DNA from: Candidatus Omnitrophota bacterium | GTDB taxonomy: Bacteria > Omnitrophota > Gorgyraeia > Duberdicusellales > 4484-171 | Assembly: GCA_021735655.1 (NCBI GenBank) | Contig: JAIPGM010000001.1 | Location: 128,001 to 192,000, forward strand | Direction: 5' to 3' | Length of the DNA stretch: 64,000 bases | Shown here: positions 1 to 64,000 of the stretch, piece by piece | How positions within the stretch are numbered: the first letter of the stretch is position 1 | Layout: each line of letters begins with the position of its first letter | Program-made: the position numbers and the translations under genes | Notes under the pieces: generated by a model | Told to the model about the DNA's origin: nothing | The model's input: only the letters and a program-made list of their open reading frames with translations | Databases searched by the model: none

Positions 1-2
1 TG

Positions 3-515
3 CTTGAGGTGGGAACCGGTTCAGGCTGGCAAACCGCCATATTAGCTACTTTAAGCTATGGCGGTAGTGTTTATTCAATCGAACAAGACCTCGAAGTAGC
101 TAGGGTTGCTCAAAGTAATATTTCGGCGGCGAGGATTAGCAATATTTTCCTTATTCAAGCTGATGCAATGCAACCAATAGATGTATTAGCCGGTAAAAAA
201 TTTGAACGAATCATTGTTTCCGGGGCATTACCACAAGGAATACCGGTCATATTGTTAGATTATCTCGACTTGTCAGGAATAATGATTGCTCCGATAAATC
301 ACGGTAACTCTAGTGATAGTTTATGGAGGATTACCAAGGGGTATGACGGAACCATGGCTGCATCTAGAGTAGATAAAAATATGAGATTCCAGCGGATCAA
401 TGTTGCAAGTAGTACCTCAGTAATTCCAGTTAATCAGGCTAAGAAATTACAAGATTTATCTATTGAGCAAGCTACAGAGCTTGGTGTTCTGTTGGCTGAT
501 AGGAAAGCTCGAGCT
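3..515 (+). CDS. pcm: Module 0 (5' truncated): C-terminal part of protein-L-isoaspartate O-methyltransferase.
   Basis: LEVGTGSGWQTAILA is a SAM-binding motif I identical in style to the PCMT VLEIGTGSGYQAA. The spacing of the downstream motifs fits the PCMT fold. Confidence 0.55.
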
Positions 516-3500
516 CCGCTTGATAATGGAAAATCTTTATCGAGACGTAGCTTTGGTTTTATGGTGACCGCTTTGGGAGTGGGGTCATTTTTGACTGTTT
601 GTTCTAAGTCCTCTGATTTGAAACCGGAAGGCAATCTCATTGGGACTGGACTCACAGTAGGATTAACTTTCGCTCCTGGATTAGGAAGAAATATTGGGGC
701 ATATGAGGAGACAGTATGGACTGATCAGGATGTTGAATTTTTATGCCAAGAAGCGAAATTGATCAGAAAATTATGGAATGTTCCTTTTGTTTTATTCTCT
801 GTTTATACTCCTCCGATTGCCGGTAGCAATTACGCTCAAAGTTATCGATGGATTAAGCAGATGCATGAAGCTGGAGTTCGTCTTTTGCCACATATCTCAA
901 ACTATGATGGTCGCTATCTTCCTTCACCAATCGATATTAATGCTTGGGGTATTTCTGGTAGGGAAAAGAACCTATACAAAGATTTTATTAGGGGTTTGTA
1001 TCATGAGTTTAGCTTACGCAATGAAGAGGGTATTTTTTCTGAAACTATTGTTGGTTGGAATGTTTTTAACGAATATGATTATTTAGCTGTAAATAATCCT
1101 AAATGGTTTGCCAGAACGGGCGAGATTGAGGGATTATTGCAGGGTCTGGATGAAGCTGGGATAGTTGATAATCAAGAAAGAACAAGGGTAATACACGGGC
1201 ATGTTATCGATAATATCCTTTTAGCTACAGAGGAAACAACTCGAGGCATTATTGGAGTCTATCAAGACCTAGGTCTTGATCCTAAGCCGATATATACAGT
1301 TTGGGCTGGATTGCCGACAACTGAACAGGTTGCTAAAGTTCCTTCTTTGACTGGTTGGTCATTTAATCGTTATGATAAACCAGGCCTGTTAGAATCTTTA
1401 GAAAATGCTGCTCAGATAGTTGGTGGTAAAGAAATAAATATCCATGAGATCGGGGAGAGTTCTCATGATGGAGAGGATGTTCAAGCGATAGAGCTGGCTA
1501 GAACATTAAATGAGATAGTTGGGGCAAGAGCAAAATTTCCGAATTTGCGTCACTTTATGTTTATGAGCGCTAACGATAATCACTGGAAACCGGAGCTAGA
1601 AAGCACAACAGCAGGATACCGAAGATTTGATAGACAAGGAACTCCTTTCTATGGTCAACATTGGGGATTGTTTGCGACAATATTTGATGATGATGGCAAT
1701 GCCATAGCAGTTAGGCCGAAGAAAGCTGTCGGTGCTTTAAGTGTAGAAATTAGTAAGCTGGCTAATGCAAATAAAGCTGGTCAGCCACTTGATAATGGCC
1801 GGGATAGCTCAGCATTAGGCTCAATTACTACTCGGATTAATGTTTCAGCCAATAACCATTCAGTACAATTACAGGGACATCAACATTTAGTGGTCATTGC
1901 TCCTTTCGAAGATTTAAATCAACAGGACAGAGCTACTTTAGATGAACTTCTTGAAACCAAACTACCAATTGGTGACTATGTATTTATCGGCGAAGGAACT
2001 TTTGGTCTGTTAATGGTTGCTAAGATGGCCCTGTTAAAAAATAGCGATATCCGCGATAGTCAGCTAGCCGAACATTTAGGAAATGTCATTGAACTGGCTA
2101 GCTTGATGAATCAAGGGCTTAGCTCAACCGGCTTAAACTTAGGTGAGCCTATAGCCGAGCATCTTAATCGAGTGGTTGAATATTTTCCTTTAACTAATAA
2201 TCAGCGGCTAATAGCCCTTATTCGTAATTTAGTGATAATGCATTATGGGGAACCAGTAATGTTTTTTACTCAGTTTGCTCAAGATCCCGGTCGCTTCCGA
2301 GGAGTTTATCTATCAACCCTTGCAACCAGTCCGGAGATCATCAACCAGATGGAAATACAATATCAGAGGCAAGTACCGCTTAATAACGGAAAAGATACCG
2401 CAAAATATGTTTCAACTAAAGCAGTAATCGTACTTGGTGTATCTGGTTCAGGAAAAACTACCTTTATTGATAATTTGCTTGATGATCGGCACGACCGTTT
2501 TATTTTCCCGCGACTTACTACTACCCGAAAACCACGCAGTGGAGAAACTGCTGATCGTTATCGAGTTTTTGTTAGCCAAGAATTATTTGATTCAAAAGAT
2601 CGGGCCGATCAAATGTTAATGGTAAGAAGGGGCCGTCATGGCGGCTATGCTTATGGGTTAGATAGAGGTAATTTGGATAGGTGCTGCGCCACCGGTAAAG
2701 CATTACTTTTTGATACAACTTCAATCGCTGGGGTAGAGCGAATAAGAGAAATTTTTCCTCAGGCTGAGGTAATCACGGTTATACCTAAATCATTCGATAG
2801 GCTCAAAATTTTAAGCGATGAGCAAATTAAACGTATTCTTGAGTCGCGAATGAAGACAAGACGCATGAGTAGGGTTGATACTGAAAAACGCCTTCAGGAG
2901 GCTGTAAATGAGCTTAAAAGATTTCCTGAGCTTAAACCAGAAGTGGTTGTTGTGAATGATTCAATTGATGACTTAGATGAAAATATGACTAGATTTAATC
3001 AGGCAGCCGTGGAGTTAGTTTCTAAAAATCAGCCGTTAGATAACGGAGTCGATGAAGCGCATTGGCGACACAATCTTGACTTAAAAGGTTTTACTGAATT
3101 TTCTGATGAATATATTGATTTTCTTAAGAGAGTTGATGATCGAGAGGCTAATGATGCCTTTTGGCAACCGATCGAAAGATTTAATCAAAGATTAAAAAGC
3201 AATAAAGCTTTAGCTAGAAAACTTTTAGATTTATCGCAGATAATGCTTGATCAGGAAGTTTCAGCTGCTGAGGCTTTAATTGAGGCCTTAGCGCAAGTTG
3301 ATAATCGTAATGATTCAGAAGTTGCCTTTGAACAGGTAATTGAACTAGCGGCAGTTTTCTTAAGAAGAAATTTTGACCCGAGGGCTTCGCTCATGCATGG
3401 AGTAGTGGCTATAGCCAGTGCGGCTAAATCAGCAACTGATTTAGAAAGTTGTTTGGCTCTTGCCTTGAACATAGCCGAAGATGCTTCTTGGGATTATCCA

Positions 3501-6500
3501 CAAATAAATTTTGCAATCCAGTTTGATATTCCTTTGATTGCTTTAGAAACTAATGATCCAGAGGTTTTAGCTACTCAGTTAGAGTTTTTAGTCAGCCGTC
3601 AAGGATATTCGCAAGCTCGAGCTTATGCCCGGACCCATTGGATGTATAATTTTAGAAGAAAAAATAGTTTTCGCACTACTGATTGTTACGAAGTTGGCCC
3701 AGATGGTCCAAATTGGAAAAAAGGTTATGTTCGCAGAGGATTAGTAGAATTAATTGCTTATAAAAGATTTATTAAAGCTATAGCTAGAGCACAAGAACAA
3801 GGATTAGGCATTGAATCTCGTATAGCTACTAAAGAAAAACAAGTTTATCGTGGTCTGGTTAGGGCTGAAACTCACAGTGATTCAGGCACCTATTATACTT
3901 GGGAGCAAGATTTAATAGTAGCCGTTTGCCCAGTATTTTTAAAAGAGACAGTAGTTTCTAAAACTGATCTGACCGGTCAATTTTTCCCCGGCTTATTAAG
4001 AGTCGAAAATGATCAAGATATTAGCTTATTAGATTGGCATGTTCAGCGTGTTGTTGGTCAATTCCAAAGTTGGGTTACACATAGGCATAGAAATTTTGAT
4101 CAATGGCCACGTTGTCGACGCGATAATTTATTGCTTGAAGCTTACTTACAGCACCAGATTTATGATACCTATAAAAAATTTGCCAGTATTTGGGCTCGGG
4201 CTTATCAAGAAGCATTCATTCCGCAAAAATATCCTAAGGGGAGTCAAAATGATAATCCAGTATATTTAGCTGCAGTTGAAGCAATTGCTTGGTTAGATCA
4301 GGTTGGTGGAGTTGCCAACGAGCAACGTTTGGCCAAGCTGGATGAGCTAGACGATAAACATCAATTAGGGAGATATCGAATATTACTCCAGAAAGCTTTG
4401 CTTGAACCTCAGACTACAGGAGTCTCGCAAGTAACTCAAAAAGTTATCGGAGAGGAAGGTATTTCTGGCAAACCTTTAGATAACGGGAGAGTAAATAAAG
4501 AAGAATTAGCGGTTACAGCAGTTAAAAGAGGGAACACCTCACCGTGGCTGGCGGGTCCCCTCTCTGCTGTAGCCCCTATATATATAGGTAAACAATCGCT
4601 ACCTTTGGATAATGGTAAGTCAATTCAAGAACAATTCATTGAAGATGTAATTGTTTTTTGGAAAGTTTGGGATAAACAATATCCTAGAGATATTGAATCT
4701 AGCATTTGCGTACTCGAAGGCGTAAAAGCTTTGAAAGCCAAAGGTTATATAGTCTATTCTGGCTCAGAGCATCAATTGAATATGGCAATTGCTGGTTTAT
4801 GGAGAAATGTTTCTGAAGATGATAAGTTTGCAATAAAAGAAGCTGTACGTTTATTGGCTGAAAATGTTAGACAACATGCTGACGATAGCGGAAGATTGAT
4901 AGCCTTTTTTGATCGTGAAGATGATGTGCTTTATTTAGCTATGGTTGATGTTGGTCCGGGATTTTTCCGTGATGATGAAGGAAGACCGGTTATTCGGAGA
5001 AAAGATGATCGGTTTGAACAACGTCCGGATTCTACCGGCAGAGGGGTTGGTTTAAAGTGGGTTTCAGATCAGGTAGATGATTTACAAATCCATACGGGTG
5101 GGCATGTTAGCCGACAGCCTAAACCAACAATTGAGTCCGATTCAAGGATAGAAGATCTTAAAGGAACTTTTGTTTTTACGAAAATAAATTTAGCCAGTCA
5201 AGCCAGGGAGCCTTTAGATAATGGTTATGGAGTTTATCAAGGCAGGAGACTATATCTAGCTGCTGATCCGGTTCTAAGTGGAGTTAAAAGTATTCGGCGC
5301 GTGAATTTATCAGGTCTAACCACCAAGAGACAAAAACACACTTTATTCACTAGACGAAAAATTCTCGATTTAGTGAGTGTCCATGCTTTAGCGGCGGCCC
5401 ATGGTTATTCTTGGTTAAATGATATAAATAATAGTTATGCTAAAAACCAAGCTGATGGTGAGGTTACTTATTGGTTTGAGGTTTATTATGCTATGCTTTC
5501 CTGGTTAAAGGGAGAAATTTATAATGCTGAAGGAACTCGCGATGAGGCACCTAGTCTTTATGTCGGCCAACACGTTGGGGCTGGATTTCAAAGTGATTTT
5601 CCAGAAAGAGAAGAAGCGAATGTAGCTATCGGAATTGATCCTTTAGAGGTAACTAACGGAGTAGTTTCAGCAAAATTTCTTGGTAGTACTGCTCCGGCAG
5701 TATACGCACCACGTGGTGGGATTATGAAAATAACCGATTTAGCTTATCTTTGGGCTTTATCGGTTGGTCCGGCCGCCGGAAATTGCGATTTAAATTTAAA
5801 CTACAGCGTTAGAAAAAATATGACTAATCTAGCAGCTAGTTTAGGTAAGAAAACAAGTCAGCTCAGAGGGGTAATGTTATTCAGAGAAAGGCATTCACGG
5901 GTTCCTTTGTTGCAATTGGTTGAAAGCGGAATGCAGATAGATGAAGGTGATTCAGAACTTAGAGAATTCTTAAATGAGGCCAAACGAATCGAGGATAAAG
6001 AAAAACAATGTCAGAAGCCAAGCCTGCAAGATTTTGATAGTTTGAAGCAGACTTACAAAGCTTTTGATAGCAAGGTTAAGGCAACTGGGGTTTATCAAAG
6101 CGGGAACCTTACCTTTATTGCTGACGGGAACCTTATGCCAGCTTTAGTGGCTTTAAAGAGAGGCTCGGCAGATTTTATTTTTGACTCAGGGGGAACTTCC
6201 GAAGGAATTATGGCTGCGGCTAATGTAAGGGCAATTGGTGGAAAAATGAGCGCCCGGATTGTGCCTTATCAGGCAATGGCTGAAGGAAAGCTTCAGGCAA
6301 ACTTAGTTAAAGATAAAGATAAATTTTTAGAAAATGAACTAGCTGAGCTAGCGAGATATGGTTTTTATCCTAAAACTTCAAGAAGAAAATTGCAGCGAGG
6401 GCAATATCGTCTTAATCATGTTTTTGATGCTACAGATTTAGTCAGTGCTGAAGAAGCAGTTTTCTTGGCAGCTCACATTAAAGATAGTCCTTGGGACAGC

Positions 6501-9500
6501 AGATTGAAGGGAGTAAGATTCGACCGTTCGAGTGGTTATTTAGTCGTTGATGTTGTGGTTAGTACGACTGCGGGTGAAGTTTCAGTTTATCGGGTAACTA
6601 TGAATACAAAAGTTTCAGACGTAGAATCAAAATACGATGCGTTATATAAAGTGCGAGGATTGTCATTTAGTAGAATTTTAGACATATTTGATGGTCGTAG
6701 TCAAGCTCAGCAATTAGCTACTGATTACTATGATTTAGCTAAGGCTCTTGGAATGTTGGGTTTGTTTGAAGATGCTATTGATACATTTAGGTTTTCCGAA
6801 AATTTAAGAAGCAGTACTTATTCTTTTAGATGTCGCGCTGCTCAATCTCATTTCTTGGGGATGAAAATGATTCTAGAAGGTCAAGCAGGCCAAAACGCTA
6901 ACGAAATTGCTGCTAAACATTTTGAAGATTCCTTAGAGAGGAGTCGAAAGAGCCGAGACCCACAGCTAAGAACTAGAGAAAGGCTTATTGACCTTTATAA
7001 ATTTCTTGGTGAAACTGCAGTGAAGAAGGATGAACATCAGGATGCTGAACGTTGGTTTACTTTAGCTTTAAGAAGAGACCCAACCAACAAAGAATTGCTA
7101 GATAAGCTTAATCAAATACAAGTTTTAACTAACCAGCCGCTTGATAACGGCAAAGCCTCCCTAGAAGACCAAGCAGCTAGACAGCCTCTTGATAATGGCA
7201 AGCCTACGATTTTTTCAATTTCACCACAACTTCAGGGCACTCCTTTAGGTGAACGGTTGACGCAGCTTAATACTCTTTATCAGGAAAAAGGTACTAACGA
7301 ACAAGGCGCTAGGGCTGTAGTTGAGGCAGTTTTAGTTGAGCCGGAAATAAAACTTGAAGTCTCCCAAAGAATAAGACAGGCTGATCGCTTGGAAGAGACT
7401 CAAGGTTTTTCAGTATCAAAAACTTGGGCTGATCGTCTAAAGGATGAAGTTTTGAGCCGTTCAGTTGAAAAGTTAGTTGACCGGGAGATTTTCATATTTC
7501 AGATGGAGTATGAGTTGTCGGTGGGATTCTTGCAGGCTTTTTATGATTATCAGATTAGTTTAATGCGACAATATCGTAAGGCTGAGCTTGAAGCTGCTGA
7601 TAGCTTGGATCAGCAAACCGCTCTCGAAGCTGAAATAAGAAGAGATGCTACTCACAATACTTCCCAATTTGCTAAATTGCTTATGGCTGGTGGACTAGGA
7701 AGCTTTAAGCCGGATTTAGTCCGCGGCTGGTATCGAATTATTAAAGAATACCGTAGTTTAGCGGCTGCCCGAAATCAAATTCATGTTATGGGCATATTGT
7801 ACTCAAGTGCAATCAAGGGACAGCAGGAAAATCGAGGCTTGATGCAACTTAAGGGTCCAGCTCAGATAGCTGATAGTGATATTATCGAAACAGTTATCAT
7901 CAATCGAGCCAACCCTCAAAATGGTATGCTTGAATTAGTCGATACTTTTGAAGGGCCTGTTCCTGAATTTGGTATTGGTCAGTTAACCATTGAGTTATAT
8001 CGTAACCCACATTCTGAATTACAGGAATATTGGCTATATTGTCCGTCTCAGGTGGTTCAGGATAAATACGACGGGACTAGTGAAGTTGTTGAATGGTTGG
8101 AAAACGGAAGAGTCGTAGTTAGGCAAGCTCAAGTTTTCAATGAAGCTTATCCGGGAGAAACCTCTGATTATTGGCGGGCAGTTCAATCTTTAGTTTATCG
8201 CCGAGTTTGTTTAGAATTCATTCGTCGCGGTCAAGAGAATCGAAGGAATCATGAAAAGAAGCGAAAACCGCGCTGGGGAACTTATTTTGTCGGTAAAAAA
8301 TTACTTTTTTCAACTAGCGAAGTTAACACTACTTTAGTCATTCCTCAAGTTATCGAAGCTCAATACGGCCAGGTAGAAGATAGTCGGGGAAAGAGGGCAA
8401 AAAGAGTTATTCGCGGTGATAATTTTGCCAGATATTCTGGTTTTCGCGACGTAGTGGTTCATCATTATAACCATACGATTGTTCCAGCCGGCATGCCTTA
8501 CTATCCGCAGGATGCTGAAAATGACTTTTTTACTGAATTAAGCATTGCTGAACGATTCCGTCCGGCTATCCATGACGGAAAAATTGATTTAGTAAAAATA
8601 ACTGGTCAGGTCAGCGATGTTATCACTGGCTGCTCAACCATGCATACCCGGATTTTACGTGAGGAAATATTTGCTGAGTTTGCCGAAAAGGTAGTTGAGG
8701 ATCCTTTATTTGGTAATAGTGAAGGTTCAGATCTTGAGCGTTGGCAGGGAAGAAGAATCCAGACCACGGTTGCCCATTATCGAGATCAATTAGGGGTAAC
8801 CGGAAGCCATCAAGAGTTTTTCGCGGCTTTAGGCAAAGTTTCCGACGGACAACCAAGGGTCAAGCGAGACTTCATTGCAAGTATTTTACGTGCTAAACAT
8901 AAACAAAAAGAATTATTTGTCCGAAAGCTATTTGATGGTACTTTTGGCGATCTGGGAGTAACGGAAGCGGAGTTTAAAGCTGCCGGAAAATCTATCTTAG
9001 ATATGCCATTTTTTACTTTTGTCCGCCGTTTTGTTGATTATAAATGCCCCAATCTTATCATTGATATGCTGTTTAATAAAGAATATCGCGATAGAATTGT
9101 TGCCGCTAACGCCGTAATTTTAATCGGTGGTCGCCGCTTTAGTTGGTTTTTTGAAAAACAGCGTGAACGGTTACGTCAATTAATAAGACAGGATCCGAGA
9201 ATGAGATTTCATGTTTTATTTATTGAGGAACATAATATACATACCTCTCCGATAATGCAGCAGGGCACTGATTTTGGCGGAATGCTTTCCTGGGAAGGAA
9301 AAGAAGCCGGCCCAACTAGTTTTGGTAATGCTCAACAAAATGCTTCGCCGACTATTGGAACCTTAGATGGGGTTATCCCAGAACGTTTGAGGCCGATTGT
9401 GCGTGGCCAACAGGGAGAAATCATTAGTGGAACCGGATATGTTGTTGAATACTCACAGGAGCGTAAAGGTGGAGTAAGAATTCCGGATATTAATTCGTTA

Positions 9501-12500
9501 GTGCTTCAAATTGAACAAGCCAGCAGAGACTACGCCGATAAATTAGTTTATGGTCAAATTGCCGTAAATGCTTTAGCTATGGGCATGACCCAAGGCGATA
9601 TTGACAATCAGGCCAAGGGCTTAATTGCAGTTTGGGGGAACTTATTAGAGCAAGCAAGGCCAGCGGCTGTACCTTTAGATAATGGAAAAGTATCTAAGGC
9701 ATCCATAGGTAATAGAAATTTTGGCCAAAAATTATTTAATTTTTTAAAATGGTTTATTGCTCCAAAAAGTCCTAAAATGCTTCAGTTTCTTACTGAGGCA
9801 ATTGTAAATACTACTGGTTTGTCAGCCGATATTACTCAAAAGTTAGAAGAAATAAGAAGGCAGATCGAACAAGCTGAAGATAAGAAAGAGCCTTTAGACA
9901 ATGGTCGGGATAAATTAAGCCCTAGAATATCAAAATTGCTTGCACAAGGAACTGAAGATCCTCAAGTGCAATATCAATTACTAGAGATTATTCGCGCCCA
10001 ACAGCAACCAGTAGTCGGGATGATGGATAATTACCATTTAAATGGTCAAAGGGTTCGCTTTGCGCCTGAGGAAAGTTTAGCTGTAGTCGCAGAATTTGAT
10101 CGTGGTAGTTTTAGAAGAGCATTCAGTCCAAAATTAAGGACGATGATTATTGAAACTCATCCCGATGATTTAATCATTCATGCCGGTGCTACGGCAAATA
10201 TGTTTGTTAGTGAAACTAGGGGAATGATAACTGAGCTTATTCCGCAATATCCGGGATACCGCAATAATATGCCAATTTTTGTTACAGCAGTTCCTGATCC
10301 AGCCGGAGTAACTGATAATTTTGCTTTTAATTTTTTCCAAGGCAAATTAACTTCTTTGGAGGCGGCAAAAAGAGAAGTCCGGGCCCAGGAAGCGATCTTA
10401 AATGCTGGTTTTATTGGTTGGAATCAGACTGGCAATGCCAGTGAAAGGCACATTAATCTTGATTTAAGATTAAGCTTGATTAAAGCAGTCAGAAGGCCGG
10501 ATGGAAGCCTTGATTCTTATCGTAGTGTTTTTCAGAGATTAACTAAAAGTGAACTTGAAAAAATTGACGCTGTTGTAAGGGAGAATGCGGCTGATCAATA
10601 TTTTATGGTCCATCCGTTTAGCAATCATCCACACCATCGGGTTGTAACTCATGCCTTTTTAGAAGCGATTTACACTCACAATCCGCAAGCAACTATATAT
10701 TTTTGGGCTAATCAAGAAGAACACCAACAGTTAATGACCCAGGCTAATGTATTTTTTGTTTTTAGTGAGGGCATGGAGAATTGGAAAGGGTTAATTATTT
10801 TTAACGGAAACCATTCGCAAAATGAACGCCGAGGCGGAAATGGTGAATATTATTGTGATGCTGCTCGGAGTATGGATTTAGCTACCTGGGAAAATTTACA
10901 AGAAAGACTTGCTCGAGAGGAAACTAGTTCGGTAAATTTAAATAGTTTACCGCTTTGGCGACCGCATGCAGAAAGATTTGTAAAGGTAAGGATTGAGCCA
11001 GTCGGTCAAGATGTCCTGAGCACTCCTTTGGATAATGGGAAATCAACTAAGCAGCCAGAGAAAGAGGTAGTTTCTGATTCCCAAAACGATTTTTCTTTAG
11101 AGCAACTGAAAGCGCTTACGGTTGGTAGCCCTAATCTTTCTTTCGGGGTAGGTATTTTAGCTCGTCATCAAGAGGTGGATTTAATTATTCAGGCTTTTGG
11201 TAAGAGAATAATCAAGCGCGGTGCTTTTTACCAGACAAGACCTTGGGAGGAAACCTTAAAAACCGATTTAGCTTCACCTAACGCAGCTAAAGTAGATTTA
11301 GCCATTAAAACATTAGCCAGTTTAGGCGGAGATTACGCGGCCAGAGCTAGGCGCTTTGAACAAGATATAACCGTAATTGAAGTCGACCTGCCAACCCATT
11401 TTCTTTTATACGGCCAGGATTTAACCGGCGAGATTTATTATCAGCTTACTCATATTGGTCTTGAGCGAAGAATAATTTATCTTCCAAGTAAATATCTAGA
11501 GGATGCAAGTGGACCAGAGTTTGTAGCTACTATTTTTAACCACGATCAAAGCGAGCTTGAGGAGTTCATTCCTTTTTTATTAAGTGGCCGAAATATCACC
11601 GATCAAATGGTTGAGCAGGCTCATCAACGGGCCATGCAAGACGATCCTTTTGGTGTTTACCCCCAGGTCGATGACTTGCTTTCTGATATGCAGGCTTATG
11701 ATGATATGTTTACCCAATCGATGGTTGTAGCTCAAATTGCTGCCGTAGATTCAGCTGTTACTACAAAGAATCGTCAGCTATTAGATGCTTTAGCCTCCCG
11801 CACGCCAAGTGGGCCAGAAGCCTTAAAGGCTAAAGGCCTTTTATTTGAACTAGCCAACCTTGAAACTAAAATTGGTTGTTTGTATGAGGCATTAGGCCAA
11901 AGAAAAAGTGCAATCAGTCATTATCGTAGCGGCGTAGCCGCATTGTCCAGAGTCTCAAAAACAACTATAATTGATACTGGTTTGTTGCCGCTTCAATTAC
12001 AGGTAAGAATGCTTTACCTCTATGCTCGCGAAGGCATGTTTGGCCGTCTTCGAAGTGGTTTTCGTAAATTTTCCCAAGTTAAAATTGGTCGCCAAGCTGA
12101 GGCTTCTGAGGTTGAGCTTTTTGAATGGTATATGGATAGCAATTTTGTGCCGGTAAGAAGAGCTGTGGTTGGAATCCTGCGGCATCACATTACTTGTGGG
12201 CATAACAACTACCCTAAAGATCAGGTAATGACTACTGTTAGATATATTGAACAGTGTCAATATATTCCTTCGGATATAACCCCACGTCTTAAACCAGCTT
12301 ATCTTCAAATTAGAAACACTCCAAGCTTAGCTAATGTTTTTTCAGCCGCCGAATATTTTAGGAGACATAAAGTTCCCGGCTGGGATAAGGTTTTAGCTAA
12401 AACCTTAGGCGGTAATGGCCAGATGGAGGAAGAATATTTGGGTGAATTTGTTGAAGCTAAAGCAGCTGAAGATCAAGTTTGTTATTCGCGGGTAATCGAG

Positions 12501-15500
12501 CTTAGCCTTGAGGGCCACGGTCCAGAGATAGATTTTGTACTTGAAGTTGATCGGGCAAAGTATCATCGTAACAATCAAGGGCAATATGGTAATTTAGATG
12601 AGGGAATTTATCTTGGTGAATCCAAGACATTTAATCGACAATTTAACTTAGATTTGGTTACCGAACATACAATTGATGATAAACAAAGCAAATATCGTTT
12701 AGTGGCCGCAAGGTTAAATAAGCTTCCCGATCCAGTTTTTAACGGCCGCATGAAGGGTATTGTTTTTGCTATGGGGGGAAGCTCGGTTACGGCAGCGGGA
12801 GTTCTAGAGTTTAGGTTAAGACAAAGAGAAGTGGATGAGGGATTAGAAACTTTGAGCTTAGTTGAATATGTAGCTTACATCCCGGATACTATTGATGCTG
12901 ACGAAGAGATAACTTTAAGTGTTAAGGAGGAAATTTATATTATTAAATGGGTAAGAGAGTTAGTTGAGCGGGGAGTAATTGAAGAAAATGAGGTTACCCG
13001 CGTTGAGCGTGTATTTATGGAAATAGCTTCAACTAGCAGCCGTTATGTATTACAAAGTATAGTTTGTGCAAAGTTAAGAGAAAAAACCGGGGAAGGTGAT
13101 ACTTCTTCAGCCAAGCGTCAGTCAGAACAAATTTGGCAAGAAATTATAGCTGAGCTAGAGGCTGAAGCTTTTCCAAATCGAAAACCACTTGATAACGGCC
13201 GCGATGGTCAAGCTGATTTAGCTCGTCAACAGTTAGCTGAAAGTTTGAGAGGGCGCTTGACCGGATTGCTAGATTCTGGTCTTAATCCGGAAAATAGCCT
13301 ACTTGTAACTCATGTTGGTCGACCGAATAAGGCTGGCACGCTTAGGGGTTTGGGTTTACGAGTTTACGAGATGGTTATTCAAGGAGTCAATAAACTTTAT
13401 TATGACCGACGGACTGTAAGAACCATCCCTTTATTTTCTAATAGTTTAGATTGTCCTTATCCTGGTGGTTATCATTCCCAGGGTGGAATGCTTACACCGG
13501 AGGCTAGGCAGGATATTGTTAGCCGGGGAGATGTTTTTATTCTAAGCGGAGGTGAGCTTGAAATATGCTTGCAGATGACTTTTAGCGAATTAATCGATGC
13601 TTTAAATCAAGCTGGAAGAACTACGGTGATATTTGTTCCGCTTGAAGCAACTAGTAGATTTATAAATTTAGAGTCGGCAACCGGCTATGCTGATTATTTA
13701 AAAAGCCGAGCGATAAGCTATGAAGAGTATGATTTTACTAAAAACGAGGTAACTCTAGCTCAACCGGCTACGCCACAGGTATTATTAGTTTGGACTAAGA
13801 CCGCTCAGGAAACTCTTTATTGGTTAGATTTCATAGCTAGGCATCAAAGACTTGTTGCTGAGAAACTTATTGAATCTTTGGGCTCAACTGAGGCAAATGT
13901 ACGTAAAGATGCCGCCGCTAGAATAATTACTATTGCTAAATTAATTGGTCACAACCAAGAAGATAATATATTTGGTCGTCATCCTTTAGATTGGCTTTAT
14001 GGTCATGATGACCATCGCCAGACTACGCCGCAAGAACGCAGGCTTTTATCGGAAGTTTCTTGGTTTCCTTCTGATGCTGTTCATCGAGATGAGGAGCAAG
14101 TACTTTTAACCAATCGCCGAAGAGTAAAAAGCAGAGTAACTGAAGTAAGAAAATCTTTAAGAAATAGGATTTTGTTTGACGTTAAGGCAAAATTGGAATT
14201 ATTAAAACAGCGTTTAGCTGATTCTGAAATTCAGGCTGCAGTAGATTTGGTAAGCTTTGGCTTTGATTCAAGTTTACCGGATCAAGGATCACGCAAGATA
14301 GCTGTTCTTAGAAAATTAGAGAGAAATCTCCAAGAGCTAACTACCCAGATAGAAAGGGCTAAAGCTTCTGGTAGTATTGGAGTGATAATTGTGCCTTTAA
14401 TTGATGAGGCTTTAAGTAGTCTACGGCGGCACGTAAATACGATTAGACATTGGTCGGATTATAAAAAAGGAAGCTATGTGCTTAGGCAGTTAGTTGATTG
14501 GATGGTTCGAAAGCATTTTGAGCCGCAGCATGCTCAATATCGGCAGATAAAATCAGCTAAAGTTTTGGGACGAGTCGATAACGGAGATGAAAAATTTTGG
14601 CAACTTCCGATTTGGCCGTTGGCTGATAACGGTGAGGTTGATTTAGGCTTAACTGGCTGGATGCTTACTTCGCGACAACGGGCTCCGCCAGAATATTTTC
14701 AAAGAAGAAAAGTTTCCCTAGCCGAATTAGCTGGTTTAAAACCAATCCAACTTACCTTATTTAATCTTGATGATTTTACTGGTTCTGGGCAACCCTTAGA
14801 TAATGGCCGAGTGCCTCTCGATAATGGTAAACCTTTATTAGAAAATAGAGATAAACCTAAAGAAACAGGCAGCCACCTTAGAGTAATGCTGGGTTTTCTA
14901 AGTCCGATCAGAGATGAAACCAAAATAGATGAACCCTTGAGTATTTCCGTGTTAGCTGGAGTATTAAGAGATGAGTTTAAGGGCACGGTAGACGTTGCCA
15001 CGGTCCACCCTCTTGTTGAAAAGGGAGGCCTTGAAGGGGTAAAGGAAAGGATAAGAAAAGAACAGCCGGACATCTTAGGATTATCTTTGTTTTTTGGTAG
15101 TTTAGATTATTTAAGAGAATTAATGGCTTATATACGTACTTTGCCAGAAGAAGTTAGGCCTTTAGTGATACTTGGCAATGTGTTGGCTAAATATAATTTA
15201 GGATTGATTTTAAAGGAATTTCCAGAAGTTGGAATTTGTACTGGAGAAGGAGAAAATACTATACGAGATTTTGTGCGTTATTACCGGGGGGAGATGGGTC
15301 TTTTGCAGATTACCAATTTTGCCTATATACATCAAGGGGTACCGAGAGTAAATTTACCTCAACAACGCACTGATTTGTCTGATATTGGAATGCCTCAGCG
15401 GGATATTTTTTCTCACGTCATCAGAACCGGCGGGGTCGTATTTTTAGAAACAAGCCGTTCTTGTTCGCATAATTGTGCAATGTGTAGTCGTAAGACTTAT

Positions 15501-18500
15501 TTGGAAGGAGCAGAATTTTCTCAAGTAGGTTGGCGTGGACGTCCGCTTGAGGATGTCATAAGAGATATGGCTGATGTAAGTCGTCAAGGAGCCAGATTTG
15601 TTAATTTCGTTGATGAAGATATTTTTGGTGGAGGCCTTGTACGGGTTATGGAGCTTGCCCAGAGAATTATTTTTGCTAAGGCACGAGGCGAGATTCATCC
15701 CGATTTAACCTTTGGCAGTTCAGCTAGCGTGAGATCAATCTATGTCCAACCAGAAGGTGATACTAAAGCTAGGGCTCAGATTGAAGCCGATAACGAGCTG
15801 AGGATAGAGGCACTTACAAGATTAAAACAAGCTGGCTTAGTGGTTTTATTTACAGGTATCGAGTCAGGTTCTCCTACTCAGCTTGCTCGATACGGAAAAG
15901 ATGCCACAGTATTTGAAAATGAAATGGCCTTACGGATAATCGATGAAGCAGGCATACACAATGTTCCTGGTTTTATTATGTTTGATCAAAAGGTCACAAT
16001 CGAGGAGCTGCGAGAGGATATTGCATTTTTACGAAGAACCGGGATGGATAAAAAAATTACCTATCCGCTTAGAACTTACTATCCTTTAAGGGGTGCTATG
16101 TGCACTGATCAACTGGTGGTAGATGGTCTTGTGGATGCAGAGCGATATAATGCAAGTCAGTTAGCCTATGAATACGTTTATGAGGATCAAGATGCTGCTA
16201 CTTTGTTGTGGGCTTTAAAATCTTGGGAAAAAAGCCAAATGCTATTCTTTTGGATTATTAAGATAATTTTTCGTTCTTCACGGTTTGGTGAGCTATCACC
16301 GGAGACACAAGCATTATTCAAAGAGGTTATGGCTGATCAAACTGTTATTTTACTTGATTATTTGGAAGATTTAGTTAATTGCTCATCAAGTTCTCAATAC
16401 CCAGAGATTGATCTTAGATATAGTGATAGATTAATAAATACCATGCTGTCTATTTTAGGCTTAATTAACGAAGGTCAGCTATCTATAGATGGCTCACATC
16501 TTTCGGAAGTTATTTACGGAAGCATAACCAGGGAAATCGTCCGTGTGCATCTTTTACATTTGCCATTTACTTTAAATGATATTTTTGAAATGGTAAAAGT
16601 AAGGTTTGGTGCTGAACTTAGTCTGCCTATGCTCAAGAGAGCTTTAAGCAGCTTTGTGAACGAGGGCGCTATGGAGTATTGTGAAGGCAGGTATTCATTA
16701 ACAGCTAAATTTTGGGATTTAAAAGGAATGCCTTATTATGATTTGCCAAGACCATACCGAGGAGGCGAATCTAACCTTGCTCAAGCGAGTTTACCAGTTC
16801 CACATCTTGATGTATTTAGGCAAAGAGCAGGCATTTTAGAGTTAGAGGTAGCTTATAACCAAGTCAGAGTTTTTGGGGAAGTATTATACGCTGCAGTTGG
16901 TTTTATCCTTTTTGCTATAGTTGGTGTTTTGATTATCCATACTTTGGCTGGAGGGTTTGTGGTTGGCTTTTTCGGATTAGTTATATTTGTTTATTTTTAT
17001 TCCAAATCGTTTCCTAAATCAAAATATAAAATAGTTGAGCAAGGGTTGAAAATGTTTAGTGGTCAAAGAATTGGTAGCCAAGATTTCATAAAACTATCTT
17101 TGGTGTTTAGGGACCTTTTAGCTGATGATTGCGATAATATAATAATACAACTTCTTGCTCGATCGGGAATCGAAGCAGCTAATGAGCTTGCCCAGAATAG
17201 GTACCTAGAGGAAACCTTGGGCGTGCAGTCTCCCCTTGATAATGGTAAAGATCCCTTTCTTACAGTCGATATTAGCCAATTGCCAGGAATGCTGTTAAAT
17301 AGAAATTATCAGAAAGCAATTGCAATATTTGAGAGCTTAGACGTTTTTAAAGACGGTGACGCTTTGAGAGACTTGCTTTCTGGCTTCAGGGAAATGTATG
17401 AAAATAATTACGATTTCAGGTCACGTCTTCTAGAATGTTTCATCCATTTATATGAAACCCAGCGCCAGCAGTGGTCTAAGGCCGAAAGAACCTTAAGGGT
17501 AATCTATGAACAGCAGACAGCTGAGGAAGATTTATCTTTGCTGTGGGTGAGGAAAATTGCCGTTGATATTTGGTCTGAGATTGCAAGTAGAGAGATAAAA
17601 CTTTCTGATGAACAAATGGTACCGGTTGAACAGGTAGGAGTTGATCTACAGGTAACTGAGGTCTGTTGCTATGAGTGTCCTTGGTGTTTATATCATCACA
17701 CGCCAAAAGGCCCGGCCCGGAGAAACCTTCACCGTTTAAGCGAAGCCGAGGCCGTAGACATAGTCAGTCAGTTTATGGAGGCAGAAACCTTTTCTTTGGC
17801 GCCGTTTAGTTTCACCGGCGGGGAACCTTCAATGAATCGGAAAGTTTTATTTGCTGCTCTTGAGGCAGCTACCCGACGTCAGCAAGCTGGATTTATTAAT
17901 GTATTTAGTAATGGTATTTGGGCTCGAGACGTAGAGGCTGCTGAGCGTATGCTAAACGCTCTTGCTGAGAAAGCAATCATCAGACTGGTTATCAATAGTG
18001 GGCTTTTGCCCGAAGGCCTTGAGCGGATTAAGCATATTGTTGACGCTTACGGCAGATTGGATAGTTCAATACAATACCGCATAGAACTTGGTATAGCCGT
18101 TCCTTTATTGGGCGATGAGATTATAACTTATCTTGAATCAGTGCGGCAAGCGCTTAAGGGAAAATTTCTTATTCAGCCGTCTAATGGCGCTATTACTGCC
18201 GTAGACATGTTTGAAATGTATCATTTAACAAATTGTAAGGTTGGTATTCAATTGTCTAATAGTCGTATTCTCATTATACATCCTGAATCGATTGCTATAA
18301 GTCATGCTAATAAGGGTCGCCTTGCTTTAAGAGAAAAGCAGATTGAAGCTTACCGGCTTAACCGCCCGGTTTGGTCGTCATGGCAAAGCAATGGGTCGCG
18401 CTATGTGCAATTTGTGGCGCAAAGTGACCTTTGGGTTTTAGCTAATCCTTTTTTCTGGGGCTATGGCAATCCTCGGCAGTGGAGTTTTGATTTTATGAAT

Positions 18501-21500
18501 GTTAGTCAGCTACATGAAGCCTATCAGCGTGATCCGCTTTGGCAGATGCTTTCAACTGTGCCAGCCGAGGAGATTATAGAACAAATGCGGCAGCTTTTTG
18601 TCACAGTCCCTCAGGGCGTTGATCGTTGGTTATCTGGTCTTCATGCGGTCCATCCGATTGCTAGCAGTTTTGCCGCTGAACTTTTACAGGATTCGCGCGT
18701 GCGTTATTGGCTAAGAAGATGGCATAGTGGTGATTCAGTTAATGAGCCATATCCGGAGTTATTGATGCCGGAATTAAGTCAAAAACAAAATTCACCTAAA
18801 TCAATTCCTTTGGATAACGGCCGAGTGCCTCTTGATAATGGTAAACCGTTCATGCAAAAGTTTAAACCTTCAGAAACTCTAGGCTATTCAGTGATTAACG
18901 GTCCTAGACATAGAGTGATGATTATTAATGTTTTGCCGCAAGATAAACAAGCTTCTTTAGAAACTCAAACTCAGAGCATAATTTCACAAGTAGATTCAGC
19001 CTTAGCTAGAGAGGGTTTTAATAATAGTGATGTGGTTAAACAGGATATGTTTTTACGTGATCCGAGCCAAAGACCCGAGGTTAAAGAAATGCTAGGTAAT
19101 TATTATGGAAGGGCGCCTCCGGCAACCAGTTTTATTCATCAGCCGCCGATAACCGGTGAGCTAGCTGCTACTGAATTGATTGTCATTAAGGGGGAGGGGG
19201 TCCAAGTCTACCGAGTAAATAAATATGCAACCTTAATTAATGCTGACGGACTTTGGATGCTTTATGTGGCTGGAATTGAACCGGATGCTAATTTAACTGA
19301 TACCTATCAGCAGGCCTATAATACTTTTTTAAAGTTACAGACTGTTTTAGAAGAAGTTAGGCTTGGCGCGGTAAGCTTTAAATTTGAAGATGTAATTAGA
19401 ACCTGGCTTTTTGAACGTGAGATAGTTGGTTTTGATGATCAAGAAAAAACTCAAGAGAGATATCAAAAGCTTAATCAAGCCCGACGCGTTTTATTTGATA
19501 CGGCTGATTCTGGATCAGGGGTTATTTTTGGCCGTCGTCTGCATTGTCCATCTTCTTGGCTTCTTTCCTGGCGAACGAGGATTGCTTTTTGGTTTTTAAA
19601 GTTTTCTTTTACTCATCGAATAAAGAAATTCGAAAAAATATTATTCAAATTAGCCCGAGTCAGGCCTCCGGCTTCAACCGGAATCGGTGCTTTGCCGGAA
19701 TTTCAAGCCCAAGGAATAAACGTTGCCATTGGTCCGGCTTTTGTTTTTGAAGCTTTAGCTTTGTTCGCTGAAAGTAATCGAGGCGATGTTTTAATTCAGT
19801 TTATTGAAAACCCCGAACAAACTCCGGCTCATGCTTATTCCAAAAAAGTATTACCCAAGGGAGAAAAGAAAAAGAAAAAAGCTTCCCCGGCTTTTAGCCG
19901 TGGTATGGCTGTATTTATGGATTACATTTGGATAATCATTTCTGGAACAGCTTCAGTTAAAGGTGAAAAGGTAGTCTCTGTTGGTGATGTAAGAGGTCAA
20001 GCTGAGACCACGATTGATAATTTAAGATTAGTAGTTGGTCAGGCTGGAGCCCAGTTAAAAGATATACCGCAATTAAGAGTGTATATCAAGAATTGGCAGG
20101 ATTATCAGACTGTAAGGTCGGTAGTTGAAAAGCATTTTCCCGATACTCCGGCCCTATATCTTTTGGCTGATGTCTGTCGGCCAGAGTGGTTAGTTGAAAT
20201 TGAAGCCATGGCTTTTATTCCTCGAGAAGAAGGGGTTTCTAAGCCTTTAGACAATGGTAAAAATAGAATTCGGCAAGGTGAGATCTGGTCTCCTCACCGT
20301 GGCTGGCGGGATCCAGCTCCCTTGCCGGATTATATATCTGTTCCGCTCGACAATGGCAAAAGAACTCTAGATTCATTGCCAACCAGACTCAGGGTTTTCT
20401 TAAGACTTAATAATATTGATCCAGCTAAAACTTATTTATTTGCCATGAGCGGCGGTGATTGTGCCGGGCCAAATTCAGCTTATTATGGTGCAGTTAGAGA
20501 GGCTGATAAATATGGTTATAAAGTATTAGGGGTGTTGAATGGTTTTGAAGGGTTAGGGGCTAATCCGGATTTATTCGTTGATCAACTTATTTATATTACT
20601 TCCGAAGGCATTGAGCGATTAAAAGGAATGCCGAGTATTCATGTTGGGTCTTCTCGGGCTAAATTTAAGGATAAACGCGAAAATATTTTAGTTAATTGCG
20701 CTGCTTTTGCCGGAGTAATTTTTGTTGTTGGTGATGACCATTCTAAGCAAACCGGCGAGCTAGCTGAAAGCGGCATAGCAACTATAGCTATTCCCAAAAC
20801 TATTGATTATGACTTTTTGGCGGAATCTTTAGGGTCACATAGTGCTATTTCTGAGGCCCGGCGACTTTACCTACGGGCTCATCGCATGGCCCAAGAGGAT
20901 CATTTTGTTCAAGTTATTGAATTTATGGGACGTGATGCTGGCTGGCTAACCTTTTTGGCAGCTCAGCAGGTTGCTGGAGCTAACTTTATTCTTCTCCCGG
21001 AAAAAAGCGCTGGCTTTAAGGATGTTTTAATTAAAGCTTTGTCAGTTATTTTAGAGGAAGGTTATTTGACTATCGCTATGGCTGAAGGTTATAGCTTTAG
21101 AGATTTCCAGGAAAAAGATCGTATCTTTGGAGGGCCGCTGTTTTATAAATTCTTAGATATTATACCGTTTCTTAAGGCTAAATTTTATTCTAAAGGCCAA
21201 ACCGATGTACATGGTAACCCCAAATTATCAGGAATAGCTGAGTACTTGTCTTTAGCTATTCGTTATTTGCCACGCTTGGCCAAGCATGATGCCGATATAA
21301 ATAGGCTTTATCAAGCGATTAAACTTAAGTACCCACATTATTTTGGTACTGACTTGCGTTATAAGGCTAAGGGCGAGGTAATGCAGAATGTTCGTTTATC
21401 GATTTTAGGCTATATTTTAAGAGGCCTTCCTTCAGATGATTACGATACTAGATTGGGAGAGGCTTATGGAAGAGCCGCAGTTAGGTTACTTCAGGCCGGA

Positions 21501-24500
21501 AAAAGCGGTTTAGAAGTTACAATTAGTAAAACTTGTACTTTGCGTTCATCTAGTTGGTTAAGAGCTATTCTTAGGGGGGAAGGGGTGAAAGCTGTTCCAA
21601 TAGTTGAGGTAGCCATAAAACAATATGTGGCTAAAAGCGATGATCCGGCTAAGGCGGCTATAGCTTTTCATCTTAGCGATAAGAAAATAGCTGAGGCCGG
21701 GGTTTGGTGGCAAGGCTCCCAAGAACTTATTACCCATAAAAGAGTAAGTCAGCTAGTCCGCGAAAAAGATTTAGGCCCGAGCCCGCGCGAACAGGCGCGC
21801 AGATCTCAATATAGCGCAGCTATTTCAGCAGCCATCCATACTACAACATCAATTTTCGGTTTTAGAAAGGTCGATGGTTTAGATTCAGATGATTTAGCTC
21901 TTTATGCTGGCGATCAAACTCCACGCGATAAGAGTTTGCTTCCGGGACATAAACAGTATTGCTTGGCTGAGACCAAAGGCAGTACCATGATTCTTTTAGC
22001 TAATCCTTTAGCGGAAGTTAGATCGCCTTATCTGCGTGATTTACTACTTGATATTTTAGGTAAGATGACTGAGCGTGTTAGTTTCATTGATGAAAGTACC
22101 CGAAGGCTTGTTCAACGTAAGATGCGTGGTTATGTTAATTTAGTAGTTTCCGATAAGTTTTTATTGAGAGATTTTACTGAATCGACAGATTTATTTTCAA
22201 AGCTCTTATCTTTAGATCCAGTATTAAAGGCTCGCTATGAGTTTAATCAGTATTTTTTCGATCACGGAACCCCGGGTTTTATGGAGCTAATGTGCACATT
22301 AGTTTCAGCAATTACTCACTTGCCACAACTAGCTCAAGGTGATCCAGAGTTAATTGATGCAGTTCAGAGACTTTATGCGAATCGACCAGAGGTGTTCGGT
22401 AAAGATCCTGAACGCAAAGGTGAACTTATCTTAAAAAGTTTACGCCTTAATATGCCCAATCAGGTTATCGGAAGGAAACCGACTCCTTTAAGAGAGGCTG
22501 ACCTGCGACGTAGCGGAGTTTGGCTAGGTCGTCAAAAGCCGCTTGATAACGGAAAAGCAAAAGTAGTTTTAAAGCCAGGAAATATGGATTACCATTTAAG
22601 TGTGGCGCGGAATACTCATTTTAGCAATGCTGCTTCCAAAATTGTTCCTTGTTTTTTAGATAATTTAGCTAAGGCTCAAATCAAAGGAATGCATAAAGAA
22701 ATTAGTGCGGTATTAGTCCATGACGATCAGGGGAATATTCCGATTTTTGCCTCGGCTGATCGGGCCAAGCTAGATGGTTTTGCAATTAATCATTCTTTGA
22801 TTGCTCAGGCTTCTGGTATTCAAGTAGATAGAGGTTTTGCTCGAATTGTGCTCTTTTTTAGAGTTGAAGATGAAAAAGCCGATAGTGTAGCCATATTTCC
22901 TAATTCTTTTATAGATAAAACTGAGTTACTTAGTAAAGATTTAGACATAGCTTTTAGAGCCAAAGCTAAATTATTCGGTGATTTTTCAAAAATTGCTTTG
23001 TTAATTAAGGAAGTCTTTCTCCAGATGGGTTATACTCCAGAGTATATTGACACGATTTGGCTTTCTAATTTTGATGGCGGGGCTTTCGGGTTTAGTAATC
23101 CACGGAAAAAAGTTAAGACCTTTGGCGATGCTTTAGCTTTGATTGAGTTGATGACTACCTTAGAGACACAGATACCTTTAGATAATGGTCGTAAGACAAA
23201 TGATGATCAAGCTAAATCAGAGGGTGTCAGCCGTCGCGATTTCGAGATTAGATCTCTTCTCGGTGGGCTTTGTGCCTTTTGTGGTGGAAGCTTGCCGGAG
23301 TTTGCCGGTGCTGCGGCTGGTTCAGCGGCAAGCCTATCGGAAATTCAAGCTAGACTTAAGGTAATGAAGTTATTTGAACAAGGAGTCAGAGATTTATTAA
23401 TTAATGGAGGTATAGTTGCTCGGCCAGCTTTTATCAGTCCAGCTGAGTGGGGTATTTTGAATTTTGATCTTTACCGTTTTAATTTAGTCCAAGTTATGGA
23501 TGATTGTGGTGGTTCTATGAATGCTGCCGAGCGGGTTGCTCAAGGGGTTAGAGACTTTGCCCAATACGTTAATGATCCGCGACTACAAAGATATTTTTCA
23601 CAGCAAGCTCGAGAGAAATTAGTTCAGCAGAGAAAGGATAACAGCCAAATTAGAAGAGAAATAGCTGATATCAAGATTTTACTTGAAATAGCTCGAGACG
23701 CCTACCATCACATGAGTTCGCCGGTAGATTTACCGGGAATAGTTAAGCAATTAGAATTTGAGTTATTTCTTAAAAGAGGGCAAGTCGGTTTTAATTCGGC
23801 TAGTGTTAAGTTGGAAGCTTTGTTGGTAGATAAAAATGATGAGCCTTTGGATAACGGAAGAACTATTGACCAGCAAAAAACTATTCTAAGGGAGCAGGTA
23901 CCGAGTCTTAGCGATAGAGCTCACTCAGCTAAACTCGCCGCAATTTATTCAAATCGTTTAAATGCTAAATTATCTGACAAAGGTTGGGGTATGCCCGGTG
24001 ATCTTAGGTTAGTTAAGGGAATAACCCTAACCGTAAACAGAGTTATTGCTCCTTGTTATGAGCTGTTTTTAAATATTATGCGTCACGGAAGGGGTGGAGA
24101 ATTTAAGGCGGATTATCGTCAAGGTTGGCTGGGTGAAAAAGAATTAACGGTTGTTGGTTTTGACCAGGGTTTGGGTATTGCTAATCCGGATCAGCTTTTC
24201 GCTGATAAGTTAGAGCTACTAGCTATTGCTGAAGATACAGCTGATTTAGACAAGAGGGAATTAAGTCGAGGAATTGTTCATATCGTGCTTGATCCGGACA
24301 GCGTGATGCTTGAAACCAGAGGCATAAGGTGGGCTAGGTCAATATTAGATGTTGAAGTTCGTTCAGGATTGTTTATGCCGGTAGTTACTTTGCAGCCGAG
24401 AGGCAAAAGTGAGGTTAATAAAGGTTTACGTTGGACTTTGGGATGGAAGAGGCAAGCCAGTCCTTTAGACAACGGCAGACAATCTCTGATTCCGGCTTTA

Positions 24501-27500
24501 GCTGCTGCTGAGCATATACCTTATGGAGAAGTAATCACAAAAATACTTGTAGTTTCAGGAATGATAATGATAGCTGTAGTAATGCTTAACTTTTTTTATA
24601 TAGTAGTTCGTATACTAATTGTCGAAGTAAATGATTTGATAAAACGATCCAGAAAGAAAACTAAGCCTAAGGGTCTATCGGCCTATGCTCGTTCAATGGG
24701 ATTATATTTTTTAAGACAAAGATCATCTGGCCTAGATAAATATTATGTCAAAGGGTCTTTCTCGCGTTTCTTTAGTGTAGATACTAATAAAAGAAAACCT
24801 AAATCTGGTCACGATAAACCGCTCGATAACGGAAAAGATAAAGACCAGAGTCCAGACAAGCGTATTCCGATAGCAAAATTATTACCACAGTTACTTAAAC
24901 AATCCCAGGCTGAGCTGTCTCAAGGTCCGCCTCATACAATTAGCCAAACCAGTGAAATATTAATGCGAGTTGGCGAGCTAACAGTGTCACTTAGCTACCT
25001 AAGAAGACAGTTAGGTATATATTTAAGAGCTAATCCTTCAGTTGAGATAACTCATAATATTTCTTCCGGTGGTTCAGTTCGTAATCACAGTGGTTTACTC
25101 CCTGGAGAAACCTTAATTGAGGTAAGGACCGCTGGGCGACCGACTAGATTAGTAAAAGTAATTCGGGTTGGTAGTTTTGGTTCAGAGATTGGCCTAAAAA
25201 GTCCTAGGCTCAGAGAATGGATAAATTCCCGATATCAAGAGTTAGCTGAGTTTGTAAACTTGGGCGATGAGTTTGAATGGAGAACTAAGAATGGTAGGCC
25301 GCGTTTGCCCGGTGATTTGTATCCGGGTTATGAAATTTTAGGATATCGAATGCTTAAAGATGGAAGGACCAGCGCTGATTTTATATTTATTTTTGAAAGA
25401 CAAAGCTCTAAGAAATTGAGAGGAGATGAAGGGTTAGTTAGATTAATGGTTTCTAATCCTAAGAACCTAAATCGACCGGTATACTTGGGAATGATTTGTC
25501 GCGATCCGAGATTTTTTGAATTAGCTGAGCGACTAACGACTGGTGTAACCCTTAGCGATATAGTAGCGACCCCTAAGGGTGAACCGCTTGATAACGGAAA
25601 GAATAACCCTTATTCTGATGCTGAAATCGAAGCTATGACTGCCCAGATAGCTCCTCAAGGTTTAGCTGAGTGGGATGAACAGATAGCGAGTTTAAGCTTA
25701 GCCGCTGAGAGTTTCTTGGAAACTGAAAAAGCAGTAAGAGATCATTTGGCGATGCTTAATCAACGCTTTGGTCCATTGGGAATTCGTTTCACTGCCACCC
25801 AGGTGGGTTTAGTTGCAATTATGAGTAAACCAGCAGATCTGGAACATAGTGATGCTTTACAGGAAGAGGTATTCCGTTACTATGAATTGGCTGAAGAAGC
25901 TAAACGGGCTCAAACTAACTGTCAGCAATGTCATAATAATTTATTAAATAGTTTTAGTGGTATTTTAGAACCGGCCATTAGTATGGCGGTTACCATCAGC
26001 CGGAGCCAAAATCGACCAGCTCAGTTTAATCAGCTTAGGAGTGCGATTATTGTTTCTCAAGAGCGTTGGCAGGCAGCTAAAGAAATTGAAAAAAGCTTAG
26101 CAGCTGTTGTTTTTGAGGGAGCATCTATCCATCTTCCGGAAACAATTCTTCCTCAAGGAGTAAGCTCTGAGGAAGCTGAGCGGTTGTTTAAAGATGTGTT
26201 CATCGATATTAAATCACCTTATCTAAGATTACGATTGATATCGCTTGATTTATACTTTTTATTGTTTCGTTTAGCTATCGGTACAATTGAACCAGTTCTT
26301 GGTTACAATCGGGCTTTAAGTTTAGCCCAGCGTGCGGCCACCCTTGAGAAACTTAACGAAAGACTTCTTCCAGAAAATCGCGGGGTTAGAGGAATACATC
26401 AGATTTTTGAATCAGCTAACGGCAATTTAGGTGAAATCAGAGCAATTATTGCTGAACGCCAAAGTCGGATAGTAGCAATTGATCAGCCAGCTGACTTATT
26501 AGCTTTAGATATTTTAGTTGCGCGAATTGAAGATGATTGTGTTTTAATGCAACGGGCTTTAAGTCTTGATAAAAGAGAAGCGCTACCGACTCTTGCACGT
26601 AGATTATTAAAATTAGCTGCTGATATTAAAGCACAGCGTCAAAGCACTCCGGTGGGTGCTGTATTCTCGGCACTTTTACCTAAGAACTCCCAGGGTAAAC
26701 AGAAAGAATCACCGACTAAACAGAATGCTTTTATTGTTGTTACCATGAGTGCTAACCAAGCTCCGATGGTTCACATTACTAATAAGCCGGCTGGTTTGCT
26801 GGATAATGAAGTTGGTCGGATTGCCTTTAGAGCCCTTGATTGTTTTAGTTGGCAAGATTTAGAAATTAGTGAAGGGGTTGATCGACTTAATTTATTAGGC
26901 GCACTTGGTCCGCTTAGTTATGGAATAACTCGTGAGCTTCGTCAGAAAGGTCTATTTATGTTAACCGGCGAGATATACAATTTGTTAAAAACGATAAGAA
27001 ATTTAGGCCGGGTTAAATTAATTATTCTTCCGAATCAAACAGCTCAACCTCAGGCAATACTTGATCTTGAGAGAACTTTAGAATTAGCTGATAGTCCTTT
27101 AGATAACGGCCGACCTTTGTCAGTTTATGAAGCAAATAAAAGGTTTTTTATGGCTTTGGGAGAATTAGTTCAGTGGCAACAAAGTTCACCAAAAAATTAC
27201 TGGTTTAAAAATACTGACCAGTTTTTGCAAGACTTGGCTGGTTTTCGTGAAAGATTTGAGGAATTAGTTGGTCAACCTCAGCTTGGAGAATTTCCTCAGT
27301 CATTAACTTCTTTGCTTGAAACCAATGAGAGGGTGGTGGGTGTTTTTCGTTACCAGTTTTATGCCGAAATTGAAGAGTGGCGAGATGAAGTTCTAGCTGT
27401 TCTCACCAATTTAGAAGCCGATAGCGGATATCTGTTTGAGGCAGTAACCGAATTAAAAGAGTTAGTTTCAATACACAAAGATAGTATTCTTCATTTTCAA

Positions 27501-30500
27501 ACCTTTATTGAGAATATAGCTAAAATTCAGAGTACTATAATTTCAGAGATAATGAGAAGGTTAATTCAAGTTGATGAGCGGCTCGATCAGTTACTTGAAC
27601 AAATTGAACAAGAAGGTTCAGAAGTTAGCCAAATTTTAACTGAGCTATCTGAGGTATTTTCTGATATATATGGTTTACATTTTGAAGTTTGTATAACTAC
27701 AGCTAGTCGTTATCTTACAAAAGGTAACGATTTAGTTAAGGAAATATTTCAATATTTTCTTGATAGATTAGATGAGGCGAAACCGCTTGATAATGGCCGA
27801 AGACCTAGGCGGCGTTCAGATAAAGGTGAAAGTAAGTGGGATATTTTAGATCGGTTTAGCCAAAAACTCAGAACTGTGGATACGGAAGTATTAGCGGACG
27901 TAGACCAACAAAGAAGCATTGGAGCTAAGAGAAGAATTTTAACTAGAATCGGTATAGATGAAGCTAGCCAATTAGACGGAGCTTTCTTGCTAGGCGCAGT
28001 TAGCAAAGCCTTAAAGCGCCAGGTTGGAAATTTAAGCCATGATTCAAGCCCGATTACCGTAACTGAGCCGCTTATTTATGCTGGAGTTGGTCGTTTTCTA
28101 ATTTGCTATAAAGATGAAAATATTGACGATGGCCTAGCAGTTAAAATTGCTAGCAGCGAAGCTTCTTTGCGTAATGCTGATCTTTATTCTTTAAACGGAG
28201 TCCGCATCGCCATTAATCGTTTAGGCACAGGCTTAGCTGCCAGCACAATGATTATTGATGCCCGTTGGCCAGAGGTTAGGTCTTTTGTTTTTAACGTTAT
28301 TGATCAAGCTGGACATCCTAGAAGGATTGAAACTCAAATCGCTATCGTCCAACAAAAAGTTTTACCGTTAATTGAGTATTTAAAACGTTTAGGTCGTCGA
28401 GGCTCTAAGGACCAAGATGTATTAAAGGCAATTACCTATGTTGATAAGTTTAAACAGCTTATAATTGCTATGTATAAACAAGGGGTTATTGATGATGATA
28501 CTTTTAATATTGTGGGAAATTACGGGATATTAAAGGTTAATGATAGTATTGTAATTTTTGATCTCGGTGATCTTTCTGATTCAGCTGATCGAGCTGCAGG
28601 TTTTGTTAGAAATTTAGATAGCTACAACCAACAGATGTTTGAAGCCTTTTTAGAAATAGACGGTGTTTTCCTTGATGAACGGATTGCCGATTATTTTATA
28701 AATAACCCGTTAAAAAGAGAAGATTTTATTTCTGGCCAAGGAGATCTATTCGGATCCGAATACGATCGGGAAAGTTCAAGAATGGTTTTCCCTTACGATG
28801 AGGAAACAGTAAGGATGTGGGGGGTTCGGGCTTTTGATTTAGTAAGCCCCGATACAGAGGCTAGCCAGCAACCACTCAATAATGGAAAAGCTAGGACTAT
28901 TTCTCGTTTTGAACAAGAAACTAGAACTGAGCCTTATCTTGTTCCTGAAGCTGAAGGCGTTGTATATCAAGCAGTGGCTAAATTTTTTAGAGCTAATGGA
29001 GATAGCCAGACATTTAGAGTTCTAGATCTTTTCAGTGGAGCCCATACCTATATACCGACCTTGAACCAAGTTCAGGTTGAAGAGTGTATTGGCGTAGGCA
29101 TAAGGGCGCAAGAGTTAGAATTGAATCCTAACTTAAAAGGTAACCCTAGCTACTTAGTTTTAGATTTAAATCAGGATAAGTTGCCTGAGCAGTGGAATCA
29201 GCGTTTTGATTTAGTCTTAGTGGTTAACGGGGTAGCTTACGTTGAGGATCATTTCAGATTATTTGCTGAGGCTGCAACTGTGACTAGACTCGGTGGCAGA
29301 TTATTAGTTGTTTTTACTACTGAAGCCTATTCTACCGAGATTTCAAAAACTTGGAAATATTTAGGTAGCGGTTCTTTAGGCCAGAGAAATAAAATTAGAC
29401 ATATTAGTGAATCAATAGCTAGAGTTCGCCAGTTTGGGCCTGTTGCCCATGGACATTTTACTTATACCATTCAACATGGCTTAGATATTTATGATAAGCC
29501 TTTAGAAATCATTACTGCGGTCAGAAAGAGTAGTGCTATTCCGCTCGATAACGGTAAAGTGCGTTTGCCGATAAGTCCTTTGAGGTTAGCTTCGTTAGTA
29601 ATAGTTCCCTGGTTTGCTATCGGATTATCGATTTATTTTGGTGATTGGTACGTTGATACAGTTAAATCATCGGATTTAAACGCAATGTTAGTTAAAGGGT
29701 TTTTAGGTGGTCTAGCTTGTGGTTTTGGGATGTATGTAAAGCAGACAATTAGTGGCCAAACCCTGAGCCGTAAAAATTTCGGAAAGATACTTCGTTGGAC
29801 TTTAGCCGGATCAATATATTTAGGTTTAATTGTTTTTGGTGCCTGGTATGGATTTTTGAAAGCTAATGTTCCCAGTGATGTTTGGAAGGTTATTTTAGAT
29901 ATAACTTTATTTTCAGCTTTCATCGGTTTACCGCTAAACTATTTAATTCAAAGATATATTGTTGACTATGACAGCTACCGTAAAAAAACAATTAAAAAGC
30001 ATATTGTTAATTATCTACGTCTTTGGATTTTTAATGCCAGCTGGTGGGGATTTTGGTTAGGCCTTTCTTGGTCACTTTGGCCGGATAGTATCGACCTTAT
30101 TGTGGCCAATGTAAGGATTATTTGGTCCGGCATATTTATTTATTATCTTAGTGAGTGGGTTGAATCTGGTTCAAGTAGTCTACAAGCGTCATCTAAACCA
30201 CTCGATAACGGCCATCAACCGCGTAAAATTATTTGGATTAATTTTGGTGGTTGGCGCGGCTATTGGTTTGCGGCAACCGGCATTGAAACTTTAGCCGGTT
30301 TTATTGAGAAAAATTATTCCGGCGAGTTAGAGCAGGAAGTTTTTTATTATAACCCTAGCCAGATTACTCAATTTAGCGAGCATCTAAGTCAGGCCTCAGC
30401 TGATTTTATTTGTTTTTCAGTTAATCCGATGTATTTTGATTTGGCTATGGATTTTGCTCAAGAGATTCAAGCTAGTTTAGAGGCTTCACCTAACACGAGA

Positions 30501-33500
30501 TTAGTTTTTGGTAACCGGGGAATATCTGGCAAGGAAGCAGCAATCCTAAAAGCTTTTCCTGAAGCTTTAGTAGTAACCAACGAAGGTGAAGAAGCTATGC
30601 TGGGAATTGTTAAAGGCGACGCCCGAGAGTCAATTCCTAATCTTTGGTATGTTGATCAAAACGGAGAAGCTAAATTTACTTATCCTCAGGTACTTTCGGC
30701 AGCTGATTACGTGGCTCCTTCTAAAAATATTCGCAAGATCAATGAACAGCCGCTTCCTTGGTATCAGGATGTTGGCTTTGTTGAGGGAACTCGTGATTGT
30801 TCAAAAGCTAGTTCGCGGCCTTGCACTTTTTGTGTGCATAGTTGTCGTCGAGCTCAGATACCAAAAAATCAATGGCGCTTGCTTAATGTTGCTGAGACTT
30901 TAAAGAGTATCGAGGCAGAAGTTAATTCCGGTAAAAGTACAATCAACATTGTAGCTGAAGATTTATTGGGTAGCGATCCAAAGCAAGTAGAACTTTTATT
31001 TTCCGGGATTAGGCAACTAAAGCGAAGCGGACGTATACCTAGGACAACTACCTTTTATGCTTCAATTATGACTTATCACATTTATCGTCGGGCTGATTCT
31101 TTATGGAGTAAATTTAAAAAGATATTGCGGCTTATCCGTATGCGCCGCCTCGGGTTTACTACGGTTTTTGTTGGTTTTGAGAGTGGTTCTGATCCTCAAC
31201 TTAAGCGTTACAATAAGGCTGTATCGGCCTTTGAGACTAGAATGGCTATTCGGATATTGCTTTGGCTCGGGTTTCATATTGATGGTGGTTTTATTAATTT
31301 TGACCCTTTAATGAGCCTGGATGATTGCTTGACTAATGTAGCTTTCTTGCGTTTAGCTAAGGTGCCTAAATTATTATTGTTTCCGTTTAATCAGCTAATT
31401 GTATTTCCTAATACCGCTTATGCTAAGTTAGCTGGGAGACGCCAGCCGGAACCAGTTGTTCAAAGGCTACTTAACTGTATAGCTAGAGTTAATCAAGAGA
31501 TACCTTATTTTCAGTTTGAGATATTCTTGCAACGTTTGCGCTTAGCTTATTTTGCCGGGACTGATAAGGCTAGTATTCGAGAATATGAACAAATTCTTTA
31601 TCGTTATGGCAATCTTTGTTTAGATTTTATCGAACAGATTGTAGTAGCTCTAAAGAGAGGCGCAAGCGATTCTGAACTAGAGACTTTAACCGATCAATTC
31701 CTAAATAGACACAGGCAGTTTATTGATAATTTTTATATTTGGGCTCGGGTTAGGGCACCGGAGATGTTTGAGCGAACCATGTATGCGGTTCGGCCGCAAT
31801 CCAGCGAAAGAGCCGGTTATGTGCCGGGTTTTAGTTTTTGCGATCTTGAGCAGTATGGTTCTTTAAATGTTCCTTCTGGCCCTGCGGAAAGTCTGATTGA
31901 TATTGAGCCTTATGTTGACGATCGAATTCCTCAAGAAATACCCTTAGCAGTAGCCCAAGGCCAAGCGGCAATTGAAATCCATTGTGGATTAGTTGTTGAC
32001 ACTAATACTTTACTTGGGCAATGGCGAGCTCAAGGAGCCACAGTTAGTGAGCTTTCAGTAGGGGTGGCCAATCTTAAAGAAAGCTGGTATGTAGTAAATC
32101 GAGAAAGTGGTGTCACCTATGTTTTAAGACGAGTCCAAGGCAAGACTCGCCTTAATCATTATTTGGCGATGTTGAAATATTTGGGTGTGCCGCGTGAAAA
32201 AATATTTGTCCGAGATTTTAAAACTGCTTACCGAACTATTTATCAGAATAATTTAGCTGATTTAGCCGGCAAGCTCACCCAGTGTGTATTTAGTTTTAAT
32301 CTCACTGAACGCTTGGAAGATCTTCAGGCAGTTTATCCGGCAGCAACCGTAAGGGAAGTTCAGGTTGATGGTTTTCATCATGCGGTTATTACCTTTAGCC
32401 GAGATAACCAAATTCTTTTAATTGATCTTAGTGATGCCTACGGAAGTCAAATTGCTCAAGTTCTTGACTTTGTAGTTAGCCCTCTCGAACAAGGTGGCTT
32501 AGCTATAGAAAGAGTTTTATTTTTAGGAGCCTGTGGAGCAGTAGCTGATAATATTGCTTTAAATGATGCAGTTATAATGCAGGGTTTAATTGATGATGAT
32601 CCTCAGGCAGTTGGTTTTCCGGTTAACCAAGTTGACGCTGATCGACTTTTTAGCTATTTAAATTTAAGTTATGAAGATTTTAACGACATGATTCATACAG
32701 TAGGCGCTCGGGGAGCGCATTCTGAAGGTTTATGTTGTCAGACCACTGCTAATCTTGCTGATTGGCAAGCTCGCGGAGCTGATTTTGTTGAAATGGAGCT
32801 ATTGCCTATTATTGAAGTATTAAGAAATTACTGGCATGTTCAGTTGGAAGTAATTCTCCAAGTTACCGATCTTTTAGGCCGTGAGAAAGAATATCAATTG
32901 GGTCAAGGGGTGCCAGCTGCCGCTGAAGCTAGGAGAGCAGCTCGTTTCCGAAAGGCGATTGCTTTATATTTAGTTGGTAATTTAAAGCCAAAAGTTACTG
33001 TAAATGCTAGTCGAAACTTTAGCCTTGACGCTGTTCCTTTGGATAACGGAAAAAGCGAAAAAACTAGTCCAATCGTGCGAGCTCCGCCTTTAGATAATGG
33101 CAAGCAAAGCAAATCTCACCCGGCAGTAATTAGCGAATATGAGGTTTCACGGTTTGTGGCTAAAATAGCTCAAACCCGTCGTCAGGAGATGAGGGTAAAT
33201 ATTCGCTCTAGCTTAGGCCTTGAGTCTTTTATTAGTTTAGTTAAGGGGGAGCGTCTTGAAGCCCTTAGAGAAAAAGTTATAAATTTACATCAATCCGGTG
33301 TTAGGAAGATAGTTTTGATGAACGCTACTGAATCTGGTGGTGGCGTTGCCGAGATGATGCATGATATTGTTTCAGTTATGTGCAGCGCTGGAATGGCTGC
33401 TGAGTGGGTTGTTATGGATGGCCACAGTGCTTTCTTTAATGTAACTGTGCATATTCATGAAGGACTTCAGTCGCCAGCCAAGGAAGATATTTCTTTAGAG

Positions 33501-36500
33501 GAAATAGCTTTGTTTGACGAAGCCAGTATCGGAAATTTTGAACGCCTTGAGCAGGATGGTTACTTTGATGGACTTGATTTATTTTTTGCCGAAGACCCTC
33601 AGATAGTCGGTCTAATACCATTGATCAGGGCTTTTTATCCAGAGGTTCATCTTGCTTGGCGTTGTCATATTGACACCTCTACTCCTAATCGTCAAATTGC
33701 CGAATTTGTTAGCGATATGGTTAGCGGCCGTCTTGATCCAGTACGGGATAAATTACTCTATGACTATCTTTTAAAGCGTTTAATGAGAGAGGGTATGATT
33801 GGAGCAGCAGTTGATTTTGAACAAATGATGCAGGCTAATTCCCTTTCGGTTAATCTTGCCCAAGTTGCGACTAGAAGATTGTTGGCCGATATAGCTATTT
33901 ATCACACCGAAGAATTTGCTTTAGGATTACATCTCCAAACTAAAGGCGTGCCAACCTTTATTATGCCTCCGGCAATTAACCCTTTTAGTTATAAAAATAT
34001 TCCCCTAGCTGATAATTTTATTCGGGCAACTATGGTTAAATATGGTTTAGATCCCAATAAATTTACGGTTGTTGAAATATCACGTTTCGATCCTTTTAAG
34101 GGGCCGCTGGAGGCCATTCAGGCTTTTGTGCGTTTATTTTTGGATAATCCGGGATTGCAGAATGATTTACAATTTGTTTATGCCGGAAATATGGCTGACG
34201 ATAACCCTAAGGGAAAACGCGATTTTGAAAAGATCGATGCCTATTCTCGCTATCTTAGAAAGAAATTTCCTAAACTTAGGAAAGCCTTGTTTTTGCTCGG
34301 TCTTGGGAATAAACCCGGGACAGTAGCCTTAAATTGGGCCCAGAGACGCAGCTTGCGTGTTGGTGGTCAGTTTGCTCGGCCATTTTCTCGGAAAGAGATA
34401 GGTCGACTCAACGGTGTTGAGATAAATGCTCTTGAGGTTAATGCTTTACAGCAACAACTTGAGATGGAAAAAAGAGACGGTAGGTTAGTTATTTCTTTAC
34501 CGCGTAAAATAGCAATACAGCCTTCATCAAAAGAAGGTTTTGGCTTAGTGGCGGCTGAGGCTACCGGAAAAGGTACTCTGGTTATCGCTTCTTTGATCGG
34601 TGGCCTTAAAGCGCAATTAAAGGATTTGCTTGCGCAAGCTTCTTGGTTGGGCATTAACTATACGCCGGAGGAAATTAGTCAATCTTTAGAGGTGTATGAC
34701 TCAATGGATTCTGATCAGCATAGAGGTGTTGTTTTCGATGTGGCTTATTTGGAAAGAATTAATTTATATCAACGGCTTAATCAACGAGAATTCGTTTTGG
34801 GTTTAGCTACCTCTCTGCGGGTGGCTTACGAACTGGCTCATAAAAATCCAGATGTCTATCGAGAGCTCGGTTTAGCTGCACGTTGCCAGACTTTAGATAA
34901 GTTTATTACTCTAGCTAATGTTGAGAACCGCTTAGCCGCCGCTTCCTTGATTGTTGATAATCAGCAGCCCTTGGATAATGGTAAGCCAGAAGTTCCGATG
35001 CCTTCTTCTTATTGGATCGATCATAGCCTTCTTCATGAAATTGATAATGTTTGGGCTAACTTGGATTGGATTAATCCCGGGCCAAGTTTAAGCATAGCTC
35101 GCCAGATTGAGAAAAATTTTAAGCCAGCACAAGAGCCAGGTTTTTTAAGAGTTAGCATAGATGCCTTTGGTCCGCTTAACGGATTTAAAAATCAAGTATT
35201 AGCTGAACATGAGCAGTATTTTGATTCCGAGGTTTATAAAGATTATCGAGCTGGCATAATTCATGCTATTGATAATCTTTGGCAACACGGCGGAAAGTAC
35301 GGTGCCTTATTTTTGATGGCTCAGCTTAGAGGACGAACCGTACGCTTTACTTATTGTTTGCTAGATCGCGGTGATGGTTTTATTAATGACGATTACAACC
35401 ATGTTCGTTTAGAAGAAGCCGTTCAGGCACATAGAACATTTAAACGAGCCGGCAAGAATGGTATGGGCCTTTATTATATGGCGATAAAGCCGGATTATTT
35501 TTCAATCACCGCGGTTAATTGCTACCGGGCTGTTGCCACAACTCAAGCTCACTATTGGGAAACTGGCTACACTAAAGAATGGCCGTTTTGCCCGCAACAA
35601 ACTCCGGTTAACAAGGGGGTGCGGGTGATTTCGGTAAAGGATGTAGCTTTAGGCCTTTTGCCATTTTCGAATATGCAGCCGTTAGATAATGGCCGTCGAA
35701 CTGATGAAGAACGCCTGGATTTTATCGGATTTTTAGTTGAGTCATATTTAGAGGCTTTATTTACTTTCCGGAGGTTAAGAGCAAATAACAGCGAAGTAGC
35801 CGAGATGTATCTGCCAGCAATTTCCGAAACTGCCGTTAGAAAGAAACGAGCCAAATGGGTAGTTACAGCTGTTGAGGTTGCCCGTGAGGCATTTCAGGTT
35901 ATGGCTCGAGCTGATTTTCGACATTCATCCGGCTTAACCATTCGTTCAATCTTTGATTCAATTTTGGCTTCTGGCGGTCGCAACCAAGCAGCTAATGATC
36001 TAGGAGTCGATCGCGCTAGCCTTACTCGCTGGATGCATAGCTTACCTAATGATTTATTAGGTGGGTTAGATCCAGAATTAGCAGTCTTCAAACAAAGAAT
36101 CCTTGATTTATTTGATGAAAACAATACTCGACCCCTAGACAACGGTAAAGAAAATATAGATTTATTAGCGGTTACAGCAGTTAAAAGAGAGGACACCTCA
36201 CCGTGGCTGGCGGGCCCTCTCTCTGCTGTAGCCCCTATATATATAGGTAAACAGCAGGGGCCGCTAGATAACGGCCGAGCGCCTTTGGATAATGGCCAGC
36301 CAGCTAACTTTTGGAAAGTTTTGCATTCTGGTATATACGTACTTCCGATATATTACACTCGACTTTTCGATACAGCTAAAGACGCAGGAATTGGAAAATA
36401 TACTTATGTAGTGCCGTTTGTTCGTGATCATGTATTGTCTTTAGGCCATCAAGCGATACTTTTCTTACCGTTTTCTTTGCAGTTACCTTGGTCGCAATCT

Positions 36501-39500
36501 CCTTATGATGCGGCTGATTGGCGTTATTTTAATACTGATTATATTGATTGGGGGCTTATCCCTGAGGCTCAACCTTTTCTAGGTAAGTTCGATTATTACG
36601 GTCATTCACAGCGTAGCGTTGATTTTCGATCAATCCGGCCACGTGAATTATTAATCGGAAAGGCCGCCTTTCTTAATCTCAGAGACAATCGAGAAAAACA
36701 ATACCGCCAGCGCTGGGAAGATTTTCAAAGGTTTGTTAACAATCAGCGAAGTAGAGGGCCGGAGTGGGATTTAACCCATCTTGGTCATTACCGGGCCTTC
36801 AATGATGTCTTGGGTAATGATTTTGGTTTATGGGTTCATGAAGGGATGTATTGCCCTAGGCAGGATACCCATCCAGATGTTATCAAGTACAACGTTGCTG
36901 AGCAAAATAAAAATATGCAATATTCAGATTTAATTCAGTTCTATCAATACCAGCAATGGATTGCTTTCGGCCAGGCTCGCGATATGCTTGAAGGTTTGCG
37001 CAATATTGGTGTCTTTTATCTTTTAGATAATCCTTTCTTTCATGCTAAGGGTGGTATTAATTTTTGGACCCAAAACATCATTTCAAGAGATAGGCATTAT
37101 GAATTTTTTGATCGTTCACCCGGTGTACCCGGAATCGGTAGTGACCCTGAACAATTCTGGACATCTTTGGTTCCTTGGAATTGGCCTAGATTAAGAGAGT
37201 TGGACTATGAACCTTTCTTAAACCCTTATCATTATTATTTAGGTGATTTGGGCGCTCAGGGAGTTCGGGCTGATGCTATTCATTTTCTTTTTCCTTGGAT
37301 TCATTGGGAACGCGGTCCTTATGCTGCTAATTTTCAGAGTTGGGAGTCCCCGGGTCATGATTTACTTTGGAGATTAGACAACGTTTTTAATTCTTATGGA
37401 GCTTTCAGGCTTGGCGAGTTACTTGGCCCGGGTTTTGAAAGTATTCAGAGAATGGGCTTTGATAATTATCACTGGCATTTCTATCGGATGTGGAAATGGG
37501 GTGGCGGACCTGATTTAAATCCGGGTTGGAACGCAAAAGCTTTAGAGTTACATGATGGGCCGCGGGTTTGTGTTGACCATGAACACGGGTTCTATCCTTA
37601 TGCCGGACACGCTTATTTACGGCATCGTTTGGAGGGCCCGGGCGGTCTAAAAGAATTAAATAGTCGTTTCCTTTTAGGCAGTTCGGATATAGCTATGGTT
37701 TATGCCGGAGATGAAGTAGCCGACAACTGGTGGATAAATAACCCTAATCTGCCTGAGTGGATGATGGATCGTAATTGGGCCACTCGAATGCCAATGCAGG
37801 GCGATCAGGATTTTGATCTTTCAGTAGCCTTGTCCATGCTTGAGCATCGCCGTTGGATTGGCCAGCGTCTAATTGAGCGGACGCCTTTGGATAATGGTAA
37901 GCAAGAGTTTAATCATCTTAGCTTGGTTGAATCTAACGGTGAACAAAAGTTATACTCAGCCAGTAGTTTAGTAATATCTCAAAGGGGAGTCTATTTAAGC
38001 CCGACATCAACCGGGCCGAAAGAGGTAATTTCTCAGATTCAACTTAGCCCAAGCGGAATTAAAGTTTCCGGGGAGTTAACTAGCCAGGAGCCAAAATCCC
38101 GGCCAATAGATTATCGTCACTCTTATGAAATTAACTTTTATTTTGAAAAATTAGCTAAAGCCTATGGCCGCGGTTTGTTTGTCGGTATCAATGACGTACA
38201 GCTTTGGATTCGTCTTAGCCAGGCTTTGGGTGATTTTTTATGGGGCGTTTTGCGTCTTGAAACAGGGATTTTTGATATTCCCGATAGAAAATTACGACGC
38301 CTGGTGATTCAGGAAGCGCTTTATCATGAGGTGATGACTAGTGCCTTGGGGCTTTCAGTGGCTAATCGCGGCTTGCGTGAGTTTTTTGCAACCATTTTAA
38401 GTGTCAGCCATTTTTGCTATCTTAGCGAGATAGCTAAAGATCAGGATAAGCTTAATTATCGTTTAGGGATTCTGCAAGCTCTTGATCGGGGTTTAATCCA
38501 GATGAGTGATTCACTGGCTGGGCTATACCGTCAAATTGCCGAGTCTGGCAGTTTACCTGATCCAGCAACCTTGGTAAAAGCAGTTATAACCCATATTAAT
38601 GAAGAAGAACGATACCATAGTGACCGGCGTTCATTTAGGGATTATGTTCGAACTAAGTCCGAGAATTTTAGCGGACGCTTTACAGTCGGAAATCTTACCC
38701 AGGCGGTATTAAATGATTCAGCTTTACAGTTAGAGTTACAGGCAGAGTGGACAAATTTCTTGGGATTTTTAGCTAATTCACAAACCGTAGCCCGTGCCTG
38801 GCAGCCGAAAATTAAATTTATAAGAGGTCCGCGGGGCATAAAGGTTATTAATCCCCAAGGCGTACCGGATCAAGGCGGCTATCAATTCCAGCTGCAAAGT
38901 TTCCGGGCAATTTTTGACTGTTTGGGTTTGCCTAATCCGCTTAGTGAGCCAGCTGCCCTAAATAGATATTTAGGTTTTCTGCCTGAGCCTCCTGAGTATG
39001 ACTCCCAAGCCGTAAATTTACCGGAGTTAAACATCAGTCAAATTTTACCCGGAGTAGCTGTTGTTTATCCGGATAGTTTGGAAGCTAATCAATTAGCGGT
39101 AAGGCGAGCTTTGTATGAATTGATGAATTTTCGGGTTTGGAAGTTAGCCGTTGAAATACGTGGCGCCTTAGGTACAGAAGATGCTTTGTTTTTTGATCAG
39201 CATTGTCAGGTACATTCCTTTGTTGATGTAGCCCAAGGGTGGATGTTAGATTTAAATCCCCAAAGCCCGATAGTCTATGATGATGTTTTACCCGGCGGCC
39301 AAGCTTACGAAGCGCCGGAGCAGCCGGATTTAGCCGAACATGAGCGATTGCATCAAAAGGCTCAGGCAGTTTTTTCAAAAGTTTGGGCAATCACTATGAA
39401 CAGGTTCTTGCGGGATCAGCGGATGTTTGGCGGTGAAGCCGTGGGTTTAGTTGGCTTTACTACAACCGTACCAATATTATATCGTTACATACAGCAATGT

Positions 39501-42500
39501 AAGCATTCTGAGCCGGAATACTCACTACAGCGACCTTTGAATAATGGCCTAGGCATACTTCAATATTTACAATCTTTACGTCGTAGCCAGGAAACCGAGG
39601 CTGCTAGAAGGGTTAGTCTAGACCAAGGCTTTGGGCAATTAAAAAGTTTATTAGTTGAAAAATTACAGTCGATTGATTCAACCACTTTAAGCATTGCAAA
39701 TCTTGATCAGGCTTTGAATGAAGATAGCCAGGCGATATTTTTAACCTTAGAGCAATTAAGAGAGGCACGCTTTCAGGCTGAGAGCTTTCGTAATGGGCAG
39801 GTAAGTATGTGTGATCTTGCTAGCCTAGCTTTGGCCGCTGCCAGCGAAGAAGTTTTTGGCCAGAGACACTTAGTTAAAATAGTTGTTGGCTATTATCGGG
39901 TTGATGAGCAGCTATATAAAAAACATTATTGGGTTGTGATTGATGAAACATTGTTGATTGATATAACTTATGGTCAGTTTGATCCGGACCATCTCAATCG
40001 TATTTTAGTTGCTACAGTAGATGATTACTTGAGATTAAAATTAGAATATGGTACAGAGTTAGAGCCGCTTGATAATGGAAAACAAACTCAAGTTCAGCCT
40101 ACTTGTTTAGAGGCTAGGTGGTGGAATAATTATTATCCCGGGGTTATCGAAGGAACTGGAATAAGGCCGACTGCCCGCTCACTTAGCTTTGAGCAGATCG
40201 AAGAAGTGGTTTGTCTATTACTTCTCGATCAAGCCGGCCAGGAATTGGTAGCTAAAATAATAAATAGAGAACTGCCCGATGTATATCCTTCGGTTCGAAG
40301 AACCGCTCTTAAAGCTATGGTCAGGTTCGATCATTACGAACTTTTTGGCCCGAAGATAATTACTTGTTTGCAGGATGTAGTCAGAGATGGAGCTGAGATG
40401 TATCAGCCTTTTGCTCTTTATGCTTTGGCTCAGACCCCGGCTTTTAATGGCCCGGTTGCCAATAGATTTGCCGAGGAAGCACTTAAGGGGACCCTTAAAC
40501 CAAGCCCAAGAAAGCCTACCGCAGCCGAAAAAACTGCCTTACAGGAAGGGTTAGAGCCAAATACTCAAGCGATTAGATTTAAATCCCGGCTTGCTTCAGT
40601 TGAATATTTAAAAGGAGTTTTAGCTCAACGTCAAGGTTGGGCTCGGGTTTGCCTCGGAACAGTACCACATTTTAGTCGGGTTAGCAATCGCGCTTTAATC
40701 AATAAATTTGCTGCTCAGGTATTAGCAGCTGATAAAAAGCTTTCTTCTAGTTCAGCTCAGCGACGCCAGAAAGATAAGTCAGAATTTTGGGGTCTTGAGC
40801 AAGCTGAGTTTATTCATCCAGCTACTGGCCATGAAGCTTTGGTTGAGCTGGCCAATGATCCGGAGTTATCATCTAGTGATGAAAGTCCTTTGGTTGATCA
40901 AATACTACATCAGATGGAGGAATTAGGTTATGTGCCGATATTGCGACCCAGTAAATTTCAGCTTACTGAGCCAGCTCAAGGTCAGGAAGCTGAAATTGAT
41001 CGCGAGGCGCTTTGGACCAAGGATGCTGTTTTGATGATTTCTACTAAATTCGGAATAGTTCCGGTTTCTTCAGCATTAGCCAATCTTAAGGGCGGTGAGT
41101 TCGTCAGTGGCTATGGTAAGCGCGGCAGCTTTATGATTATTCCGGCAGCCGCTCTAAATTCAAAACAGCAGCTATCTGATATAATTCCCGAGGTTCCGAT
41201 TCATGTATTTCCTTCGGGATTTTTGGTGATCAATGATCAGGGCGTAATTCGTTTAAGAGGAACCTCGCATATTGACACTTCTTTAGGAGCAATTCCGATT
41301 ATGGCCCGGCCAGAATCAGGCCAGTTGATGTTAATCGATCCTTTGTTGCATCAGGTTGCCCGTACACACCCTCGCTATCGCGATCACTATCAATCAGTAG
41401 TTCAAGAAGATGGAGTGCGTTTTATTGATGTGCCCGAGCCTGAACGTCATTTAAATCCTGCTAATTTTGGTATTCTTCCCGGTGGAGAAATATTTATGCC
41501 TTATGCGCCGCGGACTAAACAAGTTTTAATTGAGGCTGGGGTTAATGAGCAGTATATAATAATGTTACCAAGTGAATTTAATAAGTATTTACCAACCCTT
41601 CATGTTTTGGCGGGGAGTATTGGCTGTTTAGTGGCCCAAGCTTTTCATCCGGTTGAGAAGCGAGAGCCGCTCGACAATGGCCATGAAAAAGAAAAACGGC
41701 AAACTAGATCCCGAGCAATAGATATATCAACCAAAGGTGCTGAAGATTTATTGTTTACTGAGCTTCAAACAGGGAGTTTAGTTAGTTTAGTGGTTGATGG
41801 CCTTGAGTATTGGCTTAGCCTTGACCAGGGCGATGAAGTTTGGTTTGATTTATATCGGCCTAAAGATGATATCATTGGCTATATTTATTTTCGAAATGAC
41901 GCAATGCCAGCCAGAAAAATAGCCAATTTTGGCGGCCCGAGCATTGTTCCGGCTTACCGGGGCAGGCATTTGTCGCGAGTTCTTTATTTTGTTTATTTTC
42001 GTTATCTTTGGCGCAATAATTATATCCCTGAAGAAGACTGTTTGACTATCGATGATCGATTGGCCCTAAAGCTTTATCATGAAGCTAAAAAGTTTTATTA
42101 CGATCAAGACCATACCTTTACTCCGTTTCAGATTATTCCCCGAGCCGAAAAGACTAAAGCTGCAAAACCTTTAGATAATGGCCACGATATGGTTCAAAAA
42201 CAATTATTTGAGTTAATTAAGCGTAAGTCAGATTCGATTAAAACTTTCTTAGAGCCGTTTGAAGCTTGCCTTGCTTACAATGGAGTGTTAGCTTTGCTGA
42301 TTCGAGGAAGGCCTGACTTGAGCGTTAAATTTTTGCTTAAGAAGATTGGCTCGGCTGAGCATTGGTTTTTACTGGCTGAAACTGTTTTAGGAAATCATCA
42401 GTTTGTGGTTGATATTTCGCCGCAAGGAAAGATGTTTACCGATATTGAGGTGCTGGTTGTAGATTGTGCTGAAGCCGGAAAAATAAATTATCTATATGAA

Positions 42501-45500
42501 GATTATACTGTAGTTAGCGATCAAGAAACCGAAAACTTATTGCGAGCCTTAGCAAGACAAAAAGGGATGAATGAGTTCTTGCATTTAGTTCATCAATTAC
42601 CAGAAGAAAAATGGATAGGTAGGTTACCGGATAGTGACCAGTCGATGCCACTTGATAATGGTAAATTAATCAATGAAGGTTCAGAAAGTTCTTTTTCCGA
42701 TATAACTAATTCGATGCGGGTGACTTTTGTTATGCCGATGTACAATGAACAGCAACGCTTACTTCCCAAGACTTCTGATAATCCCTATGGTGAAGATGCT
42801 TTAAGGGTTAAAGTAAGTCAATTTAGAGAACTCGAGCAAGAAAATCCTAATTTCCAGTGGCGGCTAATTGCCGTAGATGACGGAACTCCCGGGTTTGCTT
42901 CAGCCAAATGCCTTGAGCAGATTTTGGCTGAGATTGATGCCCAGAATCGGGAATTTAATATCTATTCTAAAGTTTTCGTAGTGGTGATAACTGAACAAGA
43001 AAAGAAACTCCTAGGCAGCCGAAAGGGTGGAGCGGTTTTGCGTGGCTTTCAAGAGGCCCTAAGCCACGGTTGGGCTGATTATATCGGGATTACTGATACT
43101 GATATTTCCAGTAATGTTAACCAAACTAAAGATTTGATTTTGGCTCTTCGCAAAGGTGCTGGAGTAGCCATTGGTTCACGCCGCCAAAGCGGGGCCGAAG
43201 CTCGCGGCATACCGCTTTTAGGGAGAGTTAGCACAGTTATTTATAATTGGTGCATTCGTTTGATTTTGTGGCCGCTTTTTTCAATTCGTGATACCCAGCG
43301 CGGTTTTAAACTTTTTCAAAAAGAAGTAATTGTCAGAATATTACCCTATGCTCGCGATCACCATCTTTCTTTTGATACTGAACTGTTACTTTTGTCGCGT
43401 TTAGCCGGATACCAAATAGCTGAGGTGCCGATTGTCTGGATTGATTCAGCTGAGGCAACTACTTTGGTTATGTCTAAAGATGCTCCAGCGATGCTCTGGC
43501 GAGTGATTAAACAAGCCCGCCATATTTTTAATAATCCTTTTCGCGGCCAAAAGCCGCTCGATAACGGCCGAAAAATAAATCTATCAGTTAGAATGCTCAG
43601 AAAAGCTAGATTAATTACTGTTCATGTTGATGCTGGAGATTGTCCAGCCGCCTTAGCTAGCGCGATTGATAAATTAGTTTCGGGTTTAGGGCAAATCCAA
43701 GTAAGCCGTAGTAATATTGTCTTAAACACCGCCCATCAGAATAGCCCTATGGATATTGTTTCGTCGGTAGGCTCTCTCTCAACTGAACAGATAACAACTT
43801 TATTTCCTGAAGCTGTTTTTCTGATTGCTGGCGGCAATGTGTTTAAATGCTTAAGAAATCTAGTTGAGTCATTGGCTGTCGGCTCAGTGAACAAGCGAAC
43901 TGTTAGGATTTTTGTTCTTTACGATTATACCTATGGCCAAGGCTCTAATTATAGCCCTGAGCAATTAGCCGGTGAATATTATGATTATTTTAGCGATATG
44001 CTTTCAGTCTATAGTGATAGGTTTAATCTAGCTGTATTTTATCTTGCTCAGAATCAATTCGAGCAGGAAATTTACGGTAAAAATTTATCCGGGCCCAATT
44101 TATCTTTAGCAATTATTGAAAAAGAAGCTTTAGCTAGTCAAGTACCTTTAGATAATGGGCGTAGTCTTGGGGAGTTAACTGCCGAAGGCTACAACTTAAA
44201 GTTTCTAGCCCGCAGTTCTGATTTAAGAATGACTGCCCATTGCCGAAGAGATGTAAGTTTTAATAGTTATCTTTATGATTATCGCCTGGATCCAGAGCAT
44301 ACTTATCGTCAAGCCCAATTAGTTCCTTTAGTTGCTCGATCGGTTAAGGAAAATGCTTTTAGAAAGTCTTCTGATTGGCAATACTTGCCGCAGCATTTGA
44401 AAGATTTATACGATTCCGGTAAAGTTTTGATGATTGCTTCCCGAGCCCAAGCTAAAGCTAAGCCTAGCCGGTATTCAGCCTTAGTAATTTCTGGCAGGAC
44501 TGAGGCTTTTAGCGGCCGGATGGGTATTTTACTCTATGACAATCGGCCGATCATTGTTTCAATTTTAGATAAGCCTTTTTTCATTGAAGCTAAAGGAATC
44601 GGGGTTGCTCAAGGAGGTTTTAGCTCAGTGCATCGGCGCTCGGGCCATAGATATGAAGTTACCGGGGCTCAGCGTTGGCAAGCTTCCTTAAAAGAATTTA
44701 CCAGTTTAGAGCTTGAGCGAAAAATCAGCCGATTTTTTGGAACAGCTGATACCCCACGCGCCTTAGCGGCGATAGTCTATAAATATCCTCAAATGGATCA
44801 GTTAATTAGTGATAGCCTAACTAGCCAGGCTGAGCGAAGAGAAGCTAAAGAGCAGTTAGGCGATAGTTTAGGGATAATGTTGCGGCTTTCGCCTTCGAGC
44901 CGCCGCTTTGCTTATAATTTAGAACAGCGTCACATTAGAATGCTTGGTGAAGCTTCAGCCCGCCTGCTTTGTTCTTATCTTCCCCGAGTGCATACTTCGC
45001 CGCATTTTGAAAATCTTCTGGAGTGGGCCGAAGGCAGTGAATTCTCTTGGTCAGACTATGGAGATATTGAAGTGTTATTTGCTCAAAGTAGTTATCACTG
45101 GTCAAGGTCACTGATTAATGCCCGTCGGATATTAATGTCTTATTTGGAAACTAGTATTAGCTGGAATGTAAATTTATTAAAAAAACTGGGAATAATCGAA
45201 ACCGAAGCAGAATTTATCAGCGAATACCTAGCTGGCTTTGTTGCTTATGCTGAAACTTTAGACTGGATAACTCCTGAGGCAATCGAACGTTTAGCCCGAG
45301 TCCGCTCGCCTAAGGAGTTTGTTGACGTAATGATTTTTGAAGTATTCGCTTTAAATGCTTACAACGTGTTTAAAAAACAAACTTATGAAACTATAGTTGA
45401 AGTTAATCAGAATAATTTAGTAGAAGAACTTTTAAGCTCGGCTTTAACTATTGCCCAGCGGCAAGAGAAAGCTCAACTTGTTGCTGAGTTAAGTGGACAT

Positions 45501-48500
45501 ATTGAAGCAGCTAAACAAGGAGAGGCTTTTTTAGGTTGTCGAATAAAAAAATCTCAAGCTAATCAAGGGGTGCTTACGCCGGTAGCTCAGCCGGTTAAAA
45601 ATAGTTCTTGGGCTAATCCCTTTTTTGATCAATTCGCTTATGATTTATGGCATGCGCTACTTTTTGATGATCATAACCTTTATGATTATGTTCAGGCTAA
45701 ATGGGATTATACTGTTGGTGAAGAAGGGGCTTTTAACGTGGCCGGATTTTATCTGCTTGATGCTCATTATCTTGGGTTGTTGCGTTCGCGCACCAGCATG
45801 CATAATATACCGGAAAAATTATATATGTGTTCAGCTGGATATGAAATGACTGCTAATATCAACAAATTATTGACTGCGATTAATCGAGTTAGTTTGTGCC
45901 CTCAGGAAAATACCTTGGTGCGTTCAACCGTACGTAACACCTTACAACATGCGATTTCCCAGCGCCTAAGTAAGTGGCGCCTGGCTCGGGCTTTAATATT
46001 AGTCGTTGAATCTAACGGCGAAGTTCTTGCCGGAGACGACAGCACTTATGTTTATATTATGGATTCTGGTCCGGGCATGCCGATTGATGCGGTAATGCAA
46101 GGCGATTGGCGAAGACATAGTACGATGTTTGGTACGGATTTAAAAGGTTTTCGTGAATATAGGGACGTTGAATGGATTCTTGATTCTTGGTCAAGCAAAG
46201 CCGGCGGACCGCAACGTTGGGATGGTCTAAGAGGGGGGCTGGTTGAGGGAGCTTTAGTACCGGACAACATGCCTTTATTTGGTACTTTATTCGGTATGCG
46301 GCTTAAGCATGGCTTAGAATCGAGTAGCAAACCTTTAGACAACGGTAGAGATTCTCGGTCAAAAGGACAAAATCTTGGTAGTTTAGGAACGGCTAATAAG
46401 GCCCCTCCGGTAAAAACTTACAATGTCGAGAGTCCTTTTAATCGGTTTTCGCTGCGCCTTTTAGATTTAATTCTAACCTTATCTTTCTTGCCTCTGATTA
46501 TTCTAGCTAGCCTACCCATAGCTATATTTGTTAAATATCAGATTTTTAAACACAAGACTGGACAGTCAGTTATTTTTAAAGAGCAGAGATTCGGCTATAA
46601 GGGTAAACCGTTTATCATGTATAAATTTCGTACTTATATCGGCGATAAAGATAATCCTAAGGCAGTTTTACTGAGCTTGCGTTGTTTGGGGCTAGATGAG
46701 TTACCGCAGTGGTGGAATATCTTAAAGGGCGATCTTTCAATTTGGGGAGTGCGCCCTAAGTTACAAGATGATCCCAGCTCTGACAGTGATTTCCAAGCAC
46801 ACCTGGATCAGATCAATGATTTACGCAAGCCGGGAATAATTAGTTTAGCTACGGCTGATGTGCACGCTGAGATGGAGCATGTTTCTTTTTCAGCCGAGCA
46901 TCGCGATCGTCAGATCGCCTTTGATCTTTATGAAGCAGAGTATTGGTCATTCTTTTTAGCTTTTAAAATTGTTGTTTTGAATATCTTTGCTCAATTTAAA
47001 GAAGCAGCCAGGATTGTATTCCGAAATAAAATTTTAGTTATTGTTGCCGTGCATATTCCGCAAGCCGAGCAGCCAAAAGCCGGCCCAATTTTAAATATTT
47101 TAGAATACTTAAGCCAAAGATTCCCTTCGAAATATTATAGTGTCTTTGTTGGTTTTCCGGATTCAGGAAATCCCAATTTAAATTTAGATTTAGCTATTCC
47201 TCAAGGCTTAACCATTGGCTTAGGTGAAGGCGATGAATACAACATAGTTAATTCTCAAGGCCTTAAACTTAAATTTAGCTGGCAGTTTGAGGGGCCAGAC
47301 GATTTAAGCCAAAGAACTTTAAAAATTGGACGCCACAAGTTATTAATGCCATTGTGCGCTGAAAGTTCTCTTCCGGTATTTTCCGGAGCTAAGAAAAAAA
47401 TTCCCCATAAGGCTATCTTCATTCCCTTTATTGCTTTTCGTCCATGTATTGTTACCTGTATGAATGATTTAATATTTCTCAATCTTCCGATAATTGGATT
47501 AGATACCGCTAATGGCATATTTTTGTTTGTTCCCGGCTCAACCCAGATTGATATAGTCGGTACAAACAAGCTTCTGGCCGTAGCAATTAATCATTCCGGC
47601 AGGGTGATGGGCAGTTCATTTAAAGATTTGGACCAAGTCGTTCCTTTAGATAATGGACGTCAAACCATTTCCCACTTCCGAAGTGGGGAAGGTCAGAGCC
47701 GGACCGGCCCGACATCCCGTAATTTCCCCCTGGATAACGGCGGCCGGAATAATGAAGCTATCGAAAACAATCGGTTTTCATTCGCTAATCGTCTAGGAAA
47801 AGTTTTAGTTGCTACTGTTATCGGTGGAATTTCTTTAGGGTTATTGTATTTATTCGGCGGCCTTGATTGGTATACAAATATAAAAAATAGTATTCCTTTA
47901 GGGGCAGTGATTTTCTGGCCGGGGGCTTTCCTGGATATGGTTACCGGTGTTTTGATCTGGTTAATTTCCGATATCGTCGGTCAATATCTTAATCAGGGTA
48001 GAAGCATTCGCTATCGGCAAAGTTTTAAAGTTGGTGCTTGGGGAGTATTTCAAGGGTTGGCTACTCACATTTTGTATAATTTAGTTGAACTGCTTCCGGT
48101 TGTGCCTTTACCTTTAGCGCAAGCAATGTTTCGAACTATTTTTACTCTTTTTGGCGGACTGACTATTAACATTTTCTATACCGTGGTTGTAGCCCGGGCT
48201 CGTAAAGCATCTAAGGCTGAAGGTTATAGCGGCCTAAAGGAGCGCCACAAGGCTTATGATGTTATTTTTAGTAAGTTTATCGTCGCCCCAATCAAAACTT
48301 ATTTTATAGTTAATCTATTACCTCCGGCAACGCGGGTTATTAGCGAGCAGGCTTGGGAATACTTAATGAAAGTTTTTGATGCTTATTTGATGAACCGTAA
48401 AGATTCACTTTTTTCTAGTTATATTCTAAATTTATTATCTAGAAAAAAACCTTTAGATAACGGCCGCTCCGGGCAGTCGGATGATCAAATAACTTTGGTT

Positions 48501-51500
48501 TCTGATAATCTGGTTGACTCATTTAGAAATGTTAGACAAAGGCTGGTAGTAACTGTTAGGCGCGCACAGATGTCTAGATTGGATTTTAAGCCGGGGATAG
48601 TGTCACTTCAGAATATGAGCCCAAAGGTAGATTATTTCTGCCTTTCTTCAATATCTGAACGCCAAGAAGATATCCAAGCCTATAGGCAAGTTCCTTTAGT
48701 ACAGGATGGTGCTAGTTTTGGAGAAAGTTACAGTGAAAAATATCTTATTGCTCAGGAACCGGATACCTTAGTTTTAGTTGAGGGTGATGAAGGGTTGATT
48801 GCCAGTTTTGATTATTCGCTTTGTGGTTGTCTAGTCATTCGGGCTAGAAATCTTTTTGGCATGGCCCACTTAAGTCCATTTATAGATTTTTCGGATGAAG
48901 AGATGGAAATTGAAAATGATCGGATTTATTATAAATATTTATCAGTTTTAGATTATTTCAAATTACAGGGATATAAAGATGTTCAAATTTTTCTCAGTTT
49001 GAATGAGCTGCTTCAGGGATTTAAAACTTTAAAAGCTAGGCTTTGGTCGGCTGGTGATAGCGATGCGACTAATCGTCAGAGAGTGGTAGATCTTCTTGGG
49101 ATTGAGGCTAGGCAACGCGGCATAGCTGTTGTTGATCGCCGCCTTCGACAAAAGTCTGAGGTTCTAGATGTCCTGGGTTTTCCGAGAAAAATGATTAGCC
49201 GTCAATGGCTTAATCGCGGCACAAAACCCGAAAGTTTTGAAATAATATTTATTGAGACTAGAGATGAGTTGCCAGTAGCCATAAACTCAGAGACTCAACA
49301 ACCCGAGATTGAATACTTTCAATTCGCTTGGCCTGTTGTGATACCTCTCGATAATGGCCGCCGGAAACTACCAAATGATGACTGGATTTGGGTTAATGGA
49401 GAGAGTTTGCAATTTGTTGGCCGGGACGGTTTATTGATAACAGGAATGGAGGGCCGGGGTAAAAGTTTTTTGGCCAGAAAAATATACGATAGCGATGATA
49501 GATGGAAAGTCGTATCCTGCGGAGCTACTCATGTATGTATAAGGAATGAATTAGCAGAAAGAGCGCTTTTAGGCAGACGTTTATCCGAAAATAATCTTTT
49601 ATATTCCCGGCTGTCAGGAACAATCCCGGTAGAACTATCGTTAGATGTAGTTGTTAGGTTGAACTGGGTTATGGCCTTAGACGATCTATACCGAGAAATT
49701 TTAGGGGGATTGTTGGCCGATGCCGGGCAAAGAGAGTCTTTGGGCCTCAAAATTATAGATATGAGCGATCTAGACGTAACTCGGCAATGGCCGAAAGTGT
49801 TGAAGTTCATCAATGCGTCTATTGTGAAACCAGAGACTTACGATAAAGGAAATAGTTTATTTCAAGTCCCTCTTGATAATGGTAGACGAGCTCAAGTTGA
49901 ACAGGAACGGGAATTTTTGATCCAGACAATCATAAATGTTTTTAGCCAAGGTGAAGGATTATGCCTGGAGCCGGCGCAGATAGAGGCAGCTATTGCTGTA
50001 GATACATCATTTGATGAATACAGGATAGCTAGAAACTTGCCGATAGTTATTGGCCTAAAGGGTAATATTTATGAAAATTGTCCTTTGGCTAGCAAGCCTC
50101 TTCTTCTTGTGTTTACCGGCAGAGGAAGCATAACTAAACCAGAGCTTATCTTCAATGCCTACACCCAGCAAGGTTTAGTCAGAGAAGCAAGCCGTTTAAG
50201 TCGTTCGATGGAAACTAAAAATGCAATTTGGGAGATACCTTATCATGGCAAGAAGACGGCTTTCATATTGGAAGATAAAAATAACTGGATTGCTTTGGCG
50301 GCAGTTTATGGTCCTGAAGATATTTACCAACAAGGACTATTGATCTGTAAGGGTGGAGATAGGATAACCAGGTTAGGTACAGAAATTTCTCAAGCCGCTG
50401 GTGAGGCAGATGAGGAAGCTATATTTTCTGATTATTCCCGGGCCTTAGTGGTTGCTCGTCTTTTAGGATTTTCTATCCTTGATGGTCCAGATATGATGCG
50501 CCGGGTTAACCGGCGGATGAGCGCTATGATCGCGGCAGCAAAAGAGACTGTGGCCGATATCAATGAGTTTGCTAAGGCATACCCTGGTTATGAGGCTGTT
50601 GATACACATCACATACTTAAACCTACTACCAGTAATCCGGTGGAAGAGGGAGGTTTCCCGCACACTGAATGGATGGTGACTAGTCGAGGGGTTGTTCAGG
50701 GGACGGTTACTGCTTTGCGTTGGCTTAGACAGGTTCTTGACGTTGGAGAGAATAGGTACCCTGAGGAAGTGGTAAGATTTGTTAAAAATTTGAATATATT
50801 TGGAAGTCCGATGAGCTATATTGTCCAAGGCTTTGGTGATGTTGGCAGCGGCATCACTAAGCTTTTTTTGACTATTTTTAAGATTTTTGGGTTTCAGGCC
50901 AGGGGTTTTAATAACCGTTACTTTGCAATTTATCGCCGCGAAGGATTACCTAAACCATTTTTAGTTGAGGCGCGGGAGATCGTTGAAGTTTCTCCTGATG
51001 CTTTAGATCTAGGGAGATTACTGGCAATGAAGAGTTTTGATGACCAATTACAGGGGGCGGTGGTTTGGATAGCTAATCCAATTAACCCGAAAACTAAAGA
51101 GCCAGTATTTGGTCCTGCTGATGTGGACAGAGTAAATCAAGCTCTTGCTGAAAGAGGTGTTACTGCTATTTGGGGTGATCAGACAGTAGTAAATGAACTA
51201 ATTTATCAAAAGGCAACCGTGCTTTTTCTGGCTGCAACCGCTAATGTTATTAGTGAACTTTCTCAGGTTGAAAGATTGCAGGTTAAGATTATTTCTGAGG
51301 GAGCTAATAATGCAGTTAAACCTGAGTTAAGAGAGCCTTTAAGAAAAGCTAATGTATTTTATATTCCTGGTGAGCTTCTTAACGGCGGGGGCATATATGC
51401 TTCTAAGGAAGATATTCGGCATAACCATACCGATGGATCAGAATTAATAAGGCAACATCGGCAATACTATTATATACATGTAACTGATGAGATCGACACA

Positions 51501-54500
51501 TTGGCTCTTCACCGAATGATTTCTTTCCTTGAGATTTGGGCTGAGTCAGCAGGAAATTTTTCTTTTGATTTAACCGTCCATGTAGAAAAAGTTGCCGGCC
51601 GGATTTTTGAAGCAGCTGATAATTTGGTAAGAACCAATAATACACGTTTGAGAAAATTTACCCAAATTGATCAAAAGAGAACCTTTGATCATCAAGCCGG
51701 CCGGCCGACTTTGCCTTGGCGTCATAGTCTTTATGAAATTGCCATTGAAATGGCACCAATGGGAATACTTTATCATTTGCGGGATGTCGGTAGACACTTA
51801 TCTTTACTTAATAGATTTAAGGTTGCAATAAAGGAAGATGGTCAGATAGATAATTATCATATATGTCGTCTGCGTTTTGCTTTATTTGAGTTGACCAAGC
51901 TAGGCTATTATTTAAAAAGTAACCAGCGCAGAAGGTTAATCGGCCTTCTTCCTGGAATAATTACCGATGAAAAGTGTGATGGCCTATTAAGGAAAGATGC
52001 CATGTTTTGTTTGGCAATGGCAATTAGGTGGCAGGAAGAAGAATCCTGTAAATCTGAGGTAGATCGGGCAAGAAAATTATATTTAGGCATATTACAAAAT
52101 CCCCTTGAAAGTGCTCAGCTGCATACCTGGGCTCAGCATTGTCTCTATAGGATTTTCGGAGAAAATTACTTCCGGCGGATAAGCGCTGATTTTGATCGCT
52201 TAAACGGAGTTAACTTACCCAAGCCGCTTGATAACGGTCGGGATAGTTCGGTCGGGATTACCTCAGAACCGTTAAGAATTTTAGCCGAGCTAATTTCGAA
52301 TAGTTATCGGACTAAGGCTTTAGTAGAATTTTTGCAGCCTTTCTTAGATTGTGAATCTGTTAATTATTTACAAGAAGAGATAGCAAAGCATTGCCAGCTA
52401 CCGGCCTGGGGTGTTGTTTCTTCTAGCCATTATCTTGATGAAGGGTATTTCTATTATGGTTTAAAATCCGGTATTGATCGCTGTCTCGAAAGAGGAGTTA
52501 TGGTTGAGAATGACGGTAACAGATTATACGTTACTAAAGATTCAGAGGATACCGTAAAATATAGCGGCCTTGACGAAACTCAAGAAAACCAGTGGGGAAT
52601 TTTTATTTTTCCAAGCGAGTATTTCAATCAGGCTATCAATTGCGGTTATGCCGAGGCCGGCTTAAGGCTTTCACATAACCGCTTAGGCATAACTACTTAT
52701 CCATACTTCAAAAGTTCTTTATCGCTTGCGCCGGCACGCTTTCTGATAATTGATAGATCTAAGGCAGATGAACATAGGCACCTGGAAGGCCAGCCGAAGC
52801 TAAAAGATAAACTTCAAGCCTTGACCGAAGCAGGATTGAAGGTTCTATGGTTGCCGGATTCTTCCGGCCCATTCTTTGACCCTGATTTCCAATATGCTTT
52901 CGGGGAGTTGTTGTTTAGTAATGATATTCCGGAAACCAATCGCTTTCTTTTTTATCCGTCCGCAGATACTCAAGATCTTACAAAAATCATCTGGTGGGTT
53001 TTACAGTCGTTAAGAATGAGTAGTATAAAAAATCGGCTATTACATAATATGGAGTTAGCTCGGCAATTTAAAAAAATCGGCCCCTTTGATAATGGGCGAG
53101 CTGATTTTACAACAGCAGACGAACAGATCGGTAATCTTTTTGCTGAGGCAGTTATTACAGGAGATAATGTTTTAATTGAGACTCATTGGGATGCTGTAGC
53201 GGCTAAGAGAGGCGGCAGTTTGAATATTTTAGAACATGCTGGCTTAAGGATTACAAGAAGTTTAGCTTTAGGAATTGTACCGCGGGCTGGTGAATGGCCG
53301 GATAGGGTTGAAACCGATCAAATCATTCTGAGTTCATCTCGCTATGGTTGGATCGATTCTGAAAGAGATATTGAGCATTTGTTAAGCGGCTTTGATCAAG
53401 CCAGATTGCTTAATTCGTTTAATCTTGGCCATTATTATCAGGGTTGTCACTATCGAAGTTTCCTAAGCTGGCTAGCGGTTTTAAAGAGTAGTCATTTCCC
53501 GGCAGTTATTTTTCATTTCATAGGTGAGCTAATTAATTCTTGGGGTATTAAGCCAGCTGCTAAGAGTGATTTTCCAGTTTTGGCCAGTCGAAGGGATATC
53601 TTTTCTTTCGTTAGCGTGCCTTATGTTTCAGATATAGAAAAATTAGATTTGCCAGTTGCAGTGTTTTTTGATGGTAAGCTTAGTTCGCTTAGGCGTGGCG
53701 ATAGCCGGAAACAGCCAACTTTAATATTAGCTTATTGGCAAGCTTTGAATGGTTTTATTGGTTTTAAAGAACAGATAGCTAGGGAAACAGCAGAATTTCA
53801 GAATACCCCTTTAGATAATGGCCGCAAAGAGCATGACATCTCTGATAGTACGGTAATCCAATGGCCGCTTAATGTAATTGTTAAAGATATGCGCGGTTTA
53901 TCCAAAGGCGAGATATTAGCTGTTGTTAAAACCGGTAAAATATTTTGGGGAAGGGAAATAGTAGGAGCTATTTTTTCTGACCGCAATATTGTTTTTGGTA
54001 AAGTGGTCGATGATAAGTTTATAGTATTTGATGATTGGTTAATTGAAAGAATTCCTGGAGGATTGTTAGAGGGGTTGCGGAGAAGCATTTTATTTTTGCC
54101 TTATTTAGGAAGTATTTTAAGAAACAAGACATCGTCAATAAATAAACCCCTGGATAATGGCAAGAAATATAATTATCGGCAAGTCCTAGAGATGGTTGAC
54201 TGTTTTGATAGTGCAAGGTTAGAGGCTCACTTATTTAGAGCTCTTGGCAGAGTTGAGACTGAAGCCGTATCTATAGCTGGTGATATTATTAGGGCGGCTA
54301 GAAAATTTGAACGGATAACTAAAGCAGTAAAATCTCTTTATAGGAAAACTTACGGCAAGCTACCTAATTTTACTCTTGCTTTCGATCCTTCCGGTCAAGG
54401 TATGTATGGGGCGTATCAGGAGGATGATACAGCCGGATTTTTTGATCATATTGGCGTAGCTCCAGAAGATGTGCTGCTTGAGGTAGGCAGCGGCGATGGA

Positions 54501-57500
54501 AGCATTTCGGATTTCATGGCCCATATGTTTGGGATTAAGGCAACTGGGATTGAGGTTTGGGAGCCATATTATCATTACGCAGTTTTCTTAAGAGATGAAG
54601 CAGTAAGAAGAAGATTCATTCCAGAAGGTAAAGTAGATTTTTTAAATAATAATTTAGTAGATGTTGATTTTTCAAAGTATTCTTTAGTGTACTACGCTGC
54701 TCTTGGCACAAGAAGAAAAAGTGAGCTGGCTGCTAGATTGCTTGGGGTAAGAGAAAAATCCAGGATATTAATTCGGGGTTCACCTGATGAGTTAGTGGAA
54801 GGGATTATCGCATCACATCCTGATTTTAGCTTAAGGAAGCTTGAGATAGAAGTTAATGAAAACCTTACTGGAATTAAGGCAAGGGTTTATACTCGAGAGA
54901 CAATTACCAGTTACCAGCCGGTTCTCGACGTTCCTCTAGATAATGGCCGAAAAAATAACCCTCAGATGGTCAGAGCGCGCTTAGCCGCATTTGAAAAATC
55001 AATCGAGGGCATCGTGCCTAGGGCAGATCCGCTTTATGACCATTTAATTCGTTTTTATCAATATCCTTTGAATAATTTGGGTGAACCTGACGAAGAGACC
55101 TATGTAAGGAATAATACCAAGGAGCAGGAGCGGGAGCTTCTTAGATTCTGGGCCGGCCATTTCGGCCTTCCTAAAAATTACGGCGGTCATGTGACTATCG
55201 GAATCGGTCAGGCTGAATATTATGCCATGTACGTGGCTAGCAATCGATTTCCCAAGGCTATATTTTATATTTCTAATCAGGTCGATAGCCTTCTTTATGA
55301 TACTTTACAGGTGTTGGGCATTGATCAAGGAAGAATAAAGTTAATTAGGTCTTTAGAGAATGGCGAGATCGACTATGGTGATTTAAAGAGAAAGATTAGG
55401 GAGAATTCATCATGGCCGGCGGTGGTCTGCTTGACTGCTGGCAGATTCCTGGGGGCGGTTGATGATTTAGGAAAAGTGGAAGGAATTTTAGGGAGCCTGG
55501 GCCTAAAGCATAAACATATTCATTGCAGCATGTCACCGTTAAGTATAGGCCAGTCGTTTTTGGAAGATGCGGCAAAGATAGATTTTCAACATGGCTTAGA
55601 TAGCATGAGTCTACCGTTGTATCATTTTGTAAGGTGTCCGATGCCAGGAGTCATCGTTCTTACCAGAAGGAAATACCTTCAGAACATTGCTTGTAGTCAA
55701 AAAGCAGCTGAGTATGTTAACTCTAACGACACCACTAATTCTGGATCACGTAGTGGTCATGCTCCGCTTTATCTTTGGTTTGCTACAAAAGTTATTGGGA
55801 CTAAAGGATTTAAGGCTCAGGCTGAGCGGGCCAGGGAAGTTTGTGTTTCTATTAAAGCTCTATTTGACCGTTACGGTTATCCTTGCCGGTTCACCGCGCA
55901 AAAAAATACAATAATCTTTGAGCCACCATTTTATGAGTTGCGTCAAAAATGGGGCTTATTATCACACGGGCAATGGTCCTGTTTTGAGATTGTACCTTAT
56001 TTGACCCCGGTTGAGATAGCCGAATTTGTAAGTGATCTTTTAGGTGATCATTCTCAAGCGGTAGCCGCCCCGGTAGAAACCGTATTTCCGGAACGGATTG
56101 TCTATGAACCGTCTCCGGAAGTCTTAGATGTTTTGGATCAATTAGAAGCAAGGATCCAAATTTTGATGGAAAGATTTTTAGGATTTCCGGCAAATATCGC
56201 CGGCAATGAGACATCTTTTGCTGCCTTGAGCAGCTTGTTTAAATACACCTTGAGAAAAAAGGATGTGGAAGGTTTTCGACACGAAGCCTTGAAATTTTTT
56301 ACTGATCTTTACGGTTTAAGGTACGAAGATTTTTACTGCGGCATAACTGCTGGAGGAACCTGGGGAAATCGGGTTGGCCTATTAGTTGGCCGGGAAAATT
56401 TTCCCGGCGGGATACTTTATTACAGTCAGGATTCGCACTACTCGATTGATAAAGTGGCCAGGAGCCTTAACATGGAAGTAAGAAAGGTCGCCTCTTTGTC
56501 TAACGGCCAAATTGATTATGATGAATTAGCCGAAGCCATAGAGGAAAATCGTGGCCGCCCGGTAATTGTAAATCTTAACATCGGCACAACTATGAAAGGC
56601 GCTATCGATAATCCCCAAAGAGTTATTGAAATATTAAGAGAACAGGATGTTACTGATTACTATATCCATTGTGATGCCGCGCTTTTTGGTATGATTTTAC
56701 CGTTTCTCGAGGCTGCGCCAAAAATTGATCTGGCTAACGGCGTCCATAGTATTGCCATATCCGGACATAAATTTCTCGGCCTACCGATGCCTTCGGGCAT
56801 ATTCATGGTTCGGAAAAATTGTGCTAGGGATAGATTGATAACTATTTCGGATCGATTATTGACTGCCCAAACTGGCCATGTCATTTTGTATTTTTGGCAG
56901 GCTGTTGCTAGCCGAGGGTATGAGGGTTGCAGAGAAGAAGCTATGGCTTGTGTGGATAATGCCCAATATCTTTATTACAGATTACAGGAAAGGGGATTGC
57001 CTTCGGAGGTAAACCCTTTTTCCAATATAACAATGTTTTCCCGGCCATCGGGTAGCCTAATTGACACTTGGCAGTTAGCGCCTTGCGGGGACCGCGTCCA
57101 CGTAGTGGCCATGCAGCATGTTACCAGAGATAAGATTGATGCTTTTGTCCAAGAGTTAACTAGGGATATGCAGCAAGGGCAGATAGAACTAGCTAGTTCT
57201 ATGCAGCCTCTTGATAATGGTAGACGGCGCAAAGCATCGCTAGTGCCAGAGGTAGGCCTTGATGAATTAGTTGAAAAACATTTAGGAAACTTGAAGTTGA
57301 TATCTTCTGAGTATGGAAAAAGCGTAGGCATGTTATCTACTATTTTAAGACGACCAGACAATGAGAGCCTTCAACAAAGAGCAGAGGAGTTGAGGAAGAT
57401 TGGTCCTGGCCGTCTGGCCTTAGCAGCTGACTTAGGCGAATTCGGAGTAGATAGTTTGAAAATTGGTCAGAAGTATGGCGTTGGCCGAAGAACAGCGGCT

Positions 57501-60500
57501 AGTTGGCTTGTTAATAATGGATTTGGCGATAGGGTTAATAGCGCTAGATATAGTCGAAGTAGAACATTAAGACGTCAAAAAATAGCTCAGGAATATGAGC
57601 CGATTGCTCGCTTATTAGATGGTGAAGGCAATCTTTTACAGACATTTTATACCCATATTTCTTGGAAAGAGGTATCTGCTTATCCTTTCGCTGTTTTAGA
57701 TGAATTAGAAATCCAAGCTACCGAAGTTTTAAGTTATGGTGGTAAGCAATGGGGTCAGTTTAAGGGGCATGCTGGCCATAGAGCTCGGATAACATTGGAG
57801 TGGGGCTATCCAATAGAAGTTGCTATGTCTAGCAAAAGAGGAGTTGATCAAGGTAGCTATAGAGCCATGCAGCTTAGGACCTATCAGTCAACTCTTTTTG
57901 ATAGAGAGGGGGAACTCTTAGATACTGCTTTTTTCGTTTTTGGTTACGATGAAGATTTATGTCGGGGAACAACAAAAGTTGTTAACTATCAATTAACCAA
58001 GGCTGGAAGAATTAGTATTTTTGGTGATGAACAAATACAGCTAATAAAACATAAACAAGCCTGGGCTAATTTAGTTGCAGTGGATGGAAAGGTGGTCAGG
58101 GCTACCATTCTTGATAGAGAGGGCGGGAATGAGGTTATTACTTATAATTTTTCTCGAGTGTATGATGAAAACAACCGAGTAATTTACACTTTTACTGGAG
58201 GTTTAGAGTTTAAGCAAAGCAGTGTGCCGCCTGCGTTGTTGAAATCTTTAGCTAGAGGAAGAATTGAAGGTATTTACCTAAAAGGTGGTCGTGGCAACTT
58301 AACTATTGGCGGCAGAACTTGGGTTGTTTTAAGTGACTATAAAAATTATCCATGTAGGGCTTATATTGAAGAAGGGCTTGTGGTCAGAGTAGAGGTTTTA
58401 GGTGAAGAAGGAGAGGCTGTTTTTACCAAGCATTCTCACCGCCTTTATGATAGAGAAGATAACTTTGTCGAAGTATTTTATGATTCTATTTCACCAGAGC
58501 GACTTAACCAGGTTGGTTTGTGTCGTAGCAGTCCACTTATTGTGACTCCTTCAGGAGAGTTATGCTTATCTGGAAATCGTTATACTTTTGAAAATGAAGG
58601 CGGCTCTAAGGCTATTGTTTGGATTGAACCCGGAGTTAAGTTCACCAGAAATAGAAAGCCGGATGGTAAAGCAGTTAGAATTGATTTTTATGATCAATAT
58701 ATGCATTATAAGCATACCCGTTATGCAGTCAGAATCTATGAAGATGAAGGAGTTTTAATTGATACTTTTTTTGGTCCAGGATATGCTGAGAAGCTAAAGA
58801 TTTTTGGTGATGTAATTGGCTTTGCTCAACTCGATACGTTAGGTTCTCTTAATATTGGCTACACAACCCATACCTTTACTAAATATGGTGACCCTCGACA
58901 TTTTGTTAGATTTAGTCTACACCAGGCTCAAGTTCTGGATGTAGATGTTCTTGGCCATGACTATTGTCATATCGATAGAGTTGGCTTTGACGCTTGGCCT
59001 GATATGGCTATCGATCACTTTGAAATGGCCCGAATTGTTGATGAGCAGGATCAGCTATTACACACTTTTTGGTACGGTGTTTATTCAGAACGGATTCCCA
59101 ATAGAGGTAGAGCTAGAATTTTAGGGGCGACTTTTACTGCCGGAGGTCACCTGCGACTTGGTAACGAAGATGTTTATCATGATGCGAACTTTCCCGAAGC
59201 TAGAGTAAATGTTACTTATATTGACGGAGAAGTAAGTGAGATATTAATTTATCAGGATGCTCAAGGCAACTCAGTAAATTATCATTATACTAAAAAGCAG
59301 ATAGATAATTATAAGCGCAGAGTGCAATATTATAATCTGCGCGGTCATGTATTCGAGCATGCTTTAAGAGTTGCCTTACCTTTTTTAAGCGACTGCCCTT
59401 TTGATTATCAAAAGCGCATTGGTGGTGAAGTTGATGGGTGGGTTGATGGTGAAGCTGAACCAAAGCCAGCTGATTCCAGATCACTTAAACGTCCAGATTT
59501 TACTAGTCCTTTTAGCTGGGCAATGAGTGAAGGGGTATTGTGCTATATTGATGCTAAATTCAATCTTAGAATTAAGTTTTTAATAGAATATCTAGAGGCA
59601 ATTAAAGAGACTTTAAGAACTGATTATTTTACTGATTGTGATGCCCCAGTTGAAACACATTTTGTAGGAAGAGTTATATTTGAGATAGTTTATTTAGGCA
59701 GAGTAAGTGAAGCTAATGTAGAGGCAAAGTTAGCTGGTCATCAGAGAAATTTTTCAGCTACCAATTCTGAGATGCTCACCTTGAAACCAGTTAGCTTTCT
59801 TGATGAGTACGGAGATAGGCTTAAGACCGCTGGTCAGGATACTTTAGTAAGGTTTCTGAGACATCTGAGAGTTTTTCATTATAAGCCAGGTCGCAAGAAA
59901 GCCTTAGATAGCTATTTAGCCCAATTAGAACAGGATAAAATTCCCGAGATAGCCGATGAGCAGACTAATCTTTTTTCAAGGCCGCTGGATAATGGCCGAG
60001 AAAGATTATTGGTTAGTAGCGGTAATAGTCATTTAAAAAGTTTTCGTGAGGCGAAAGGTTTATTAGCAAAATTAAAATGTACAGACATTTTTGGGGTTGT
60101 CATGGGTTATCGCGCTGCCTTAGCTGATAGAGATAATTATCAGAGAGTATTTGCTCGTGATTCTGTTTGGATGGGGTTAGCCGAAATGCTTTCCGGCTGT
60201 AAAGGTAGTTTAGCTTTAACATTAAGCGTATTAAAACATCATCAATGTCGGTACGGACAGAGACGCGGGGCTATTCCGAGTAACATTTCAAGGTATCATC
60301 GGGTAAGTTATGGGACAACTAGCCCAAGAATTGATCCAACCCTTCTTTATATTGTTAGTTCTGGCCAATATTATCGGTCCAGACCAGCCTATTTTCAAAA
60401 ACAGTTTCTCGTTGAAAATTTATCGCCGCTACAAAAAGCTATAGCATATTTAGAAAGACAATGGGTTATGGATAACGGTTTATTGTTTATTCCGATTGCC

Positions 60501-64000: not shown

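Follow-up and report, generated by a model that had tools for sequence, protein, structure and literature searches.

A stop-free chain of protein modules punctuated by a PLDNG(K/R) junction motif: a candidate cellular polyprotein from a probable Omnitrophota bacterium

Introduction

Giant open reading frames (ORFs) are common in Omnitrophota, and whether such an ORF specifies one protein or many is an explicit open question. Published examples reach 39,678 aa (PMC10066038), 85,804 aa (bioRxiv 10.1101/2023.11.21.568195) and 147,155 aa (Nielsen & Lui 2026, bioRxiv 10.64898/2026.06.07.730766, where a "multi-enzyme metabolic cluster" class is also described). Other giants of the phylum are reported to carry peptidase domains of the C39 and S8 types, with C39 recurring. 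The cleavage points of giants were described as unknown (West-Roberts et al. 2023), and Nielsen & Lui 2026 nowhere uses polyprotein, cleav- or linker.

Bacterial precedents for a long chain cut in linkers into functional proteins are the MARTX toxins and the gingipain/HagA polyproteins. A MARTX toxin, of about 3,500-5,300 aa, carries about 3-5 effectors and is cut after Leu in loosely defined linkers by its internal cysteine protease domain (CPD). In viral polyproteins of the picornavirus 3C and potyvirus NIa/TEV type, many proteins share an ORF without internal starts or stops and are joined by short junction peptides. A 2A/StopGo peptide, which separates proteins of one ORF at a short peptide ending in an N-P-G turn, requires a length of about 18 residues and a eukaryotic ribosome; we know of no 2A peptide that works on bacterial ribosomes.

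The giant ORF described here resembles the Omnitrophota multi-enzyme giants in phylum (judged by the neighbouring gene), in its length of more than 10 kaa and in its many tiled Pfam families. Common themes are sugar metabolism, GT1, radical SAM, methyltransferases and HATPase_c; scattered transmembrane helices and a largely unannotated, poorly conserved sequence are also shared. It is neither a record in length nor a first in general architecture, because longer ORFs and the multi-enzyme class are known in Omnitrophota, and the initial annotation went too far in placing it beyond known bacterial genes in both respects. What sets it apart is a junction motif, as no junction or cleavage motif was reported for the giants in Nielsen & Lui 2026, West-Roberts et al. 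2023 or Seymour et al. 2023.

The locus is like the viral polyproteins in its many proteins per ORF, short junction peptide and lack of internal starts and stops, but it belongs to a cellular DNA genome, carries about 60 mostly metabolic modules, has a motif unrelated to viral sites, and showed no detectable protease in the window. Unlike in MARTX toxins, the cargo is metabolic and does not consist of toxin effectors; neither CPD nor RTX repeats had a Pfam match in the giant ORF. Carrier-protein, condensation and ketosynthase domains of the NRPS/PKS type were likewise not detected there by Pfam.

Results and Discussion

Extent of the open reading frame

The window, that is the whole stretch of 64,000 nucleotides that was analyzed, has a GC content of 40.7% and contains the giant ORF and a separate downstream gene:

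3..63038, + strand: giant ORF, 5' end outside the window, 21,011 sense codons, TGA at 63036-63038
63079..64000, + strand: Opp/Dpp-type substrate-binding protein (SBP_bac_5) with signal peptide, running past the window edge, separate from the giant ORF

On the plus strand, frame 3 has 45 stop codons in the whole window, all of them beyond 63038. The remaining five frames have 1,143-2,528 stops each, and their longest open run is 311 codons. The stop count in all six frames thus agrees with the initial annotation, which had described frame 3 as open up to the TGA at 63036. Its placement of the start upstream of the window also held. The first residues of the ORF cover only positions 78-197 of the protein-L-isoaspartate O-methyltransferase (PCMT) profile, leaving this domain without its N-terminus and indicating that the ORF continues past the left window edge. 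With at least 21,011 codons, it lies well above the 10,000 aa at which the class of Omnitrophota giants begins.

Codon usage is even across the giant ORF (r 0.96-0.98) and similar to the usage in the adjoining ordinary gene and in further contigs from Omnitrophota. An all-against-all BLAST of the modules identified only two paralogous pairs, in agreement with the earlier statement that the product is not a repeat protein.

Modules with the features of complete proteins

The giant ORF joins at least 50 enzymes and membrane proteins that are complete and unrelated to one another, and it has about 60 modules overall. A domain count by HMM search had been called for, and Pfam identified about 25 distinct families along the chain. 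None of them dominates; the commonest, radical SAM, occurs three times. About 30 modules, or half of the total, had no family match. Module lengths are about 150-950 aa, as in complete proteins, and domain coverage is near full (PFK 5-277 of 277, guanylate kinase 2-177 of 182, Bac_transf 2-177 of 179). Where families are combined within a module, the combinations are those of single proteins. Selected modules are:

3..530, + strand: module 1, PCMT, N-terminus beyond the window (Pfam E 9.8e-14; PDB 1jg1)
531..1799, + strand: module 2, 423 aa, no family match; begins after the junction with K-SLSRRSFGFMVTALGVGSFLTVC, a twin-arginine-like signal
5226..7151, + strand: module 7, class II FBPase (glpX) with TPR (Pfam 1.6e-34; PDB sequence match)
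14829..17246, + strand: module 15, OxsB-like B12-binding radical-SAM enzyme, CxxxCxxC present (Pfam, PDB sequences)
17247-18821, + strand: third radical-SAM module
20358..22553, + strand: module 20, PFK-like protein (Pfam; homologues 49-62% identical)
30213-33050, + strand: module 30, OxsB-like paralogue of module 15
33102..34982, + strand: module 32, trehalose synthase, TreT-like (Pfam; PDB sequence match 1.8e-34)
46347..47657, + strand: module 45, PglC-type phosphoglycosyl transferase, N-terminal membrane helix 40 aa past the junction (Pfam, hydropathy, PDB)
54948..57221, + strand: module 54, PLP-dependent serine/histidine-decarboxylase-like protein with an extra N-terminal region (Pfam; PDB 1.6e-70)

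Further confirmed families are glycogen-phosphorylase-like, FkbO/RidA-like, PNP_UDP, GH77, GT2, GDH-like, GH100 invertase-like and GT1, along with several methyltransferases and membrane modules. The Pfam match to HATPase_c was weak, and one weak PCMT-like module accompanies the clear one. Pfam and PDB sequence matches therefore confirm the succession of unrelated folds noted previously. Inspection of motifs found CxxxCxxC, P-loops and SAM motif I intact, and the enzymes are likely active. A single-sequence AlphaFold model of module 2 was unusable (pLDDT 36).

A conserved peptide at the junctions

The peptide P-L-D-N-G occurs in 58 exact copies in the translation, where composition predicts about 0.02. 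It is followed by R (27 copies), K (24), H (3) or, once each, V, Y, Q and G, so that K or R occupies this position in 51 of the 58 cases. Four one-residue variants bring the number of junctions to 62:

516..62822, + strand: 58 PLDNG motifs, 18 nt each
P-codon starts, copies 1-20: 516, 1785, 3033, 4473, 4602, 5211, 7137, 7185, 9672, 9891, 11025, 13185, 14793, 14814, 17232, 18807, 18828, 20244, 20343, 22539
P-codon starts, copies 21-40: 23175, 23844, 24462, 24819, 25584, 27096, 27783, 29541, 30198, 33036, 33087, 34968, 35679, 36132, 36261, 36282, 37884, 40065, 41667, 42168
P-codon starts, copies 41-58: 42648, 43554, 44145, 46332, 47643, 47727, 48450, 49344, 49869, 52224, 53808, 54147, 54933, 57207, 59982, 61263, 61350, 62805
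2376..2390, + strand: variant PLNNG(K), 8 residues upstream of the guanylate-kinase domain start
28872-28886: variant PLNNG, directly before a methyltransferase domain
39534-39548: variant PLNNG
53082-53096: variant PFDNG

All synonymous codons of P, L, D, N and G occur among the copies, indicating that the motif is conserved at the protein level and that a peptide is recognized; a DNA repeat or recombination scar was rejected as its basis for the same reason. Alignment of the six-position motif revealed no conserved residues on either side of it. An N-glycosylation sequon and a sortase signal were also considered and rejected, as neither pattern fits. The motif is doubled in three places, as PLDNGR(V/A)PLDNG, and these resemble the doubled sites of processed polyproteins.

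The motif splits the giant ORF into protein-sized modules, and every recognizable module is delimited by the hexapeptide. None of the 62 junctions falls inside, or is spanned by, any of the 25 Pfam/PDB domain matches (P ~7e-7 for random placement). The motif is set in some 15-20 hydrophilic residues, with hydropathy lowered between positions -5 and +12, suggesting that the junctions are exposed linkers. From its sequence and placement, PLDNG(K/R) looks like a cutting mark. We have not found a junction motif reported before in a giant ORF, and this one gives a first concrete handle on giant-gene processing.

Signals downstream of the junctions

Twin-arginine-like motifs with a following hydrophobic stretch occur only twice, 3 and 13 residues past junctions. 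The first membrane helix starts no more than 40 residues past the junction in 6 of the 10 helix-bearing modules. Altogether 14 TM-like stretches were identified in the giant ORF by simple hydropathy, a crude predictor; together with a twin-arginine-like signal, they match what is seen in the Omnitrophota giant class. The module with the Tat-like signal is flanked by the cytosolic PCMT and the ATP-dependent guanylate kinase, which argues for separation of the modules. The earlier description of a chain of complete proteins, not one protein, is thus strengthened by three further lines of evidence, namely the junction motif, the uncrossed junctions, and the signals and anchors past them.

Across all junctions, neither Met nor other start codons nor Shine-Dalgarno-like motifs were enriched downstream. 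Internal initiation at the modules was rejected on these grounds.

Separation at the motif

Our preferred reading, held with somewhat more belief than doubt, is that the giant gene encodes a cellular polyprotein separated at PLDNG(K/R). As in known polyproteins, several complete foldable proteins share one ORF with no internal start or stop, and a conserved short junction peptide (58 copies plus 4 variants) is found, always between domains. From these features we infer the cutting of the chain, the position of the cut within the motif, and the cutting agent. Translation would begin upstream of the window and continue through at least 50 formerly independent proteins, none of which would have kept its own start codon, ribosome-binding site or stop codon. 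The cargo would consist of sugar, glycogen and trehalose enzymes, radical-SAM enzymes, methyltransferases, glycosyltransferases and membrane proteins. PLDNG(K/R) would be recognized by a single endopeptidase, dedicated to this task and specific for the sequence, and cutting would release single enzymes, exported and membrane proteins, and short spacer peptides. Against this reading, a cut after Gly would leave N-terminal Lys or Arg, residues that are destabilizing in many bacteria.

No peptidase family was detected in the window's 21,011 residues by Pfam (E down to 0.5 for unmatched modules) or against PDB sequences, and regular expressions for protease catalytic motifs gave nothing above chance in the giant ORF. 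The putative endopeptidase would be encoded outside the window, either farther upstream in the ORF or elsewhere in the genome. With Leu at P4 and Gly at P1, the site would recall the double-glycine type processed by C39 peptidases. However, P2 is Asn and not Gly, Ala or Ser, and the upstream leader-helix pattern is not conserved; a C39 domain (PF03412) had no match in the window.

The missing protease could also mean that the chain is never cut. It would then be a megaprotein anchored in the inner membrane through its scattered helices, with its enzymes tethered and PLDNG(K/R) serving, uncut, as a linker with a tight Asn-Gly turn, as a docking site of a chaperone or other partner, or as a modification site. 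Such an intact chain accords with how Nielsen & Lui 2026 read multi-enzyme giants, with the detection of peptides of the 39,678-aa Velamenicoccus ORF (PMC10066038), and with related fused modules in other Omnitrophota that have no shared motif. Yet five invariant residues at 58 sites would not be needed in a passive linker, and Tat-like signals and N-terminal anchors right past junctions make little sense in mid-chain. Exported modules alternate with cytosolic ATP-dependent ones, and short spacer peptides that embed an RNA element in two frames (see below) carry the motif on both sides. Many of the modules come from homo-oligomeric families (PFK, GDH, FBPase), whose members would be expected to cross-link if held in one chain. 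Taken together, we regard an uncleaved megaprotein as unlikely, although it deserves to be taken seriously.

Separation might also proceed without any protease, which would equally suit a window in which none was detected. In one version, PLDNG would cause release and resumption by the ribosome, as 2A does. The motif is short, is invariant only N-terminal of the putative break, and ends in an Asn-Gly turn like the NPG of 2A (D-N-G against N-P-G). On the other hand, the 2A consensus D(V/I)ExNPG|P is absent, the region upstream is not conserved, and extended upstream conservation of the kind found in arrest peptides was not seen. In the other version, Asn would cyclize to succinimide and PCMT would repair the by-products, which could give a role to the clear and the weak PCMT module within the giant ORF. 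No dipeptide forms a succinimide more readily than Asn-Gly, but the spontaneous chemistry of this pair is slow and leads mostly to deamidation rather than cleavage. Neither version explains the conserved K/R after Gly, and we consider protease-free separation quite improbable.

The polyprotein reading can be extended. Operon organization of dozens of metabolic, envelope and membrane genes, in a free-living or episymbiotic bacterium, might have been replaced by one polyprotein resolved at a universal hexapeptide. In its radical form, the process would be protease-free, either by ribosome skipping or by self-cleaving Asp-Asn-Gly chemistry with isoaspartate repair, and RNA elements would be tolerated as excised spacers. 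We judge this extended proposal rather improbable; if true, it would represent a mode of gene expression new to cellular life.

Confirmation of separation at PLDNG(K/R) would establish the first operon-scale polyprotein of a cellular organism. Annotation of such ORFs should then divide them at the motif, estimates of metabolic capacity for these reduced genomes would change, and a bacterial 'fuse-and-cleave' site, both natural and highly specific, would become available to synthetic biology together with the enzyme that acts on it. The locus supplies 62 candidate cut sites at residue precision.

Relatives and searches for the motif elsewhere

The best homologues of the SBP gene product (73-55% identity) are nearly all proteins of Candidatus Omnitrophota/Omnitrophica MAGs, and a protein from an Omnitrophota MAG is among the close homologues of the PFK-like module. 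Judged by the adjoining gene, the window probably belongs to Omnitrophota; this placement comes from protein homology, as the window contains no rRNA or marker gene. A TATAAT box lies only about 13 nt upstream of the ATG of the SBP gene, hinting at leaderless translation in this bacterium.

In most relatives, PGK-TIM-SecG is found upstream of the SBP gene. In one of them (L002, GCA_021735145.1), a 7,445-aa multi-enzyme ORF occupies the same position. It has no similarity to the giant ORF, no PLDNG and no recurrent exact motif, and 'SSS' was not supported as an alternative junction. The PFK-like module has homologues with 49-62% identity on metagenome contigs L007 and L008; PLDNG or another recurrent exact motif was absent from both and from P0126, also among the PFK-like homologues. 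Cleavage at a shared motif is thus not general to Omnitrophota giants.

Searches of GTDB species genomes, JGI metagenome contigs and IMG/VR with tandem-junction DNA patterns gave no true match; five metagenome matches were out of frame and dismissed as chance. A profile of 52 motif instances, searched against 1.84 billion representative proteins, returned only FN3 and cadherin repeat proteins and an 87-aa fragment with two copies of TPLDNGRKKKAS, but such a search is nearly blind to sparse motifs, since the multi-hit and local-entry penalties are about as large as the motif score. A homologue search with aa 1401-2400 gave 8,000 word-sharing candidates, none of them significant, a result that reflects the word prefilter.

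The fact that no motif-bearing relative was found in these collections would suit an artefact, whether a chimeric assembly, an in-silico concatenation or an engineered 'fuse-and-cleave' construct, and polyproteins carrying protease sites have indeed been engineered (PMC6130400). However, errors break ORFs and do not yield an open frame of 63 kb. The natural, even codon usage, shared with the adjacent gene and other Omnitrophota contigs, speaks against an artefact, as do the natural homologues of one module (49-62%) and of the flanking gene (73%) and the independent documentation of giant multi-enzyme ORFs in the phylum. Synonymous variation and decayed variants of the motif do not fit a construct. 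The concern about an artefact, also raised in the initial annotation, therefore finds no support, and we give it next to no credence.

A structured element inside the ORF

Three copies of a structured RNA/DNA element are embedded in the giant ORF:

4500..4582, + strand: element copy 1, hairpin, core at 4537-4555, 43-codon spacer between two junctions (103 bits)
20258..20338, + strand: element copy 2, core at 20292-20310, 33-codon spacer between junctions (79.5 bits)
36159..36241, + strand: element copy 3, 43-codon spacer between junctions (102 bits)

The element is a long hairpin topped by an invariant 19-nt core, CCTCACCGTGGCTGGCGGG. Copies 1 and 3 are about 96% identical across about 90 nt; copy 2 shares the core and the hairpin architecture but differs in its stem sequences. 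No Rfam family matched in the window or at the hairpin. A covariance model of the hairpin retrieved the three window copies and nothing in eight related loci, and the single match of the core in viral contigs was attributed to chance.

The element is read in two frames, giving TSPWLAG or SPHRGWRD, with copy 2 in the differing frame. Together with the junctions on both sides, this fits an excision of spacer peptides that have no meaning of their own.

The structured elements and the TATATAT runs inside the ORF, as well as the possible leaderless translation of the SBP gene, could instead point to separation at the RNA level. Hairpins, for instance, could be processing sites of the transcript, or internal promoters could be used; the resulting pieces would each be translated by themselves, and the open frame would be incidental. 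But three elements are few for about 60 modules, and the missing enrichment of start codons and Shine-Dalgarno-like motifs weighs against this explanation as well. Moreover, 21,011 stop-free codons and a motif conserved at the amino-acid level require that the junctions be translated through. We find this alternative very improbable.

An earlier statement held that giant ORFs are without catalytic RNA domains; hairpins of the present kind fall outside its scope. The embedded hairpin illustrates that RNA-level signals can reside within giant ORFs. We also note that its copies are spaced by about 15.8 kb and that each is followed by a TATATAT run.

Extent and authenticity of the reading frame

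nucleotide 3 to the TGA at 63036-63038, + strand: giant ORF (frame 3 without a stop), 5' end beyond the window

A stop scan of the window counted 21,011 sense codons in frame 3 of the + strand, versus 1,143-2,528 stops in each of the other five frames, where the longest open stretch was 311 codons. This confirmed the 63-kb stop-free frame of the initial annotation, and an open frame of 21,011 codons cannot be the product of chance. The left window edge truncates the ORF, whose first residues cover no more of the PCMT profile (Pfam) than positions 78-197. GC content is 40.7%, and GC skew is positive and steady.

An artefactual or engineered origin is very unlikely, indeed barely credible. Codon usage is even over the whole ORF (r 0.96-0.98) and resembles codon usage in the neighbouring gene and in other Omnitrophota contigs. 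The junction motif (see below) varies synonymously and has decayed variants, and natural homologues exist for modules (the pieces of chain between junctions). Moreover, errors in sequencing or assembly would interrupt so long a frame, not generate one.

Encoded enzymes and known giants

Families were assigned by Pfam and PDB sequence searches of the ORF translation.

3-530, +: PCMT module (Pfam)
14829-17246 and 30213-33050, +: two OxsB-like B12/radical-SAM modules
giant ORF, +: third radical-SAM protein
giant ORF, +: guanylate kinase (profile coverage 2-177/182)
giant ORF, +: PFK-like protein (profile coverage 5-277/277)
giant ORF, +: PglC-type transferase (Bac_transf profile coverage 2-177/179)
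giant ORF, +: class II FBPase plus TPR
giant ORF, +: glycogen-phosphorylase-like region
giant ORF, +: FkbO/RidA-like protein
giant ORF, +: PNP_UDP
giant ORF, +: TreT; GH77; GT2; GT1
giant ORF, +: GDH-like protein; GH100-like protein
giant ORF, +: Ser/His-decarboxylase-like protein (E 1.6e-70)
giant ORF, +: methyltransferases
giant ORF, +: HATPase_c, P-loop, DHFR-like (weak matches)

The proposed succession of unrelated folds was thus borne out, and module-versus-module comparison agreed that the product is no repeat protein. Pfam and PDB searches left about half of its length without a family match; the catalytic signatures CxxxCxxC, P-loops and SAM motif I are all intact. The two OxsB-like modules are paralogues (26% identity), and the second (30213-33050) carries a fused PNP_UDP-type phosphorylase domain. 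With the third radical-SAM module, this pair suggests nucleoside or cofactor-type chemistry, beyond sugar metabolism. A second, weak PCMT/DOT1-like methyltransferase module lies at 54162-54947 (+), in the same ORF as the PCMT module at 3-530.

Most Velamenicoccia carry ORFs above 20 kb, one ORF of 39,678 aa has peptide evidence (PMC10066038), and Omnitrophota ORFs reach 85,804 aa (bioRxiv 10.1101/2023.11.21.568195) or, in a 2026 survey, 147,155 aa (bioRxiv 10.64898/2026.06.07.730766). The same survey defined a "multi-enzyme metabolic cluster" class that shares its families with the window ORF, and interpreted the giants as membrane-anchored megaproteins. The notion that length and architecture were unprecedented therefore fails: the ORF is real and of a known kind, an Omnitrophota multi-enzyme giant ORF. 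What appear to be unreported are its strict junction hexapeptide and junction-bracketed RNA elements, which make the question "one protein or many" directly testable. The junction motif is not mentioned in the giant-ORF papers cited here, nor was it found by full-text search for PLDNG.

A recurrent hexapeptide punctuates the chain

The exact peptide PLDNG occurs 58 times in the translation (about 0.02 expected from composition), followed by R (27), K (24), H (3) or V, Y, Q and G (1 each). No conservation was found around the motif beyond these six positions. All four Pro, six Leu, both Asp, both Asn and four Gly codons are used among the copies, indicating that conservation acts on the peptide; a DNA repeat was considered and ruled out on the same grounds. 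Four one-residue variants (PLNNG three times, PFDNG once) likewise act as junctions, since two of them directly precede a guanylate-kinase and a methyltransferase domain. The 58 motifs divide the ORF into 59 pieces, or 63 with the variants, mostly of 150-950 aa, with short spacers of 7-43 aa. Three junctions are doubled:

14793-14831, 18807-18845 and 36261-36299, +: PLDNGR(V/A)PLDNG(K/Q), repeat family D8

They are 60-83% identical as DNA and might reflect redundancy of the sites or local duplication.

All 62 junctions fall outside the 25 domain matches, none of which crosses a junction (probability under random placement about 7e-7, with matches covering 20% of residues). Profile coverage is typical of complete domains (PFK, guanylate kinase, Bac_transf), and modules end within about 10-40 residues of where free-standing homologues of known structure do (PDB searches). 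The only two twin-arginine-like motifs in the ORF with a hydrophobic stretch after them lie 3 and 13 residues past junctions (for example PLDNG-K-SLSRRSFGFMVTALGVGSFLTVC). In 6 of 10 membrane-helix modules the first helix starts within the 40 residues that follow a junction, versus about 12% expected. Hydropathy is low from -5 to +12 about the motif. Neither Met codons nor Shine-Dalgarno-like motifs are enriched after junctions, which rules out separate initiation of the modules. We give separation of the modules at the RNA level a slim chance of being correct.

Is the chain cut?

Five invariant residues at 58 sites, amid free synonymous change, require sequence-specific recognition of the PLDNG peptide. 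The motif is present between every pair of recognisable proteins, and apparently exported modules alternate with cytosolic ones. Considered jointly with the signal-like and anchor-like sequences that follow junctions, these features are explained most economically if the chain is separated at the motif. We lean modestly towards cutting at the motif by a dedicated endopeptidase whose gene would lie outside the window; it would release the spacer peptides, including the hairpin-encoded ones. The motif resembles double-glycine/C39 sites in its Leu at P4 and Gly at P1, but Asn at P2 is a misfit; C39 domains recur in Omnitrophota giants, and none is present in the window. Against a dedicated endopeptidase stand the failure to find a protease in the window or a motif-bearing relative in the databases searched, and the existence of related giants without any such motif. 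That the chain stays an uncleaved megaprotein, with the motif as a recognised linker, is conceivable but rather unlikely.

No dipeptide is more prone to isoaspartate formation than Asn-Gly, and the 62 Asn-Gly junctions share their ORF with the PCMT and the weak PCMT/DOT1-like module. Their co-occurrence may be fortuitous or functional. Separation without a protease, by ribosome skipping or Asp-Asn-Gly self-cleavage, with the PCMT modules as a possible tie to isoaspartate chemistry, we consider improbable.

Hairpin elements within spacers

4500-4582, +: hairpin element, copy 1 (19-nt core at 4537)
20258-20338, +: copy 2 (core at 20292)
36159-36241, +: copy 3 (core at 36196)

The exact core CCTCACCGTGGCTGGCGGG occurs three times in the window (zero expected by chance), at spacings of 15,755 and 15,904 nt. 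Each core forms the apex of a long hairpin (MFE -38.7, -40.9 and -36.7 kcal/mol; z-scores -3.8, -2.3 and -1.7, in copy order), and a TATATAT run comes after each copy. Over about 90 nt, copies 1 and 3 share about 96% identity, with unrelated flanks; copy 2 has other stem sequences, the same architecture and a different reading frame (SPHRGWRD versus TSPWLAG). Conservation of the element is therefore at the level of nucleic acid, and its peptide is incidental. Every copy lies inside a 33-43-codon spacer with a junction on either side, as expected if spacer peptides are excised. A covariance model scored the copies at 79-103 bits (next best window hit 12.5 bits) and had no match in eight related loci; Rfam had no match to the element. 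The element could act as a processing site, in antitermination or as a pause site, or it could be a domesticated mobile element. Another short inter-junction spacer (28 codons) contains a perfect 10-bp stem (UUCCCACUUC / GAAGUGGGAA; 47667-47689, +) that does not resemble the three core elements in sequence.

Relatives and the downstream gene

As far as searched, the junction motif appears lineage-specific. The doubled-junction DNA patterns gave no genuine hit in GTDB species genomes, JGI metagenome contigs or IMG/VR, and a motif-profile search of 1.84 billion proteins, a method insensitive to sparse motifs in giant proteins, returned nothing relevant. Two PLDNGR copies (…KKTTPLDNGRKKKAS…KKTIPLDNGRKKKAS) were seen in just one small database protein, P0122 (JGI, 87 aa, 1,375-bp contig), which might represent a piece of a related gene with junctions or a translated tandem DNA repeat.

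Homologues of the PFK-like module (49-62% identical) occur on short metagenome contigs. Ahead of the PFK-like region, locus L008 has a different domain, which carries its own ATG and signal peptide, and protein P0126 has a ROK kinase domain; in locus L007 the region lies within a larger ORF. None of the three contains PLDNG. In L007 (ENA ERZ24794679 contig, 4780 bp) the frame shifts inside the PFK domain (3056-3065, ~3x coverage), probably through sequencing error, and the real ORF of at least 1,580 aa would run off the contig end.

63079 (ATG), +: SBP_bac_5 (Opp/Dpp-type substrate-binding protein) with signal peptide (Pfam)

The best homologues of this protein (73-55% identity) are nearly all from Candidatus Omnitrophota MAGs. 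A giant multi-enzyme ORF precedes the gene here and in the related MAG GCA_021735145.1, where it measures 7,445 aa and lies directly upstream; this second ORF has no similarity to the window ORF, and its last 3,323 residues contain no exact motif that recurs. In most relatives, PGK-TIM-SecG is found upstream instead. A TATAAT box about 13 nt ahead of the SBP_bac_5 ATG, with no clear Shine-Dalgarno sequence there, hints at a very short leader.

Follow-up and report, generated by a model that had tools for sequence, protein, structure and literature searches.

Signal-like segments at the unit starts of a giant Omnitrophota gene product suggest that it is cut into separate proteins

Introduction

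Several described systems make many proteins from one reading frame. In viral polyproteins (picornavirus 3C, potyvirus NIa, coronavirus Mpro), a single ORF encodes units the size of mature proteins that are joined by short, strict junction peptides, and small spacer peptides lie between some of the sites. Among bacteria, the multi-module MARTX toxins release their modules by cuts in unstructured linkers between domains; an inositol-hexakisphosphate-activated cysteine protease domain frees the effectors, the sites are loose (after Leu), and the effectors act in host cells. Cellular examples with a conserved short linker are the plastid polyproteins of Euglena and dinoflagellates (LHC, RuBisCO small subunit), which are nuclear-encoded and have conserved decapeptide linkers that are removed by a protease after targeting; these polyproteins are tandem arrays of the same or related proteins behind one targeting signal.

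It is acknowledged that the giant genes of Omnitrophota, which encode as many as 147,000 aa, are puzzling (bioRxiv 10.64898/2026.06.07.730766; bioRxiv 10.1101/2023.11.21.568195). Both reports ask whether the products are single proteins or are cut and say that no points of cleavage are known, and cleavage has been suspected; in one of the two, the predicted topology places metabolic enzyme domains outside the cell. Nielsen & Lui 2026 (bioRxiv 10.64898/2026.06.07.730766) read their 'multi-enzyme metabolic cluster' giants as uncleaved and membrane-anchored, and West-Roberts et al. 2023 (bioRxiv 10.1101/2023.11.21.568195) state that the cleavage points of giant proteins are unknown. The words 'linker' and 'polyprotein' are absent from the text of both papers, and 'motif' is absent from that of Nielsen & Lui. 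A literature search for PLDNG in the sense of a junction, for Omnitrophota with 'polyprotein' and for Omnitrophota with 'twin-arginine' found no paper.

Here we analyse a window of 64,000 nt from Candidatus Omnitrophota bacterium (GCA_021735655.1, JAIPGM010000001.1, 128,001 to 192,000, forward strand). Its giant gene belongs with the multi-enzyme giants of Omnitrophota, having an ORF of at least 10 kaa, many enzyme Pfams, TM content and an Omnitrophota genome, and it resembles those of class Gorgyraeia in its length above 10 kaa, its enzyme Pfams (sugar metabolism, GT1, radical SAM, methyltransferases) and its scattered TM helices. However, the relatives that we inspected have no repeated 5-mer, whereas this protein carries an invariant PLDNG(K/R) at every module border, with signals right behind it. 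Unlike the viral polyproteins, it is encoded on a cellular chromosome and comprises about 60 units, which are metabolic and membrane proteins, and both its cleavage and its protease are putative. In contrast to MARTX toxins, its junction is an invariant pentapeptide, and the window has no Pfam match to a CPD (C80) or RTX. It also differs from the plastid polyproteins in joining about 50 different bacterial proteins with signals on individual modules.

Results and discussion

The giant ORF spans nt 3-63038 on the + strand (frame 3; stop at nt 63036-63038) and encodes at least 21,011 aa, its 5' end being open at the window's left edge. A Pfam search found that at least 19 different enzyme/Pfam families tile it, and the enzyme content includes Gmk, GlpX, radical SAM, PFK, GT1, methyltransferases and sugar metabolism; there are about 14 hydrophobic segments. 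The first visible module is a protein-L-isoaspartate methyltransferase. As in processed polyproteins, a single ORF has a conserved junction motif at every unit border. A cognate protease is missing from the visible 21,011 aa, where we found no peptidase family (Pfam, E <= 0.01); the ORF extends upstream of the window.

The junction motif occurs 62 times in the ORF, as 58 copies of PLDNG (0.016 expected by chance), one of PFDNG and three of PLNNG. In the first linker (nt 516-530, + strand), PLDNG is encoded by CCG CTT GAT AAT GGA. Across the linkers every wobble position varies, and all of the codons CCN, the six Leu codons, GAY, AAY and GGN are used. Hence, selection acts on the peptide and not on the DNA. 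A nucleotide-level signal in the linker (an overlapping stop/start TGATAATG, a recoding site or an RNA motif) was ruled out by the same variation at the wobble positions and among the six Leu codons. In 52 of 59 linkers the Gly is followed by R or K, and the flanks are polar with few aromatics, the upstream residues showing no conservation. Two of the PLNNG variants lie at domain borders, one at nt 2376, eight residues before a guanylate-kinase core, and the other at nt 28872, ahead of a methyltransferase core. Three sites are tandem (PLDNG-R[VA]-PLDNG), and some linkers enclose short peptides of 11-38 aa. As identities for the linker, the sortase LPxTG, the sequon D/E-x-N-x-S/T, the Ca-binding DxDxDG and the Rhs DPxGL were dropped because the motifs do not match. 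From the residues, a double-glycine (C39) leader may be entertained as a loose possibility, in that positions -4 (a hydrophobic residue) and -1 (Gly) agree with it, while -2 (Asn) departs from it.

The PLDNG-type spacers split the ORF into about 60 units of ordinary size, about 52 of them protein-sized modules and 10 short peptides. The median module length is 295 aa (52 modules of at least 60 aa), which is proteome-like. For the linkers inside the searched stretches, no Pfam domain bridges a linker, and homologous cores open 20-40 aa past the linker in GlpX, PFK, PglC, the B12-radical SAM module and the paralogues m14/m29. The modules have neither an initiator Met nor Shine-Dalgarno signals; the first Met falls within 40 aa in 24 of 46 modules, which is the chance level (47.5% expected). 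Internal translation starts were thus ruled out, since Met is not enriched near module starts and Shine-Dalgarno-like sequences are rare. The initial annotation had proposed that each module is a polypeptide of its own. From the sizes, the absence of linker-spanning Pfam domains, the core starts after linkers and the clustering of topogenic segments at N-termini, we conclude that the linker-bounded units behave like former or actual independent proteins; their release is the part of that proposal that we infer.

Directly after the first PLDNG, module 1 opens with the signal-like N-terminus KSLSRRSFGFMVTALGVGSFLTVCS (nt 531-605, + strand, translated in the ORF frame). Its n-region KSLSRR occupies nt 531-548, with the twin arginine at nt 543-548 (module residues 5-6), and is followed by the uncharged h-region SFGFMVTALGVGSFLTVCS at nt 549-605, which includes a Cys at nt 600-602 (module residue 24). 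The translation thus bears out the claim that a twin arginine, a hydrophobic core and a Cys stand right after the first linker. There are 19 uncharged residues behind the twin arginine, with a mean KD of 1.64. The putative export-signal segment of module 1 is SLSRRSFGFMVTALGVGSFLTVCS, and in an AF2 model residues 1-34 are unstructured (pLDDT < 50). From residue ~41 (nt 651-1784, + strand), homologues and the AF2 model show a (beta/alpha)8 barrel of a divergent clan GH-A glycoside hydrolase, in which N180-E181 and E306 are invariant across homologues.

One free-standing homologue of module 1 (P0003) has a hydrophobic segment at its N-terminus. Two others (P0001 and P0005), which lie inside fragments of other giant proteins, carry h-regions within the chain, with AEA or AHA behind them; these lie 149 and 325 aa N-terminal to the same GH domain, and PLDNG is absent. 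Hence, internal signals also occur beyond the PLDNG system. A word-indexed homologue search with module 1 and the GlpX module gave no match; such a search is insensitive at about 35% identity, and we judged it too insensitive because GlpX was found by Pfam and PDB.

The pattern [ST]RRxF occurs only twice in the 21,011 aa, as SRRSFGF in module 1 and SRRDFEI in module 21, both within 14 residues past a linker. Since about 6% of residues lie that near a linker, both would be there by chance with a probability of about 0.3%. The N-terminus of module 21 (nt 23190-23297, + strand) is a second twin-arginine-like signal, in which SRRDF (nt 23229-23243) is followed by 15 uncharged residues, SLLGGLCAFCGGSLP, with a mean KD of 1.33. 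TATFIND-type rules ask that RR be followed by an h-region that is free of charge, moderately hydrophobic and at least 13 residues long, and such a stretch is present in module 1 (19 residues) and module 21 (15 residues). Module 1 also resembles MKLSRRSFMKANAV, the Tat signal of E. coli NapA, in having LSRRSF and a Gly/Ala/Thr-rich stretch of 15-19 uncharged residues, and its motif starts 4-5 residues from the putative new N-terminus. Both motifs match S-R-R-x-F but not the L-K that follows in the Tat consensus (module 1 has G-F after the F), and the module 1 segment differs from Tat signals further in being internal in an ORF and having no initiator Met. The Tat profiles TIGR01409 and PF10518 gave no match at E <= 10 against N-terminal peptides and whole modules, a search in which HMMER filters may lose very short weak matches. 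An A-x-A site is absent from the N-terminus of module 1, and its LTVC departs from the lipobox [LVI][ASTVI][GAS]-C in having Val at -1, where G/A/S is required. Of the Tat- or lipoprotein-type signal first proposed for this segment, the twin arginine, uncharged h-region and Cys therefore stand, but with no Tat HMM match and a lipobox that departs from the canonical form, the names 'Tat' and 'lipoprotein' are less secure than these plain sequence facts.

Membrane helices also stand at module starts. In modules 23, 28 and 46 (modules 24, 30 and 49 in the numbering of the initial annotation, whose module 47 is our module 44), a hydrophobic helix begins 11-23 residues past the linker. Module 23 (114 aa; nt 24477-24623) has a single TM helix at residues 23-49 with the basic C-flank KRSRKKTKPK and is predicted to be N-out/C-in. 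Modules 28 (214 aa; nt 29556-29642) and 46 (236 aa; nt 47742-47864) are multi-pass membrane proteins with first helices at residues 11-29, behind the basic n-region KVRLPISPLR, and at residues 21-41, respectively. All are on the + strand, as is module 58 (nt 61365-61490), a GT1 glycosyltransferase with an N-terminal helix at nt 61422-61490 and then the basic RMMKGK. Hydropathy thus agrees with the proposal that modules 23, 28 and 46 open with membrane helices. Two further cases of signal-like starts are the helix of module 58 and the SRRDF with its uncharged stretch in module 21. TM and topology calls were made with Kyte-Doolittle values and positive-inside heuristics.

Of 47 modules, 5 have a hydrophobic 15-mer with KD >= 2.0 within their first 60 aa, where interior module windows predict 0.6 (P < 0.0002); with KD >= 1.8 there are 6, and 2.4 are expected (P = 0.006). 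Among the C-terminal 60-aa windows, none qualifies at KD >= 2.0 and one at KD >= 1.8. Enzyme modules that depend on ATP, SAM or NAD lie on either side of the single helices in modules 1, 23 and 58. Hence, by heuristic topology, an uncleaved chain would put large blocks of these enzymes outside the cell.

Module 44 is a PglC-like phosphoglycosyl transferase (N-terminus at nt 46347-46532, + strand) with a membrane helix at residues ~41-62. Bac_transf (PF02397) matches its residues 37-216 (nt 46455-46994) with 95.8 bits (cut-off 27), and residues 32-218 align with residues 7-186 of PglC (8g1n). The catalytic Asp-Glu dyad is kept, LDELPQ aligning to LDELPQ in 8g1n. As in monotopic transferases, one N-terminal helix directly precedes the catalytic core, with none between that helix and the linker. 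Module 44 differs from the PglC type in having about 25 extra residues between the linker and the PglC-equivalent N-terminus, in a C-terminal extension of ~210 aa and in being embedded in a giant ORF. The single N-terminal helix of PglC type that had been claimed here is thus confirmed by the alignment. A catalytic domain of this type can do without a free N-terminus, as WbaP-type enzymes carry it after four TM helices, and WbaP structures are among the matches.

Taken together, export and anchor signals at unit starts suggest a giant protein from which separate proteins are cut. PLDNG followed by K/R would be the processing site of a sequence-specific protease encoded outside the window, either in the upstream part of this ORF or at another place in the genome, and a cut at or beside the Gly would expose a fresh N-terminus on every module. 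Module 1 would then begin (G)KSLSRRSFGFMVTALGVGSFLTVC-S, with a basic n-region that is short and contains the twin arginine, and with a moderately hydrophobic h-region of 15-19 residues. By means of this start, the clan GH-A glycosidase could be exported post-translationally along a Tat- or Sec-type route. N-terminal signal-anchor or re-entrant helices would bring modules 23, 28, 44, 46 and 58 into the membrane, and the cytoplasm would keep the kinase, phosphatase, radical-SAM, dehydrogenase and transferase modules. Cleavage, scissile bond, export route and use of the signals are all inferred.

This reading draws on the excess of the motif, its conservation at the peptide level, the K/R after Gly, the variant linkers at domain borders and the tandem sites, and on the module sizes, the cores 20-40 aa past linkers, and the [ST]RRxF motifs and five to six helices just after linkers. 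The unstructured residues 1-34 before the barrel of module 1 and the hydrophobic start of its free-standing homologue are also in its favour. Against it we count that the window holds no protease, that no motif-bearing relative was found, that the Tat HMMs are negative, that the lipobox has Val at -1 and that signal-like segments also lie inside P0001 and P0005, which have no linkers. An N-terminal K/R is, moreover, a secondary N-degron in bacteria with Aat/ClpS. Of the readings considered here, we favour, at about even odds, a polyprotein that is processed and whose released modules rely on their N-terminal signals. The fuller version, with some 50 ordinary proteins made as one polyprotein of more than 21,000 residues, cut at 62 or more PLDNG(K/R) junctions into products targeted by their own Tat/Sec-type signals or anchors that function only after cleavage, is put forward tentatively.

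Processing has to be weighed chiefly against an uncleaved, membrane-threaded giant multi-enzyme protein, in which the post-linker helices would be internal signal-anchor or TM segments inserted by SRP/Sec/YidC and PLDNG would be a hinge, docking or modification motif. Nielsen & Lui 2026 (bioRxiv 10.64898/2026.06.07.730766) read such giants this way. The internal h-regions of P0001 and P0005, with no PLDNG, agree with it, as do the lack of a protease in the window and the WbaP-type enzymes, in which the PglC domain works internally. The initial annotation had argued that internal signals make little sense inside a fusion; this is true of the Tat-type argument only, whereas SRP/Sec accept internal signal-anchor helices. 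However, five residues that stay invariant while synonymous change is saturated are more than a passive hinge requires, and so are tandem copies spaced by two residues. In an uncleaved chain, the helices of modules 1 and 23 would keep out of the cytoplasm about 8,000 aa of enzymes that depend on ATP, SAM and Fe-S (Gmk, GlpX, radical SAM and PFK). The h-region of module 1, with only ~15 hydrophobic residues, is signal-like and not TM-like, and modules 23 and 58 are predicted from their basic flanks to be N-out, an orientation that a long upstream chain rules out. We regard an uncleaved giant as rather unlikely.

Two other explanations are less probable still. The signals may be fossils of captured free-standing genes and now out of use, irrespective of what the linker does; the missing initiator Met and Shine-Dalgarno signals, the first Met at chance position, the negative Tat HMMs and the degenerate lipobox fit such decay. 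But the hydrophobic segments are intact and uncharged although the fusions are old, as judged from the fully scrambled synonymous sites of the linkers, and they are borne by fitting modules (a glycosidase, a PglC-like transferase, multi-pass membrane proteins and a GT1 anchor), so that we hold this to be improbable. Separation without a protease, by a 2A-like ribosome skip at ...DNG|K/R or a chemical break by Asn cyclisation, would suit a short, self-contained motif that ends in Asn-Gly, the most succinimide-prone dipeptide, next to a first visible module that is a protein-L-isoaspartate methyltransferase and with no protease visible. Yet the 2A consensus D(V/I)ExNPG|P is unmatched, there is no Pro after Gly, and 2A requires eukaryotic ribosomes and a conserved upstream nascent chain, whereas the residues upstream of the linker are not conserved. 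Asn-Gly succinimides lead mainly to deamidation and not to cleavage, and the known Asn-cyclisation cleavages require a surrounding fold; we think this route very improbable.

If the processing reading is true, cellular genes would be expressed by a virus-like strategy, and PLDNG would supply the missing cleavage code for Omnitrophota giants. Were processing confirmed, this would be the first polyprotein of such a scale from a bacterial cell, the paradox over the topology of the giants would be settled, and a substrate motif would be at hand for finding the protease and for splitting other giants for annotation and structure prediction. For at least one giant gene, the window offers a concrete, testable answer, with a junction peptide at module borders and signals at would-be N-termini. 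Were processing refuted, the strict conservation of PLDNG would still need another explanation.

In the collections and relatives searched, the motif turned up in no other sequence. No repeated 5-mer was found in the module 1 homologues P0001-P0006, in the neighbouring giant ORF of locus L004 or in the syntenic giant ORF of locus L007, and no homology was found between the window ORF and the L007 giant. A double-linker DNA pattern, searched for in genome, viral and metagenome collections, gave only chance matches in high-GC actinobacteria and one unrelated contig.

Downstream of the giant ORF, an SBP_bac_5 ABC substrate-binding protein gene (nt 63079-64000, + strand) starts with an ATG of its own and encodes a classical signal at the N-terminus, MKAINGFFLVLLLLFQPFLTYAEC; it served as an internal control. 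The best homologues of its product share 54-73% identity with it, and where they are named they come mostly from MAGs of Candidatus Omnitrophota/Omnitrophica, so that this gene anchors the window taxonomically in Omnitrophota. MAG GCA_021735145.1 likewise has a giant ORF ahead of this SBP gene. The SBP neighbourhoods of five other Omnitrophota contigs have no giant ORF; tpiA-secG lies directly upstream, and pgk, joined in two loci by the gene gap, lies further up where the contig reaches that point.

A conserved pentapeptide divides the giant ORF

The giant ORF lies in frame 3, open from nt 3 through a stop at 63036-63038 (21,011 codons without a stop), with its 5' end beyond the window's left edge; the other forward frames hold 1,588 and 2,528 stops. 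In its translation we counted 58 PLDNG, where composition predicts 0.016, and one PFDNG, along with three PLNNG variants (1.3 one-mismatch variants of any kind expected by chance). The linker DNA is CCN YTN GAY AAY GGN, and every synonymous codon is used (4/4 Pro, 6/6 Leu, 2/2 Asp, 2/2 Asn and 4/4 Gly). Hence, the peptide is conserved and not a nucleotide signal. Directly after the Gly, 28 linkers have R, 24 K, 3 H and 4 another residue. In the 12-residue flanks, K, Q, S, R and P are over-represented and Y, W, H, C and F under-represented. GC skew is positive over the whole ORF (window 1-63038; 0.09-0.21 in every 2-kb window), and Met is scarce (1.6% of residues).

Three linkers are tandem doubles, PLDNG-R[VA]-PLDNG (14793-14828, 18807-18842 and 36261-36296), the first two sharing 83% identity over 53 nt. 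Several inter-linker peptides are 11-38 aa long; besides the tandem sites, very short ones measure 11, 12, 23, 24 and 28 aa. A 38-aa peptide (..LAVTAVKR..TSPWLAGPLSAVAPIYIGKQ..) occurs twice (4488-4601 and 36147-36260; 85% protein identity, 83% over 144 nt) with linkers on both sides of each copy; cleavage at these linkers would set it free as a small peptide. Of the four degenerate linkers (2376-2390, 28872-28886, 39534-39548 and 53082-53096), three have Asn for Asp (PLNNG) and one is PFDNG; they may mark places where processing has weakened or been lost, i.e. stable fusions. Two of the three PLNNG lie exactly at domain borders, ahead of a guanylate-kinase core and of a methyltransferase core.

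Modules are unit-like

Split at the 62 motifs, the ORF yields 52 modules of 60 aa or more, whose median length is 295 aa (interquartile range 206-530), and 10 short peptides. Pfam families found were PCMT, guanylate kinase, GlpX FBPase, phosphorylase, PIG-L, RidA, PFK, methyltransferases, PNP_UDP, TreT/GT1, GH77, GT2, Bac_transf, Glu/Leu dehydrogenase, PLP decarboxylase, GH100 and GT1, plus two radical-SAM units, one of them B12-binding. No Pfam domain match crossed a linker, despite internal linkers in many searched chunks. Where homologue length is known, homologue N-termini map 20-40 residues past the linker: GlpX residue 9 aligns with module residue 47, PglC residue 7 with 32, PFK profile position 5 with ~29 and B12-binding profile position 14 with 36, and the internal paralogues, modules 14 and 29, start 39 and 24 residues past their linkers. 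The PLNNG at nt 2376 lies 8 aa ahead of the guanylate-kinase core and yields a unit of 214 aa. These results show that the modules are unit-like in nature.

The two paralogues, modules 14 (14829-17231) and 29 (30213-33035), are B12-binding radical-SAM units that share 26% identity over ~390 aa. Compared with their free-living homologues, many modules have roughly double the length, with unannotated extensions (PFK 727, GlpX 637 and PLP decarboxylase 753 aa). The first visible module (window 3-515) is a protein-L-isoaspartate O-methyltransferase (PCMT, E = 7e-15), and the linkers hold about 62 Asn-Gly dipeptides, the sequence in which isoaspartate forms most readily; the pairing may be chance or be tied to linker maintenance.

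Hydrophobic helices lie at module N-termini

By Kyte-Doolittle (KD) and charge heuristics, on which all helix calls rest, five of 47 modules have a 15-mer of KD at least 2.0 in their first 60 residues, where interior windows would predict 0.6 (P < 0.0002); with the threshold lowered to 1.8 there are six, compared with 2.4 (P = 0.006). C-terminal module windows gave 0 and 1, respectively. The modules concerned are 1, 23, 28, 44 (PglC-like), 46 and 58 (GT1), and every case named in the initial annotation is among them. These counts show that topogenic segments sit at module N-termini. The only strong transmembrane (TM) hairpin away from a module N-terminus is a double segment at the end of module 14 (KD 2.9, aa 5621-5667).

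The initial annotation also held that PglC-type transferases need a single N-terminal TM helix. A free N-terminus is not required: WbaP-type enzymes, which were among the matches of the PglC-like module, have the domain behind a TM bundle. Signal-anchor helices can likewise insert from internal positions, and Tat accepts N-terminal extensions in thylakoid bipartite presequences. A free end is strictly needed for the Tat-type argument only, and even there extensions are tolerated.

Module 1 begins like an exported enzyme

Directly 3' of the first linker, nt 531-605 encode KSLSRRSFGFMVTALGVGSFLTVCS. The whole ORF has just two [ST]RRxF motifs, both soon after a linker (module 1 residue 4 and module 21 residue 14), with 19 uncharged residues behind the first and 15 behind the second. 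The initial observation of signal-like module starts is confirmed and statistically non-random. The n-region of module 1 is similar to that of E. coli NapA (MKLSRRSFMK...). The Tat profiles TIGR01409 and PF10518 gave no match in the search even at E <= 10, and LTVC failed the canonical lipobox, with Val at -1.

Only seven relatives of module 1 were found among 1.84 billion representative proteins (best 41% identity), and the conserved domain begins at module residue ~41. In an AlphaFold model from the relatives' alignment (mean pLDDT 75), the chain folds as a (beta/alpha)8 barrel beginning at residue ~40, with residues 1-34 unstructured (pLDDT < 50). Because the model's Foldseek matches are glycosidases of clan GH-A (GH1, GH10, GH30 and GH2; 9-14% identity) and an Asn-Glu pair and one further Glu are invariant in the alignment, module 1 is predicted to be a glycosidase behind ~40 residues outside the fold, the usual exported-enzyme layout.

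Is the chain cut?

Since five invariant residues survive complete synonymous turnover, always at unit borders, and since linkers lie in polar flanks and are sometimes doubled two residues apart, linker conservation argues for sequence-specific recognition, and a processing protease would be its simplest reader. The N-terminal signals argue separately and independently for module release. If the chain stayed whole, module 1 would have its single h-region between PCMT and guanylate kinase, and the single helix of module 23 (C-flank +6) is predicted to be N-out. Hence, an uncleaved chain would put ATP-, SAM-, Fe-S- and NAD-dependent enzymes, thousands of residues in all, outside the cytoplasm. 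Module release would remove this topology paradox, and a post-translational export route such as Tat would fit a protein that has been cut out of a polyprotein. We give about even chances to a polyprotein that a protease processes and whose signals come into use once the modules are free. The initial proposal that modules are released as separate polypeptides is partly supported: the unit-like modules and N-terminal topogenic placement stand; the Tat profiles and lipobox failed, and both cleavage and Tat or lipoprotein function are what we infer.

Within the 21 kaa of the ORF inside the window no protease was found, and a released K/R N-terminus could be destabilising, which counts against processing. 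So do two module-1 homologues, P0001 and P0005: although they have no linker, a signal-like stretch (an h-region, then AEA or AHA) lies inside each chain, 149 and 325 aa ahead of the GH domain; by contrast, the homologue P0003 is a free-standing ORF with its hydrophobic segment at the N-terminus. An uncleaved, membrane-threaded giant is a published reading (bioRxiv 10.64898/2026.06.07.730766), and for one such giant, one of the two papers on them (Nielsen & Lui 2026; West-Roberts et al. 2023) concludes that the metabolic domains are extracellular. Such a chain here, in which PLDNG would serve as hinge or recognition motif, is the main rival and less likely; non-proteolytic separation and fossil signals share the remaining probability. 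The P0001 and P0005 segments resemble cleavable Sec signals, both in giant protein fragments without PLDNG, and internal signals may be common to the giant proteins of Omnitrophota at large.

Relatives and genomic origin

Cleavage of Omnitrophota giants has been suspected, with cleavage points stated to be unknown (bioRxiv 10.1101/2023.11.21.568195). By term search, 'linker' and 'polyprotein' are absent from both giant-protein papers and 'motif' from the 2026 preprint. The double-linker DNA pattern had chance matches only in genome, viral and metagenome collections, and no repeated 5-mer occurs in the relatives examined. The present ORF is a variant of the Omnitrophota giant-protein theme in which whether and where giants are cut becomes directly testable.

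After the ORF stop, an ordinary gene from nt 63079 encodes an SBP_bac_5 binding protein (SBP) with a classical signal peptide; its best homologues share 54-73% identity, most named ones being from Candidatus Omnitrophota/Omnitrophica MAGs. In MAG GCA_021735145.1 an ORF of > 7,445 aa, with no detectable similarity to the window ORF, precedes the equivalent gene. Module-1 homologues lie mostly within giant fragments of 1,651-4,631 aa, and one adjoins a 10,788-aa ORF. Hence, the window belongs to the recently described Omnitrophota 'multi-enzyme metabolic cluster' giant-protein class.

Five other contigs have tpiA-secG directly upstream of the SBP gene, with pgk, joined in two loci by gap, further up where the contig extends so far; tpiA-secG is thus the normal upstream neighbour in Omnitrophota. 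A giant ORF takes that place here and in GCA_021735145.1 (window 63079-64000; SBP loci of relatives L006, L008-L012 and, with the syntenic giant ORF, L007), which suggests that giant genes were inserted or expanded at the SBP locus.

What the first reader, a model, noticed from the sequence alone, without database searches (positions are those of the whole stretch)
4488..4601. In-frame palindromic structured element, copy A (whole module 5), with nucleotide-level conservation and compensatory stem changes relative to copy B
4497-4600 and 36160-36258 share about 85 nt at about 93% identity. Both are exactly 38 codons and both are flanked by linkers. A third copy, partial, lies at 20288-20340 and is read in a different reading frame. 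The shared feature is therefore the nucleic acid, not the peptide. All copies fold into a long hairpin with the invariant 19-mer CCUCACCGUGGCUGGCGGG at the apex and a TATATATA tail. The inner stem differs between A (AGAGGG pairs with CCCUCU) and B (AGAGAGG pairs with CCUCUCU) by compensatory substitutions. Candidates: an in-frame MITE or Rickettsia-palindromic-element-like mobile insertion with TA target duplication; a cis-acting structured RNA such as a ribozyme or a translational pause or recoding stimulator; or a protein- or RNase-binding site used in processing of the giant mRNA.
Basis: seen in the sequence. Interest (0 to 1): 0.85.

Follow-up and report, generated by a model that had tools for sequence, protein, structure and literature searches.

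The report
Conserved in-frame hairpin in giant genes
Three copies of a long hairpin with an identical 19-base tip sit inside one 63-kb open reading frame, each in its own short translated spacer; the same hairpin occurs inside giant genes of other uncultured bacteria, matches no described RNA family, and probably acts on the giant messenger RNA rather than as protein.

Summary
The 19-mer CCTCACCGTGGCTGGCGGG occurs three times in the window (4537, 20292, 36196, all + strand; 0 expected by chance). Each copy is the tip of a 65-73-nt hairpin (z -3.9 to -4.3) inside a short spacer bounded by PLDNG peptide linkers.

The window is one stop-free ORF of at least 21,009 aa. It consists of complete metabolic enzymes joined by 58 PLDNG linkers and resembles the 'Archaeovorin' giant genes of Omnitrophota.

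I found eight more copies in five other assemblies (Omnitrophota and Planctomycetia-labelled MAGs, and metagenome contigs). All eleven copies:
- lie inside giant stop-free ORFs;
- are in sense orientation;
- have stems unrelated between lineages that still pair;
- are followed by a U/A-rich tail.

The tip is read in all three codon phases, and copy C and its positional ortholog use different phases. Conservation is therefore in the nucleic acid. One variant narrows the invariant core to ACCGTGGCTGGCGG. Rfam has no match.

Best reading (about 0.4): a cis-acting RNA hairpin at module boundaries that controls transcript elongation, 3'-end formation or stability through a factor binding the tip, with the junk peptide insulated by cleavage linkers. 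A selfish in-frame palindrome, an ssDNA site and a ribosome pause remain possible. Function is untested.

The parts
1..63038 (+). Giant stop-free ORF that runs off the 5' end of the window (stop codon at 63036-63038). It has 59 modules joined by 58 PLDNG[K/R] linkers and hosts all three hairpins in sense orientation.
   Evidence: Pfam on the modules finds complete enzymes.
4473..4487 (+). PLDNG linker immediately upstream of spacer A.
4488..4601 (+). Spacer module A (38 codons) that carries hairpin A. Its peptide RVNKEELAVTAVKRGNTSPWLAGPLSAVAPIYIGKQSL is inferred to be a by-product.
4511..4574 (+). Hairpin A: 11-bp outer stem, 5-nt 5' bulge, 6-bp inner stem and structured tip.
   Evidence: -33.3 kcal/mol, z -4.27.
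4537..4555 (+). Invariant tip CCTCACCGTGGCTGGCGGG, copy A. The 14-nt universal core ACCGTGGCTGGCGG is at 4541-4554.
4577..4586 (+). TATATATATA tail of copy A.
4602..4616 (+). PLDNG linker downstream of spacer A.
20244..20258 (+). PLDNG linker upstream of spacer C. It directly follows the C-terminus of the RidA-containing module.
20259..20342 (+). Spacer module C (28 codons), read in a different phase from A and B.
20267..20331 (+). Hairpin C: same tip, unrelated stems. It is the positional ortholog of the hairpin in locus L012.
   Evidence: -33.3 kcal/mol, z -4.05.
20292..20310 (+). Invariant tip, copy C.
20343..20357 (+). PLDNG linker downstream of spacer C. The phosphofructokinase module follows.
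36132..36146 (+). PLDNG linker upstream of spacer B.
36147..36260 (+). Spacer module B (38 codons).
36170..36233 (+). Hairpin B, a paralog of A. The 89-nt core is 95.5% identical, with one compensatory pair change.
   Evidence: -33.0 kcal/mol, z -3.85.
36196..36214 (+). Invariant tip, copy B.
36236..36245 (+). TATATATATA tail of copy B.
36261..36296 (+). Two consecutive PLDNG linkers (36261-36275 and 36282-36296) downstream of spacer B.

Best explanation
The element is a conserved, cis-acting structured RNA specific to Archaeovorin-type giant genes.

It is a 65-95-nt hairpin at the 3' boundary of a protein module. Its stem may have any sequence as long as it pairs. Its tip (core ACCGUGGCUGGCGG, usually CCUCACCGUGGCUGGCGGG) is invariant, and a U/A-rich tract follows it.

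Proposed mechanism (inferred): the hairpin forms in the nascent or mature giant transcript, and its invariant tip is bound by a conserved trans-acting factor. Together with the U/A tail it controls transcript elongation or 3'-end formation and stability inside a 60-kb-plus gene. It could be a conditional intrinsic terminator or attenuator, a protective 3' hairpin, or conversely a loading site for a processivity factor. Any of these would let module dosage differ along an otherwise equimolar polyprotein.

Because the element must sit inside an ORF, it is kept stop-free in whatever frame it lands. Its meaningless peptide is insulated by a cleavage-type linker just upstream, and usually by another downstream. 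The finished upstream enzyme is then released before the ribosome enters the hairpin.

Shown: structure, conservation at the nucleic-acid level, sense-strand and giant-ORF specificity, and position after a linker at module ends.
Inferred: action as RNA, the trans factor, the effect on transcription or stability, and proteolytic cleavage at the linkers.
For: 1. Non-chance repeat: 3 exact 19-mers against 0 expected.

2. Eight further copies in other assemblies, every one with the core at the tip of a long hairpin: L001 (two copies), L002, L012, L018, L025, L032, L035. All fold with z between -1.9 and -4.9. None of about 158 chance occurrences of the 14-mer core in other loci has such an architecture.

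3. Structure is conserved without sequence. Matched 5'/3' arms give a mean duplex energy of -35 kcal/mol. Arms taken from different copies give -17.6, and the only low values are between related copies. C and its ortholog in L012 differ by double compensatory changes in the upper stem. A and B differ by G-C to A-U.

4. Conservation is not in the peptide. The tip is read in phase 0 (C, L032), phase 1 (A, B, L012, L018, L025, L035) and phase 2 (L001a, L001b, L002). Orthologs C and L012 use different phases.

5. All 11 copies are inside stop-free ORFs that are either longer than 1,950 aa or open across the entire retrieved stretch (341 aa for the 1-kb locus L025, which directly follows L035 on the same contig), and all are in sense orientation. 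None lies in ordinary Omnitrophota loci.

6. Strand test: 46 G-U pairs when folded as sense against 21 as antisense. The Omnitrophota copies are 2-14 kcal/mol more stable as sense RNA. With DNA parameters the antisense strand of L035 is not better than shuffles, z -1.1.

7. Position: directly after module C-termini (RidA in the window and L012; glycosyltransferases in L002 and L018), and directly after a linker wherever a linker is recognisable. Linkers are PLDNG in the window, SLNNGG in L012 and xDGG in L001/L002.

8. A vs B: the 89-nt core is 95.5% identical, while the remainder of the same 38-codon spacer is about 60% identical. This fits selection on the hairpin itself.

9. A U/A-rich tract follows the 3' foot in all copies.
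Against: - There are no expression, 3'-end or binding data, so the RNA-level role is inferred.
- Window copies A and B fold slightly better as antisense, and DNA-parameter folds are also significant for most copies. An ssDNA role is not excluded.
- The tails of A, B and C are UA repeats rather than U runs. The simple terminator scan did not call them and found no excess of terminator- or promoter-like sites in the ORF.
- Intrinsic termination inside a translated ORF would create non-stop mRNAs.
- Only 3 of 58 module boundaries carry the element, so it is not needed at each boundary.
- No trans factor was identified.
- Only about six evolutionarily independent copies are known, so orientation and location statistics are modest.
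- Within a genome, copies resemble each other more than they resemble copies elsewhere (A/B; L025/L035). This also fits duplication or mobility.
Confidence: 0.4

Rival explanations
1. Selfish or mobile in-frame palindromic element. It would resemble Rickettsia palindromic elements, REP or MITE-type elements, and would spread within giant genes, tolerated because it stays in frame and sits between linkers.
For: - It is palindromic, in frame and translated, with several copies per gene.
- Paralogs within a genome are near-identical although flanked by unrelated modules: A/B and L025/L035.
- Synteny breaks and indels abut the hairpin. Window C and L012 have different downstream modules. L018 has a 1.25-kb indel at the 5' foot relative to L025. 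L001 has an extra module plus a second hairpin relative to L002, and their upstream modules differ.
- Flanks are AT-rich.
Against: - The outer stems, which would be the terminal inverted repeats, are the variable part, and the tip is invariant. This is the reverse of MITEs, REPs and RPEs.
- All 11 copies are in giant ORFs in sense orientation, although intergenic insertions should be better tolerated.
- Copy C is kept at an orthologous site across about 60% protein identity, with compensatory stem evolution.
- The A and B spacers have identical length, and their flanks have diverged to about 60% while the core stays at 95.5%. That points to an old duplication under purifying selection.
- No transposase is nearby.
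- Module shuffling also occurs at linkers that have no hairpin.
Confidence: 0.2
2. Translation-level device. The stable hairpin slows the ribosome at a module boundary to give time for folding, membrane insertion or linker cleavage of the upstream module. Alternatively it stimulates recoding or bypass of the spacer.
For: - It lies in the sense strand of an ORF, just after a linker and a module C-terminus.
- The hairpins are very stable, -25 to -42 kcal/mol.
- The Gly codons of the flanking linkers could be read by the same tRNA in B and C (sequence).
Against: - Stability alone does not explain an invariant 14-19-nt tip.
- Only 3 of 58 boundaries have the element.
- The spacer is kept stop-free and in frame in all 11 copies, so it is translated rather than bypassed.
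- In A the flanking Gly codons differ (GGG vs GGT).
- No frameshift is needed, because downstream modules continue in the same frame.
Confidence: 0.15
3. DNA-level site used as a folded single strand or cruciform. Examples would be a recombination site for module (cassette) exchange analogous to integron attC, a nick or priming site for an HUH or primase-type enzyme, or simply a recombinogenic palindrome.
For: - DNA-parameter folds are significant for most copies.
- The position at the 3' end of modules and next to synteny breaks recalls cassette boundaries.
- A conserved loop on a variable stem is typical of rolling-circle origins and ssoA-type origins (background knowledge).
Against: - There are more G-U pairs and better stability as sense RNA in the Omnitrophota copies, and antisense DNA of L035 is not structured.
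- attC sites conserve the stem base (R/L boxes) rather than the tip.
- No integrase, Rep or relaxase domain was found in the window.
- Most module junctions lack the element.
Confidence: 0.1
4. A new self-cleaving ribozyme or an RNase processing site that cuts the giant mRNA into segments.
For: - A conserved, partly unpaired tip on a long helix.
- Location at module boundaries.
- A giant mRNA plausibly needs processing (inference).
Against: - No match to any Rfam ribozyme or other family, even at E up to 10.
- A simple hairpin with a 14-nt conserved core is smaller than known self-cleaving folds.
- No conserved local pseudoknot partner within 400 nt on either side.
- No start codon or ribosome-binding site follows that could restart translation on a downstream fragment.
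Confidence: 0.05

Closest known systems
Rickettsia palindromic elements (RPE; in-frame selfish palindromes in protein genes)
   Same: Palindromic DNA of about 100 nt inserted in frame in ORFs and translated. Several copies per genome. Conservation is at the nucleotide level.
   Different: RPEs are conserved along their length and sit inside functional proteins. Here only the tip is conserved, the stems covary, and the element occupies its own linker-bounded spacer. All copies share one orientation and occur only in giant genes. The lineage is different (PVC bacteria).
Intercistronic REP or stabiliser hairpins and internal intrinsic attenuators of long operons (for example malE-malF REP, the rplL-rpoB attenuator)
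   Same: A stable hairpin at the 3' end of a coding unit within a long transcript, followed by a U/A-rich tract. It could set different dosage for upstream and downstream units.
   Different: Those elements lie in untranslated intercistronic gaps and have short loops. This one is translated, is 65-95 nt long, and has a 14-19-nt invariant structured tip. The tails in the window are UA repeats rather than U runs. No functional data exist.
Processive-antitermination signals of very long transcription units (HK022 put RNA, EAR RNA, the LoaP-bound leader hairpin, RfaH ops)
   Same: Conserved cis elements tied to unusually long transcription units, recognised by RNA polymerase or a NusG paralog. A hairpin with a specific sequence is required.
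   Different: No sequence or covariance-model similarity (Rfam holds EAR and similar families; no hit). Those elements are in leaders or intergenic regions, not inside ORFs. No NusG paralog is linked here.
cis-acting replication elements (cre) in picornavirus polyprotein ORFs
   Same: A hairpin with an invariant apical loop and variable stem, embedded in a polyprotein ORF. Its position varies between lineages and the function is purely at the RNA level.
   Different: cre elements template VPg uridylylation in RNA viruses, and their codons also encode functional protein. Here the genome is cellular DNA, the peptide is junk, and a dedicated spacer hosts the element.
Integron attC sites
   Same: Imperfect palindromes at the 3' end of each cassette. 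Structure is conserved more than sequence, and orientation is fixed relative to the cassette ORF.
   Different: attC conserves the stem base (R''/L''/L'/R' boxes and extrahelical bases) and varies at the tip, which is the opposite here. No integrase is present. Only 3 of 58 junctions carry the element.
Archaeovorin-type giant genes of Omnitrophota (West-Roberts et al. 2023, bioRxiv 10.1101/2023.11.21.568195)
   Same: The host gene type matches: ORFs of tens of thousands of codons containing glycosyltransferase, TPR and glycolytic-enzyme domains in uncultured PVC bacteria.
   Different: That paper and the 2026 Nielsen & Lui preprint mention neither a nucleic-acid hairpin nor recurrent linkers, and the former states that cleavage points are unknown.

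Membership tests
Any Rfam 15 family (including ribozymes, riboswitches, EAR, SRP, tmRNA and 6S) | Covariance-model score at or above the family's gathering threshold. | tested here: not met
   No match at gathering threshold in the whole window. No match at E up to 1 in L001, L002, L012 and L018. At E up to 10 on the element alone, only generic miRNA-precursor-like hairpin hits at 10-20 bits against gathering scores of 50-116.
MITE, RPE or REP-type mobile palindromic element | Terminal inverted repeats or whole-length sequence conserved among copies, as the transposase recognition part. | tested here: not met
   Outer stems are unrelated between lineages, and only the tip is conserved.
MITE, RPE or REP-type mobile palindromic element | Target-site duplication flanking the element. 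| tested here: inconclusive
   TA or AT-rich sequence occurs on both sides, but this cannot be told apart from the A-rich and U-rich extensions of the stem. The flanking PLDNG codons are only 14/18 identical.
MITE, RPE or REP-type mobile palindromic element | Copies in both orientations, or in intergenic DNA as well as genes. Presence/absence polymorphism of the bare element. | tested here: not met
   11 of 11 copies are sense and inside giant ORFs. The indels seen involve whole modules next to the hairpin, not the bare element. The sample is small.
Intrinsic (Rho-independent) terminator | GC-rich stem immediately followed by a U tract. | tested here: inconclusive
   GC-rich lower stems followed by U-rich tracts are present in L018, L035, L025, L012, L032 and L001b. 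A, B and C have UAUAUA tails. The simple scan does not call them because the loop exceeds 8 nt.
Intrinsic (Rho-independent) terminator | Transcript 3' ends map to the tail. | not testable with these tools
   No transcriptome data are available here.
Integron attC | Conserved R''/L''-L'/R' boxes at the stem base, extrahelical bases, a variable tip and a nearby IntI integrase. | tested here: not met
   The stem base is variable and the tip invariant. No integrase domain was found in the window.
Programmed translational bypass (T4 gene 60 or mitochondrial byp type) | Matched take-off and landing codons, and an untranslatable gap (stops or frame breaks) that is skipped. | tested here: not met
   The spacer is open and in frame in all 11 copies. 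In copy A the flanking Gly codons are GGG and GGT.
Bacterial SECIS or other recoding hairpin | A hairpin immediately 3' of an in-frame UGA or a slippery site. | tested here: not met
   There is no in-frame stop in 63 kb, and no conserved heptamer precedes the hairpins.
Archaeovorin-type giant gene (host gene, not the hairpin) | An ORF of tens of thousands of codons in Omnitrophota or relatives, with GT, TPR and glycolytic-enzyme domains. | tested here: met
   More than 21,009 codons with GT1, GT2, TreT-like, TPR, FBPase and PFK domains. Related loci come from Omnitrophota MAGs. SecA-like and transmembrane content was not examined.

The most novel reading that the evidence does not exclude
Giant polyprotein genes of Omnitrophota and related PVC bacteria carry dedicated 'RNA cassettes'. 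Each is a regulatory hairpin with an invariant tip that lives inside the reading frame in its own spacer. The spacer is translated in whatever frame is available, and its junk peptide is cut away at double-glycine-like linkers. The hairpin would recruit a conserved factor to govern elongation, termination or stability of transcripts tens to hundreds of kilobases long. This would be a new way of embedding non-coding control elements in a gene that has no intergenic space, and it would come with the first defined cleavage signals (PLDNG, SLDNGG, xDGG) of these giant proteins.
Probability: 0.3. Interest if true: 0.85.

Novelty: new variant of a known kind. Interest (0 to 1): 0.7.

Why it matters
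Giant genes of Omnitrophota (up to about 147,000 codons) are an open puzzle. It is not known how they are transcribed, whether the products are cut, or how dosage of their parts is set.

This element is the first conserved nucleic-acid signal found inside them. It is shared by lineages whose genomes range from 33% to 49% G+C. It always sits at module ends, next to recurrent peptide linkers that delimit complete enzymes.

It gives a concrete, mutable handle for testing transcript processing or termination in giant genes, through 3'-end mapping, a binding-factor pull-down with a 19-nt bait, and reporter assays. Together with the linkers it gives a way to split giant proteins informatically at their natural boundaries.

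It is also a clean example of a functional RNA or DNA structure maintained inside an ORF independently of reading frame.

Tried and rejected
- Rfam at gathering and permissive thresholds on the window and related loci: no family.
- tRNA/tmRNA scan: none.
- Literature search for PLDNG, the core sequence, and Omnitrophota plus polyprotein: nothing relevant. The two giant-gene papers mention neither hairpins nor linkers.
- Homolog search with modules 3-5 flanking copy A: no hits in 5.8 billion proteins, so presence or absence at that orthologous site could not be tested.
- Homologs of the RidA module are ordinary 1,000-1,700-aa Omnitrophota proteins. Their loci (L046-L051) contain no copy of the element within 3 mismatches of the core plus a hairpin.
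- Search for a conserved pseudoknot partner of the tip within 400 nt on either side: none.
- Promoter and terminator consensus scans over 1-40,000: no excess and no call at the hairpins.
- Other short linker-bounded spacers (modules 7, 30, 56, 9): not structured. Module 45 has an unrelated 10-bp hairpin.
- A window-wide sliding MFE scan places the three hairpins among the top local structures, but they are not unique outliers.
- The MAFFT alignment of all 11 copies is not structural. I therefore did not build a covariance model, which could only have searched sequence already held.
- Resemblances I noticed by eye and set aside as within chance expectation (my own estimate, no tool result): 10-bp complementarity of the tip to the 16S 530 loop, and similarity to the 5S rRNA 5' end, the tmRNA 3' end and the RfaH ops element.
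- Translational bypass and SECIS readings were rejected because the spacer is always open and in frame.
Full report
**What is in the window**

The whole window is essentially one ORF on the + strand. It is stop-free from the first base to 63038. It is listed as 9..63038, 21,009 aa, but the frame is already open at the window start, inside a methyltransferase LEVGTGSG motif.

The peptide PLDNG, almost always followed by K or R, occurs 58 times and divides the ORF into 59 modules. Third-codon positions of the linker vary freely, so the linker is conserved as a peptide and not as DNA.

Pfam shows the modules to be complete ordinary enzymes:
- PCMT methyltransferase and guanylate kinase
- GlpX fructose-bisphosphatase and phosphofructokinase
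- a glycogen-phosphorylase-like module
- B12/radical-SAM proteins and RidA
- trehalose-synthase-like and other glycosyltransferases
- 4-alpha-glucanotransferase
- glutamate dehydrogenase
- a PLP decarboxylase
- an invertase-like hydrolase

This matches the 'Archaeovorin' class of giant genes described for Omnitrophota. Neither that paper nor a 2026 preprint on complete Omnitrophota genomes mentions linkers or hairpins. The former states that cleavage points are unknown.

**Checking the observation**

The 19-mer CCTCACCGTGGCTGGCGGG is present exactly three times (4537, 20292, 36196), all on the + strand. No further site lies within three mismatches, and 100 shuffles gave none.

Apart from linker-coding DNA, these copies are the only nucleotide-level repeats in the window (families D2 and D11).

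Each copy lies in a short spacer bounded by PLDNG on both sides:
- A: 4488-4601, 38 codons
- B: 36147-36260, 38 codons
- C: 20259-20342, 28 codons

A and B share an 89-nt core with 4 differences. Similarity is traceable over 144 nt at 83%. C shares only the tip and is read in another codon phase.

All three fold into long hairpins with the 19-mer at the tip: -33 kcal/mol, z -3.9 to -4.3, 0 of 200 shuffles as stable.

Between A and B one inner-stem pair changes from G-C to A-U, a double compensatory change. Two single changes move the internal loop.

**Copies elsewhere**

An exact search of one genome per prokaryotic species returned 20 loci. Sixteen are isolated hits in sequence of 51-74% G+C with no hairpin. 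Four have the 19-mer at the tip of a long hairpin:
- L001, L002 and L018, from Candidatus Omnitrophota MAGs
- L012, from a Planctomycetia-labelled MAG

The metagenome scan added L025 and L035, which are adjacent stretches of one 105-kb contig with copies 7.6 kb apart, and L032.

A mismatch-tolerant scan of these loci found a second copy in L001 with tip ACCTACCGTGGCTGGCGGA. This reduces the strictly invariant core to ACCGTGGCTGGCGG.

As a control, about 158 chance occurrences of that 14-mer in viral and high-G+C loci were examined. None sits at the tip of such a hairpin.

**Properties shared by all eleven copies**

1. Every copy lies in a stop-free frame that either exceeds 1,950 codons or stays open across the whole retrieved stretch (341 codons for the 1-kb locus L025, which is contiguous with L035). 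Every copy is in the sense orientation of that frame.

2. The tip is read in all three phases. Copy C and the L012 copy both follow the orthologous RidA-containing module (63% protein identity) yet use different phases. The peptide is therefore irrelevant.

3. The stems are unrelated in sequence between lineages but always pair. Matched arms average -35 kcal/mol against -17.6 for arms from different copies. C and L012 keep the lower stem CGGCAAGG/CCTTGCCG and differ in the upper stem by double compensatory changes.

4. All fold well beyond shuffled controls, z -1.9 to -4.9.

5. A U/A-rich tract follows the 3' foot (UAUAUAUAUA, UUAUAUAU, UUUCUUUUAAUU, UCUUUUGUUUUU, AUUAUUUUGAU and others). An A-rich tract often precedes the 5' foot.

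6. The hairpin comes right after the C-terminal end of a module: RidA in the window and L012, glycogen-synthase-like in L002, trehalose-synthase-like in L018.

7. Wherever a linker is recognisable, one lies just upstream:
   - PLDNG in the window
   - SLNNGG in L012, which has seven SLDNGG-type linkers
   - xDGG in L001 and L002, six each against about 0.9 expected; the second L001 copy is bracketed by DGG on both sides

**RNA or DNA, and which strand**

Folded as sense RNA the eleven hairpins contain 46 G-U pairs. Folded as antisense they contain 21, with A-C mismatches appearing instead.

The seven Omnitrophota-type copies (L001a, L001b, L002, L018, L025, L035 and L032) are 2-14 kcal/mol more stable as sense. 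A and B are slightly more stable as antisense. C and L012 are neutral.

With DNA parameters most copies remain significant, but the antisense strand of L035 is not, z -1.1.

This favours a sense-strand RNA and does not exclude ssDNA.

**What it is not**

- No Rfam family matches, at gathering or at permissive thresholds.
- There are no tRNA or tmRNA genes.
- It is not a bypass or recoding gap, because the spacer is always open and in frame.
- It does not behave like a MITE, RPE or REP. The part those elements conserve, the terminal repeats, is variable here. The tip is invariant across genomes of 33-49% G+C. No copy is intergenic or antisense. Six ordinary Omnitrophota loci encoding homologs of the RidA module carry no copy.
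- The A/B pair has equal 38-codon spacers, an 89-nt core at 95.5% identity and the remaining spacer at about 60% identity. This looks like an old duplication with the hairpin under purifying selection.

**Evidence that keeps the mobile or recombination rivals alive**

- Paralogs within a genome are more alike than copies across genomes (A/B; L025/L035).
- Gene-order breaks abut the hairpin cassette in three comparisons:
  - the module downstream of C differs from that in L012;
  - L018 has a 1.25-kb indel exactly at the 5' foot relative to L025;
  - L001 has an extra membrane-protease-like module plus a second hairpin relative to L002, and their upstream modules differ.
- Against this, module shuffling between the window and L012 also occurs at linkers without hairpins.

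**Most likely mechanism**

I take the element to be a cis-acting RNA structure of the giant transcript. Its invariant tip would be a binding site for a conserved factor.

The tip has two alternative predicted folds. One is a 4-bp CCGU/GCGG mini-helix with loop GGCUG, preceded by unpaired CCUCA. The other is CC/GG pairs around GUGGCU.

The hairpin and its U/A tail would act on elongation, termination or 3'-end stability at selected module boundaries.

In a gene with no intergenic space such a signal must be translated. The linker just upstream would release the finished enzyme before the ribosome meets the hairpin. The downstream linker would detach the junk peptide on read-through.

This arrangement would allow unequal dosage of modules along the polyprotein. 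It could also abort transcription when translation is uncoupled.

Everything beyond the anatomy is inference, and I put this reading at about 0.4.

Rivals:
- selfish in-frame palindrome: 0.2
- ribosome pause: 0.15
- ssDNA recombination or priming site: 0.1
- new ribozyme or RNase site: 0.05

**Comparison with known systems**

The element works most like intercistronic stabiliser or attenuator hairpins, or like the hairpin signals of processive antitermination systems. In architecture it resembles the cre elements of picornavirus polyprotein ORFs, which have an invariant loop, a variable stem and a movable position. It is a member of none of these. See the membership tests.

I rate it a new variant of a known kind: a structured cis element. 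Its housing is unusual and apparently undescribed, namely a translated, linker-bounded spacer inside a giant polyprotein gene.

**Limits**

- Only about six independent copies are known.
- No covariance model was built, because MAFFT could not align the stems and a model could only have searched sequence already in hand.
- No expression data exist.

Noticed in passing
window 1-63038 (linkers at for example 516, 1785, 3033, 4473, 4602, ... 62805): 58 exact PLDNG[K/R] linkers, plus variants PLNNG and PFDNG, join complete enzymes into one ORF of more than 21,009 aa. Synonymous sites vary, so the signal is a peptide. Related giant ORFs use SLDNGG[K/R] (L012) or xDGG (L001, L002). These look like double-glycine-type cleavage or release sites. 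Published work on these giant genes says cleavage points are unknown.
   Followed up: partly
window 9-515 (first module): The first visible module is a protein-L-isoaspartate O-methyltransferase (PCMT) domain. Every linker contains Asn-Gly, the sequence most prone to succinimide and isoaspartate formation. A link between the two is speculation only.
   Followed up: no
window 4537, 20292, 36196: The three hairpins are almost evenly spaced, at 15,755 and 15,904 nt. The regularity is not seen elsewhere: 7.6 kb in the Ga0190286 contig and 1.7 kb in L001. It may be coincidence.
   Followed up: partly
window 47643-47726 (module 45): Another short linker-bounded spacer (28 codons) contains a perfect 10-bp hairpin, TTCCCACTTC-CGA-GAAGTGGGGAA, unrelated to the 19-mer element. 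The spacer as a whole is not more structured than shuffles (z -0.6).
   Followed up: partly
window 14793-14834, 18807-18848, 36261-36296: Tandem double linkers (PLDNGRVPLDNGK twice; PLDNGRAPLDNGQ once), that is, 'empty' 7-codon modules. The first two share 83% nucleotide identity over 53 nt.
   Followed up: no
L018 (reverse strand) 4324-5578 vs L025/L035: Relative to the near-identical metagenome contig (92-94% identity), the Omnitrophota MAG has a 1.25-kb insertion ending exactly at the 5' foot of the hairpin. The last roughly 40 nt before the hairpin resemble the flank of the other hairpin copy (L035).
   Followed up: partly
L001 4818-6550 vs L002: L001 carries an extra membrane module with CPBP/CAAX-protease-like motifs (EExxxR, FxxxH seen by eye) plus a second hairpin, between the shared hairpin and the shared downstream module. 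The stretch right after the shared hairpin looks like low-complexity translation but keeps the island DMGGNKAGP in both genomes.
   Followed up: no
window 5681-5780, 27671-27770, 40921-41020, 50821-50920: Other 100-nt windows inside the ORF fold as strongly as the three hairpins relative to G+C content (residual z -3.5 to -4.2). They were not examined for conservation.
   Followed up: no
window 63080-64000: A separate gene starts 42 nt after the giant ORF's stop codon. By eye it looks like a secreted solute-binding protein of a peptide/nickel-type ABC transporter. No hairpin or terminator lies between the two genes.
   Followed up: no
window 3033-5210 (modules 3-5): These three modules have no Pfam match. 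They also have no homolog at E up to 1e-5 among 5.8 billion proteins, and the L012 giant ORF was not returned for a module it shares at 63% identity. Giant-ORF fragments seem to be largely missing from that protein collection.
   Followed up: partly

Follow-up and report, generated by a model that had tools for sequence, protein, structure and literature searches.

The short segments that lie between copies of a recurrent junction motif in a giant open reading frame (ORF) of an Omnitrophota bacterium are heterogeneous, comprising three carriers of an RNA hairpin, three tandem motifs, one small helical domain and four polar orphans. In the three hairpin segments, it is the RNA and not the encoded peptide that is conserved. 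On balance, we favour an explanation in which the short segments are spacer by-products of a polyprotein, leftovers of four kinds and not a functional class of peptides, with the motif serving as a processing site.

The window, which denotes the whole stretch of 64,000 nucleotides that was analysed, contains an ORF that runs from 9 to 63038 on the forward strand in the ORF listing and encodes 21,009 aa up to its stop. Its left end is open, so the total exceeds 21,009 codons; at this edge, LEVGTGSGW, the SAM motif of PCMT, can be read from nucleotide 3. The modules of the frame are housekeeping enzymes, including PCMT, guanylate kinase, GlpX, PFK, GDH, TreT, GH77 and others. The motif P[LF][DN]NG occurs 62 times (58 PLDNG, 3 PLNNG and 1 PFDNG) and is directly followed by K or R in 54 copies, where a rough estimate from approximate residue frequencies, and not from the composition of this ORF, gives a chance expectation of about 0.01 copies. 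Every synonymous position of the 15-nt motif DNA varies among copies, indicating that the motif is selected as protein and not as DNA. Its position matches the ends, that is, the stop codons, of free-standing homologues: Altarchaeum proteins (L026, L030 and L035) and L042 stop 9–16 aa past the sequence QAKGL[IL] or QASGLL, and the window counterpart has PLDNG 15 aa past this position.

In the polyprotein explanation, the giant gene would consist of dozens of ordinary enzymes fused in frame, with each former gene boundary turned into a junction motif, PLDNG[KR], at which processing, presumably by proteolysis, lets the enzymes separate. We infer cleavage at P[LF][DN]NG from the sequence, and any release of free peptides would depend on such proteolysis. 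Asn-Gly self-cleavage was set aside as a general mechanism, as many lineages, including the best genome match to the window lineage (L001, 60% identical), use the motif SSP[VLAI], which has no Asn. Relatives have open frames through 22 kb, each with its own recurrent motif ([SP][LFI]DNGG, for example SLDNGG, DNG[ND] or SSP[VLAI]), and module order is scrambled between lineages. Genome, protein and metagenome searches returned no close PLDNG[KR] relative. The concatenated short segments with 25-aa flanks had no match at E ≤ 0.01 in 5.8e9 proteins, among which giant ORFs seem to be poorly represented, and a protein query spanning 7152–7184 found one distant locus, at 35% identity, in metagenome contigs.

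Eleven short segments lie between motifs, with lengths of 2, 2, 2, 11, 12, 23, 24, 28, 38, 38 and 68 aa, and a size gap separates them from the enzyme-sized modules, the next larger of which has 108 aa (Table 1). The 62-motif map of the ORF confirms the short linker-to-linker segments described in an earlier note on this DNA, at exactly the positions given there, together with the RV, RV and RA dipeptides of its double linkers and its assignment of element copy C to a 28-codon module and of copies A and B to 38-codon modules. Intervals of 70 aa or less make up 11 of 61, whereas random scatter of 62 sites gives a mean of 12.2 (P = 0.72); the existence of short segments is therefore no signal by itself, and we rejected the idea that they are an over-represented class. 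The share of such intervals is 18% in the window, 19% in SSP-type loci and 10% in DNG-type loci. None of the 11 segments contains Cys, and those without a hairpin core are unstructured as RNA (mean z −0.25). Apart from the A/B pair and the 68-aa segment, no peptide similarity was found to short segments in any of 18 related polyprotein loci, and no peptide homologue was found by tblastn anywhere in 49 related loci.

Table 1 Positions of short segments, double linkers and radical SAM modules in the window
Feature	Position	Strand	Sequence or length	Remarks
Segment 6	4488..4601	+	38 aa	Contains hairpin copy A at 4511-4574
Segment 9	7152..7184	+	KASLEDQAARQ, 11 aa	Polar orphan, candidate spacer; between PLDNG at 7137-7151 and 7185-7199
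Segment 11	9687..9890	+	68 aa	Three predicted helices; small protein-level domain
Double linker	14793..14828	+	PLDNG-RV-PLDNG	Dipeptide 14808-14813; directly upstream of B12/radical SAM module
Radical SAM modules 16 and 17	14829..18806	+	801 aa and 520 aa	16, B12-binding and radical SAM (aa 4941-5741); 17, radical SAM (aa 5747-6266)
Double linker	18807..18842	+	PLDNG-RV-PLDNG	Dipeptide 18822-18827; directly downstream of second radical SAM module
Segment 20	20259..20342	+	28 aa	Contains hairpin copy C at 20267-20331
Segment 33	33051..33086	+	KSEKTSPIVRAP, 12 aa	Polar orphan, candidate spacer; polar fraction 0.75
Segment 37	36147..36260	+	38 aa	Contains hairpin copy B at 36170-36233
Double linker	36261..36296	+	PLDNG-RA-PLDNG	Dipeptide 36276-36281; directly after hairpin copy B segment, reading PLDNGRAPLDNG
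Segment 49	47658..47726	+	RQTISHFRSGEGQSRTGPTSRNF, 23 aa	Orphan with local 10-bp hairpin
Segment 61	61278..61349	+	RQMPDYFSPVGDVNVTLNSSSEKA, 24 aa	Polar orphan, candidate spacer

At the apex of the hairpin lies an invariant sequence, CCGUGGCUGGYGGG, carried by an inner stem, which a 5′ internal loop separates from the outer stem. Over 144 nt, copies A and B share 83% identity, with compensatory changes in the inner stem of copy B relative to copy A, and copy A is followed by a palindrome, CCTATATATATAGG, at 4575–4588. Copy C has the same 19-nt core as A and B in another reading frame, with unrelated stem sequences and a fold z of −4.1. The core is found three times in the window versus zero expected, and its pattern, CGTGGCTGG[CT]GG, has 35 coding-strand occurrences and none on the opposite strand in 795 kb, across Omnitrophota giant ORFs. 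Its translation is SPWLAG in both A and B and HRGWRD in C, and across loci it is read in all three frames (SPWLAG, HRGWRD, LSVAGG and FRGWWG). Conservation of the hairpin is thus at the nucleotide level, independent of frame and specific to one strand.

The secondary structure is also conserved, with compensatory changes beyond those of the controls, as judged from copies trimmed at the outer stem and a consensus taken from per-sequence folds. Real copies have 23.5 base pairs enclosing the core compared with 10.4 in 534 chimeras, and 83.1% of cells are paired versus 68.2% in shuffles, a level reached by 0 of 500 shuffles, and 43–60% in slid controls. Double-sided changes are present in 18 of 28 base pairs. 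The sense strand folds more stably in 19 of 24 copies, with 60 G-U pairs against 28 in the antisense strand. RNAalifold applied to the raw MAFFT alignment recovers the apical pairs only, because the internal loops vary in length. The window has no Rfam match at the gathering threshold, a permissive search around copy A gave chance-level matches only (E 0.37 and 1.2), and a window scan found no tRNA or tmRNA. The hairpin is apparently an undescribed RNA element with no Rfam family. A search of viral contigs with the 15-nt hairpin core returned at least 120 single matches on both strands, which we took as chance.

Every hairpin copy is located in a giant open frame, and the hairpin is absent from 9 of 10 loci in which the longest open frame is below 1,300 aa. 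Seven of 15 hairpin sites fall within motif-boxed segments no longer than 60 aa, although such segments account for 0.7% of the length, a statistic that is partly circular, as a hairpin between two sites itself defines such a segment. Boxed hairpins recur in at least three lineages besides that of the window, and they are found in both the DNG type (the window and L020) and the SSP type (L006 and L036). The other eight sites, all in relatives, are not boxed on both sides, with several within 5–46 aa of one junction, and L007, L015 and L029 have tandem hairpin arrays with a 38-nt period. It is difficult to see why a peptide that owes its existence to the translation of a hairpin should be flanked on both sides by the motif of its own lineage, across lineages with different motifs, if the motif did not signal cutting. 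In the polyprotein explanation, the three hairpin segments are translated hairpins, and their flanking motifs would allow a peptide without meaning to be removed from the adjoining enzymes.

What the hairpins do may be a form of ‘operon punctuation’ within one reading frame, a tentative proposal that we hold at well below even confidence: they would be processing, termination or stability signals that divide an mRNA of more than 63 kb. Such a signal would have to sit inside the continuous frame and be translated, and the two flanking junction motifs would allow its meaningless peptide to be excised, perhaps along with a tmRNA tag at a truncated 3′ end, with no harm to the enzymes on either side. 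If so, boxing under PLDNG[KR], DNG[ND] and SSP[VLAI] would be independent genetic evidence that the motifs are excision sites, and in many Omnitrophota much of the metabolism would be produced in the form of a processed polyprotein. A scan of positions 1000–20999 gave 13 terminator-like sites versus 16.9 expected, none within a short segment, and 38 sigma-70 promoter-like sites versus 44.7 expected; three promoter-like matches fall at two double linkers, with the linker’s own GATAAT as the second hexamer. Several copies in relatives have a U-rich tract past the outer stem.

The motif could instead be left uncleaved, so that the ORF makes one membrane-associated megaprotein, as the current literature treats such proteins, with the motif as a hinge or docking element and the segments as longer linkers. 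No peptidase domain was found at E ≤ 0.01 in a domain search of the 21,009 aa of the window, as this model would have it. Omnitrophota giants termed ‘multi-enzyme metabolic clusters’ are encoded by single ORFs exceeding 10,000 aa and tiled with many distinct enzyme Pfams, among them radical SAM, GT1 and methyltransferase domains (Nielsen & Lui 2026, bioRxiv 10.64898/2026.06.07.730766), and the cleavage points of giant proteins are stated to be unknown (West-Roberts et al. 2023, bioRxiv 10.1101/2023.11.21.568195). The portions of these two reports available to us contain no recurrent junction motif, short segments or in-frame hairpin, and no cleavage motif is mentioned in the corresponding portions of published descriptions of the Omnitrophota multi-enzyme giants, the 2026 preprint included. 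However, a plain hinge is not expected to need five or six invariant residues that switch as a whole between lineages (PLDNG[KR], SLDNGG, DNGN and SSPV), free-standing homologues stop at the positions of the motifs, and both the doubled motifs and the motifs around the by-product peptide of an RNA hairpin fit excision and not hinges. We consider an uncleaved chain unlikely.

The three double linkers share the pattern PLDNGR[VA]PLDNG. Those at 18807 and 14793 are 83% identical over 53 nt, and 25 of 26 nt match in the stretch from CGAGTG to AAACC that includes the second linker. Each of the three double linkers is probably made up of one module's end-site and the start-site of the next, or is a junction duplicated around an inserted pair of modules. 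Relatives also contain double sites and short segments, such as SLDNGGEIDNGG, SSPADKSSSPV and SSPLHASSPV, and a degenerate DNA pattern for PLDNG-xx-PLDNG had no match in metagenome contigs.

The 68-aa segment, by contrast with a spacer, is a genuine small domain at the protein level, judging by homology and a predicted structure, and it can also occur fused to an enzyme. Its homologue in L004 (nt 2915–3073; 43% identity over 49 aa, E 1e-8; jackhmmer 4e-26) makes up the C terminus of a HAD-like module of 271 aa with no junction motif in between, and the nucleotides of the two diverge freely. AF2 predicts helices at residues 5–24, 29–43 and 48–66 with a pLDDT of 69. A search of 1.84e9 representative proteins, a database size for which this query is too short, gave no match.

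The remaining four segments, of 11, 12, 23 and 24 aa, have no homologue in the 49 related loci, a set without a close relative of the window lineage and so distant that even module order differs; non-conservation is judged over that distance only. In L025, L004 and L002, segment 9 is missing at the junction that precedes the N terminus of the same enzyme module. As RNA, segments 9 and 33 are unstructured (fold z of +1.4 for each), and segment 61 has fold z values of +1.6 and +0.6. Segment 49 has an MFE z of −2.5 relative to same-length pieces of the ORF, and its TTCCCACTTCCG..AAG..TGGGGAAGG is similar to the canonical TTCCACCTTCCG-TGGCTGG-TGGGGGA; its local hairpin may be a decayed copy of the conserved one, a resemblance that is suggestive only. 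The orphans are 64–83% polar, compared with fractions of 0.73 and 0.67 for the first and last 6 aa of modules and 0.53 for module interiors. In composition, they look as if the head of a module had been fused directly to a module tail. Of the two readings offered in the earlier note, released peptides or spacers, the second gains from this polar composition of the four orphans, from the motif flanks standing at the stop position of homologues and from the scarcity of peptide homologues in the 18 and 49 related loci. Most likely, the orphans have no function of their own and are akin to the spacer peptides of viral polyproteins.

We find it quite unlikely that some orphans are instead released as small functional peptides outside the RiPP class, such as regulators of processing order or small cofactors comparable to 3B/VPg, 2K and the Gag spacers. 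The motif that bounds the enzymes also boxes the orphans, all lineages examined still have short segments, and the 68-aa segment, conserved as protein in a second lineage, demonstrates that a short segment can be functional. Nevertheless, the segments of 11–24 aa lack homologues even at paralogous junctions of the same ORF, their composition is that of junction-proximal tails, and the number of segments is that of random site placement.

The hairpin segments might also be footprints of a small mobile or recombinogenic DNA element that inserts into linker DNA, duplicates its target, which would by itself produce the order linker-element-linker, and acts as DNA in module shuffling. The scrambled module order, the 83% identity of copies A and B at a distance of 31.7 kb, the tandem arrays, and the strict strand specificity and conserved structure, which recall integron attC sites or REP elements, would all suit such an element. 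Against it, the linkers flanking each copy differ at three to four of about six synonymous positions, and any two linkers seem to differ about equally, an impression from untabulated comparisons, so there has been no recent target duplication; both flanking motifs are kept as protein; and better folding of the sense strand with twice the G-U pairs of the antisense favours RNA. We regard a DNA-level role as distinctly improbable; an insertion origin of the hairpins is compatible with the polyprotein-spacer explanation.

The earlier note had further suggested that the short segments are RiPP precursors, which would be liberated by cutting at the linkers and then undergo maturation by radical SAM and methyltransferase modules encoded in the same ORF. 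Of the three radical SAM enzymes and the methyltransferases that it listed, methyltransferase-like modules are present, but only two modules have the CxxxCxxC signature. These two are bracketed by the RV double linkers, and the weak best matches of module 17 include the peptide-modifying families YydG (27 bits) and HxsC (24 bits). Both modules, however, have generic radical SAM cores: Pfam detects only Radical_SAM, B12-binding and a weak Fer4_12, NCBIfam scores are 16–57 bits versus cut-offs of 180–700 bits, the best RiPP-type matches are 16–27 bits versus cut-offs of 268–650 bits, with YydG and HxsC 10- to 30-fold under their curated cut-offs (300 and 268), and neither Pfam nor NCBIfam detects a SPASM, twitch or RRE domain. 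No precursor family matches any of the five segments tested, and Pfam has no match below E 0.01 for the 38-, 23-, 24- and 68-aa segments, nor NCBIfam for the 68-aa segment. As in clusters of RiPP precursors and radical SAM enzymes (sactipeptides, ranthipeptides, streptide and YydF/YydG), short peptides lie near radical SAM genes here, but the window differs from these clusters in having no leader/core organization, repeated cores, Cys or conservation of the peptides across lineages; only dipeptides adjoin the radical SAM modules, in three segments it is the RNA that is conserved, across different frames, and radical SAM domains are common in the sugar-metabolism module set of Omnitrophota giant proteins, according to the available part of the preprint (bioRxiv 10.64898/2026.06.07.730766). 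The precursor-plus-maturase idea is extremely improbable and can be dropped, so there would probably be little return from synthesizing these peptides or assaying the radical SAM modules on them.

Among known systems, small peptides of viral polyproteins, such as SP1 and SP2 of HIV-1 Gag, picornavirus 3B/VPg, flavivirus 2K, potyvirus 6K1 and 6K2 and coronavirus nsp11, provide a parallel for the spacer explanation. Viral spacers have 10–25 residues between two protease sites, are poorly conserved and are by-products or modulators of ordered processing. Like them, the window segments are bounded on both sides by the motif that bounds the enzymes; unlike in viral polyproteins, the host is bacterial, the enzymes are housekeeping enzymes and cleavage is a proposal. 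To our knowledge, no viral spacer peptide exists because of an RNA element, as three of the window segments do. In prohormone-type precursors (yeast alpha-factor, FMRFamide and the Kex2-processed ustiloxin and dikaritin precursors), one core is repeated many times between fixed cut sites. The window resembles them in that short peptides are bracketed by a fixed motif of a few residues, which here has a basic residue at its end, but the window segments are all different, except for the RNA-determined pair A/B, and are scattered among enzymes.

For the hairpins, the closest parallels are intercistronic signals in polycistronic mRNAs, namely the RNase III signals of phage T7, with an internal loop between two stems, and the REP/BIME stabiliser hairpins. 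The window hairpins share with both groups a location at the boundaries of coding units, strand specificity and a conserved structure, and their bipartite stem with an asymmetric internal loop resembles the T7 sites. They differ from intercistronic hairpins in being in frame and translated, in having an invariant apex of some 14 nt and in matching no Rfam family. The window ORF itself shares its phylum and its tiled-enzyme architecture with the published Omnitrophota giants, as described in the available part of that preprint. For this group of proteins, the motif and segments give exact termini for proteomics, the hairpins give exact positions for the mapping of transcript ends, and the boxed hairpins provide a handle on whether the giants act as one chain or as many enzymes.

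A single reading frame on the + strand is open from the left edge of the window to a TGA stop codon and encodes a product of at least 21,009 residues; because its first residues (LEVGTGSGW) fall in the middle of a protein-isoaspartate methyltransferase, the gene extends upstream of the window. The junction motif P[LF][DN]NG occurs 62 times in this ORF (58 PLDNG, 3 PLNNG and 1 PFDNG; K or R follows directly in 54 copies), dividing the chain into 63 modules. Every synonymous position of the 15-nt motif is variable, which argues that it is under selection as protein. The modules with an assignable function are ordinary enzymes, among them guanylate kinase, GlpX fructose-bisphosphatase, a glycogen-phosphorylase-like enzyme, phosphofructokinase, RidA, TreT, 4-alpha-glucanotransferase, glycosyltransferases, a sugar transferase, glutamate dehydrogenase and a PLP decarboxylase, alongside two radical SAM proteins and a number of methyltransferase-like domains. 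A domain search of the ORF found no protease domain in the window. A normal-sized gene (MKAINGFFLVLLLLFQPFL...) begins about 40 nt past the stop codon, so gene organisation downstream is ordinary; its product seems to carry a signal peptide and resembles a substrate-binding protein.

The phosphorylase-like module adjoining the 11-aa segment has homologues nearly all from Omnitrophota MAGs. Scanning one genome per species gave 49 related loci (L001–L049) with identities up to 60%; most of these loci are likewise pieces of giant ORFs, as their frames stay open through all 22 kb retrieved. The recurrent short motif between enzyme modules differs from one Omnitrophota lineage to another; L001, the nearest relative of the window (60% identity), carries SSP and not DNG, and searches of several collections turned up nothing close to the PLDNG[KR] lineage. 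Free-standing homologues (L026, L030 and L035 from Altarchaeum; also L042) end 9–16 residues past a conserved QAKGL[IL]/QASGLL, and PLDNG lies 15 residues past it in the window; the motif thus stands at the would-be gene end. Giant multi-enzyme proteins of Omnitrophota have already been described (bioRxiv 10.64898/2026.06.07.730766; 10.1101/2023.11.21.568195), and the latter, by West-Roberts et al., states that their cleavage points are unknown. No description of a junction motif was found in the searchable literature on these giants: ‘PLDNG’ is absent from the relevant papers in a literature search, and none of the terms polyprotein, linker or cleav- turned up in the searchable text of the 2026 survey (bioRxiv 10.64898/2026.06.07.730766).

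Coordinates of features in the window and in related loci (nt, local to each locus, unless marked aa)
Locus	Position	Feature
Window	63036-63038	TGA of the giant ORF
Window	63080-64000	normal-sized downstream gene
Window	aa 4941-5741; aa 5747-6266	CxxxCxxC radical SAM modules
Window	7152-7184	11-aa segment
Window	4488-4601; 36147-36260; 20259-20342	hairpin segments A; B; C
Window	4537; 20292; 36196	hairpin cores
Window	4575-4588; 36234-36247	palindrome after hairpins A; B
Window	20332-20342	TTATATAT, after hairpin C
Window	14793-14845; 18807-18859	RV double linkers
Window	14775-14825; 18811-18839	linker codons GATAAT, resembling a -10 hexamer
L002, L004, L025, L034	L025 1726-14176; L004 359-18056	[SP][LFI]DNGG motif
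L020 (Ca. Gygaella obscura)		DNG[ND] motif
L001, L005-L008, L015, L019, L021, L031 and others	L006, L007, L019, L021 throughout	SSP[VLAI] motif
L004	2270-3079	HAD-hydrolase-like module with 68-aa homologue
L019	9836-9890; 12284-12340	short segments with common peptide
L021	6453-11850	tandem phosphorylase-like modules
L021	3024-3107	28-aa segment with GC-rich hairpin
L007; L015; L029	12250-12363; 6602-6677; 5863-5976 and 7619-7694	tandem core arrays

Eleven short segments lie between motifs (2, 2, 2, 11, 12, 23, 24, 28, 38, 38 and 68 aa), the smallest module above this class being 108 aa; every coordinate that the earlier note had assigned to them proved exact. Their number is no signal by itself, since random scatter of 62 sites yields as many intervals of up to 70 aa (mean 12.2 against 11 of 61 observed, P = 0.72). 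Such intervals make up 18% in the window, 10% in DNG-type relatives and 19% in SSP-type relatives, and near-adjacent double sites occur in a DNG-type relative (SLDNGGEIDNGG in L034) as well as in SSP-type loci (SSPADKSSSPV and SSPGVSSPV in L006, SSPLHASSPV and SSPLPISSPV in L019, SSPHRTSSPS in L001). Short segments are therefore generic, being found in relatives of either motif type. When 37 short segments from 19 sources were compared all against all, no cross-lineage similarity emerged; the only matches were the paralogous pair A/B of the window and one pair inside L019. The latter shares the peptide L(Q/E)(P/T)GCL(T/M)RG(I/L)F between SSP sites and is the sole recurrent short segment found apart from hairpin carriers. 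In L021, the phosphorylase-like module is present as an identical tandem duplicate (861 aa each), and the short segments that follow the two copies, each about 30 aa long, differ from one another.

Segments A, B and C are conserved as RNA and not as peptide. They have in common a 19-nt core, CCTCACCGTGGCTGGCGGG (three occurrences, none expected), which is translated as SPWLAG in A and B and, one frame over, as HRGWRD in C. In every copy the sequence around this core folds into a bipartite hairpin, with stem sequences in C that bear no relation to those of A and B; the latter two differ from each other by compensatory changes in the inner stem. Across 795 kb of window and relatives, a shorter core, CGTGGCTGG[CT]GG, is found 35 times on the coding strand but not once on the other. 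Its translation in all three frames accounts for STFRGWWG, PSVAGG and AWLAG, which recur in relatives as apparent ‘peptide motifs’. Several tests support the structure as real: real copies have a mean of 23.5 base pairs enclosing the core, against 10.4 in 534 chimeras joining the 5′ flank of one copy to the 3′ flank of another; in a 23-sequence alignment, 83.1% of cells are paired, compared with 68.2% in shuffles (0 of 500 reach it) and 43–60% in a slid-partner control, and in 18 of 28 pairs both partners have changed. The sense strand is the more stable in 19 of 24 copies and richer in G-U pairs (60 versus 28 antisense), favouring a structure in the mRNA. The hairpin has no match in Rfam. Its copies in relatives all lie inside a giant open frame (33/33), and it is absent from nine of ten loci with ordinary-sized genes.

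Several features accompany the hairpins. A perfect 14-nt palindrome (CCTATATATATAGG) directly follows A and B, and U-rich tracts follow several copies in relatives. The three window cores are spaced at strikingly regular intervals of 15,755 and 15,904 nt, which may be coincidence. Tandem core arrays with a 38-nt period place consecutive copies in consecutive reading frames, three copies (114 nt) restoring the frame; segments A and B are likewise exactly 114 nt long.

All three window hairpins are boxed by junction motifs, within 28–38-aa segments. Relatives add four boxed copies: L020 has one, in 33 aa bounded by two DNG sites; L006 has one, in 56 aa bounded by SSP sites; and L036 has two, in 43 and 45 aa. 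Thus 7 of 15 hairpin sites fall in segments comprising 0.7% of polyprotein length (binomial P about 5e-12, a partly circular test because the hairpin helps to define the segment), and most remaining copies are 5–50 aa from one junction. Segments without the core are unstructured (mean fold-stability z -0.25), with two exceptions: the 23-aa segment of the window (z -2.5), possibly a decayed hairpin copy, and a coreless segment in L021 with another, GC-rich hairpin (GCCGCGGGC...GCCCGCGGGC, z -2.2), so short segments may house other RNA structures too.

The 68-aa segment is conserved at the protein level, with a counterpart of about 50 residues in L004 (43% identity, E 1e-8; jackhmmer 4e-26) from which its nucleotides differ freely; AlphaFold2 predicts three helices with modest confidence (pLDDT 69). 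In L004 the homologue makes up the C-terminus of a module resembling HAD hydrolases (DLDGTLY motif) with no junction motif between, which makes the mini-domain portable between module contexts. The dipeptides belong to three double linkers, PLDNGR[VA]PLDNG. The two RV forms flank the radical SAM module pair and are 83% identical over 53 nt (25 of 26 nt from the RV codons through the second linker), which suggests, on sequence grounds, a junction duplicated around an inserted two-module block. They form a direct-repeat-like arrangement about 4 kb apart. Double linkers score as promoter-like in a consensus scan because GATAAT resembles a -10 hexamer, probably an artefact of the motif. For the segments of 11, 12, 23 and 24 aa, the related loci contain no homologue, and the 11-aa segment is absent at the equivalent junction in L025, L004 and L002; the three scanned gave no family match, the 12-aa one being too short. 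At 64–83% polar, these four segments resemble module ends (0.73 for the first six residues, 0.67 for the last six) and not interiors (0.53).

The junction motif most likely marks former gene boundaries and is most simply read as a processing site with putative cleavage, given where it sits, how invariant it is, how it is replaced wholesale from lineage to lineage, that it can be doubled and, most of all, that it stands on either side of the hairpin by-product peptide. The short segments would then be remnants of four sorts: RNA punctuation that is translated, doubled sites, a mini-domain that can move between contexts, and spacers that join a head to a tail with nothing between. The main rival, an uncleaved megaprotein in which the motifs are conserved hinges, is unlikely; that some segments are small functional peptides outside the RiPP class is slightly less probable still. 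A mobile-element origin of the hairpin segments, compatible with processing, has rather a low probability. The proposal that short segments are RiPP precursors matured by the radical SAM modules can be set aside as very improbable: there are two such modules and not the three first counted (methyltransferase-like domains are indeed present), they match only a generic core and B12 domain, with RiPP-type NCBIfam models at 16–27 bits against cut-offs of 268–650 and no SPASM or RRE domain detected, only dipeptides adjoin them, no short segment has Cys, leader/core layout or repeats, and radical SAM domains are, according to the survey (bioRxiv 10.64898/2026.06.07.730766), a regular part of the sugar-metabolism set of Omnitrophota giants. 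Of the alternatives originally offered, released peptides or spacers, the spacer reading is supported.

The junction-boxed hairpin is the part most worth pursuing, as its exact positions, through proteomics and transcript-end mapping, allow testing of whether giant Omnitrophota proteins are processed. Its two stems and asymmetric internal loop recall the shape of phage T7 RNase III sites. The short segments themselves would be a variant of polyprotein spacer peptides, a known class, here in a bacterium, which is an unusual setting for them.

Follow-up and report, generated by a model that had tools for sequence, protein, structure and literature searches.

Rickettsia palindromic elements (RPEs) are short palindromes which lie in protein-coding genes, leave the host frame open and are translated at positions that tolerate them (PMC10969869). 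Repeated hairpins such as SPRITE of S. pneumoniae, Correia of Neisseria and REP/BIME may resemble Rho-independent terminators, carry promoters, be cut by RNase III or alter mRNA stability (PMC10969869). The element described here is likewise a palindromic repeat within open reading frames, and the host frame is kept in all 11 copies that we found; however, an RPE family specifies a conserved peptide in a fixed frame and its copies are alike over their entire length, whereas our element is read in all three frames and is conserved only in a 19-nt tip carried on stems that covary. It also differs from RPEs in having terminator-like A and U flanks and in being known from the giant genes of Omnitrophota only. 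SPRITE, Correia and REP/BIME are intergenic or located at gene ends, with conserved inverted repeats, in contrast to an element that lies within an ORF and conserves its loop; in addition, Correia elements come with TA target duplications, none of which was seen here.

A class of giant genes in Omnitrophota has been described (10.1101/2023.11.21.568195, 10.64898/2026.06.07.730766, PMC10066038). The host gene in the window, i.e. the whole 64-kb stretch of DNA analyzed, is an Omnitrophota multi-enzyme, or Archaeovorin-like, giant gene, as it is an ORF of tens of kb with many unrelated enzyme domains: ~63 modules are separated by 62 PLDNG[K/R] motifs, and ~19 different Pfam enzyme families are represented, with all Pfam domains in a single frame. 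Throughout such genes, module order changes at linkers everywhere, not at the element alone. Relatives with the same element are Candidatus Omnitrophota MAGs. The window holds three copies of the element, A, B and C, and its features are as follows.

1-63038, + strand: host gene, one stop-free frame of >21,000 codons that is already open where the window begins and runs to a stop at 63036-63038
4491-4601, + strand: micro-module of copy A, with linkers at 4473 and 4602 on either side
4511-4574, + strand: hairpin of copy A, core at 4537-4555, tail CCTATATATATAGG, 91 bits in the structure model
20244-20261, + strand: upstream linker PLDNGK of copy C, closing a RidA-like (L-PSP) module, with Pfam PF01042 just upstream
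20262-20342, + strand: micro-module with copy C, 27 codons, NRIRQGEIWSPHRGWRDPAPLPDYISV, derived from the translation and the linker positions
20269-20329, + strand: hairpin of copy C, outer stem TTCGGCAAGG (20269-20278) paired with CCTTGCCGGA (20320-20329), inner stems GAG/CTC and CTGG/CCAG, conserved tip at the apex
20292-20310, + strand: invariant tip of copy C, CCTCACCGTGGCTGGCGGG, 19 nt, a small irregular helix with hexaloop GUGGCU, translated (S)PHRGWR(D) in phase 1
20330-20342, + strand: tail of copy C, U/A-rich, TTATATATCTGTT, with 7 T in the 12 nt past the stem
20343-20360, + strand: downstream linker PLDNGK of copy C, opening a phosphofructokinase module, with Pfam PF00365 just downstream
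36150-36260, + strand: micro-module of copy B, with linkers at 36132 and 36261 on either side
36170-36233, + strand: hairpin of copy B, core at 36196-36214, 88 bits in the structure model, repeat family D8

The 19-nt core has three exact occurrences in the window, at 4537, 20292 and 36196, with a chance expectation of 0; taken as CTCCTCACCGTGGCTGGCGGG (20290-20310), it has 1-mismatch counterparts at 4535 and 36194, and window shuffles gave 0 matches. A first-pass annotation of this DNA had noticed that copy C shares a core and a TATATAT tail with A and B, that it sits between two linkers and that it is translated in a different phase. All of this was borne out, with core and tail present in A, B and C, both linkers of copy C at the positions listed above, and the core one base out of phase, read as SPHRGWRDPAPLPDY in C (phase 1) vs. 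SPWLAGPLSAVAPIY in A/B (phase 2); the TATATAT tail, however, is a local version of the U-rich tract that generally follows the hairpin. Alignment of the three copies at the nucleotide level showed 19 nt identical in all of them and not of low complexity, and so more than a low-complexity segment of 12 nt or less. The micro-module of copy C, counted as 28 codons, does form a unit of its own, but strictly has 27 codons, with 28 including the Lys of the first linker. Copy C had also been called partial, which holds for its primary sequence only; it is a complete hairpin with its own stems, scoring 76 bits (E 5e-19) against structure model R2. It does not derive from A/B but represents a separate, complete and older hairpin lineage, nearest to the copy at locus L012 (loci outside the window carry L numbers). 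Copies A and B, on the other hand, are ~95% identical over roughly 90 nt amid unrelated neighboring modules, which suggests recent copying and would fit a mobile element too, and their hairpins differ by a single compensatory pair (G-C in A, A-U in B). The window copies are spaced 15,755 and 15,904 nt apart, and a filter-free structure-model search of the window found just A, B and C in 64 kb, with no fourth copy near 52 kb; as L001 also holds two copies 1.7 kb apart, regular spacing is unproven.

Beyond the window, we found eight extra copies, each in a stop-free giant ORF of Omnitrophota-type contigs, to give eleven in total, a sample of 11 copies only and of ~6-7 independent stem lineages. 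The 19-nt core is identical in 10 of the 11 copies (7 loci). It is translated as SPWLAG in copies A, B, L012, L018, L025 and L035, as PHRGWR in C and L032, and as LTVAGG in L001a, L001b and L002; the same bases are read in all three frames and the encoded peptide is irrelevant. All that translation demands of the element is an open frame that keeps register: in 104 nt around every copy, eleven in all, no stop occurs in the host frame, vs. 16 and 25 stops in frames +1 and +2, and the stop-free host frame runs on for kilobases on either side. Copy C taken alone is weak evidence for an open frame because two of its three frames are open, and it is this comparison of the three frames over eleven copies that upholds the avoidance of stops proposed in the first-pass annotation. 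That the similarity might stem from a conserved peptide or from coincidence was considered too: two large collections contain 37 chance occurrences of the 19-mer, in high-GC genomes, but the three frames yield three unrelated peptides, and the 37 chance sites are without an enclosing hairpin (flank-to-flank duplex z of -1.6 to +2.8 vs. -3.5 to -8.7 at the 7 real loci). Real copies lie in low-GC DNA, in stop-free frames of 1-10.9 kb that take up the entire locus, L032 excepted. With the shuffles, the covariation, the three-frame reading and the flank-duplex test all speaking against it, this explanation is refuted and we give it practically no weight. A 14-mer scan of viral contigs returned chance matches only, 0 with a hairpin, and a protein search with a query running from the RidA-like module through copy C into the first part of the phosphofructokinase module returned 3 ordinary RidA-like proteins and no giant relatives.

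Every copy comprises a 60-90-nt hairpin (-35 to -55 kcal/mol) with the core at its tip. Fold z-scores of the three window copies, all long hairpins, range from -2.4 to -3.8, with the minimum free energy fold of copy C at -34.8 kcal/mol (z -3.8) and its 27 stem pairs outside the core at z -4.2. The stems of C have no sequence in common with those of A/B, and pairing is nonetheless kept. In a 5-sequence alignment, 97.3% of cells pair vs. 39-56% in slid controls, and 17 of 23 stem pairs have changed on both sides, a number reached by 0 of 500 shuffles; this stem alignment is model-guided, as MAFFT with RNAalifold on 10 copies did not align the stems because bulges differ between copies. The model score alone is insufficient to recognize a copy, given that copies of the L001, L002 and L018 type score 25-33 bits vs. 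23-29 for chance core matches, but the flank-duplex test separates the two cleanly. With covarying stems, three frames in use and a core in L012 that is identical in another frame, the claim that conservation indifferent to reading frame signals a function as nucleic acid is well supported. The anatomy is that of an A-rich run, a GC-rich 60-90-nt hairpin with a variable stem, an invariant tip of 19-20 nt (A-CCUCACC-GUGGCU-GGCGGG) and a U/A-rich tail. In nine copies with a recognizable linker motif, the hairpin starts from a few to ~25 codons past it; a second linker is absent in L012, L018 and L032. G·U pairs number 0-8 per copy, in 6 of 11 copies folding of the sense strand is favored over that of the antisense by 7-14 kcal/mol, and the structure model scores 76-91 bits on the sense vs. 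9-12 bits on the antisense strand. This G·U-dependent stability of the sense strand in most copies points to RNA, and the element appears to be a conserved sense-strand RNA hairpin, previously undescribed, inside Omnitrophota giant genes at module boundaries.

The same strand difference speaks against a DNA-level site, i.e. a signal for recombination, nicking or replication that a cruciform or single-stranded hairpin would display and that would serve module shuffling. HUH endonucleases of rolling-circle replication nick at sites that likewise combine a conserved loop with a variable stem, and the element adjoins synteny breakpoints in both ortholog comparisons (window vs. L012 and L001 vs. 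L002); however, module order shifts at linkers generally, no recombinase or HUH gene was seen, and the U-tract and A-tract flanks would be left without a role. We consider such a site improbable.

The history of the copies bears on a further alternative, namely that the element is a selfish mobile palindromic repeat of the MITE, RPE or SPRITE type which copies itself into giant-gene linkers and survives there because linkers tolerate extra residues, with the tip recognized by a mobilizing enzyme. The near-identity of A and B amid unrelated modules would suit this explanation. Likewise, a single contig carries the near-identical copies L025 and L035 at separate places, and the flanks that L018 has in common with L025 are not those it has in common with L035; all copies are at module junctions, and the module order right beside the element differs between relatives. 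Precedents exist in Rickettsia, where palindromic insertions occur in frame, and in pneumococcus, which has mobile repeats that resemble terminators (PMC10969869). On the other hand, we saw no target-site duplication, since the linkers on the two sides of the element agree in 13, 13 and 14 of their 18 positions vs. a random-pair mean of 12.9, nor any transposase nearby. A MITE has conserved terminal inverted repeats and target duplications, whereas here the stems differ completely between lineages and the loop is invariant, which is the reverse; although A and B, like L025 and L035, are near-identical as in MITE-type spread, the count is low, at 3 in the 64 kb covered. In addition, L012 carries a copy at the site orthologous to that of copy C, with the core (19/19) and the outer stem (16/16) identical but the reading frame different, while the RidA-like module adjoining the site shows 66% amino-acid identity between window and L012 and 51% at third codon positions. 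That the same site is retained in C and L012 despite saturated third positions, together with compensatory stem changes, argues for long-term purifying selection rather than decay, and we find a mobile repeat doubtful as the explanation of the element.

The flanks of the hairpin have a composition of their own. Counted over 7 independent copies, T is enriched in the 12 nt that follow the hairpin (45 vs. 24.1 expected, z 5.0) and A in the 12 nt that precede it (41 vs. 25.1 expected, z 3.8). One lineage has a leader-like context: in L018 and L035, TTGTAA-N17-TGTTATAAT, a near-consensus promoter (TATAAT with TG), ends 7-9 nt before the hairpin, and the duplicated unit common to these two loci includes this promoter-like sequence; in L018 and L025, AAGGAGG and ATG follow downstream of the hairpin. 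A convincing promoter is lacking in the remaining nine copies, among them A, B and C. A scan for consensus terminators and promoters did not call the element sites, and window counts were not above those of shuffles; with its loop limit of 3-8 nt, the terminator scan is blind to the element.

These flanks raise the possibility of a small RNA gene, or of a small RNA processed from within the giant ORF, in which a hairpin of ~65-95 nt would act in trans with the tip as seed or protein-binding surface. The promoter of L018/L035, 7-9 nt before the first stem base, and the U-run after the last one would make a complete small transcription unit, and the duplicated unit takes in the promoter; moreover, antisense and kissing-loop RNAs typically combine a variable stem with a conserved apical loop. 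The nine copies without a convincing promoter, the three in the window included, are hard to reconcile with this possibility, no target complementary to the tip was found in the window at ≤3 mismatches, complementarity to E. coli rRNAs is no better than that of shuffled sequence, and nothing would account for an occurrence solely inside giant ORFs. We hold a small RNA to be unlikely.

Comparisons with known RNAs gave no relative of the element. Curated models of Rfam 15 gave 0 matches at the gathering score in the window and 0 at E≤1 in L001, L002, L012 and L018, and on 200-nt pieces only chance hairpin matches of 10-17 bits vs. gathering scores of 35-99; full-text literature searches with the core sequence and with the linker motif found nothing relevant and no mention of the element. 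By eye, the core has 6+6-bp complementarity to the 16S 530 loop. Pairing with rRNA was rejected, as 9, 49 and 43 shuffled cores out of 300 formed duplexes at least as stable as those of the real core with 16S, 23S and 5S of E. coli, a proxy for Omnitrophota, and so was rRNA mimicry, the best ungapped identity to rRNA of the same proxy being 10-13 of 20.

We also considered a signal to the ribosome, i.e. a pause, a frameshift or a hop from linker to linker as in T4 gene 60 that would leave the micro-module out of the product. Like the bypass inserts of T4 gene 60 and the yeast-mitochondrial 'byps', it is a short, structured and non-protein-like insert; the window copies each lie between two near-identical linker codon strings which might be take-off and landing sites, and a hairpin of -35 kcal/mol or stronger is very stable. 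However, bypass inserts may be closed or not a multiple of three, and bypassing does not require what we found in 11/11 copies, an insert that is open, in register and a multiple of three. After the first linker there is neither a conserved slippery site nor a stop, the second linker is missing from L012, L018 and L032, and the two linkers of copy A use the Gly codons GGG and GGT, which are not read by one tRNA. Bypass of the T4 gene 60 type was rejected on the missing stop, the open and in-register copies and the several copies with no second linker, and a translational signal of any of these kinds strikes us as very improbable.

With these alternatives in mind, we infer that the element is a factor-bound, terminator-like RNA punctuation signal which is merely translated through, with a probability of roughly 0.4. 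Features of an intrinsic terminator are there, namely a GC-rich hairpin in 11/11 copies, the T-enriched 12 nt after it and the A-rich tract before it, but window tails are (UA)n and the tip is ~20 nt; a usual terminator has 5-14 pairs and a 3-8-nt loop, whereas the element has 19-36 pairs and a 20-nt structured tip. Factor-dependent attenuators (RAT/BglG-type, PyrR, T-box) offer a likeness in that one lineage of the element is ordered promoter, hairpin, Shine-Dalgarno and ATG, and the conserved sequence on the terminator could be the binding site of a regulator. Unlike terminators and attenuators, the element lies inside a translated frame, matches no Rfam leader family and, in the window copies, has a (UA)n tail. 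An in-frame restart (Shine-Dalgarno and in-frame start past the element) was not found, the strong Shine-Dalgarno and ATG of L018 and L025 being out of frame. Iron-responsive elements, SECIS and phage coat-protein operators resemble it in a stem that is free to vary if paired and in an invariant bulged upper helix with hexaloop; they differ in sharing no sequence similarity with it, and our element, with a partner that is only postulated, is set in the mRNA of a bacterial giant gene.

If the element is such a punctuation signal, the hairpin would act on the giant transcript either as an attenuator or as a hairpin that forms and stabilizes 3' ends. Hairpin and U-tract together might halt RNA polymerase or make it pause, most readily where no ribosome is close behind, and a conserved partner, be it a regulator, RNA polymerase or an RNase, would dock at the invariant tip and determine what happens. 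The linkers on both sides may allow the meaningless peptide to be tolerated or trimmed off. Termination, processing and factor binding are each inferred. A terminator needs no invariant tip, and so the most conserved part is accounted for only by the postulated partner. Several observations sit less well with termination: 1) with (UA)n in place of a clean U-run, the window copies would at most terminate weakly; 2) the tip is far bigger than a normal terminator loop; 3) a terminator within an ORF would give stop-less mRNAs, and ribosome rescue would be needed.

More speculatively, and in our estimate unlikely, the hairpins might be the punctuation of a 'stop-codon-free operon', with transcription proceeding segment by segment and ended or cut at hairpins, a factor that reads the tip setting how far the polymerase reaches, and proteins freed at the PLDNG[K/R] linkers. 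In such an operon, release at the linkers would do away with the hairpin's junk peptide, together with any rescue tag that a stop-less 3' end had received. If true, this would be a new organization of gene expression and would answer whether giant genes are expressed as single units.

How bacterial genes of 60-440 kb are transcribed, translated and processed is an open question. The element is the first conserved nucleic-acid signal inside giant genes that we are aware of, and it lies exactly at module boundaries with the look of a terminator that has a recognition surface, which makes it a defined sequence for 3'-end mapping, pull-downs and mutagenesis. For annotators, the structure model is a means of finding internal boundaries in giant ORFs. 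The element is also an unusually clean natural case of a sequence conserved across all three reading frames.

Each of the three window copies of the element (A, B and C, with cores at 4537, 36196 and 20292) folds as a long hairpin that carries the core at its tip. The 19-mer CCTCACCGTGGCTGGCGGG is identical in all three, with TATATAT about 20 nt further on, in keeping with the core and tail that the first-pass annotation had described as common to them; the 21-nt core of that annotation (20290-20310) is found again, each time with a single mismatch, at 4535 and 36194, no match to it arose in shuffles of the window, and with 19 nt identical the similarity is not limited to a low-complexity segment of 12 nt or less. 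As had also been reported, copy C is translated in another phase, one base out (..SPHRGWR.. vs. ..TSPWLAG.. in A and B), and lies between two linker peptides, PLDNGK at 20244 and PLDNGK at 20343. The window copies are almost equally spaced (15,755 and 15,904 nt apart); there is no fourth copy near 52 kb in the window, and the two copies in another locus, L001, are only 1.7 kb apart. The regular spacing may be a coincidence.

The stems of C (TTCGGCAAGG..GAG..CTGG pairing with CCAG.CTC.CCTTGCCGGA) have no sequence in common with those of A and B (GGTTACAGCAG..AGAGGG pairing with CCCTCT.CTGCTGTAGCC), and the first covariance model, built from A and B alone, finds C at 39 bits. In a realigned set of five sequences, 97.3% of cells are paired, vs. 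39-56% with the partners slid, and 17 of the 23 pairs have changed on both sides, a count reached by 0 of 500 shuffles; the alignment was fitted to the model, and independent single-sequence folds as well as the slid controls agree with it. A and B differ by one compensatory change (G-C to A-U). The tip itself is a small irregular helix, comprising C-G, C-G, a bulged U, C-G, an A·C mismatch, C-G, C-G and the hexaloop GUGGCU. With filters off, a second model found exactly three copies in the window (91, 88 and 76 bits, the last being C), the next best match being the antisense of C at 12 bits. Copy C, with stems of its own, is therefore a full structural unit rather than the partial copy it had been taken for.

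The host is a single frame without stops from window base 1 to 63038 (>21,000 codons), the remaining five frames having 1,100-2,500 stops each. About 19 different Pfam enzyme families are tiled along it, including PCMT, guanylate kinase, GlpX, phosphorylase, two radical SAM domains, RidA/L-PSP, PFK, TreT, GH77, Bac_transf, Glu/Leu dehydrogenase, PLP decarboxylase and GH100, with 62 PLDNG[K/R] copies separating the enzyme modules (e.g., 516, 1785, 20244, 20343 and 62805). Since these linkers use all six Leu codons, and both CGN and AGA for Arg, PLDNG[K/R] is selected as a peptide; it looks like a candidate cleavage or separation site. Relatives carry the variants SLDNGG[K/R] (L012) and xDGGx (L001 and L002). 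Multi-enzyme giant genes are known from Omnitrophota (10.1101/2023.11.21.568195, 10.64898/2026.06.07.730766, PMC10066038), and the window gene is of this type; these published descriptions make no mention of the hairpin, those of them searched for linker or terminator motifs contain neither, and PLDNG[K/R] is described in none of them.

Tandem linker doublets, with one residue between the paired linkers, occur at 14793-14831, 18807-18845 and 36261-36299, two of them of the form PLDNGR-V-PLDNGK-P and one PLDNGR-A-PLDNGQ-P; over 53 nt the first two share 83% identity, and the third lies directly 3' of copy B. The doublets may be empty sites or traces left by lost micro-modules, i.e., by short coding stretches between two linkers. 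One micro-module (47661-47726, QTISHFRSGEGQSRTGPTSRNF) forms a perfect 10-bp hairpin, UUUCCCACUU-CCG-AAGUGGGGAA, without the conserved core and with an overall z score that is not significant; other short ones (7155, 33054 and 61281) are unstructured. Inside the RidA-like module, a five-lysine run (KKKKK, codons aagaaaaagaaaaaa, 19845-19862), kept as a peptide in L012, could, being A-rich, act as a slippery or stalling site within so long an ORF. By eye, a peptide-type ABC transporter substrate-binding protein gene with a signal peptide starts 77 nt after the giant ORF (63116-64000), and a PilZ-like gene and an Opp-type permease follow the end of the giant ORF in L032; giant genes and peptide uptake genes may be in conserved synteny.

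Scans for the exact 19-mer yielded 20 loci among one genome per species and 24 among metagenome contigs. Thirty-seven of these are chance matches in DNA of 51-74% GC, with unpaired flanks and duplex z of -1.6 to +2.8, and seven are real, with duplex z of -3.5 to -8.7:

L001, L002, L018: Candidatus Omnitrophota MAGs
L012 (CAZFML010000019.1): labelled 'uncultured Planctomycetia', same gene type
L025, L035: both on one 105-kb contig
L032: real locus

All of them are single stop-free frames throughout except L032, whose ORF stops ~540 nt past the element. Viral contigs, scanned with a 14-mer, yielded chance matches only. The sample comprises 11 copies (~6-7 stem lineages), biased toward an invariant core by exact-match scanning; the slightly diverged second copy of L001 (ACCT-ACCGTGGCTGGCGGA) shows ACCGTGGCTGGCGG to be the hardest part of the core.

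The ortholog of copy C is found in L012, where the element follows the same RidA-like module (66% amino-acid identity). Nucleotide identity in that module is 0.74, 0.82 and 0.51 at codon positions 1, 2 and 3; in the element, the core (19/19) and the outer stem (16/16) are identical, and indels have remodelled the inner stem (GACGG/CCGTC in L012 vs. GAG..CTGG/CCAG.CTC in C), so that the core is in another frame. With core and stem kept while the frame shifts and third positions stand at 0.51, this is direct evidence that selection acts on bases and pairing, not on the peptide. The proposal that conservation is indifferent to frame, the sequence acting as DNA or RNA, is borne out by this ortholog, by the covarying stems and by a core for which the 11 copies between them use every one of the three phases. 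A is nearly identical to B, and L025 to L035, which points to copying, as of a selfish mobile palindrome; we regard this as unlikely, if worth keeping in mind, given that the flanking linkers show no target duplication, that what is conserved in a MITE is variable here and vice versa, and that the element has long persisted in one place (C vs. L012).

The L012 ORF is of Omnitrophota type and orthologous to the window, and its Planctomycetia label may have arisen through misbinning or an error in taxonomy. Module order is shared only in part between window 7185-20342 and the whole of L012, which runs phosphorylase, transmembrane module, C-terminal half of the window's 714-residue module, unknown module, RidA-like, element and methyltransferase-like; relative to it, six further modules intervene in the window, where the element is followed by PFK. 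Linkers seem to be the points at which giant genes acquire, lose and split modules.

When 104 nt around every copy are counted, all 11 together have 0 stops in the host frame vs. 16 and 25 in the other two, indicating that the element is not intrinsically stop-free and that only the used frame is kept clean. The earlier suggestion of selection against stops thus holds for the 11 copies together, but weakly for C by itself, where two of three frames are open. Translational bypass of the element is most improbable, as all copies are open and in register and several are without a second linker.

As to strand, the number of G·U pairs in the stems ranges from 0 to 8 per copy, and in 6 of 8 copies from other loci folding favours the sense strand over the antisense by 7-14 kcal/mol, the window copies being strand-neutral or slightly favouring antisense. 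The G·U evidence disfavours a recombination or nick site at the DNA level, which we consider very unlikely. Across seven independent copies, T is enriched in the 12 nt that follow the hairpin (45 vs. 24.1 expected, z 5.0) and A in the 12 nt that precede it (41 vs. 25.1 expected, z 3.8); the TATATAT tail represents this general T-rich tract locally, and the overall anatomy resembles that of an intrinsic terminator or attenuator with a large invariant tip. Additional signals adjoin some copies:

L018 2392-2420 (- strand) and L035 ~3345-3385: promoter-like sequence inside the giant frame, conserved between both loci
L018 2087-2320 (- strand; 5915-6148 in reverse complement) and L025 304-540: off-frame ORF of 77-78 codons

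The promoter-like sequence is near-consensus sigma-70-type (TTGTAA, 17 nt, TGTTATAAT), ends 7-9 nt upstream of the hairpin and is absent from L025 and the window copies. Its presence in 2 of the 11 copies would fit a small RNA embedded in the giant ORF, which we judge distinctly unlikely. The off-frame ORF opens downstream of the hairpin with AAGGAGG, a strong Shine-Dalgarno, and an ATG; it has no Pfam or NCBIfam match, and its substitutions between L018 and L025 (3, 5 and 12 at codon positions 1, 2 and 3) suggest that it, rather than the giant frame, is under protein selection there.

These data show a structured, sense-strand nucleic acid, conserved whatever the reading frame, that sits at module boundaries of giant genes with terminator-like flanks and the host frame open through it. 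No Rfam family matches it. Rickettsia palindromic elements likewise live in frame, but each keeps to one frame, in which it encodes a conserved peptide (PMC10969869), whereas the present element occurs in all three. SPRITE, Correia and REP have in common with it a terminator-like or RNase-substrate hairpin, but are intergenic with a conserved stem, in contrast to a conserved tip inside an ORF; classical terminators and attenuators share the flanks and differ in size, invariant tip and location inside an ORF. Based on these likenesses and differences, we file the element as a variant on known kinds, with a putative partner. We surmise that it serves as punctuation in the giant transcript, in attenuation, 3'-end formation or stabilisation, that the invariant tip may be a docking surface for a conserved partner, and that the position between linkers would isolate a meaningless peptide.

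Follow-up and report, generated by a model that had tools for sequence, protein, structure and literature searches.

A recurrent junction peptide between the modules of a giant Omnitrophota open reading frame suggests a polyprotein

A single giant open reading frame (ORF) was found on the forward strand, from base 3 to base 63038 of the window, i.e. the whole 64,000-nucleotide stretch of DNA from an uncultured Candidatus Omnitrophota bacterium that was analyzed. The ORF comprises at least 59 modules in a row and is open at the left edge of the window. The same six-residue mark, P-L-D-N-G-[K/R], stands between the units and suggests that the giant protein is cut into separate enzymes. One proposal, which we regard as evenly balanced, is that the product is a cellular polyprotein and that a protease specific to the lineage cleaves it at the junctions. 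The initial annotation had described sugar enzymes encoded in one ORF rather than in an operon, and the single frame bears this out. The ORF exceeds 21,009 codons; counted from base 9 to the stop codon at 63036-63038 it encodes 21,009 aa. No in-frame stop was found upstream within the window, and scanning all frames revealed no second ORF of at least 150 aa. GC3 was even across the modules (0.31 ± 0.04). The first module is a PCMT domain, truncated at profile position 80. Each Pfam domain was confined to one segment between two motifs, most domains were complete, and the larger units had the size and content of whole ordinary proteins. The ORF belongs to the Omnitrophota "multi-enzyme" giant genes, a class enriched in sugar metabolism and described as carrying many such domains (bioRxiv 10.1101/2023.11.21.568195, 10.64898/2026.06.07.730766).

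PLDNG occurred 58 times in the giant ORF, against 0.016 copies expected, and every copy lay between domains. The sixth residue was K or R in 51 of the 58 copies and non-basic in 7. Conservation was confined to these six residues, the flanking positions being free. Four one-residue variants were detected (PLNNGK twice, PLNNGL and PFDNGR), and both PLNNGK variants lay directly 5' of a Pfam domain. The corresponding DNA pattern was restricted to the ORF's own frame and strand. The 58 copies were encoded by 44 distinct 15-mers that used all synonymous codons, including all six for leucine (CTN and TTR). Only those nucleotides that preserve the amino acids were invariant, the pattern that selection on the peptide leaves behind. 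At the junctions, Met codons and Shine-Dalgarno-like sequences were not enriched, promoter- and terminator-like sites were not in excess, and there was no excess RNA structure. Therefore, separate initiation or separate transcripts are not indicated. No description of junction motifs of this kind was found in the searched literature. The module coordinates given in the initial annotation coincide exactly with the stretches from one PLDNG motif to the next.

The features around the trehalose synthase (TreT)-like module, all on the forward strand, are as follows.

33036-33053, +, additional PLDNG copy, 17 aa before the TreT-side junction
33087-33104, +, PLDNGK junction just before the TreT-like module, one of the 58 PLDNG copies
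33102-34967, +, long-form TreT-like GT4 module with GT-B fold, aa 11032-11653, 622 aa (Pfam, PDB, AlphaFold)
34968-34985, +, PLDNGK junction closing the TreT-like module C-terminally
34983-35678, +, 232-aa module with no Pfam, NCBIfam or PDB-sequence match
35694-36131, +, 146-aa module with no family match
36147-36260, +, 38-aa mini-module with a hairpin of about 64 nt (about 36170-36233), 19-nt core CCTCACCGTGGCTGGCGGG
36261-36299, +, tandem junction PLDNGR-A-PLDNGQ between the mini-module and the GH77-like module
36297-37883, +, divergent GH77 (4-alpha-glucanotransferase)-like module, aa 12097-12625 (Pfam)
37884-37901, +, PLDNGK junction closing the GH77-like module

The TreT-like module matched Pfam TreT_GT1 (107.8 bits) and Glycos_transf_1 as well as the PDB TreT structure 2x6q (E 2.5e-39). 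Its AlphaFold model formed one compact unit (pLDDT 90), and the low-confidence termini adjoined the motifs. The 12 best PDB fold matches of this model were all TreT, with a target-normalised TM of 0.81-0.90. The catalytic motifs were intact, and the blocks GGGVAE, WRCHID, SRFDPxKG and EGFGLxxxEA were kept; the module differs from archaeal TreT by three insertions. It shared 51% identity over 610 aa with a free-standing Omnitrophica protein, and this homology covered aa 11041-11648 without extending into the neighboring units. With the free-standing protein P0001, homology stopped 6 aa short of the C-terminal PLDNGK. The PLDNG junction is the end point of homology to free-standing proteins.

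The GH77-like module lies less than 5 kb from the TreT-like module and scored 43.1 bits against Pfam Glyco_hydro_77 (cut-off 25). It had been annotated as GH13-like. The motif behind that assignment, GVRADAIHF, is present and the clan (GH-H) is the same, but the family is GH77. Candidate catalytic residues, in module numbering, are D326 (VRADAIH), E375 (LGELLG) and D420 (LHDGPR), and all three are kept in the GH77 module of another Omnitrophota protein (P0245). A hairpin of this kind was present in three mini-modules, with its 19-nt core kept across two different reading frames. This core resembles SPLA/SRLA-type junction DNA from other ORFs.

Further along the ORF, four more carbohydrate-active modules were placed.

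42663-43553, +, DPM1/AglJ-type GT2 module, 297 aa (Pfam, PDB)
46347-47642, +, PglC-type monotopic phosphoglycosyl transferase module (Pfam, PDB)
59997-61262, +, GH100 (alkaline/neutral invertase-like, (alpha/alpha)6) module, 46.2 bits
61365-62804, +, GT4 (GT-B) module (Glycos_transf_1)

These units are as real as the two upstream. Modules 33, 44 and 47 passed the Pfam thresholds for the families proposed for them (GT4/TreT, GT2 and bacterial sugar transferase), and Pfam matches likewise supported the GH100 and GT4 placements. Scanned alone, the GT2 module scored 26.1 bits against Glycos_transf_2 (cut-off 23.3); it matched the P. furiosus Dol-P-Man synthase 5mlz (E 3.7e-6) and retained the DXD motif as DTD. 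The PglC-type module scored 94.9 bits against Bac_transf, matched PglC 8g1n at E 3e-14 and had an intact DE dyad within LDELPQ. Its first ~220 aa hold a single hydrophobic helix at the N-terminus together with the catalytic domain; the other ~210 aa have no assignment. The GH100 module also matched the cyanobacterial invertases 5z73/5goo. The best NCBIfam match of the GT4 module was mannosylglucosylglycerate synthase (149.6 bits, far under the cut-off of that family), and every module missed the NCBIfam equivalog cut-offs widely. The module assignments are superfamily-level matches, and we infer enzyme specificities from similarity at this level.

The initial annotation had read these modules as a glycan or glycoconjugate cluster encoded as one ORF. 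This interpretation was partly supported: the family placements and the single ORF hold, but a coherent pathway cluster was not supported. A dedicated pathway for such a product, or for trehalose and alpha-glucan, could have been fused into one ORF, with the radical SAM, methyltransferase and PLP-decarboxylase modules tailoring the product. The annotated B12-dependent radical SAM, methyltransferase-like and PLP-decarboxylase modules were indeed detected, at superfamily level. About 10 of 21 annotatable modules are carbohydrate enzymes, including the potentially initiating PglC-type unit, a Dol-P/Und-P-type GT2, two GT4s and a weak PIG-L-like deacetylase match, and the closeness of the TreT-like and GH77-like units would fit as well. 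We nevertheless consider such a fusion unlikely. The sugar units are scattered over the full 63 kb. Guanylate kinase, RidA, PFK, FBPase, glutamate dehydrogenase, the PLP decarboxylase and PCMT stand between them, as do 26 dark modules of at least 100 aa without a family match. Flippase, polymerase and nucleotide-sugar synthesis modules were not detected in the window. The free-standing proteins most closely related to the TreT-like module were not located in glycan clusters. Phosphorylase, GH77, TreT, FBPase, PFK and GH100 speak for alpha-glucan, trehalose and sugar-phosphate metabolism no less than GT2, PglC and the weak PIG-L match speak for envelope glycans. The TreT-like and GH77-like segments are real, yet they are just two of ~59 gene-sized units. 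The finding is better framed as an Omnitrophota multi-enzyme giant ORF enriched in sugar metabolism than as a dedicated glycan cluster.

Relatives were collected by searching exhaustively with HMMER for matches to aa 1740-2939, which retrieved long Omnitrophota proteins. All named relatives of the modules were Candidatus Omnitrophota. Related giant ORFs showed the same punctuated build, whereas junction peptides and module order were their own. Their motifs included [SA]LDNGG, SIDNGS, SSPVNG, G[AS]RLA and RSE[MLV]R, and they flanked homologous modules, sometimes at the same junction. Strongly over-represented were G[AS]RL[AST] with 21 copies in P0256, RSE[MVILA]R with 14 in P0281 and 12 in P0292, LDNGG with 7 in P0243 and [SA]SPL with 10 in P0299. 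A homologous FBPase or phosphorylase module was flanked by the relatives' own motifs, those of P0256 also bracketed a class-I aldolase and, separately, a HEAT unit exactly, and SIDNGS of P0244 aligned residue for residue with one PLDNG junction of the window. Neighboring modules differed: GH77 and GDE adjoin the phosphorylase in P0245, and FBPase adjoins the aldolase in P0256. These other orders and combinations also speak against a fused pathway. No repeated motif was found in L007, a syntenic giant ORF from another Omnitrophota MAG, and simple k-mer counting revealed none in several long relatives.

Shuffled module order would be expected if the junctions acted chiefly on the DNA or RNA level, as scars or recognition sites of in-frame module shuffling (cassette capture, recombination hotspots) or as mRNA processing signals, with the peptide being incidental. 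In three relatives the junction DNA was nearly fixed even at wobble positions (L011, CCGGC[GT]CGCGG[CT]TGGCG; L012, TCYCTCGACAACGGCGGY; L013, TCGCCGCTGGCG). In the window, PLDNG codons leaned to C-ending ones, and the P, L, N and G codons differed from the ORF background (p 0.005 to 1e-4). Wobble conservation and codon bias may reflect a nucleic-acid-level role or a recent spread of junction DNA, and the hairpin core shared by the mini-modules would agree with this. As the main function of the junctions we judge this improbable, because the variable 15-mers of the window and the ordinary RNA folding at its junctions argue against it. A DNA- or RNA-level origin would also be compatible with a function of the protein.

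No dipeptide deamidates more readily than Asn-Gly, and backbone cleavage through cyclisation of Asn occurs in inteins, FlhB/YscU and certain viral capsids. None of the 58 copies departs from Asn-Gly, the window begins with a PCMT domain, and module 53 gave another, weak PCMT match. Autocatalytic cleavage or timed deamidation via succinimide, with PCMT-like modules handling isoaspartate, is nonetheless very improbable. Equivalent junctions in related ORFs are free of Asn (G[AS]RLA, RSE[MLV]R, [SA]SPLA), so this chemistry cannot be general, and it leaves the invariant P-L-D and the K/R unaccounted for.

D-N-G is a classic tight-turn sequence. The motif could be a hinge, a turn-forming linker or a docking or modification site for a chaperone, scaffold or modifying enzyme in a mega-enzyme that stays uncleaved. 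Published models describe intact giant proteins that form membrane-anchored surface structures, and published peptides map to a giant ORF for which an intact, membrane-associated protein was proposed. Seven TM-like segments occur in the window, and its modules yielded no match to a peptidase domain; C39 or S8 peptidase domains have been reported in the N-terminal part of such ORFs, which lies outside the window. We regard an uncleaved protein as possible but doubtful. Seven hydrophobic segments in 21,009 aa are few, and the modules are of the usual soluble, cytoplasmic kind, dependent on ATP, NDP-sugars, SAM and Fe-S clusters (PFK, guanylate kinase, TreT, radical SAM). Such enzymes fit poorly into an extracellular coat. 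A linker alone would not need five invariant residues 58 times between free flanks, nor would it be expected to be swapped wholesale for another invariant peptide in related ORFs.

According to the polyprotein proposal, a single transcript of the giant ORF would be translated into one polyprotein. An endopeptidase dedicated to the task, with a specificity that co-evolves with the motif in each lineage, would cut at the junctions and thereby supply enzymes, mostly cytoplasmic ones, in fixed stoichiometry. Points against the proposal are the negative peptidase result for the window, the seven junctions with a non-basic sixth residue, the relatives in which no repeated motif was found, the junction DNA conserved at wobble positions, the codon bias of the motif, the superfamily level of the enzyme assignments and the published models of intact proteins. 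In bacteria with the Leu/N-degron pathway, a K or R at the N-terminus destabilises a protein. Cleavage at N|G or after K/R would therefore be more plausible than at G|K/R. The units around 33102-37883 would then work as free enzymes. The GH77 enzyme may disproportionate alpha-1,4-glucans and release glucose, and the TreT-like enzyme may join NDP-glucose and glucose, or a related acceptor, to trehalose or a comparable disaccharide. Their partners in storage-glucan, compatible-solute and sugar-phosphate metabolism would be glycogen phosphorylase, FBPase, PFK and the invertase-like hydrolase, and the GT2 and PglC-type units could initiate a polyprenyl-phosphate-linked glycan.

An artefact, through chimeric assembly or as a sequence that was designed or generated, was also considered. 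A tandem-motif probe did not find the window in GTDB representative genomes or JGI metagenome contigs, and many domains scored weakly. Low scores are, however, described as typical for Omnitrophota giant proteins, and independent NCBI, JGI and Logan assemblies hold homologous modules (at most 61% identity) in equally punctuated ORFs. We consider an artefact hardly credible. The gene that follows is an ordinary Omnitrophota one.

63079-64000, +, SBP_bac_5 gene (OppA-type substrate-binding protein), signal peptide present, truncated at the end of the window

Taken as the taxonomic anchor, this gene had its best matches in Candidatus Omnitrophota, with a top identity of 73%, and it lies in conserved synteny.

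The window is occupied by a single open frame that runs from its left edge to a stop codon at 63036-63038. Counted from base 9 this giant ORF encodes 21,009 aa, and bases 3-8 are also without a stop. A search of the six frames of the window revealed no second ORF of at least 150 aa. An artefact of stop-codon reassignment was ruled out, as the frame contains zero stop codons under table 11. The translation was compared with Pfam in overlapping pieces of 1250 aa, followed by scans of the single modules. The ORF of more than 21,009 aa is tiled by some 20 different Pfam families, none of them dominant. The window ORF belongs to the Omnitrophota multi-enzyme giant-ORF class, defined by single ORFs of more than 10,000 aa without a dominant family. 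Besides the carbohydrate-active units treated below, Pfam matched PCMT, guanylate kinase, a glpX FBPase with TPR, glycogen phosphorylase, a weak PIG-L, two B12-radical SAM units, RidA, PFK, PNP_UDP, glutamate dehydrogenase and a PLP decarboxylase. Forty-seven units have at least 100 aa. A family was assigned to 21 of these 47, about 10 of the 21 being carbohydrate-related, and the other 26 are dark units with no family match. Only 7 TM-like segments were counted in the whole part of the ORF that lies within the window. For the multi-enzyme class, an N-terminal signal or TM region, a C39 or S8 peptidase and SecA-like domains have been reported (10.1101/2023.11.21.568195 for C39/S8). By Pfam, C39, S8 peptidase and SecA-like domains were absent from the 21,009 aa in the window; the N-terminus of the ORF lies upstream. 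Likewise, no peptidase family came up in the Pfam runs on the pieces and on single modules of the window. The B12-binding/radical SAM modules at 14829-17231 and 30213-33035 are paralogues with 26% identity over 389 aa; the latter also contains a fused PNP_UDP_1 phosphorylase-like domain. This pair represents the sole internally duplicated modules of the ORF, apart from the 38-aa hairpin spacers.

The units are separated by the peptide PLDNG, which was found in 58 copies against 0.016 expected. The next residue is K or R in 51 of the 58 copies, and no other flanking position is conserved. Each Pfam domain is confined to one inter-motif segment, and all 58 copies lie between domains. The copies are encoded by 44 different 15-mers that draw on every synonymous codon, Leu appearing both as CTN and as TTR, with a modest bias to C-ending codons. 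The degenerate DNA pattern of PLDNG never occurs in the other frames or on the opposite strand of the window. The 44 synonymous 15-mers and the strictly in-frame occurrence therefore argue for selection on the peptide. Junctions showed no enrichment of Met or of Shine-Dalgarno-like sequences, leaving internal translation starts unsupported; neither an excess of promoter- or terminator-like sites nor any special RNA folding was seen at them. An N-glycosylation sequon was ruled out, because the motif has D at -1 instead of -2 and lacks S/T at +2. A sortase-like LPXTG signal does not fit the order of residues, and no hydrophobic tail follows.

One-residue variants of the motif were observed inside larger modules at 2376-2390, 28872-28886, 39534-39548 and 53082-53096 (PLNNGK twice, PLNNGL and PFDNGR). 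The first two, both PLNNGK, stand just upstream of the guanylate-kinase and methyltransferase domains. Because they directly precede Pfam domains, these PLNNGK variants are probably diverged or decaying junctions. Tandem junctions of the form PLDNGR-V/A-PLDNG[K/Q], with two residues in between, were observed at 14793-14831, 18807-18845 and 36261-36299. These empty modules may be sites of module loss or landing pads for insertion. A DNA probe for the tandem junction (PLDNGxxPLDNG) returned three unrelated low-complexity matches from GTDB representative genomes and JGI metagenomes and none from IMG/VR. Relatives with the exact motif are therefore missing from these three collections.

The initial annotation had proposed a trehalose/alpha-glucan theme and a glycan cluster encoded as one ORF. 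Its coordinates are exactly segments delimited by PLDNG, so that the ORF had evidently been segmented by this motif. The units concerned and those between them are as follows.

Carbohydrate-active units of the giant ORF and intervening units, with bit scores against cut-offs
33102-34967, TreT-like unit: TreT_GT1, the TreT-specific N-domain (PF21269), 107.8 bits against 27, plus Glycos_transf_1
34983-36131, two units of 232 and 146 aa between the TreT-like and GH77-like units
36297-37883, GH77-like unit: Glyco_hydro_77 (PF02446), 43.1 bits against 25
42663-43553, GT2 unit: Glycos_transf_2 (PF00535), 26.1 bits against 23.3 with the module alone
46347-47642, PglC-type unit: Bac_transf (PF02397), 94.9 bits against 27, profile positions 2-177 of 179
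59997-61262, GH100 unit: PF12899, 46.2 bits against 23.6, profile positions 290-430 of 435 only
61365-62804, GT4 unit: Glycos_transf_1

The initial annotation had let its reading depend on membership of the GT4, GT2 and bacterial sugar transferase families, and this placement held up, with scores above the Pfam gathering thresholds. Pyrococcus TreT (2x6q) aligned colinearly with the TreT-like unit in four blocks separated by three insertions (E 2.5e-39), and the motifs of the nucleotide-sugar and acceptor sites, namely the Gly-rich loop (GGGVAE) and the WRCHID, SRFDPxKG and E-x7-E blocks, are all there. In an alignment of 50 sequences the columns G79-G81, H189, R328, D330, K333, E478 and E486 were invariant. 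An AlphaFold model built on this alignment reached a pLDDT of 90.1 and a pTM of 0.90. Disorder in the model was limited to the first 9 residues, the C-terminal end and one insertion loop, and thus lies mainly beside the junctions. In a Foldseek search against the PDB the top 12 matches were all TreT (E 5e-24 to 4e-21, TMt 0.81-0.90); the next family (MshA, OtsA) followed at about 3e-11, about 12 orders of magnitude behind. The NCBIfam equivalog for TreT, NF041139, scored 158.2 bits against a cut-off of 775. Since this score is below the equivalog cut-off, the unit is best labelled TreT-like and would not count as a demonstrated TreT orthologue. The GT-B fold and the TreT_GT1 N-domain are common to the unit and to TreT of Pyrococcus/Thermococcus and Thermoproteus (GT4; 2x6q, 6zj4), with 23% identity in the structural alignment. 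Unlike these enzymes of about 410 aa, the unit is embedded in a giant ORF and has 622 aa, with three insertions of about 50-60 aa and an N-terminal extension.

The unit is part of a long-form clade (P0001-P0008, proteins from the similarity searches), whose specificity is predicted at the superfamily level only. Its nearest members are free-standing Omnitrophica proteins of 1,000 aa with 51% and 47% identity. Homology to free-standing proteins starts 9 aa past one motif, ends 6 aa before the next and stays out of the adjoining units. Members of this clade (about 600-700 aa, with the same insertions) were also observed in eukaryotic transcriptome assemblies (MMETSP, EukProt), where two of them, P0003 and P0007, have 28-35% identity to the unit. 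These two matches suggest a wider, uncharacterised GT4 subfamily.

The two units of 232 and 146 aa that follow have no family detectable with Pfam or NCBIfam and no sequence match in the PDB; a 38-aa spacer unit also lies between the TreT-like and GH77-like units. For the GH77-like unit, the initial annotation had suggested a GH13-like module. The motif resembling region II of clan GH-H is indeed present, and the family is another one: Pfam gave no GH13 (Alpha-amylase) match at E<=0.5 and found GH77 only. The PF02446 match covers profile positions 10-264 of 465 only, corresponding to the N-terminal half. The MalQ equivalogs were missed (TIGR00217, 25.9 bits against 205.65; NF011081, 34.1 against 556), and a PDB sequence search returned zero matches even at E<=10. 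The Omnitrophota protein P0245 has a GH77 module that aligns with the unit at E 2e-30. In P0245 the GH77 domain scored 120.8 bits, with a likewise truncated profile match, and is accompanied by an amylo-1,6-glucosidase domain. Compared with this GH77+GDE_C debranching-type fusion, the unit in the window is without the GDE_C partner. A region II-like R-x-D-A-x-H, a later Glu and an H-D motif occur in the order and spacing that would be expected of GH77 amylomaltase/MalQ. The residues in question are D326 (VRADAIH), E375 (LGELLG) and D420 (LHDGPR), which are ordered and spaced as expected and are kept in P0245. They are candidates for the nucleophile, the acid/base and the third carboxylate, respectively. 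By the motifs known for GH77, they would correspond to regions II, III and IV of clan GH-H.

The GT2 unit gave only 20.2 bits inside a 1250-aa chunk, under the PF00535 cut-off that it passed as a single module. It matched Dol-P-Man synthase 5mlz at E 3.7e-6, with DTD opposite DAD of the DXD motif, in keeping with a polyprenyl-phosphate glycosyltransferase of the DPM1/AglJ type. The PglC-type unit aligned with PglC 8g1n over the full length, and LDELPQ, containing the Asp-Glu dyad, and KF(R/K)T are kept. Its single N-terminal hydrophobic segment is at aa 15488. The dyad and the single N-terminal helix are thus shared with PglC-type monotopic phosphoglycosyl transferases (8g1n); unlike PglC, the unit has an extra C-terminal part of about 210 aa without assigned function and is embedded in a giant ORF. 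The GH100 unit, of the alkaline/neutral invertase family with its (alpha/alpha)6 fold, is matched by the PDB invertases 5z73 and 5goo (E 9e-9 to 7e-7). As to the proposed glycan cluster, the ORF and its enzymes are real. Unrelated units lie between the sugar units, which form no recognisable single pathway, and this reading was therefore only partly right.

Relatives of the giant ORF were searched with the units around the FBPase. A word-indexed homologue search with the FBPase+TPR module gave nothing significant, because its sequence has diverged too far to share 5-mers. Relatives were recovered by an exhaustive HMMER search with aa 1740-2939 (FBPase+TPR and phosphorylase units), which gave 443 matches. 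The best relatives are proteins of 1-8 kaa, the named ones being partial proteins from Omnitrophota MAGs, and many relatives have a strongly over-represented short peptide of their own.

Over-represented peptides in relatives of the giant ORF
P0243: LDNGG, 7 copies
P0244: SIDNGS
P0245: SSP[VI]N[GS]
P0299: [SA]SPL, 10 copies
P0256: G[AS]RL[AST], 21 copies
P0250: GAR[MIL][AP], 8 copies
P0281: RSE[MVILA]R, 14 copies
P0292: RSE[MVILA]R, 12 copies

These peptides bracket the homologous module as PLDNG does in the window. In P0256 the motifs at 1242 and 1893 enclose the FBPase unit (1267-1868), those at 1893 and 2284 the class-I aldolase (1907-2285), and those at 593 and 694 a HEAT unit (599-688). 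SIDNGS of P0244 aligns residue for residue with a PLDNG of the window. For P0243 and P0245, the HSP coordinates put the junction motifs at the junction that stands before the phosphorylase unit in the window. Module order varies between the ORFs; in P0244, relatives of window units 9, 29 and 18 follow one another in this sequence. At window aa 2408-2414 (about 7230-7250), fifteen residues past the junction before the phosphorylase module, we observed GTPLGE where P0241, another relative (57% identical), has NSPLAG. This site may be a relic of an SPLA-type junction beside the present PLDNG one.

DNA was fetched for three relatives, the loci L011 (JGI Ga0209726_10000374), L012 (GCA_028715335.1) and L013 (GCA_028710715.1). 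Here, wobble positions of the junctions are conserved as well; in L011 the pattern CCGGC[GT]CGCGG[CT]TGGCG is present in 12 of 21 junction copies. In all three loci the junction DNA is found only in the giant ORF, in frame and on the coding strand. This hints at a common DNA sequence from which the junctions arise and later drift away. One main rival explanation holds that the junction is primarily a matter of DNA, a scar of cassette assembly. The wobble conservation in the relatives speaks for it, at least for the origin of the junctions; in the window, the synonymous variation of PLDNG points to the peptide.

Three PLDNG-bracketed spacer modules were observed to carry a strong hairpin.

Hairpin mini-modules of the giant ORF
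4511-4574, hairpin in mini-module aa 1494-1531
20268-20330, hairpin in mini-module aa 6751-6778
36170-36233, hairpin in mini-module aa 12047-12084

All three have an identical apical core of 19 nt, CCTCACCGTGGCTGGCGGG. Over 95 nt, two of the copies show about 96% identity. In the third the stem differs yet is fully complementary, and the core is read in another frame (TSPWLAG vs SPHRGWRD). As the core is kept across two reading frames, the hairpin is conserved as nucleic acid and not as peptide. The core resembles junction DNA elsewhere, namely GCTTCACCGCTGGCGGCG in L013, encoding ASPLA, and ...CGCGGCTGGCG in L011, encoding GARLA. Rfam gave nothing meaningful, either for the whole window at the gathering threshold or for the hairpin region at a relaxed threshold, and the same was true of tRNA and tmRNA scans. 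One exact match of the core in viral contigs was dismissed as a chance match in unrelated high-GC DNA.

The window shows one frame, complete enzyme-like units, an invariant boundary peptide and no internal start or transcription signals, and relatives are built alike. On this basis, the product of the giant ORF would be a polyprotein that a dedicated protease cuts at the junctions, and the specificity of the protease would drift along with the junction motif in each lineage. More broadly, a free-living or episymbiotic bacterium could use a cellular polyprotein, an "operon in one ORF", to express much of its intermediary metabolism. Enzyme cassettes the size of genes would be joined in frame, a drifting short peptide code would be read by the dedicated protease, and cassettes would be shuffled between giant ORFs. 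The code would consist of PLDNG[K/R] here and of SSPVNG, SIDNGS, [SA]LDNGG, [SA]SPLA, G[AS]RLA and RSE[MLV]R elsewhere. We put this forward tentatively, as a serious possibility whose likelihood falls somewhat short of even. The other main rival is an uncleaved protein with its units arranged like beads on a string, where the motif would be a hinge or docking site. The variety of motifs fits a co-evolving recognition partner. The same variety argues against a universal Asn-Gly succinimide self-cleavage and against skipping at the level of the ribosome.

If released, the units would serve storage-glucan, compatible-solute and sugar-phosphate metabolism, judging from their families. The set would comprise glycogen phosphorylase, a GH77 disproportionation yielding glucose and a TreT-like synthase using NDP-glucose and glucose, together with FBPase, PFK, a GH100-like hydrolase and a GT4 whose closest resemblance is to mannosylglucosylglycerate synthase. 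A separate, polyprenyl-linked glycan would be the concern of the DPM1-type GT2, of the PglC-type transferase and of the weak PIG-L. The glucan theme recurs in relatives, with GH77+GDE+phosphorylase in P0245 and FBPase+aldolase in P0256. Free enzymes in the cytoplasm fit better than an extracellular coat, because the enzymes depend on ATP, NDP-sugars, SAM and Fe-S and TM segments are few.

The arrangement resembles viral polyproteins (picornavirus 3C, potyvirus NIa/TEV) in having complete proteins in series in one ORF, no internal starts and a short conserved boundary peptide that differs between lineages. Unlike these, the host is a cellular bacterium and the at least 59 units are metabolic enzymes of the housekeeping type and not replication or capsid proteins; cleavage is a prediction here. 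Engineered "fuse-and-cleave" nif polyproteins with TEV sites (PMC6130400) follow the principle proposed for the giant ORF, with fused enzymes, a fixed protease site and balanced stoichiometry. They are synthetic, consist of a handful of units and use a known protease in trans (PMC6130400).

Most Omnitrophota lineages have giant ORFs of more than 20 kb (PMC10066038). In the "Archaeovorins" of West-Roberts et al., glycosyltransferases, methyltransferases, glycoside hydrolases and domains of the glycolytic type abound (10.1101/2023.11.21.568195), and the class 1 "multi-enzyme metabolic clusters" of Nielsen & Lui show a co-occurrence module of sugar metabolism (10.64898/2026.06.07.730766). The window ORF is of the same phylum, by its neighbour gene and by module homology, and is likewise a single ORF of tens of kilobases. 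It has in common with both groups the divergent enzyme domains with an emphasis on sugars (GT1/GT4, phosphorylase, FBPase, radical SAM, methyltransferases), the large unannotated stretches and the few TM helices. Unlike in either description, an invariant hexapeptide marks every module boundary here, and relatives use versions of their own. None of the words cleavage, linker, motif, polyprotein, processing and junction occurs in 10.64898/2026.06.07.730766, and the 2023 preprint states that missing information on cleavage points blocked its analysis (10.1101/2023.11.21.568195). Preprints already describe giant multi-enzyme ORFs and their bias towards sugar metabolism. Junction motifs of Omnitrophota giant proteins appear not to have been described, since the literature searched contained nothing on them, PLDNG and polyprotein processing included.

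Omnitrophota commonly have giant ORFs of 20-440 kb, and whether and where their products are cleaved is a question stated in published work. A junction peptide specific to each ORF and present at every domain boundary predicts neo-termini for proteomics. It also allows giant proteins to be split in silico into foldable units, as with the TreT-like unit, which gave a pLDDT of 90 when cut at the motifs. The long-form TreT-like GT4 clade and the divergent GH77 lineage delimited here are both worth assaying. The junction peptides point to a system of protease-substrate co-evolution and, if this is true, would show for the first time, at residue level, how the giant proteins of Omnitrophota are divided up. 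If processing takes place, an expression strategy of viruses and synthetic biology would serve cellular housekeeping metabolism, and the motifs would be a source of new orthogonal protease/site pairs.

The giant ORF is followed by an ordinary gene.

Gene downstream of the giant ORF
63079-64000, OppA-type substrate-binding protein (SBP)

Most named matches of the SBP gene are from Candidatus Omnitrophica/Omnitrophota, the top one being 73% identical, and all named relatives of the modules are proteins of Omnitrophota MAGs. By comparison with the loci L006, L007, L008 and L009, the SBP gene belongs to a conserved Omnitrophota synteny, pgk-tpi-secG-SBP-permeases; its counterparts stand after pgk-tpi-secG or, in one MAG, after another giant ORF. 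A giant ORF lies before the SBP gene in the window and in L007 (GCA_021735145.1). The giant ORF of L007 has neither homology to the window ORF nor any repeated motif, so that not every giant gene of Omnitrophota is punctuated. Unrelated giant genes may thus occupy the same chromosomal spot in the window and in L007.
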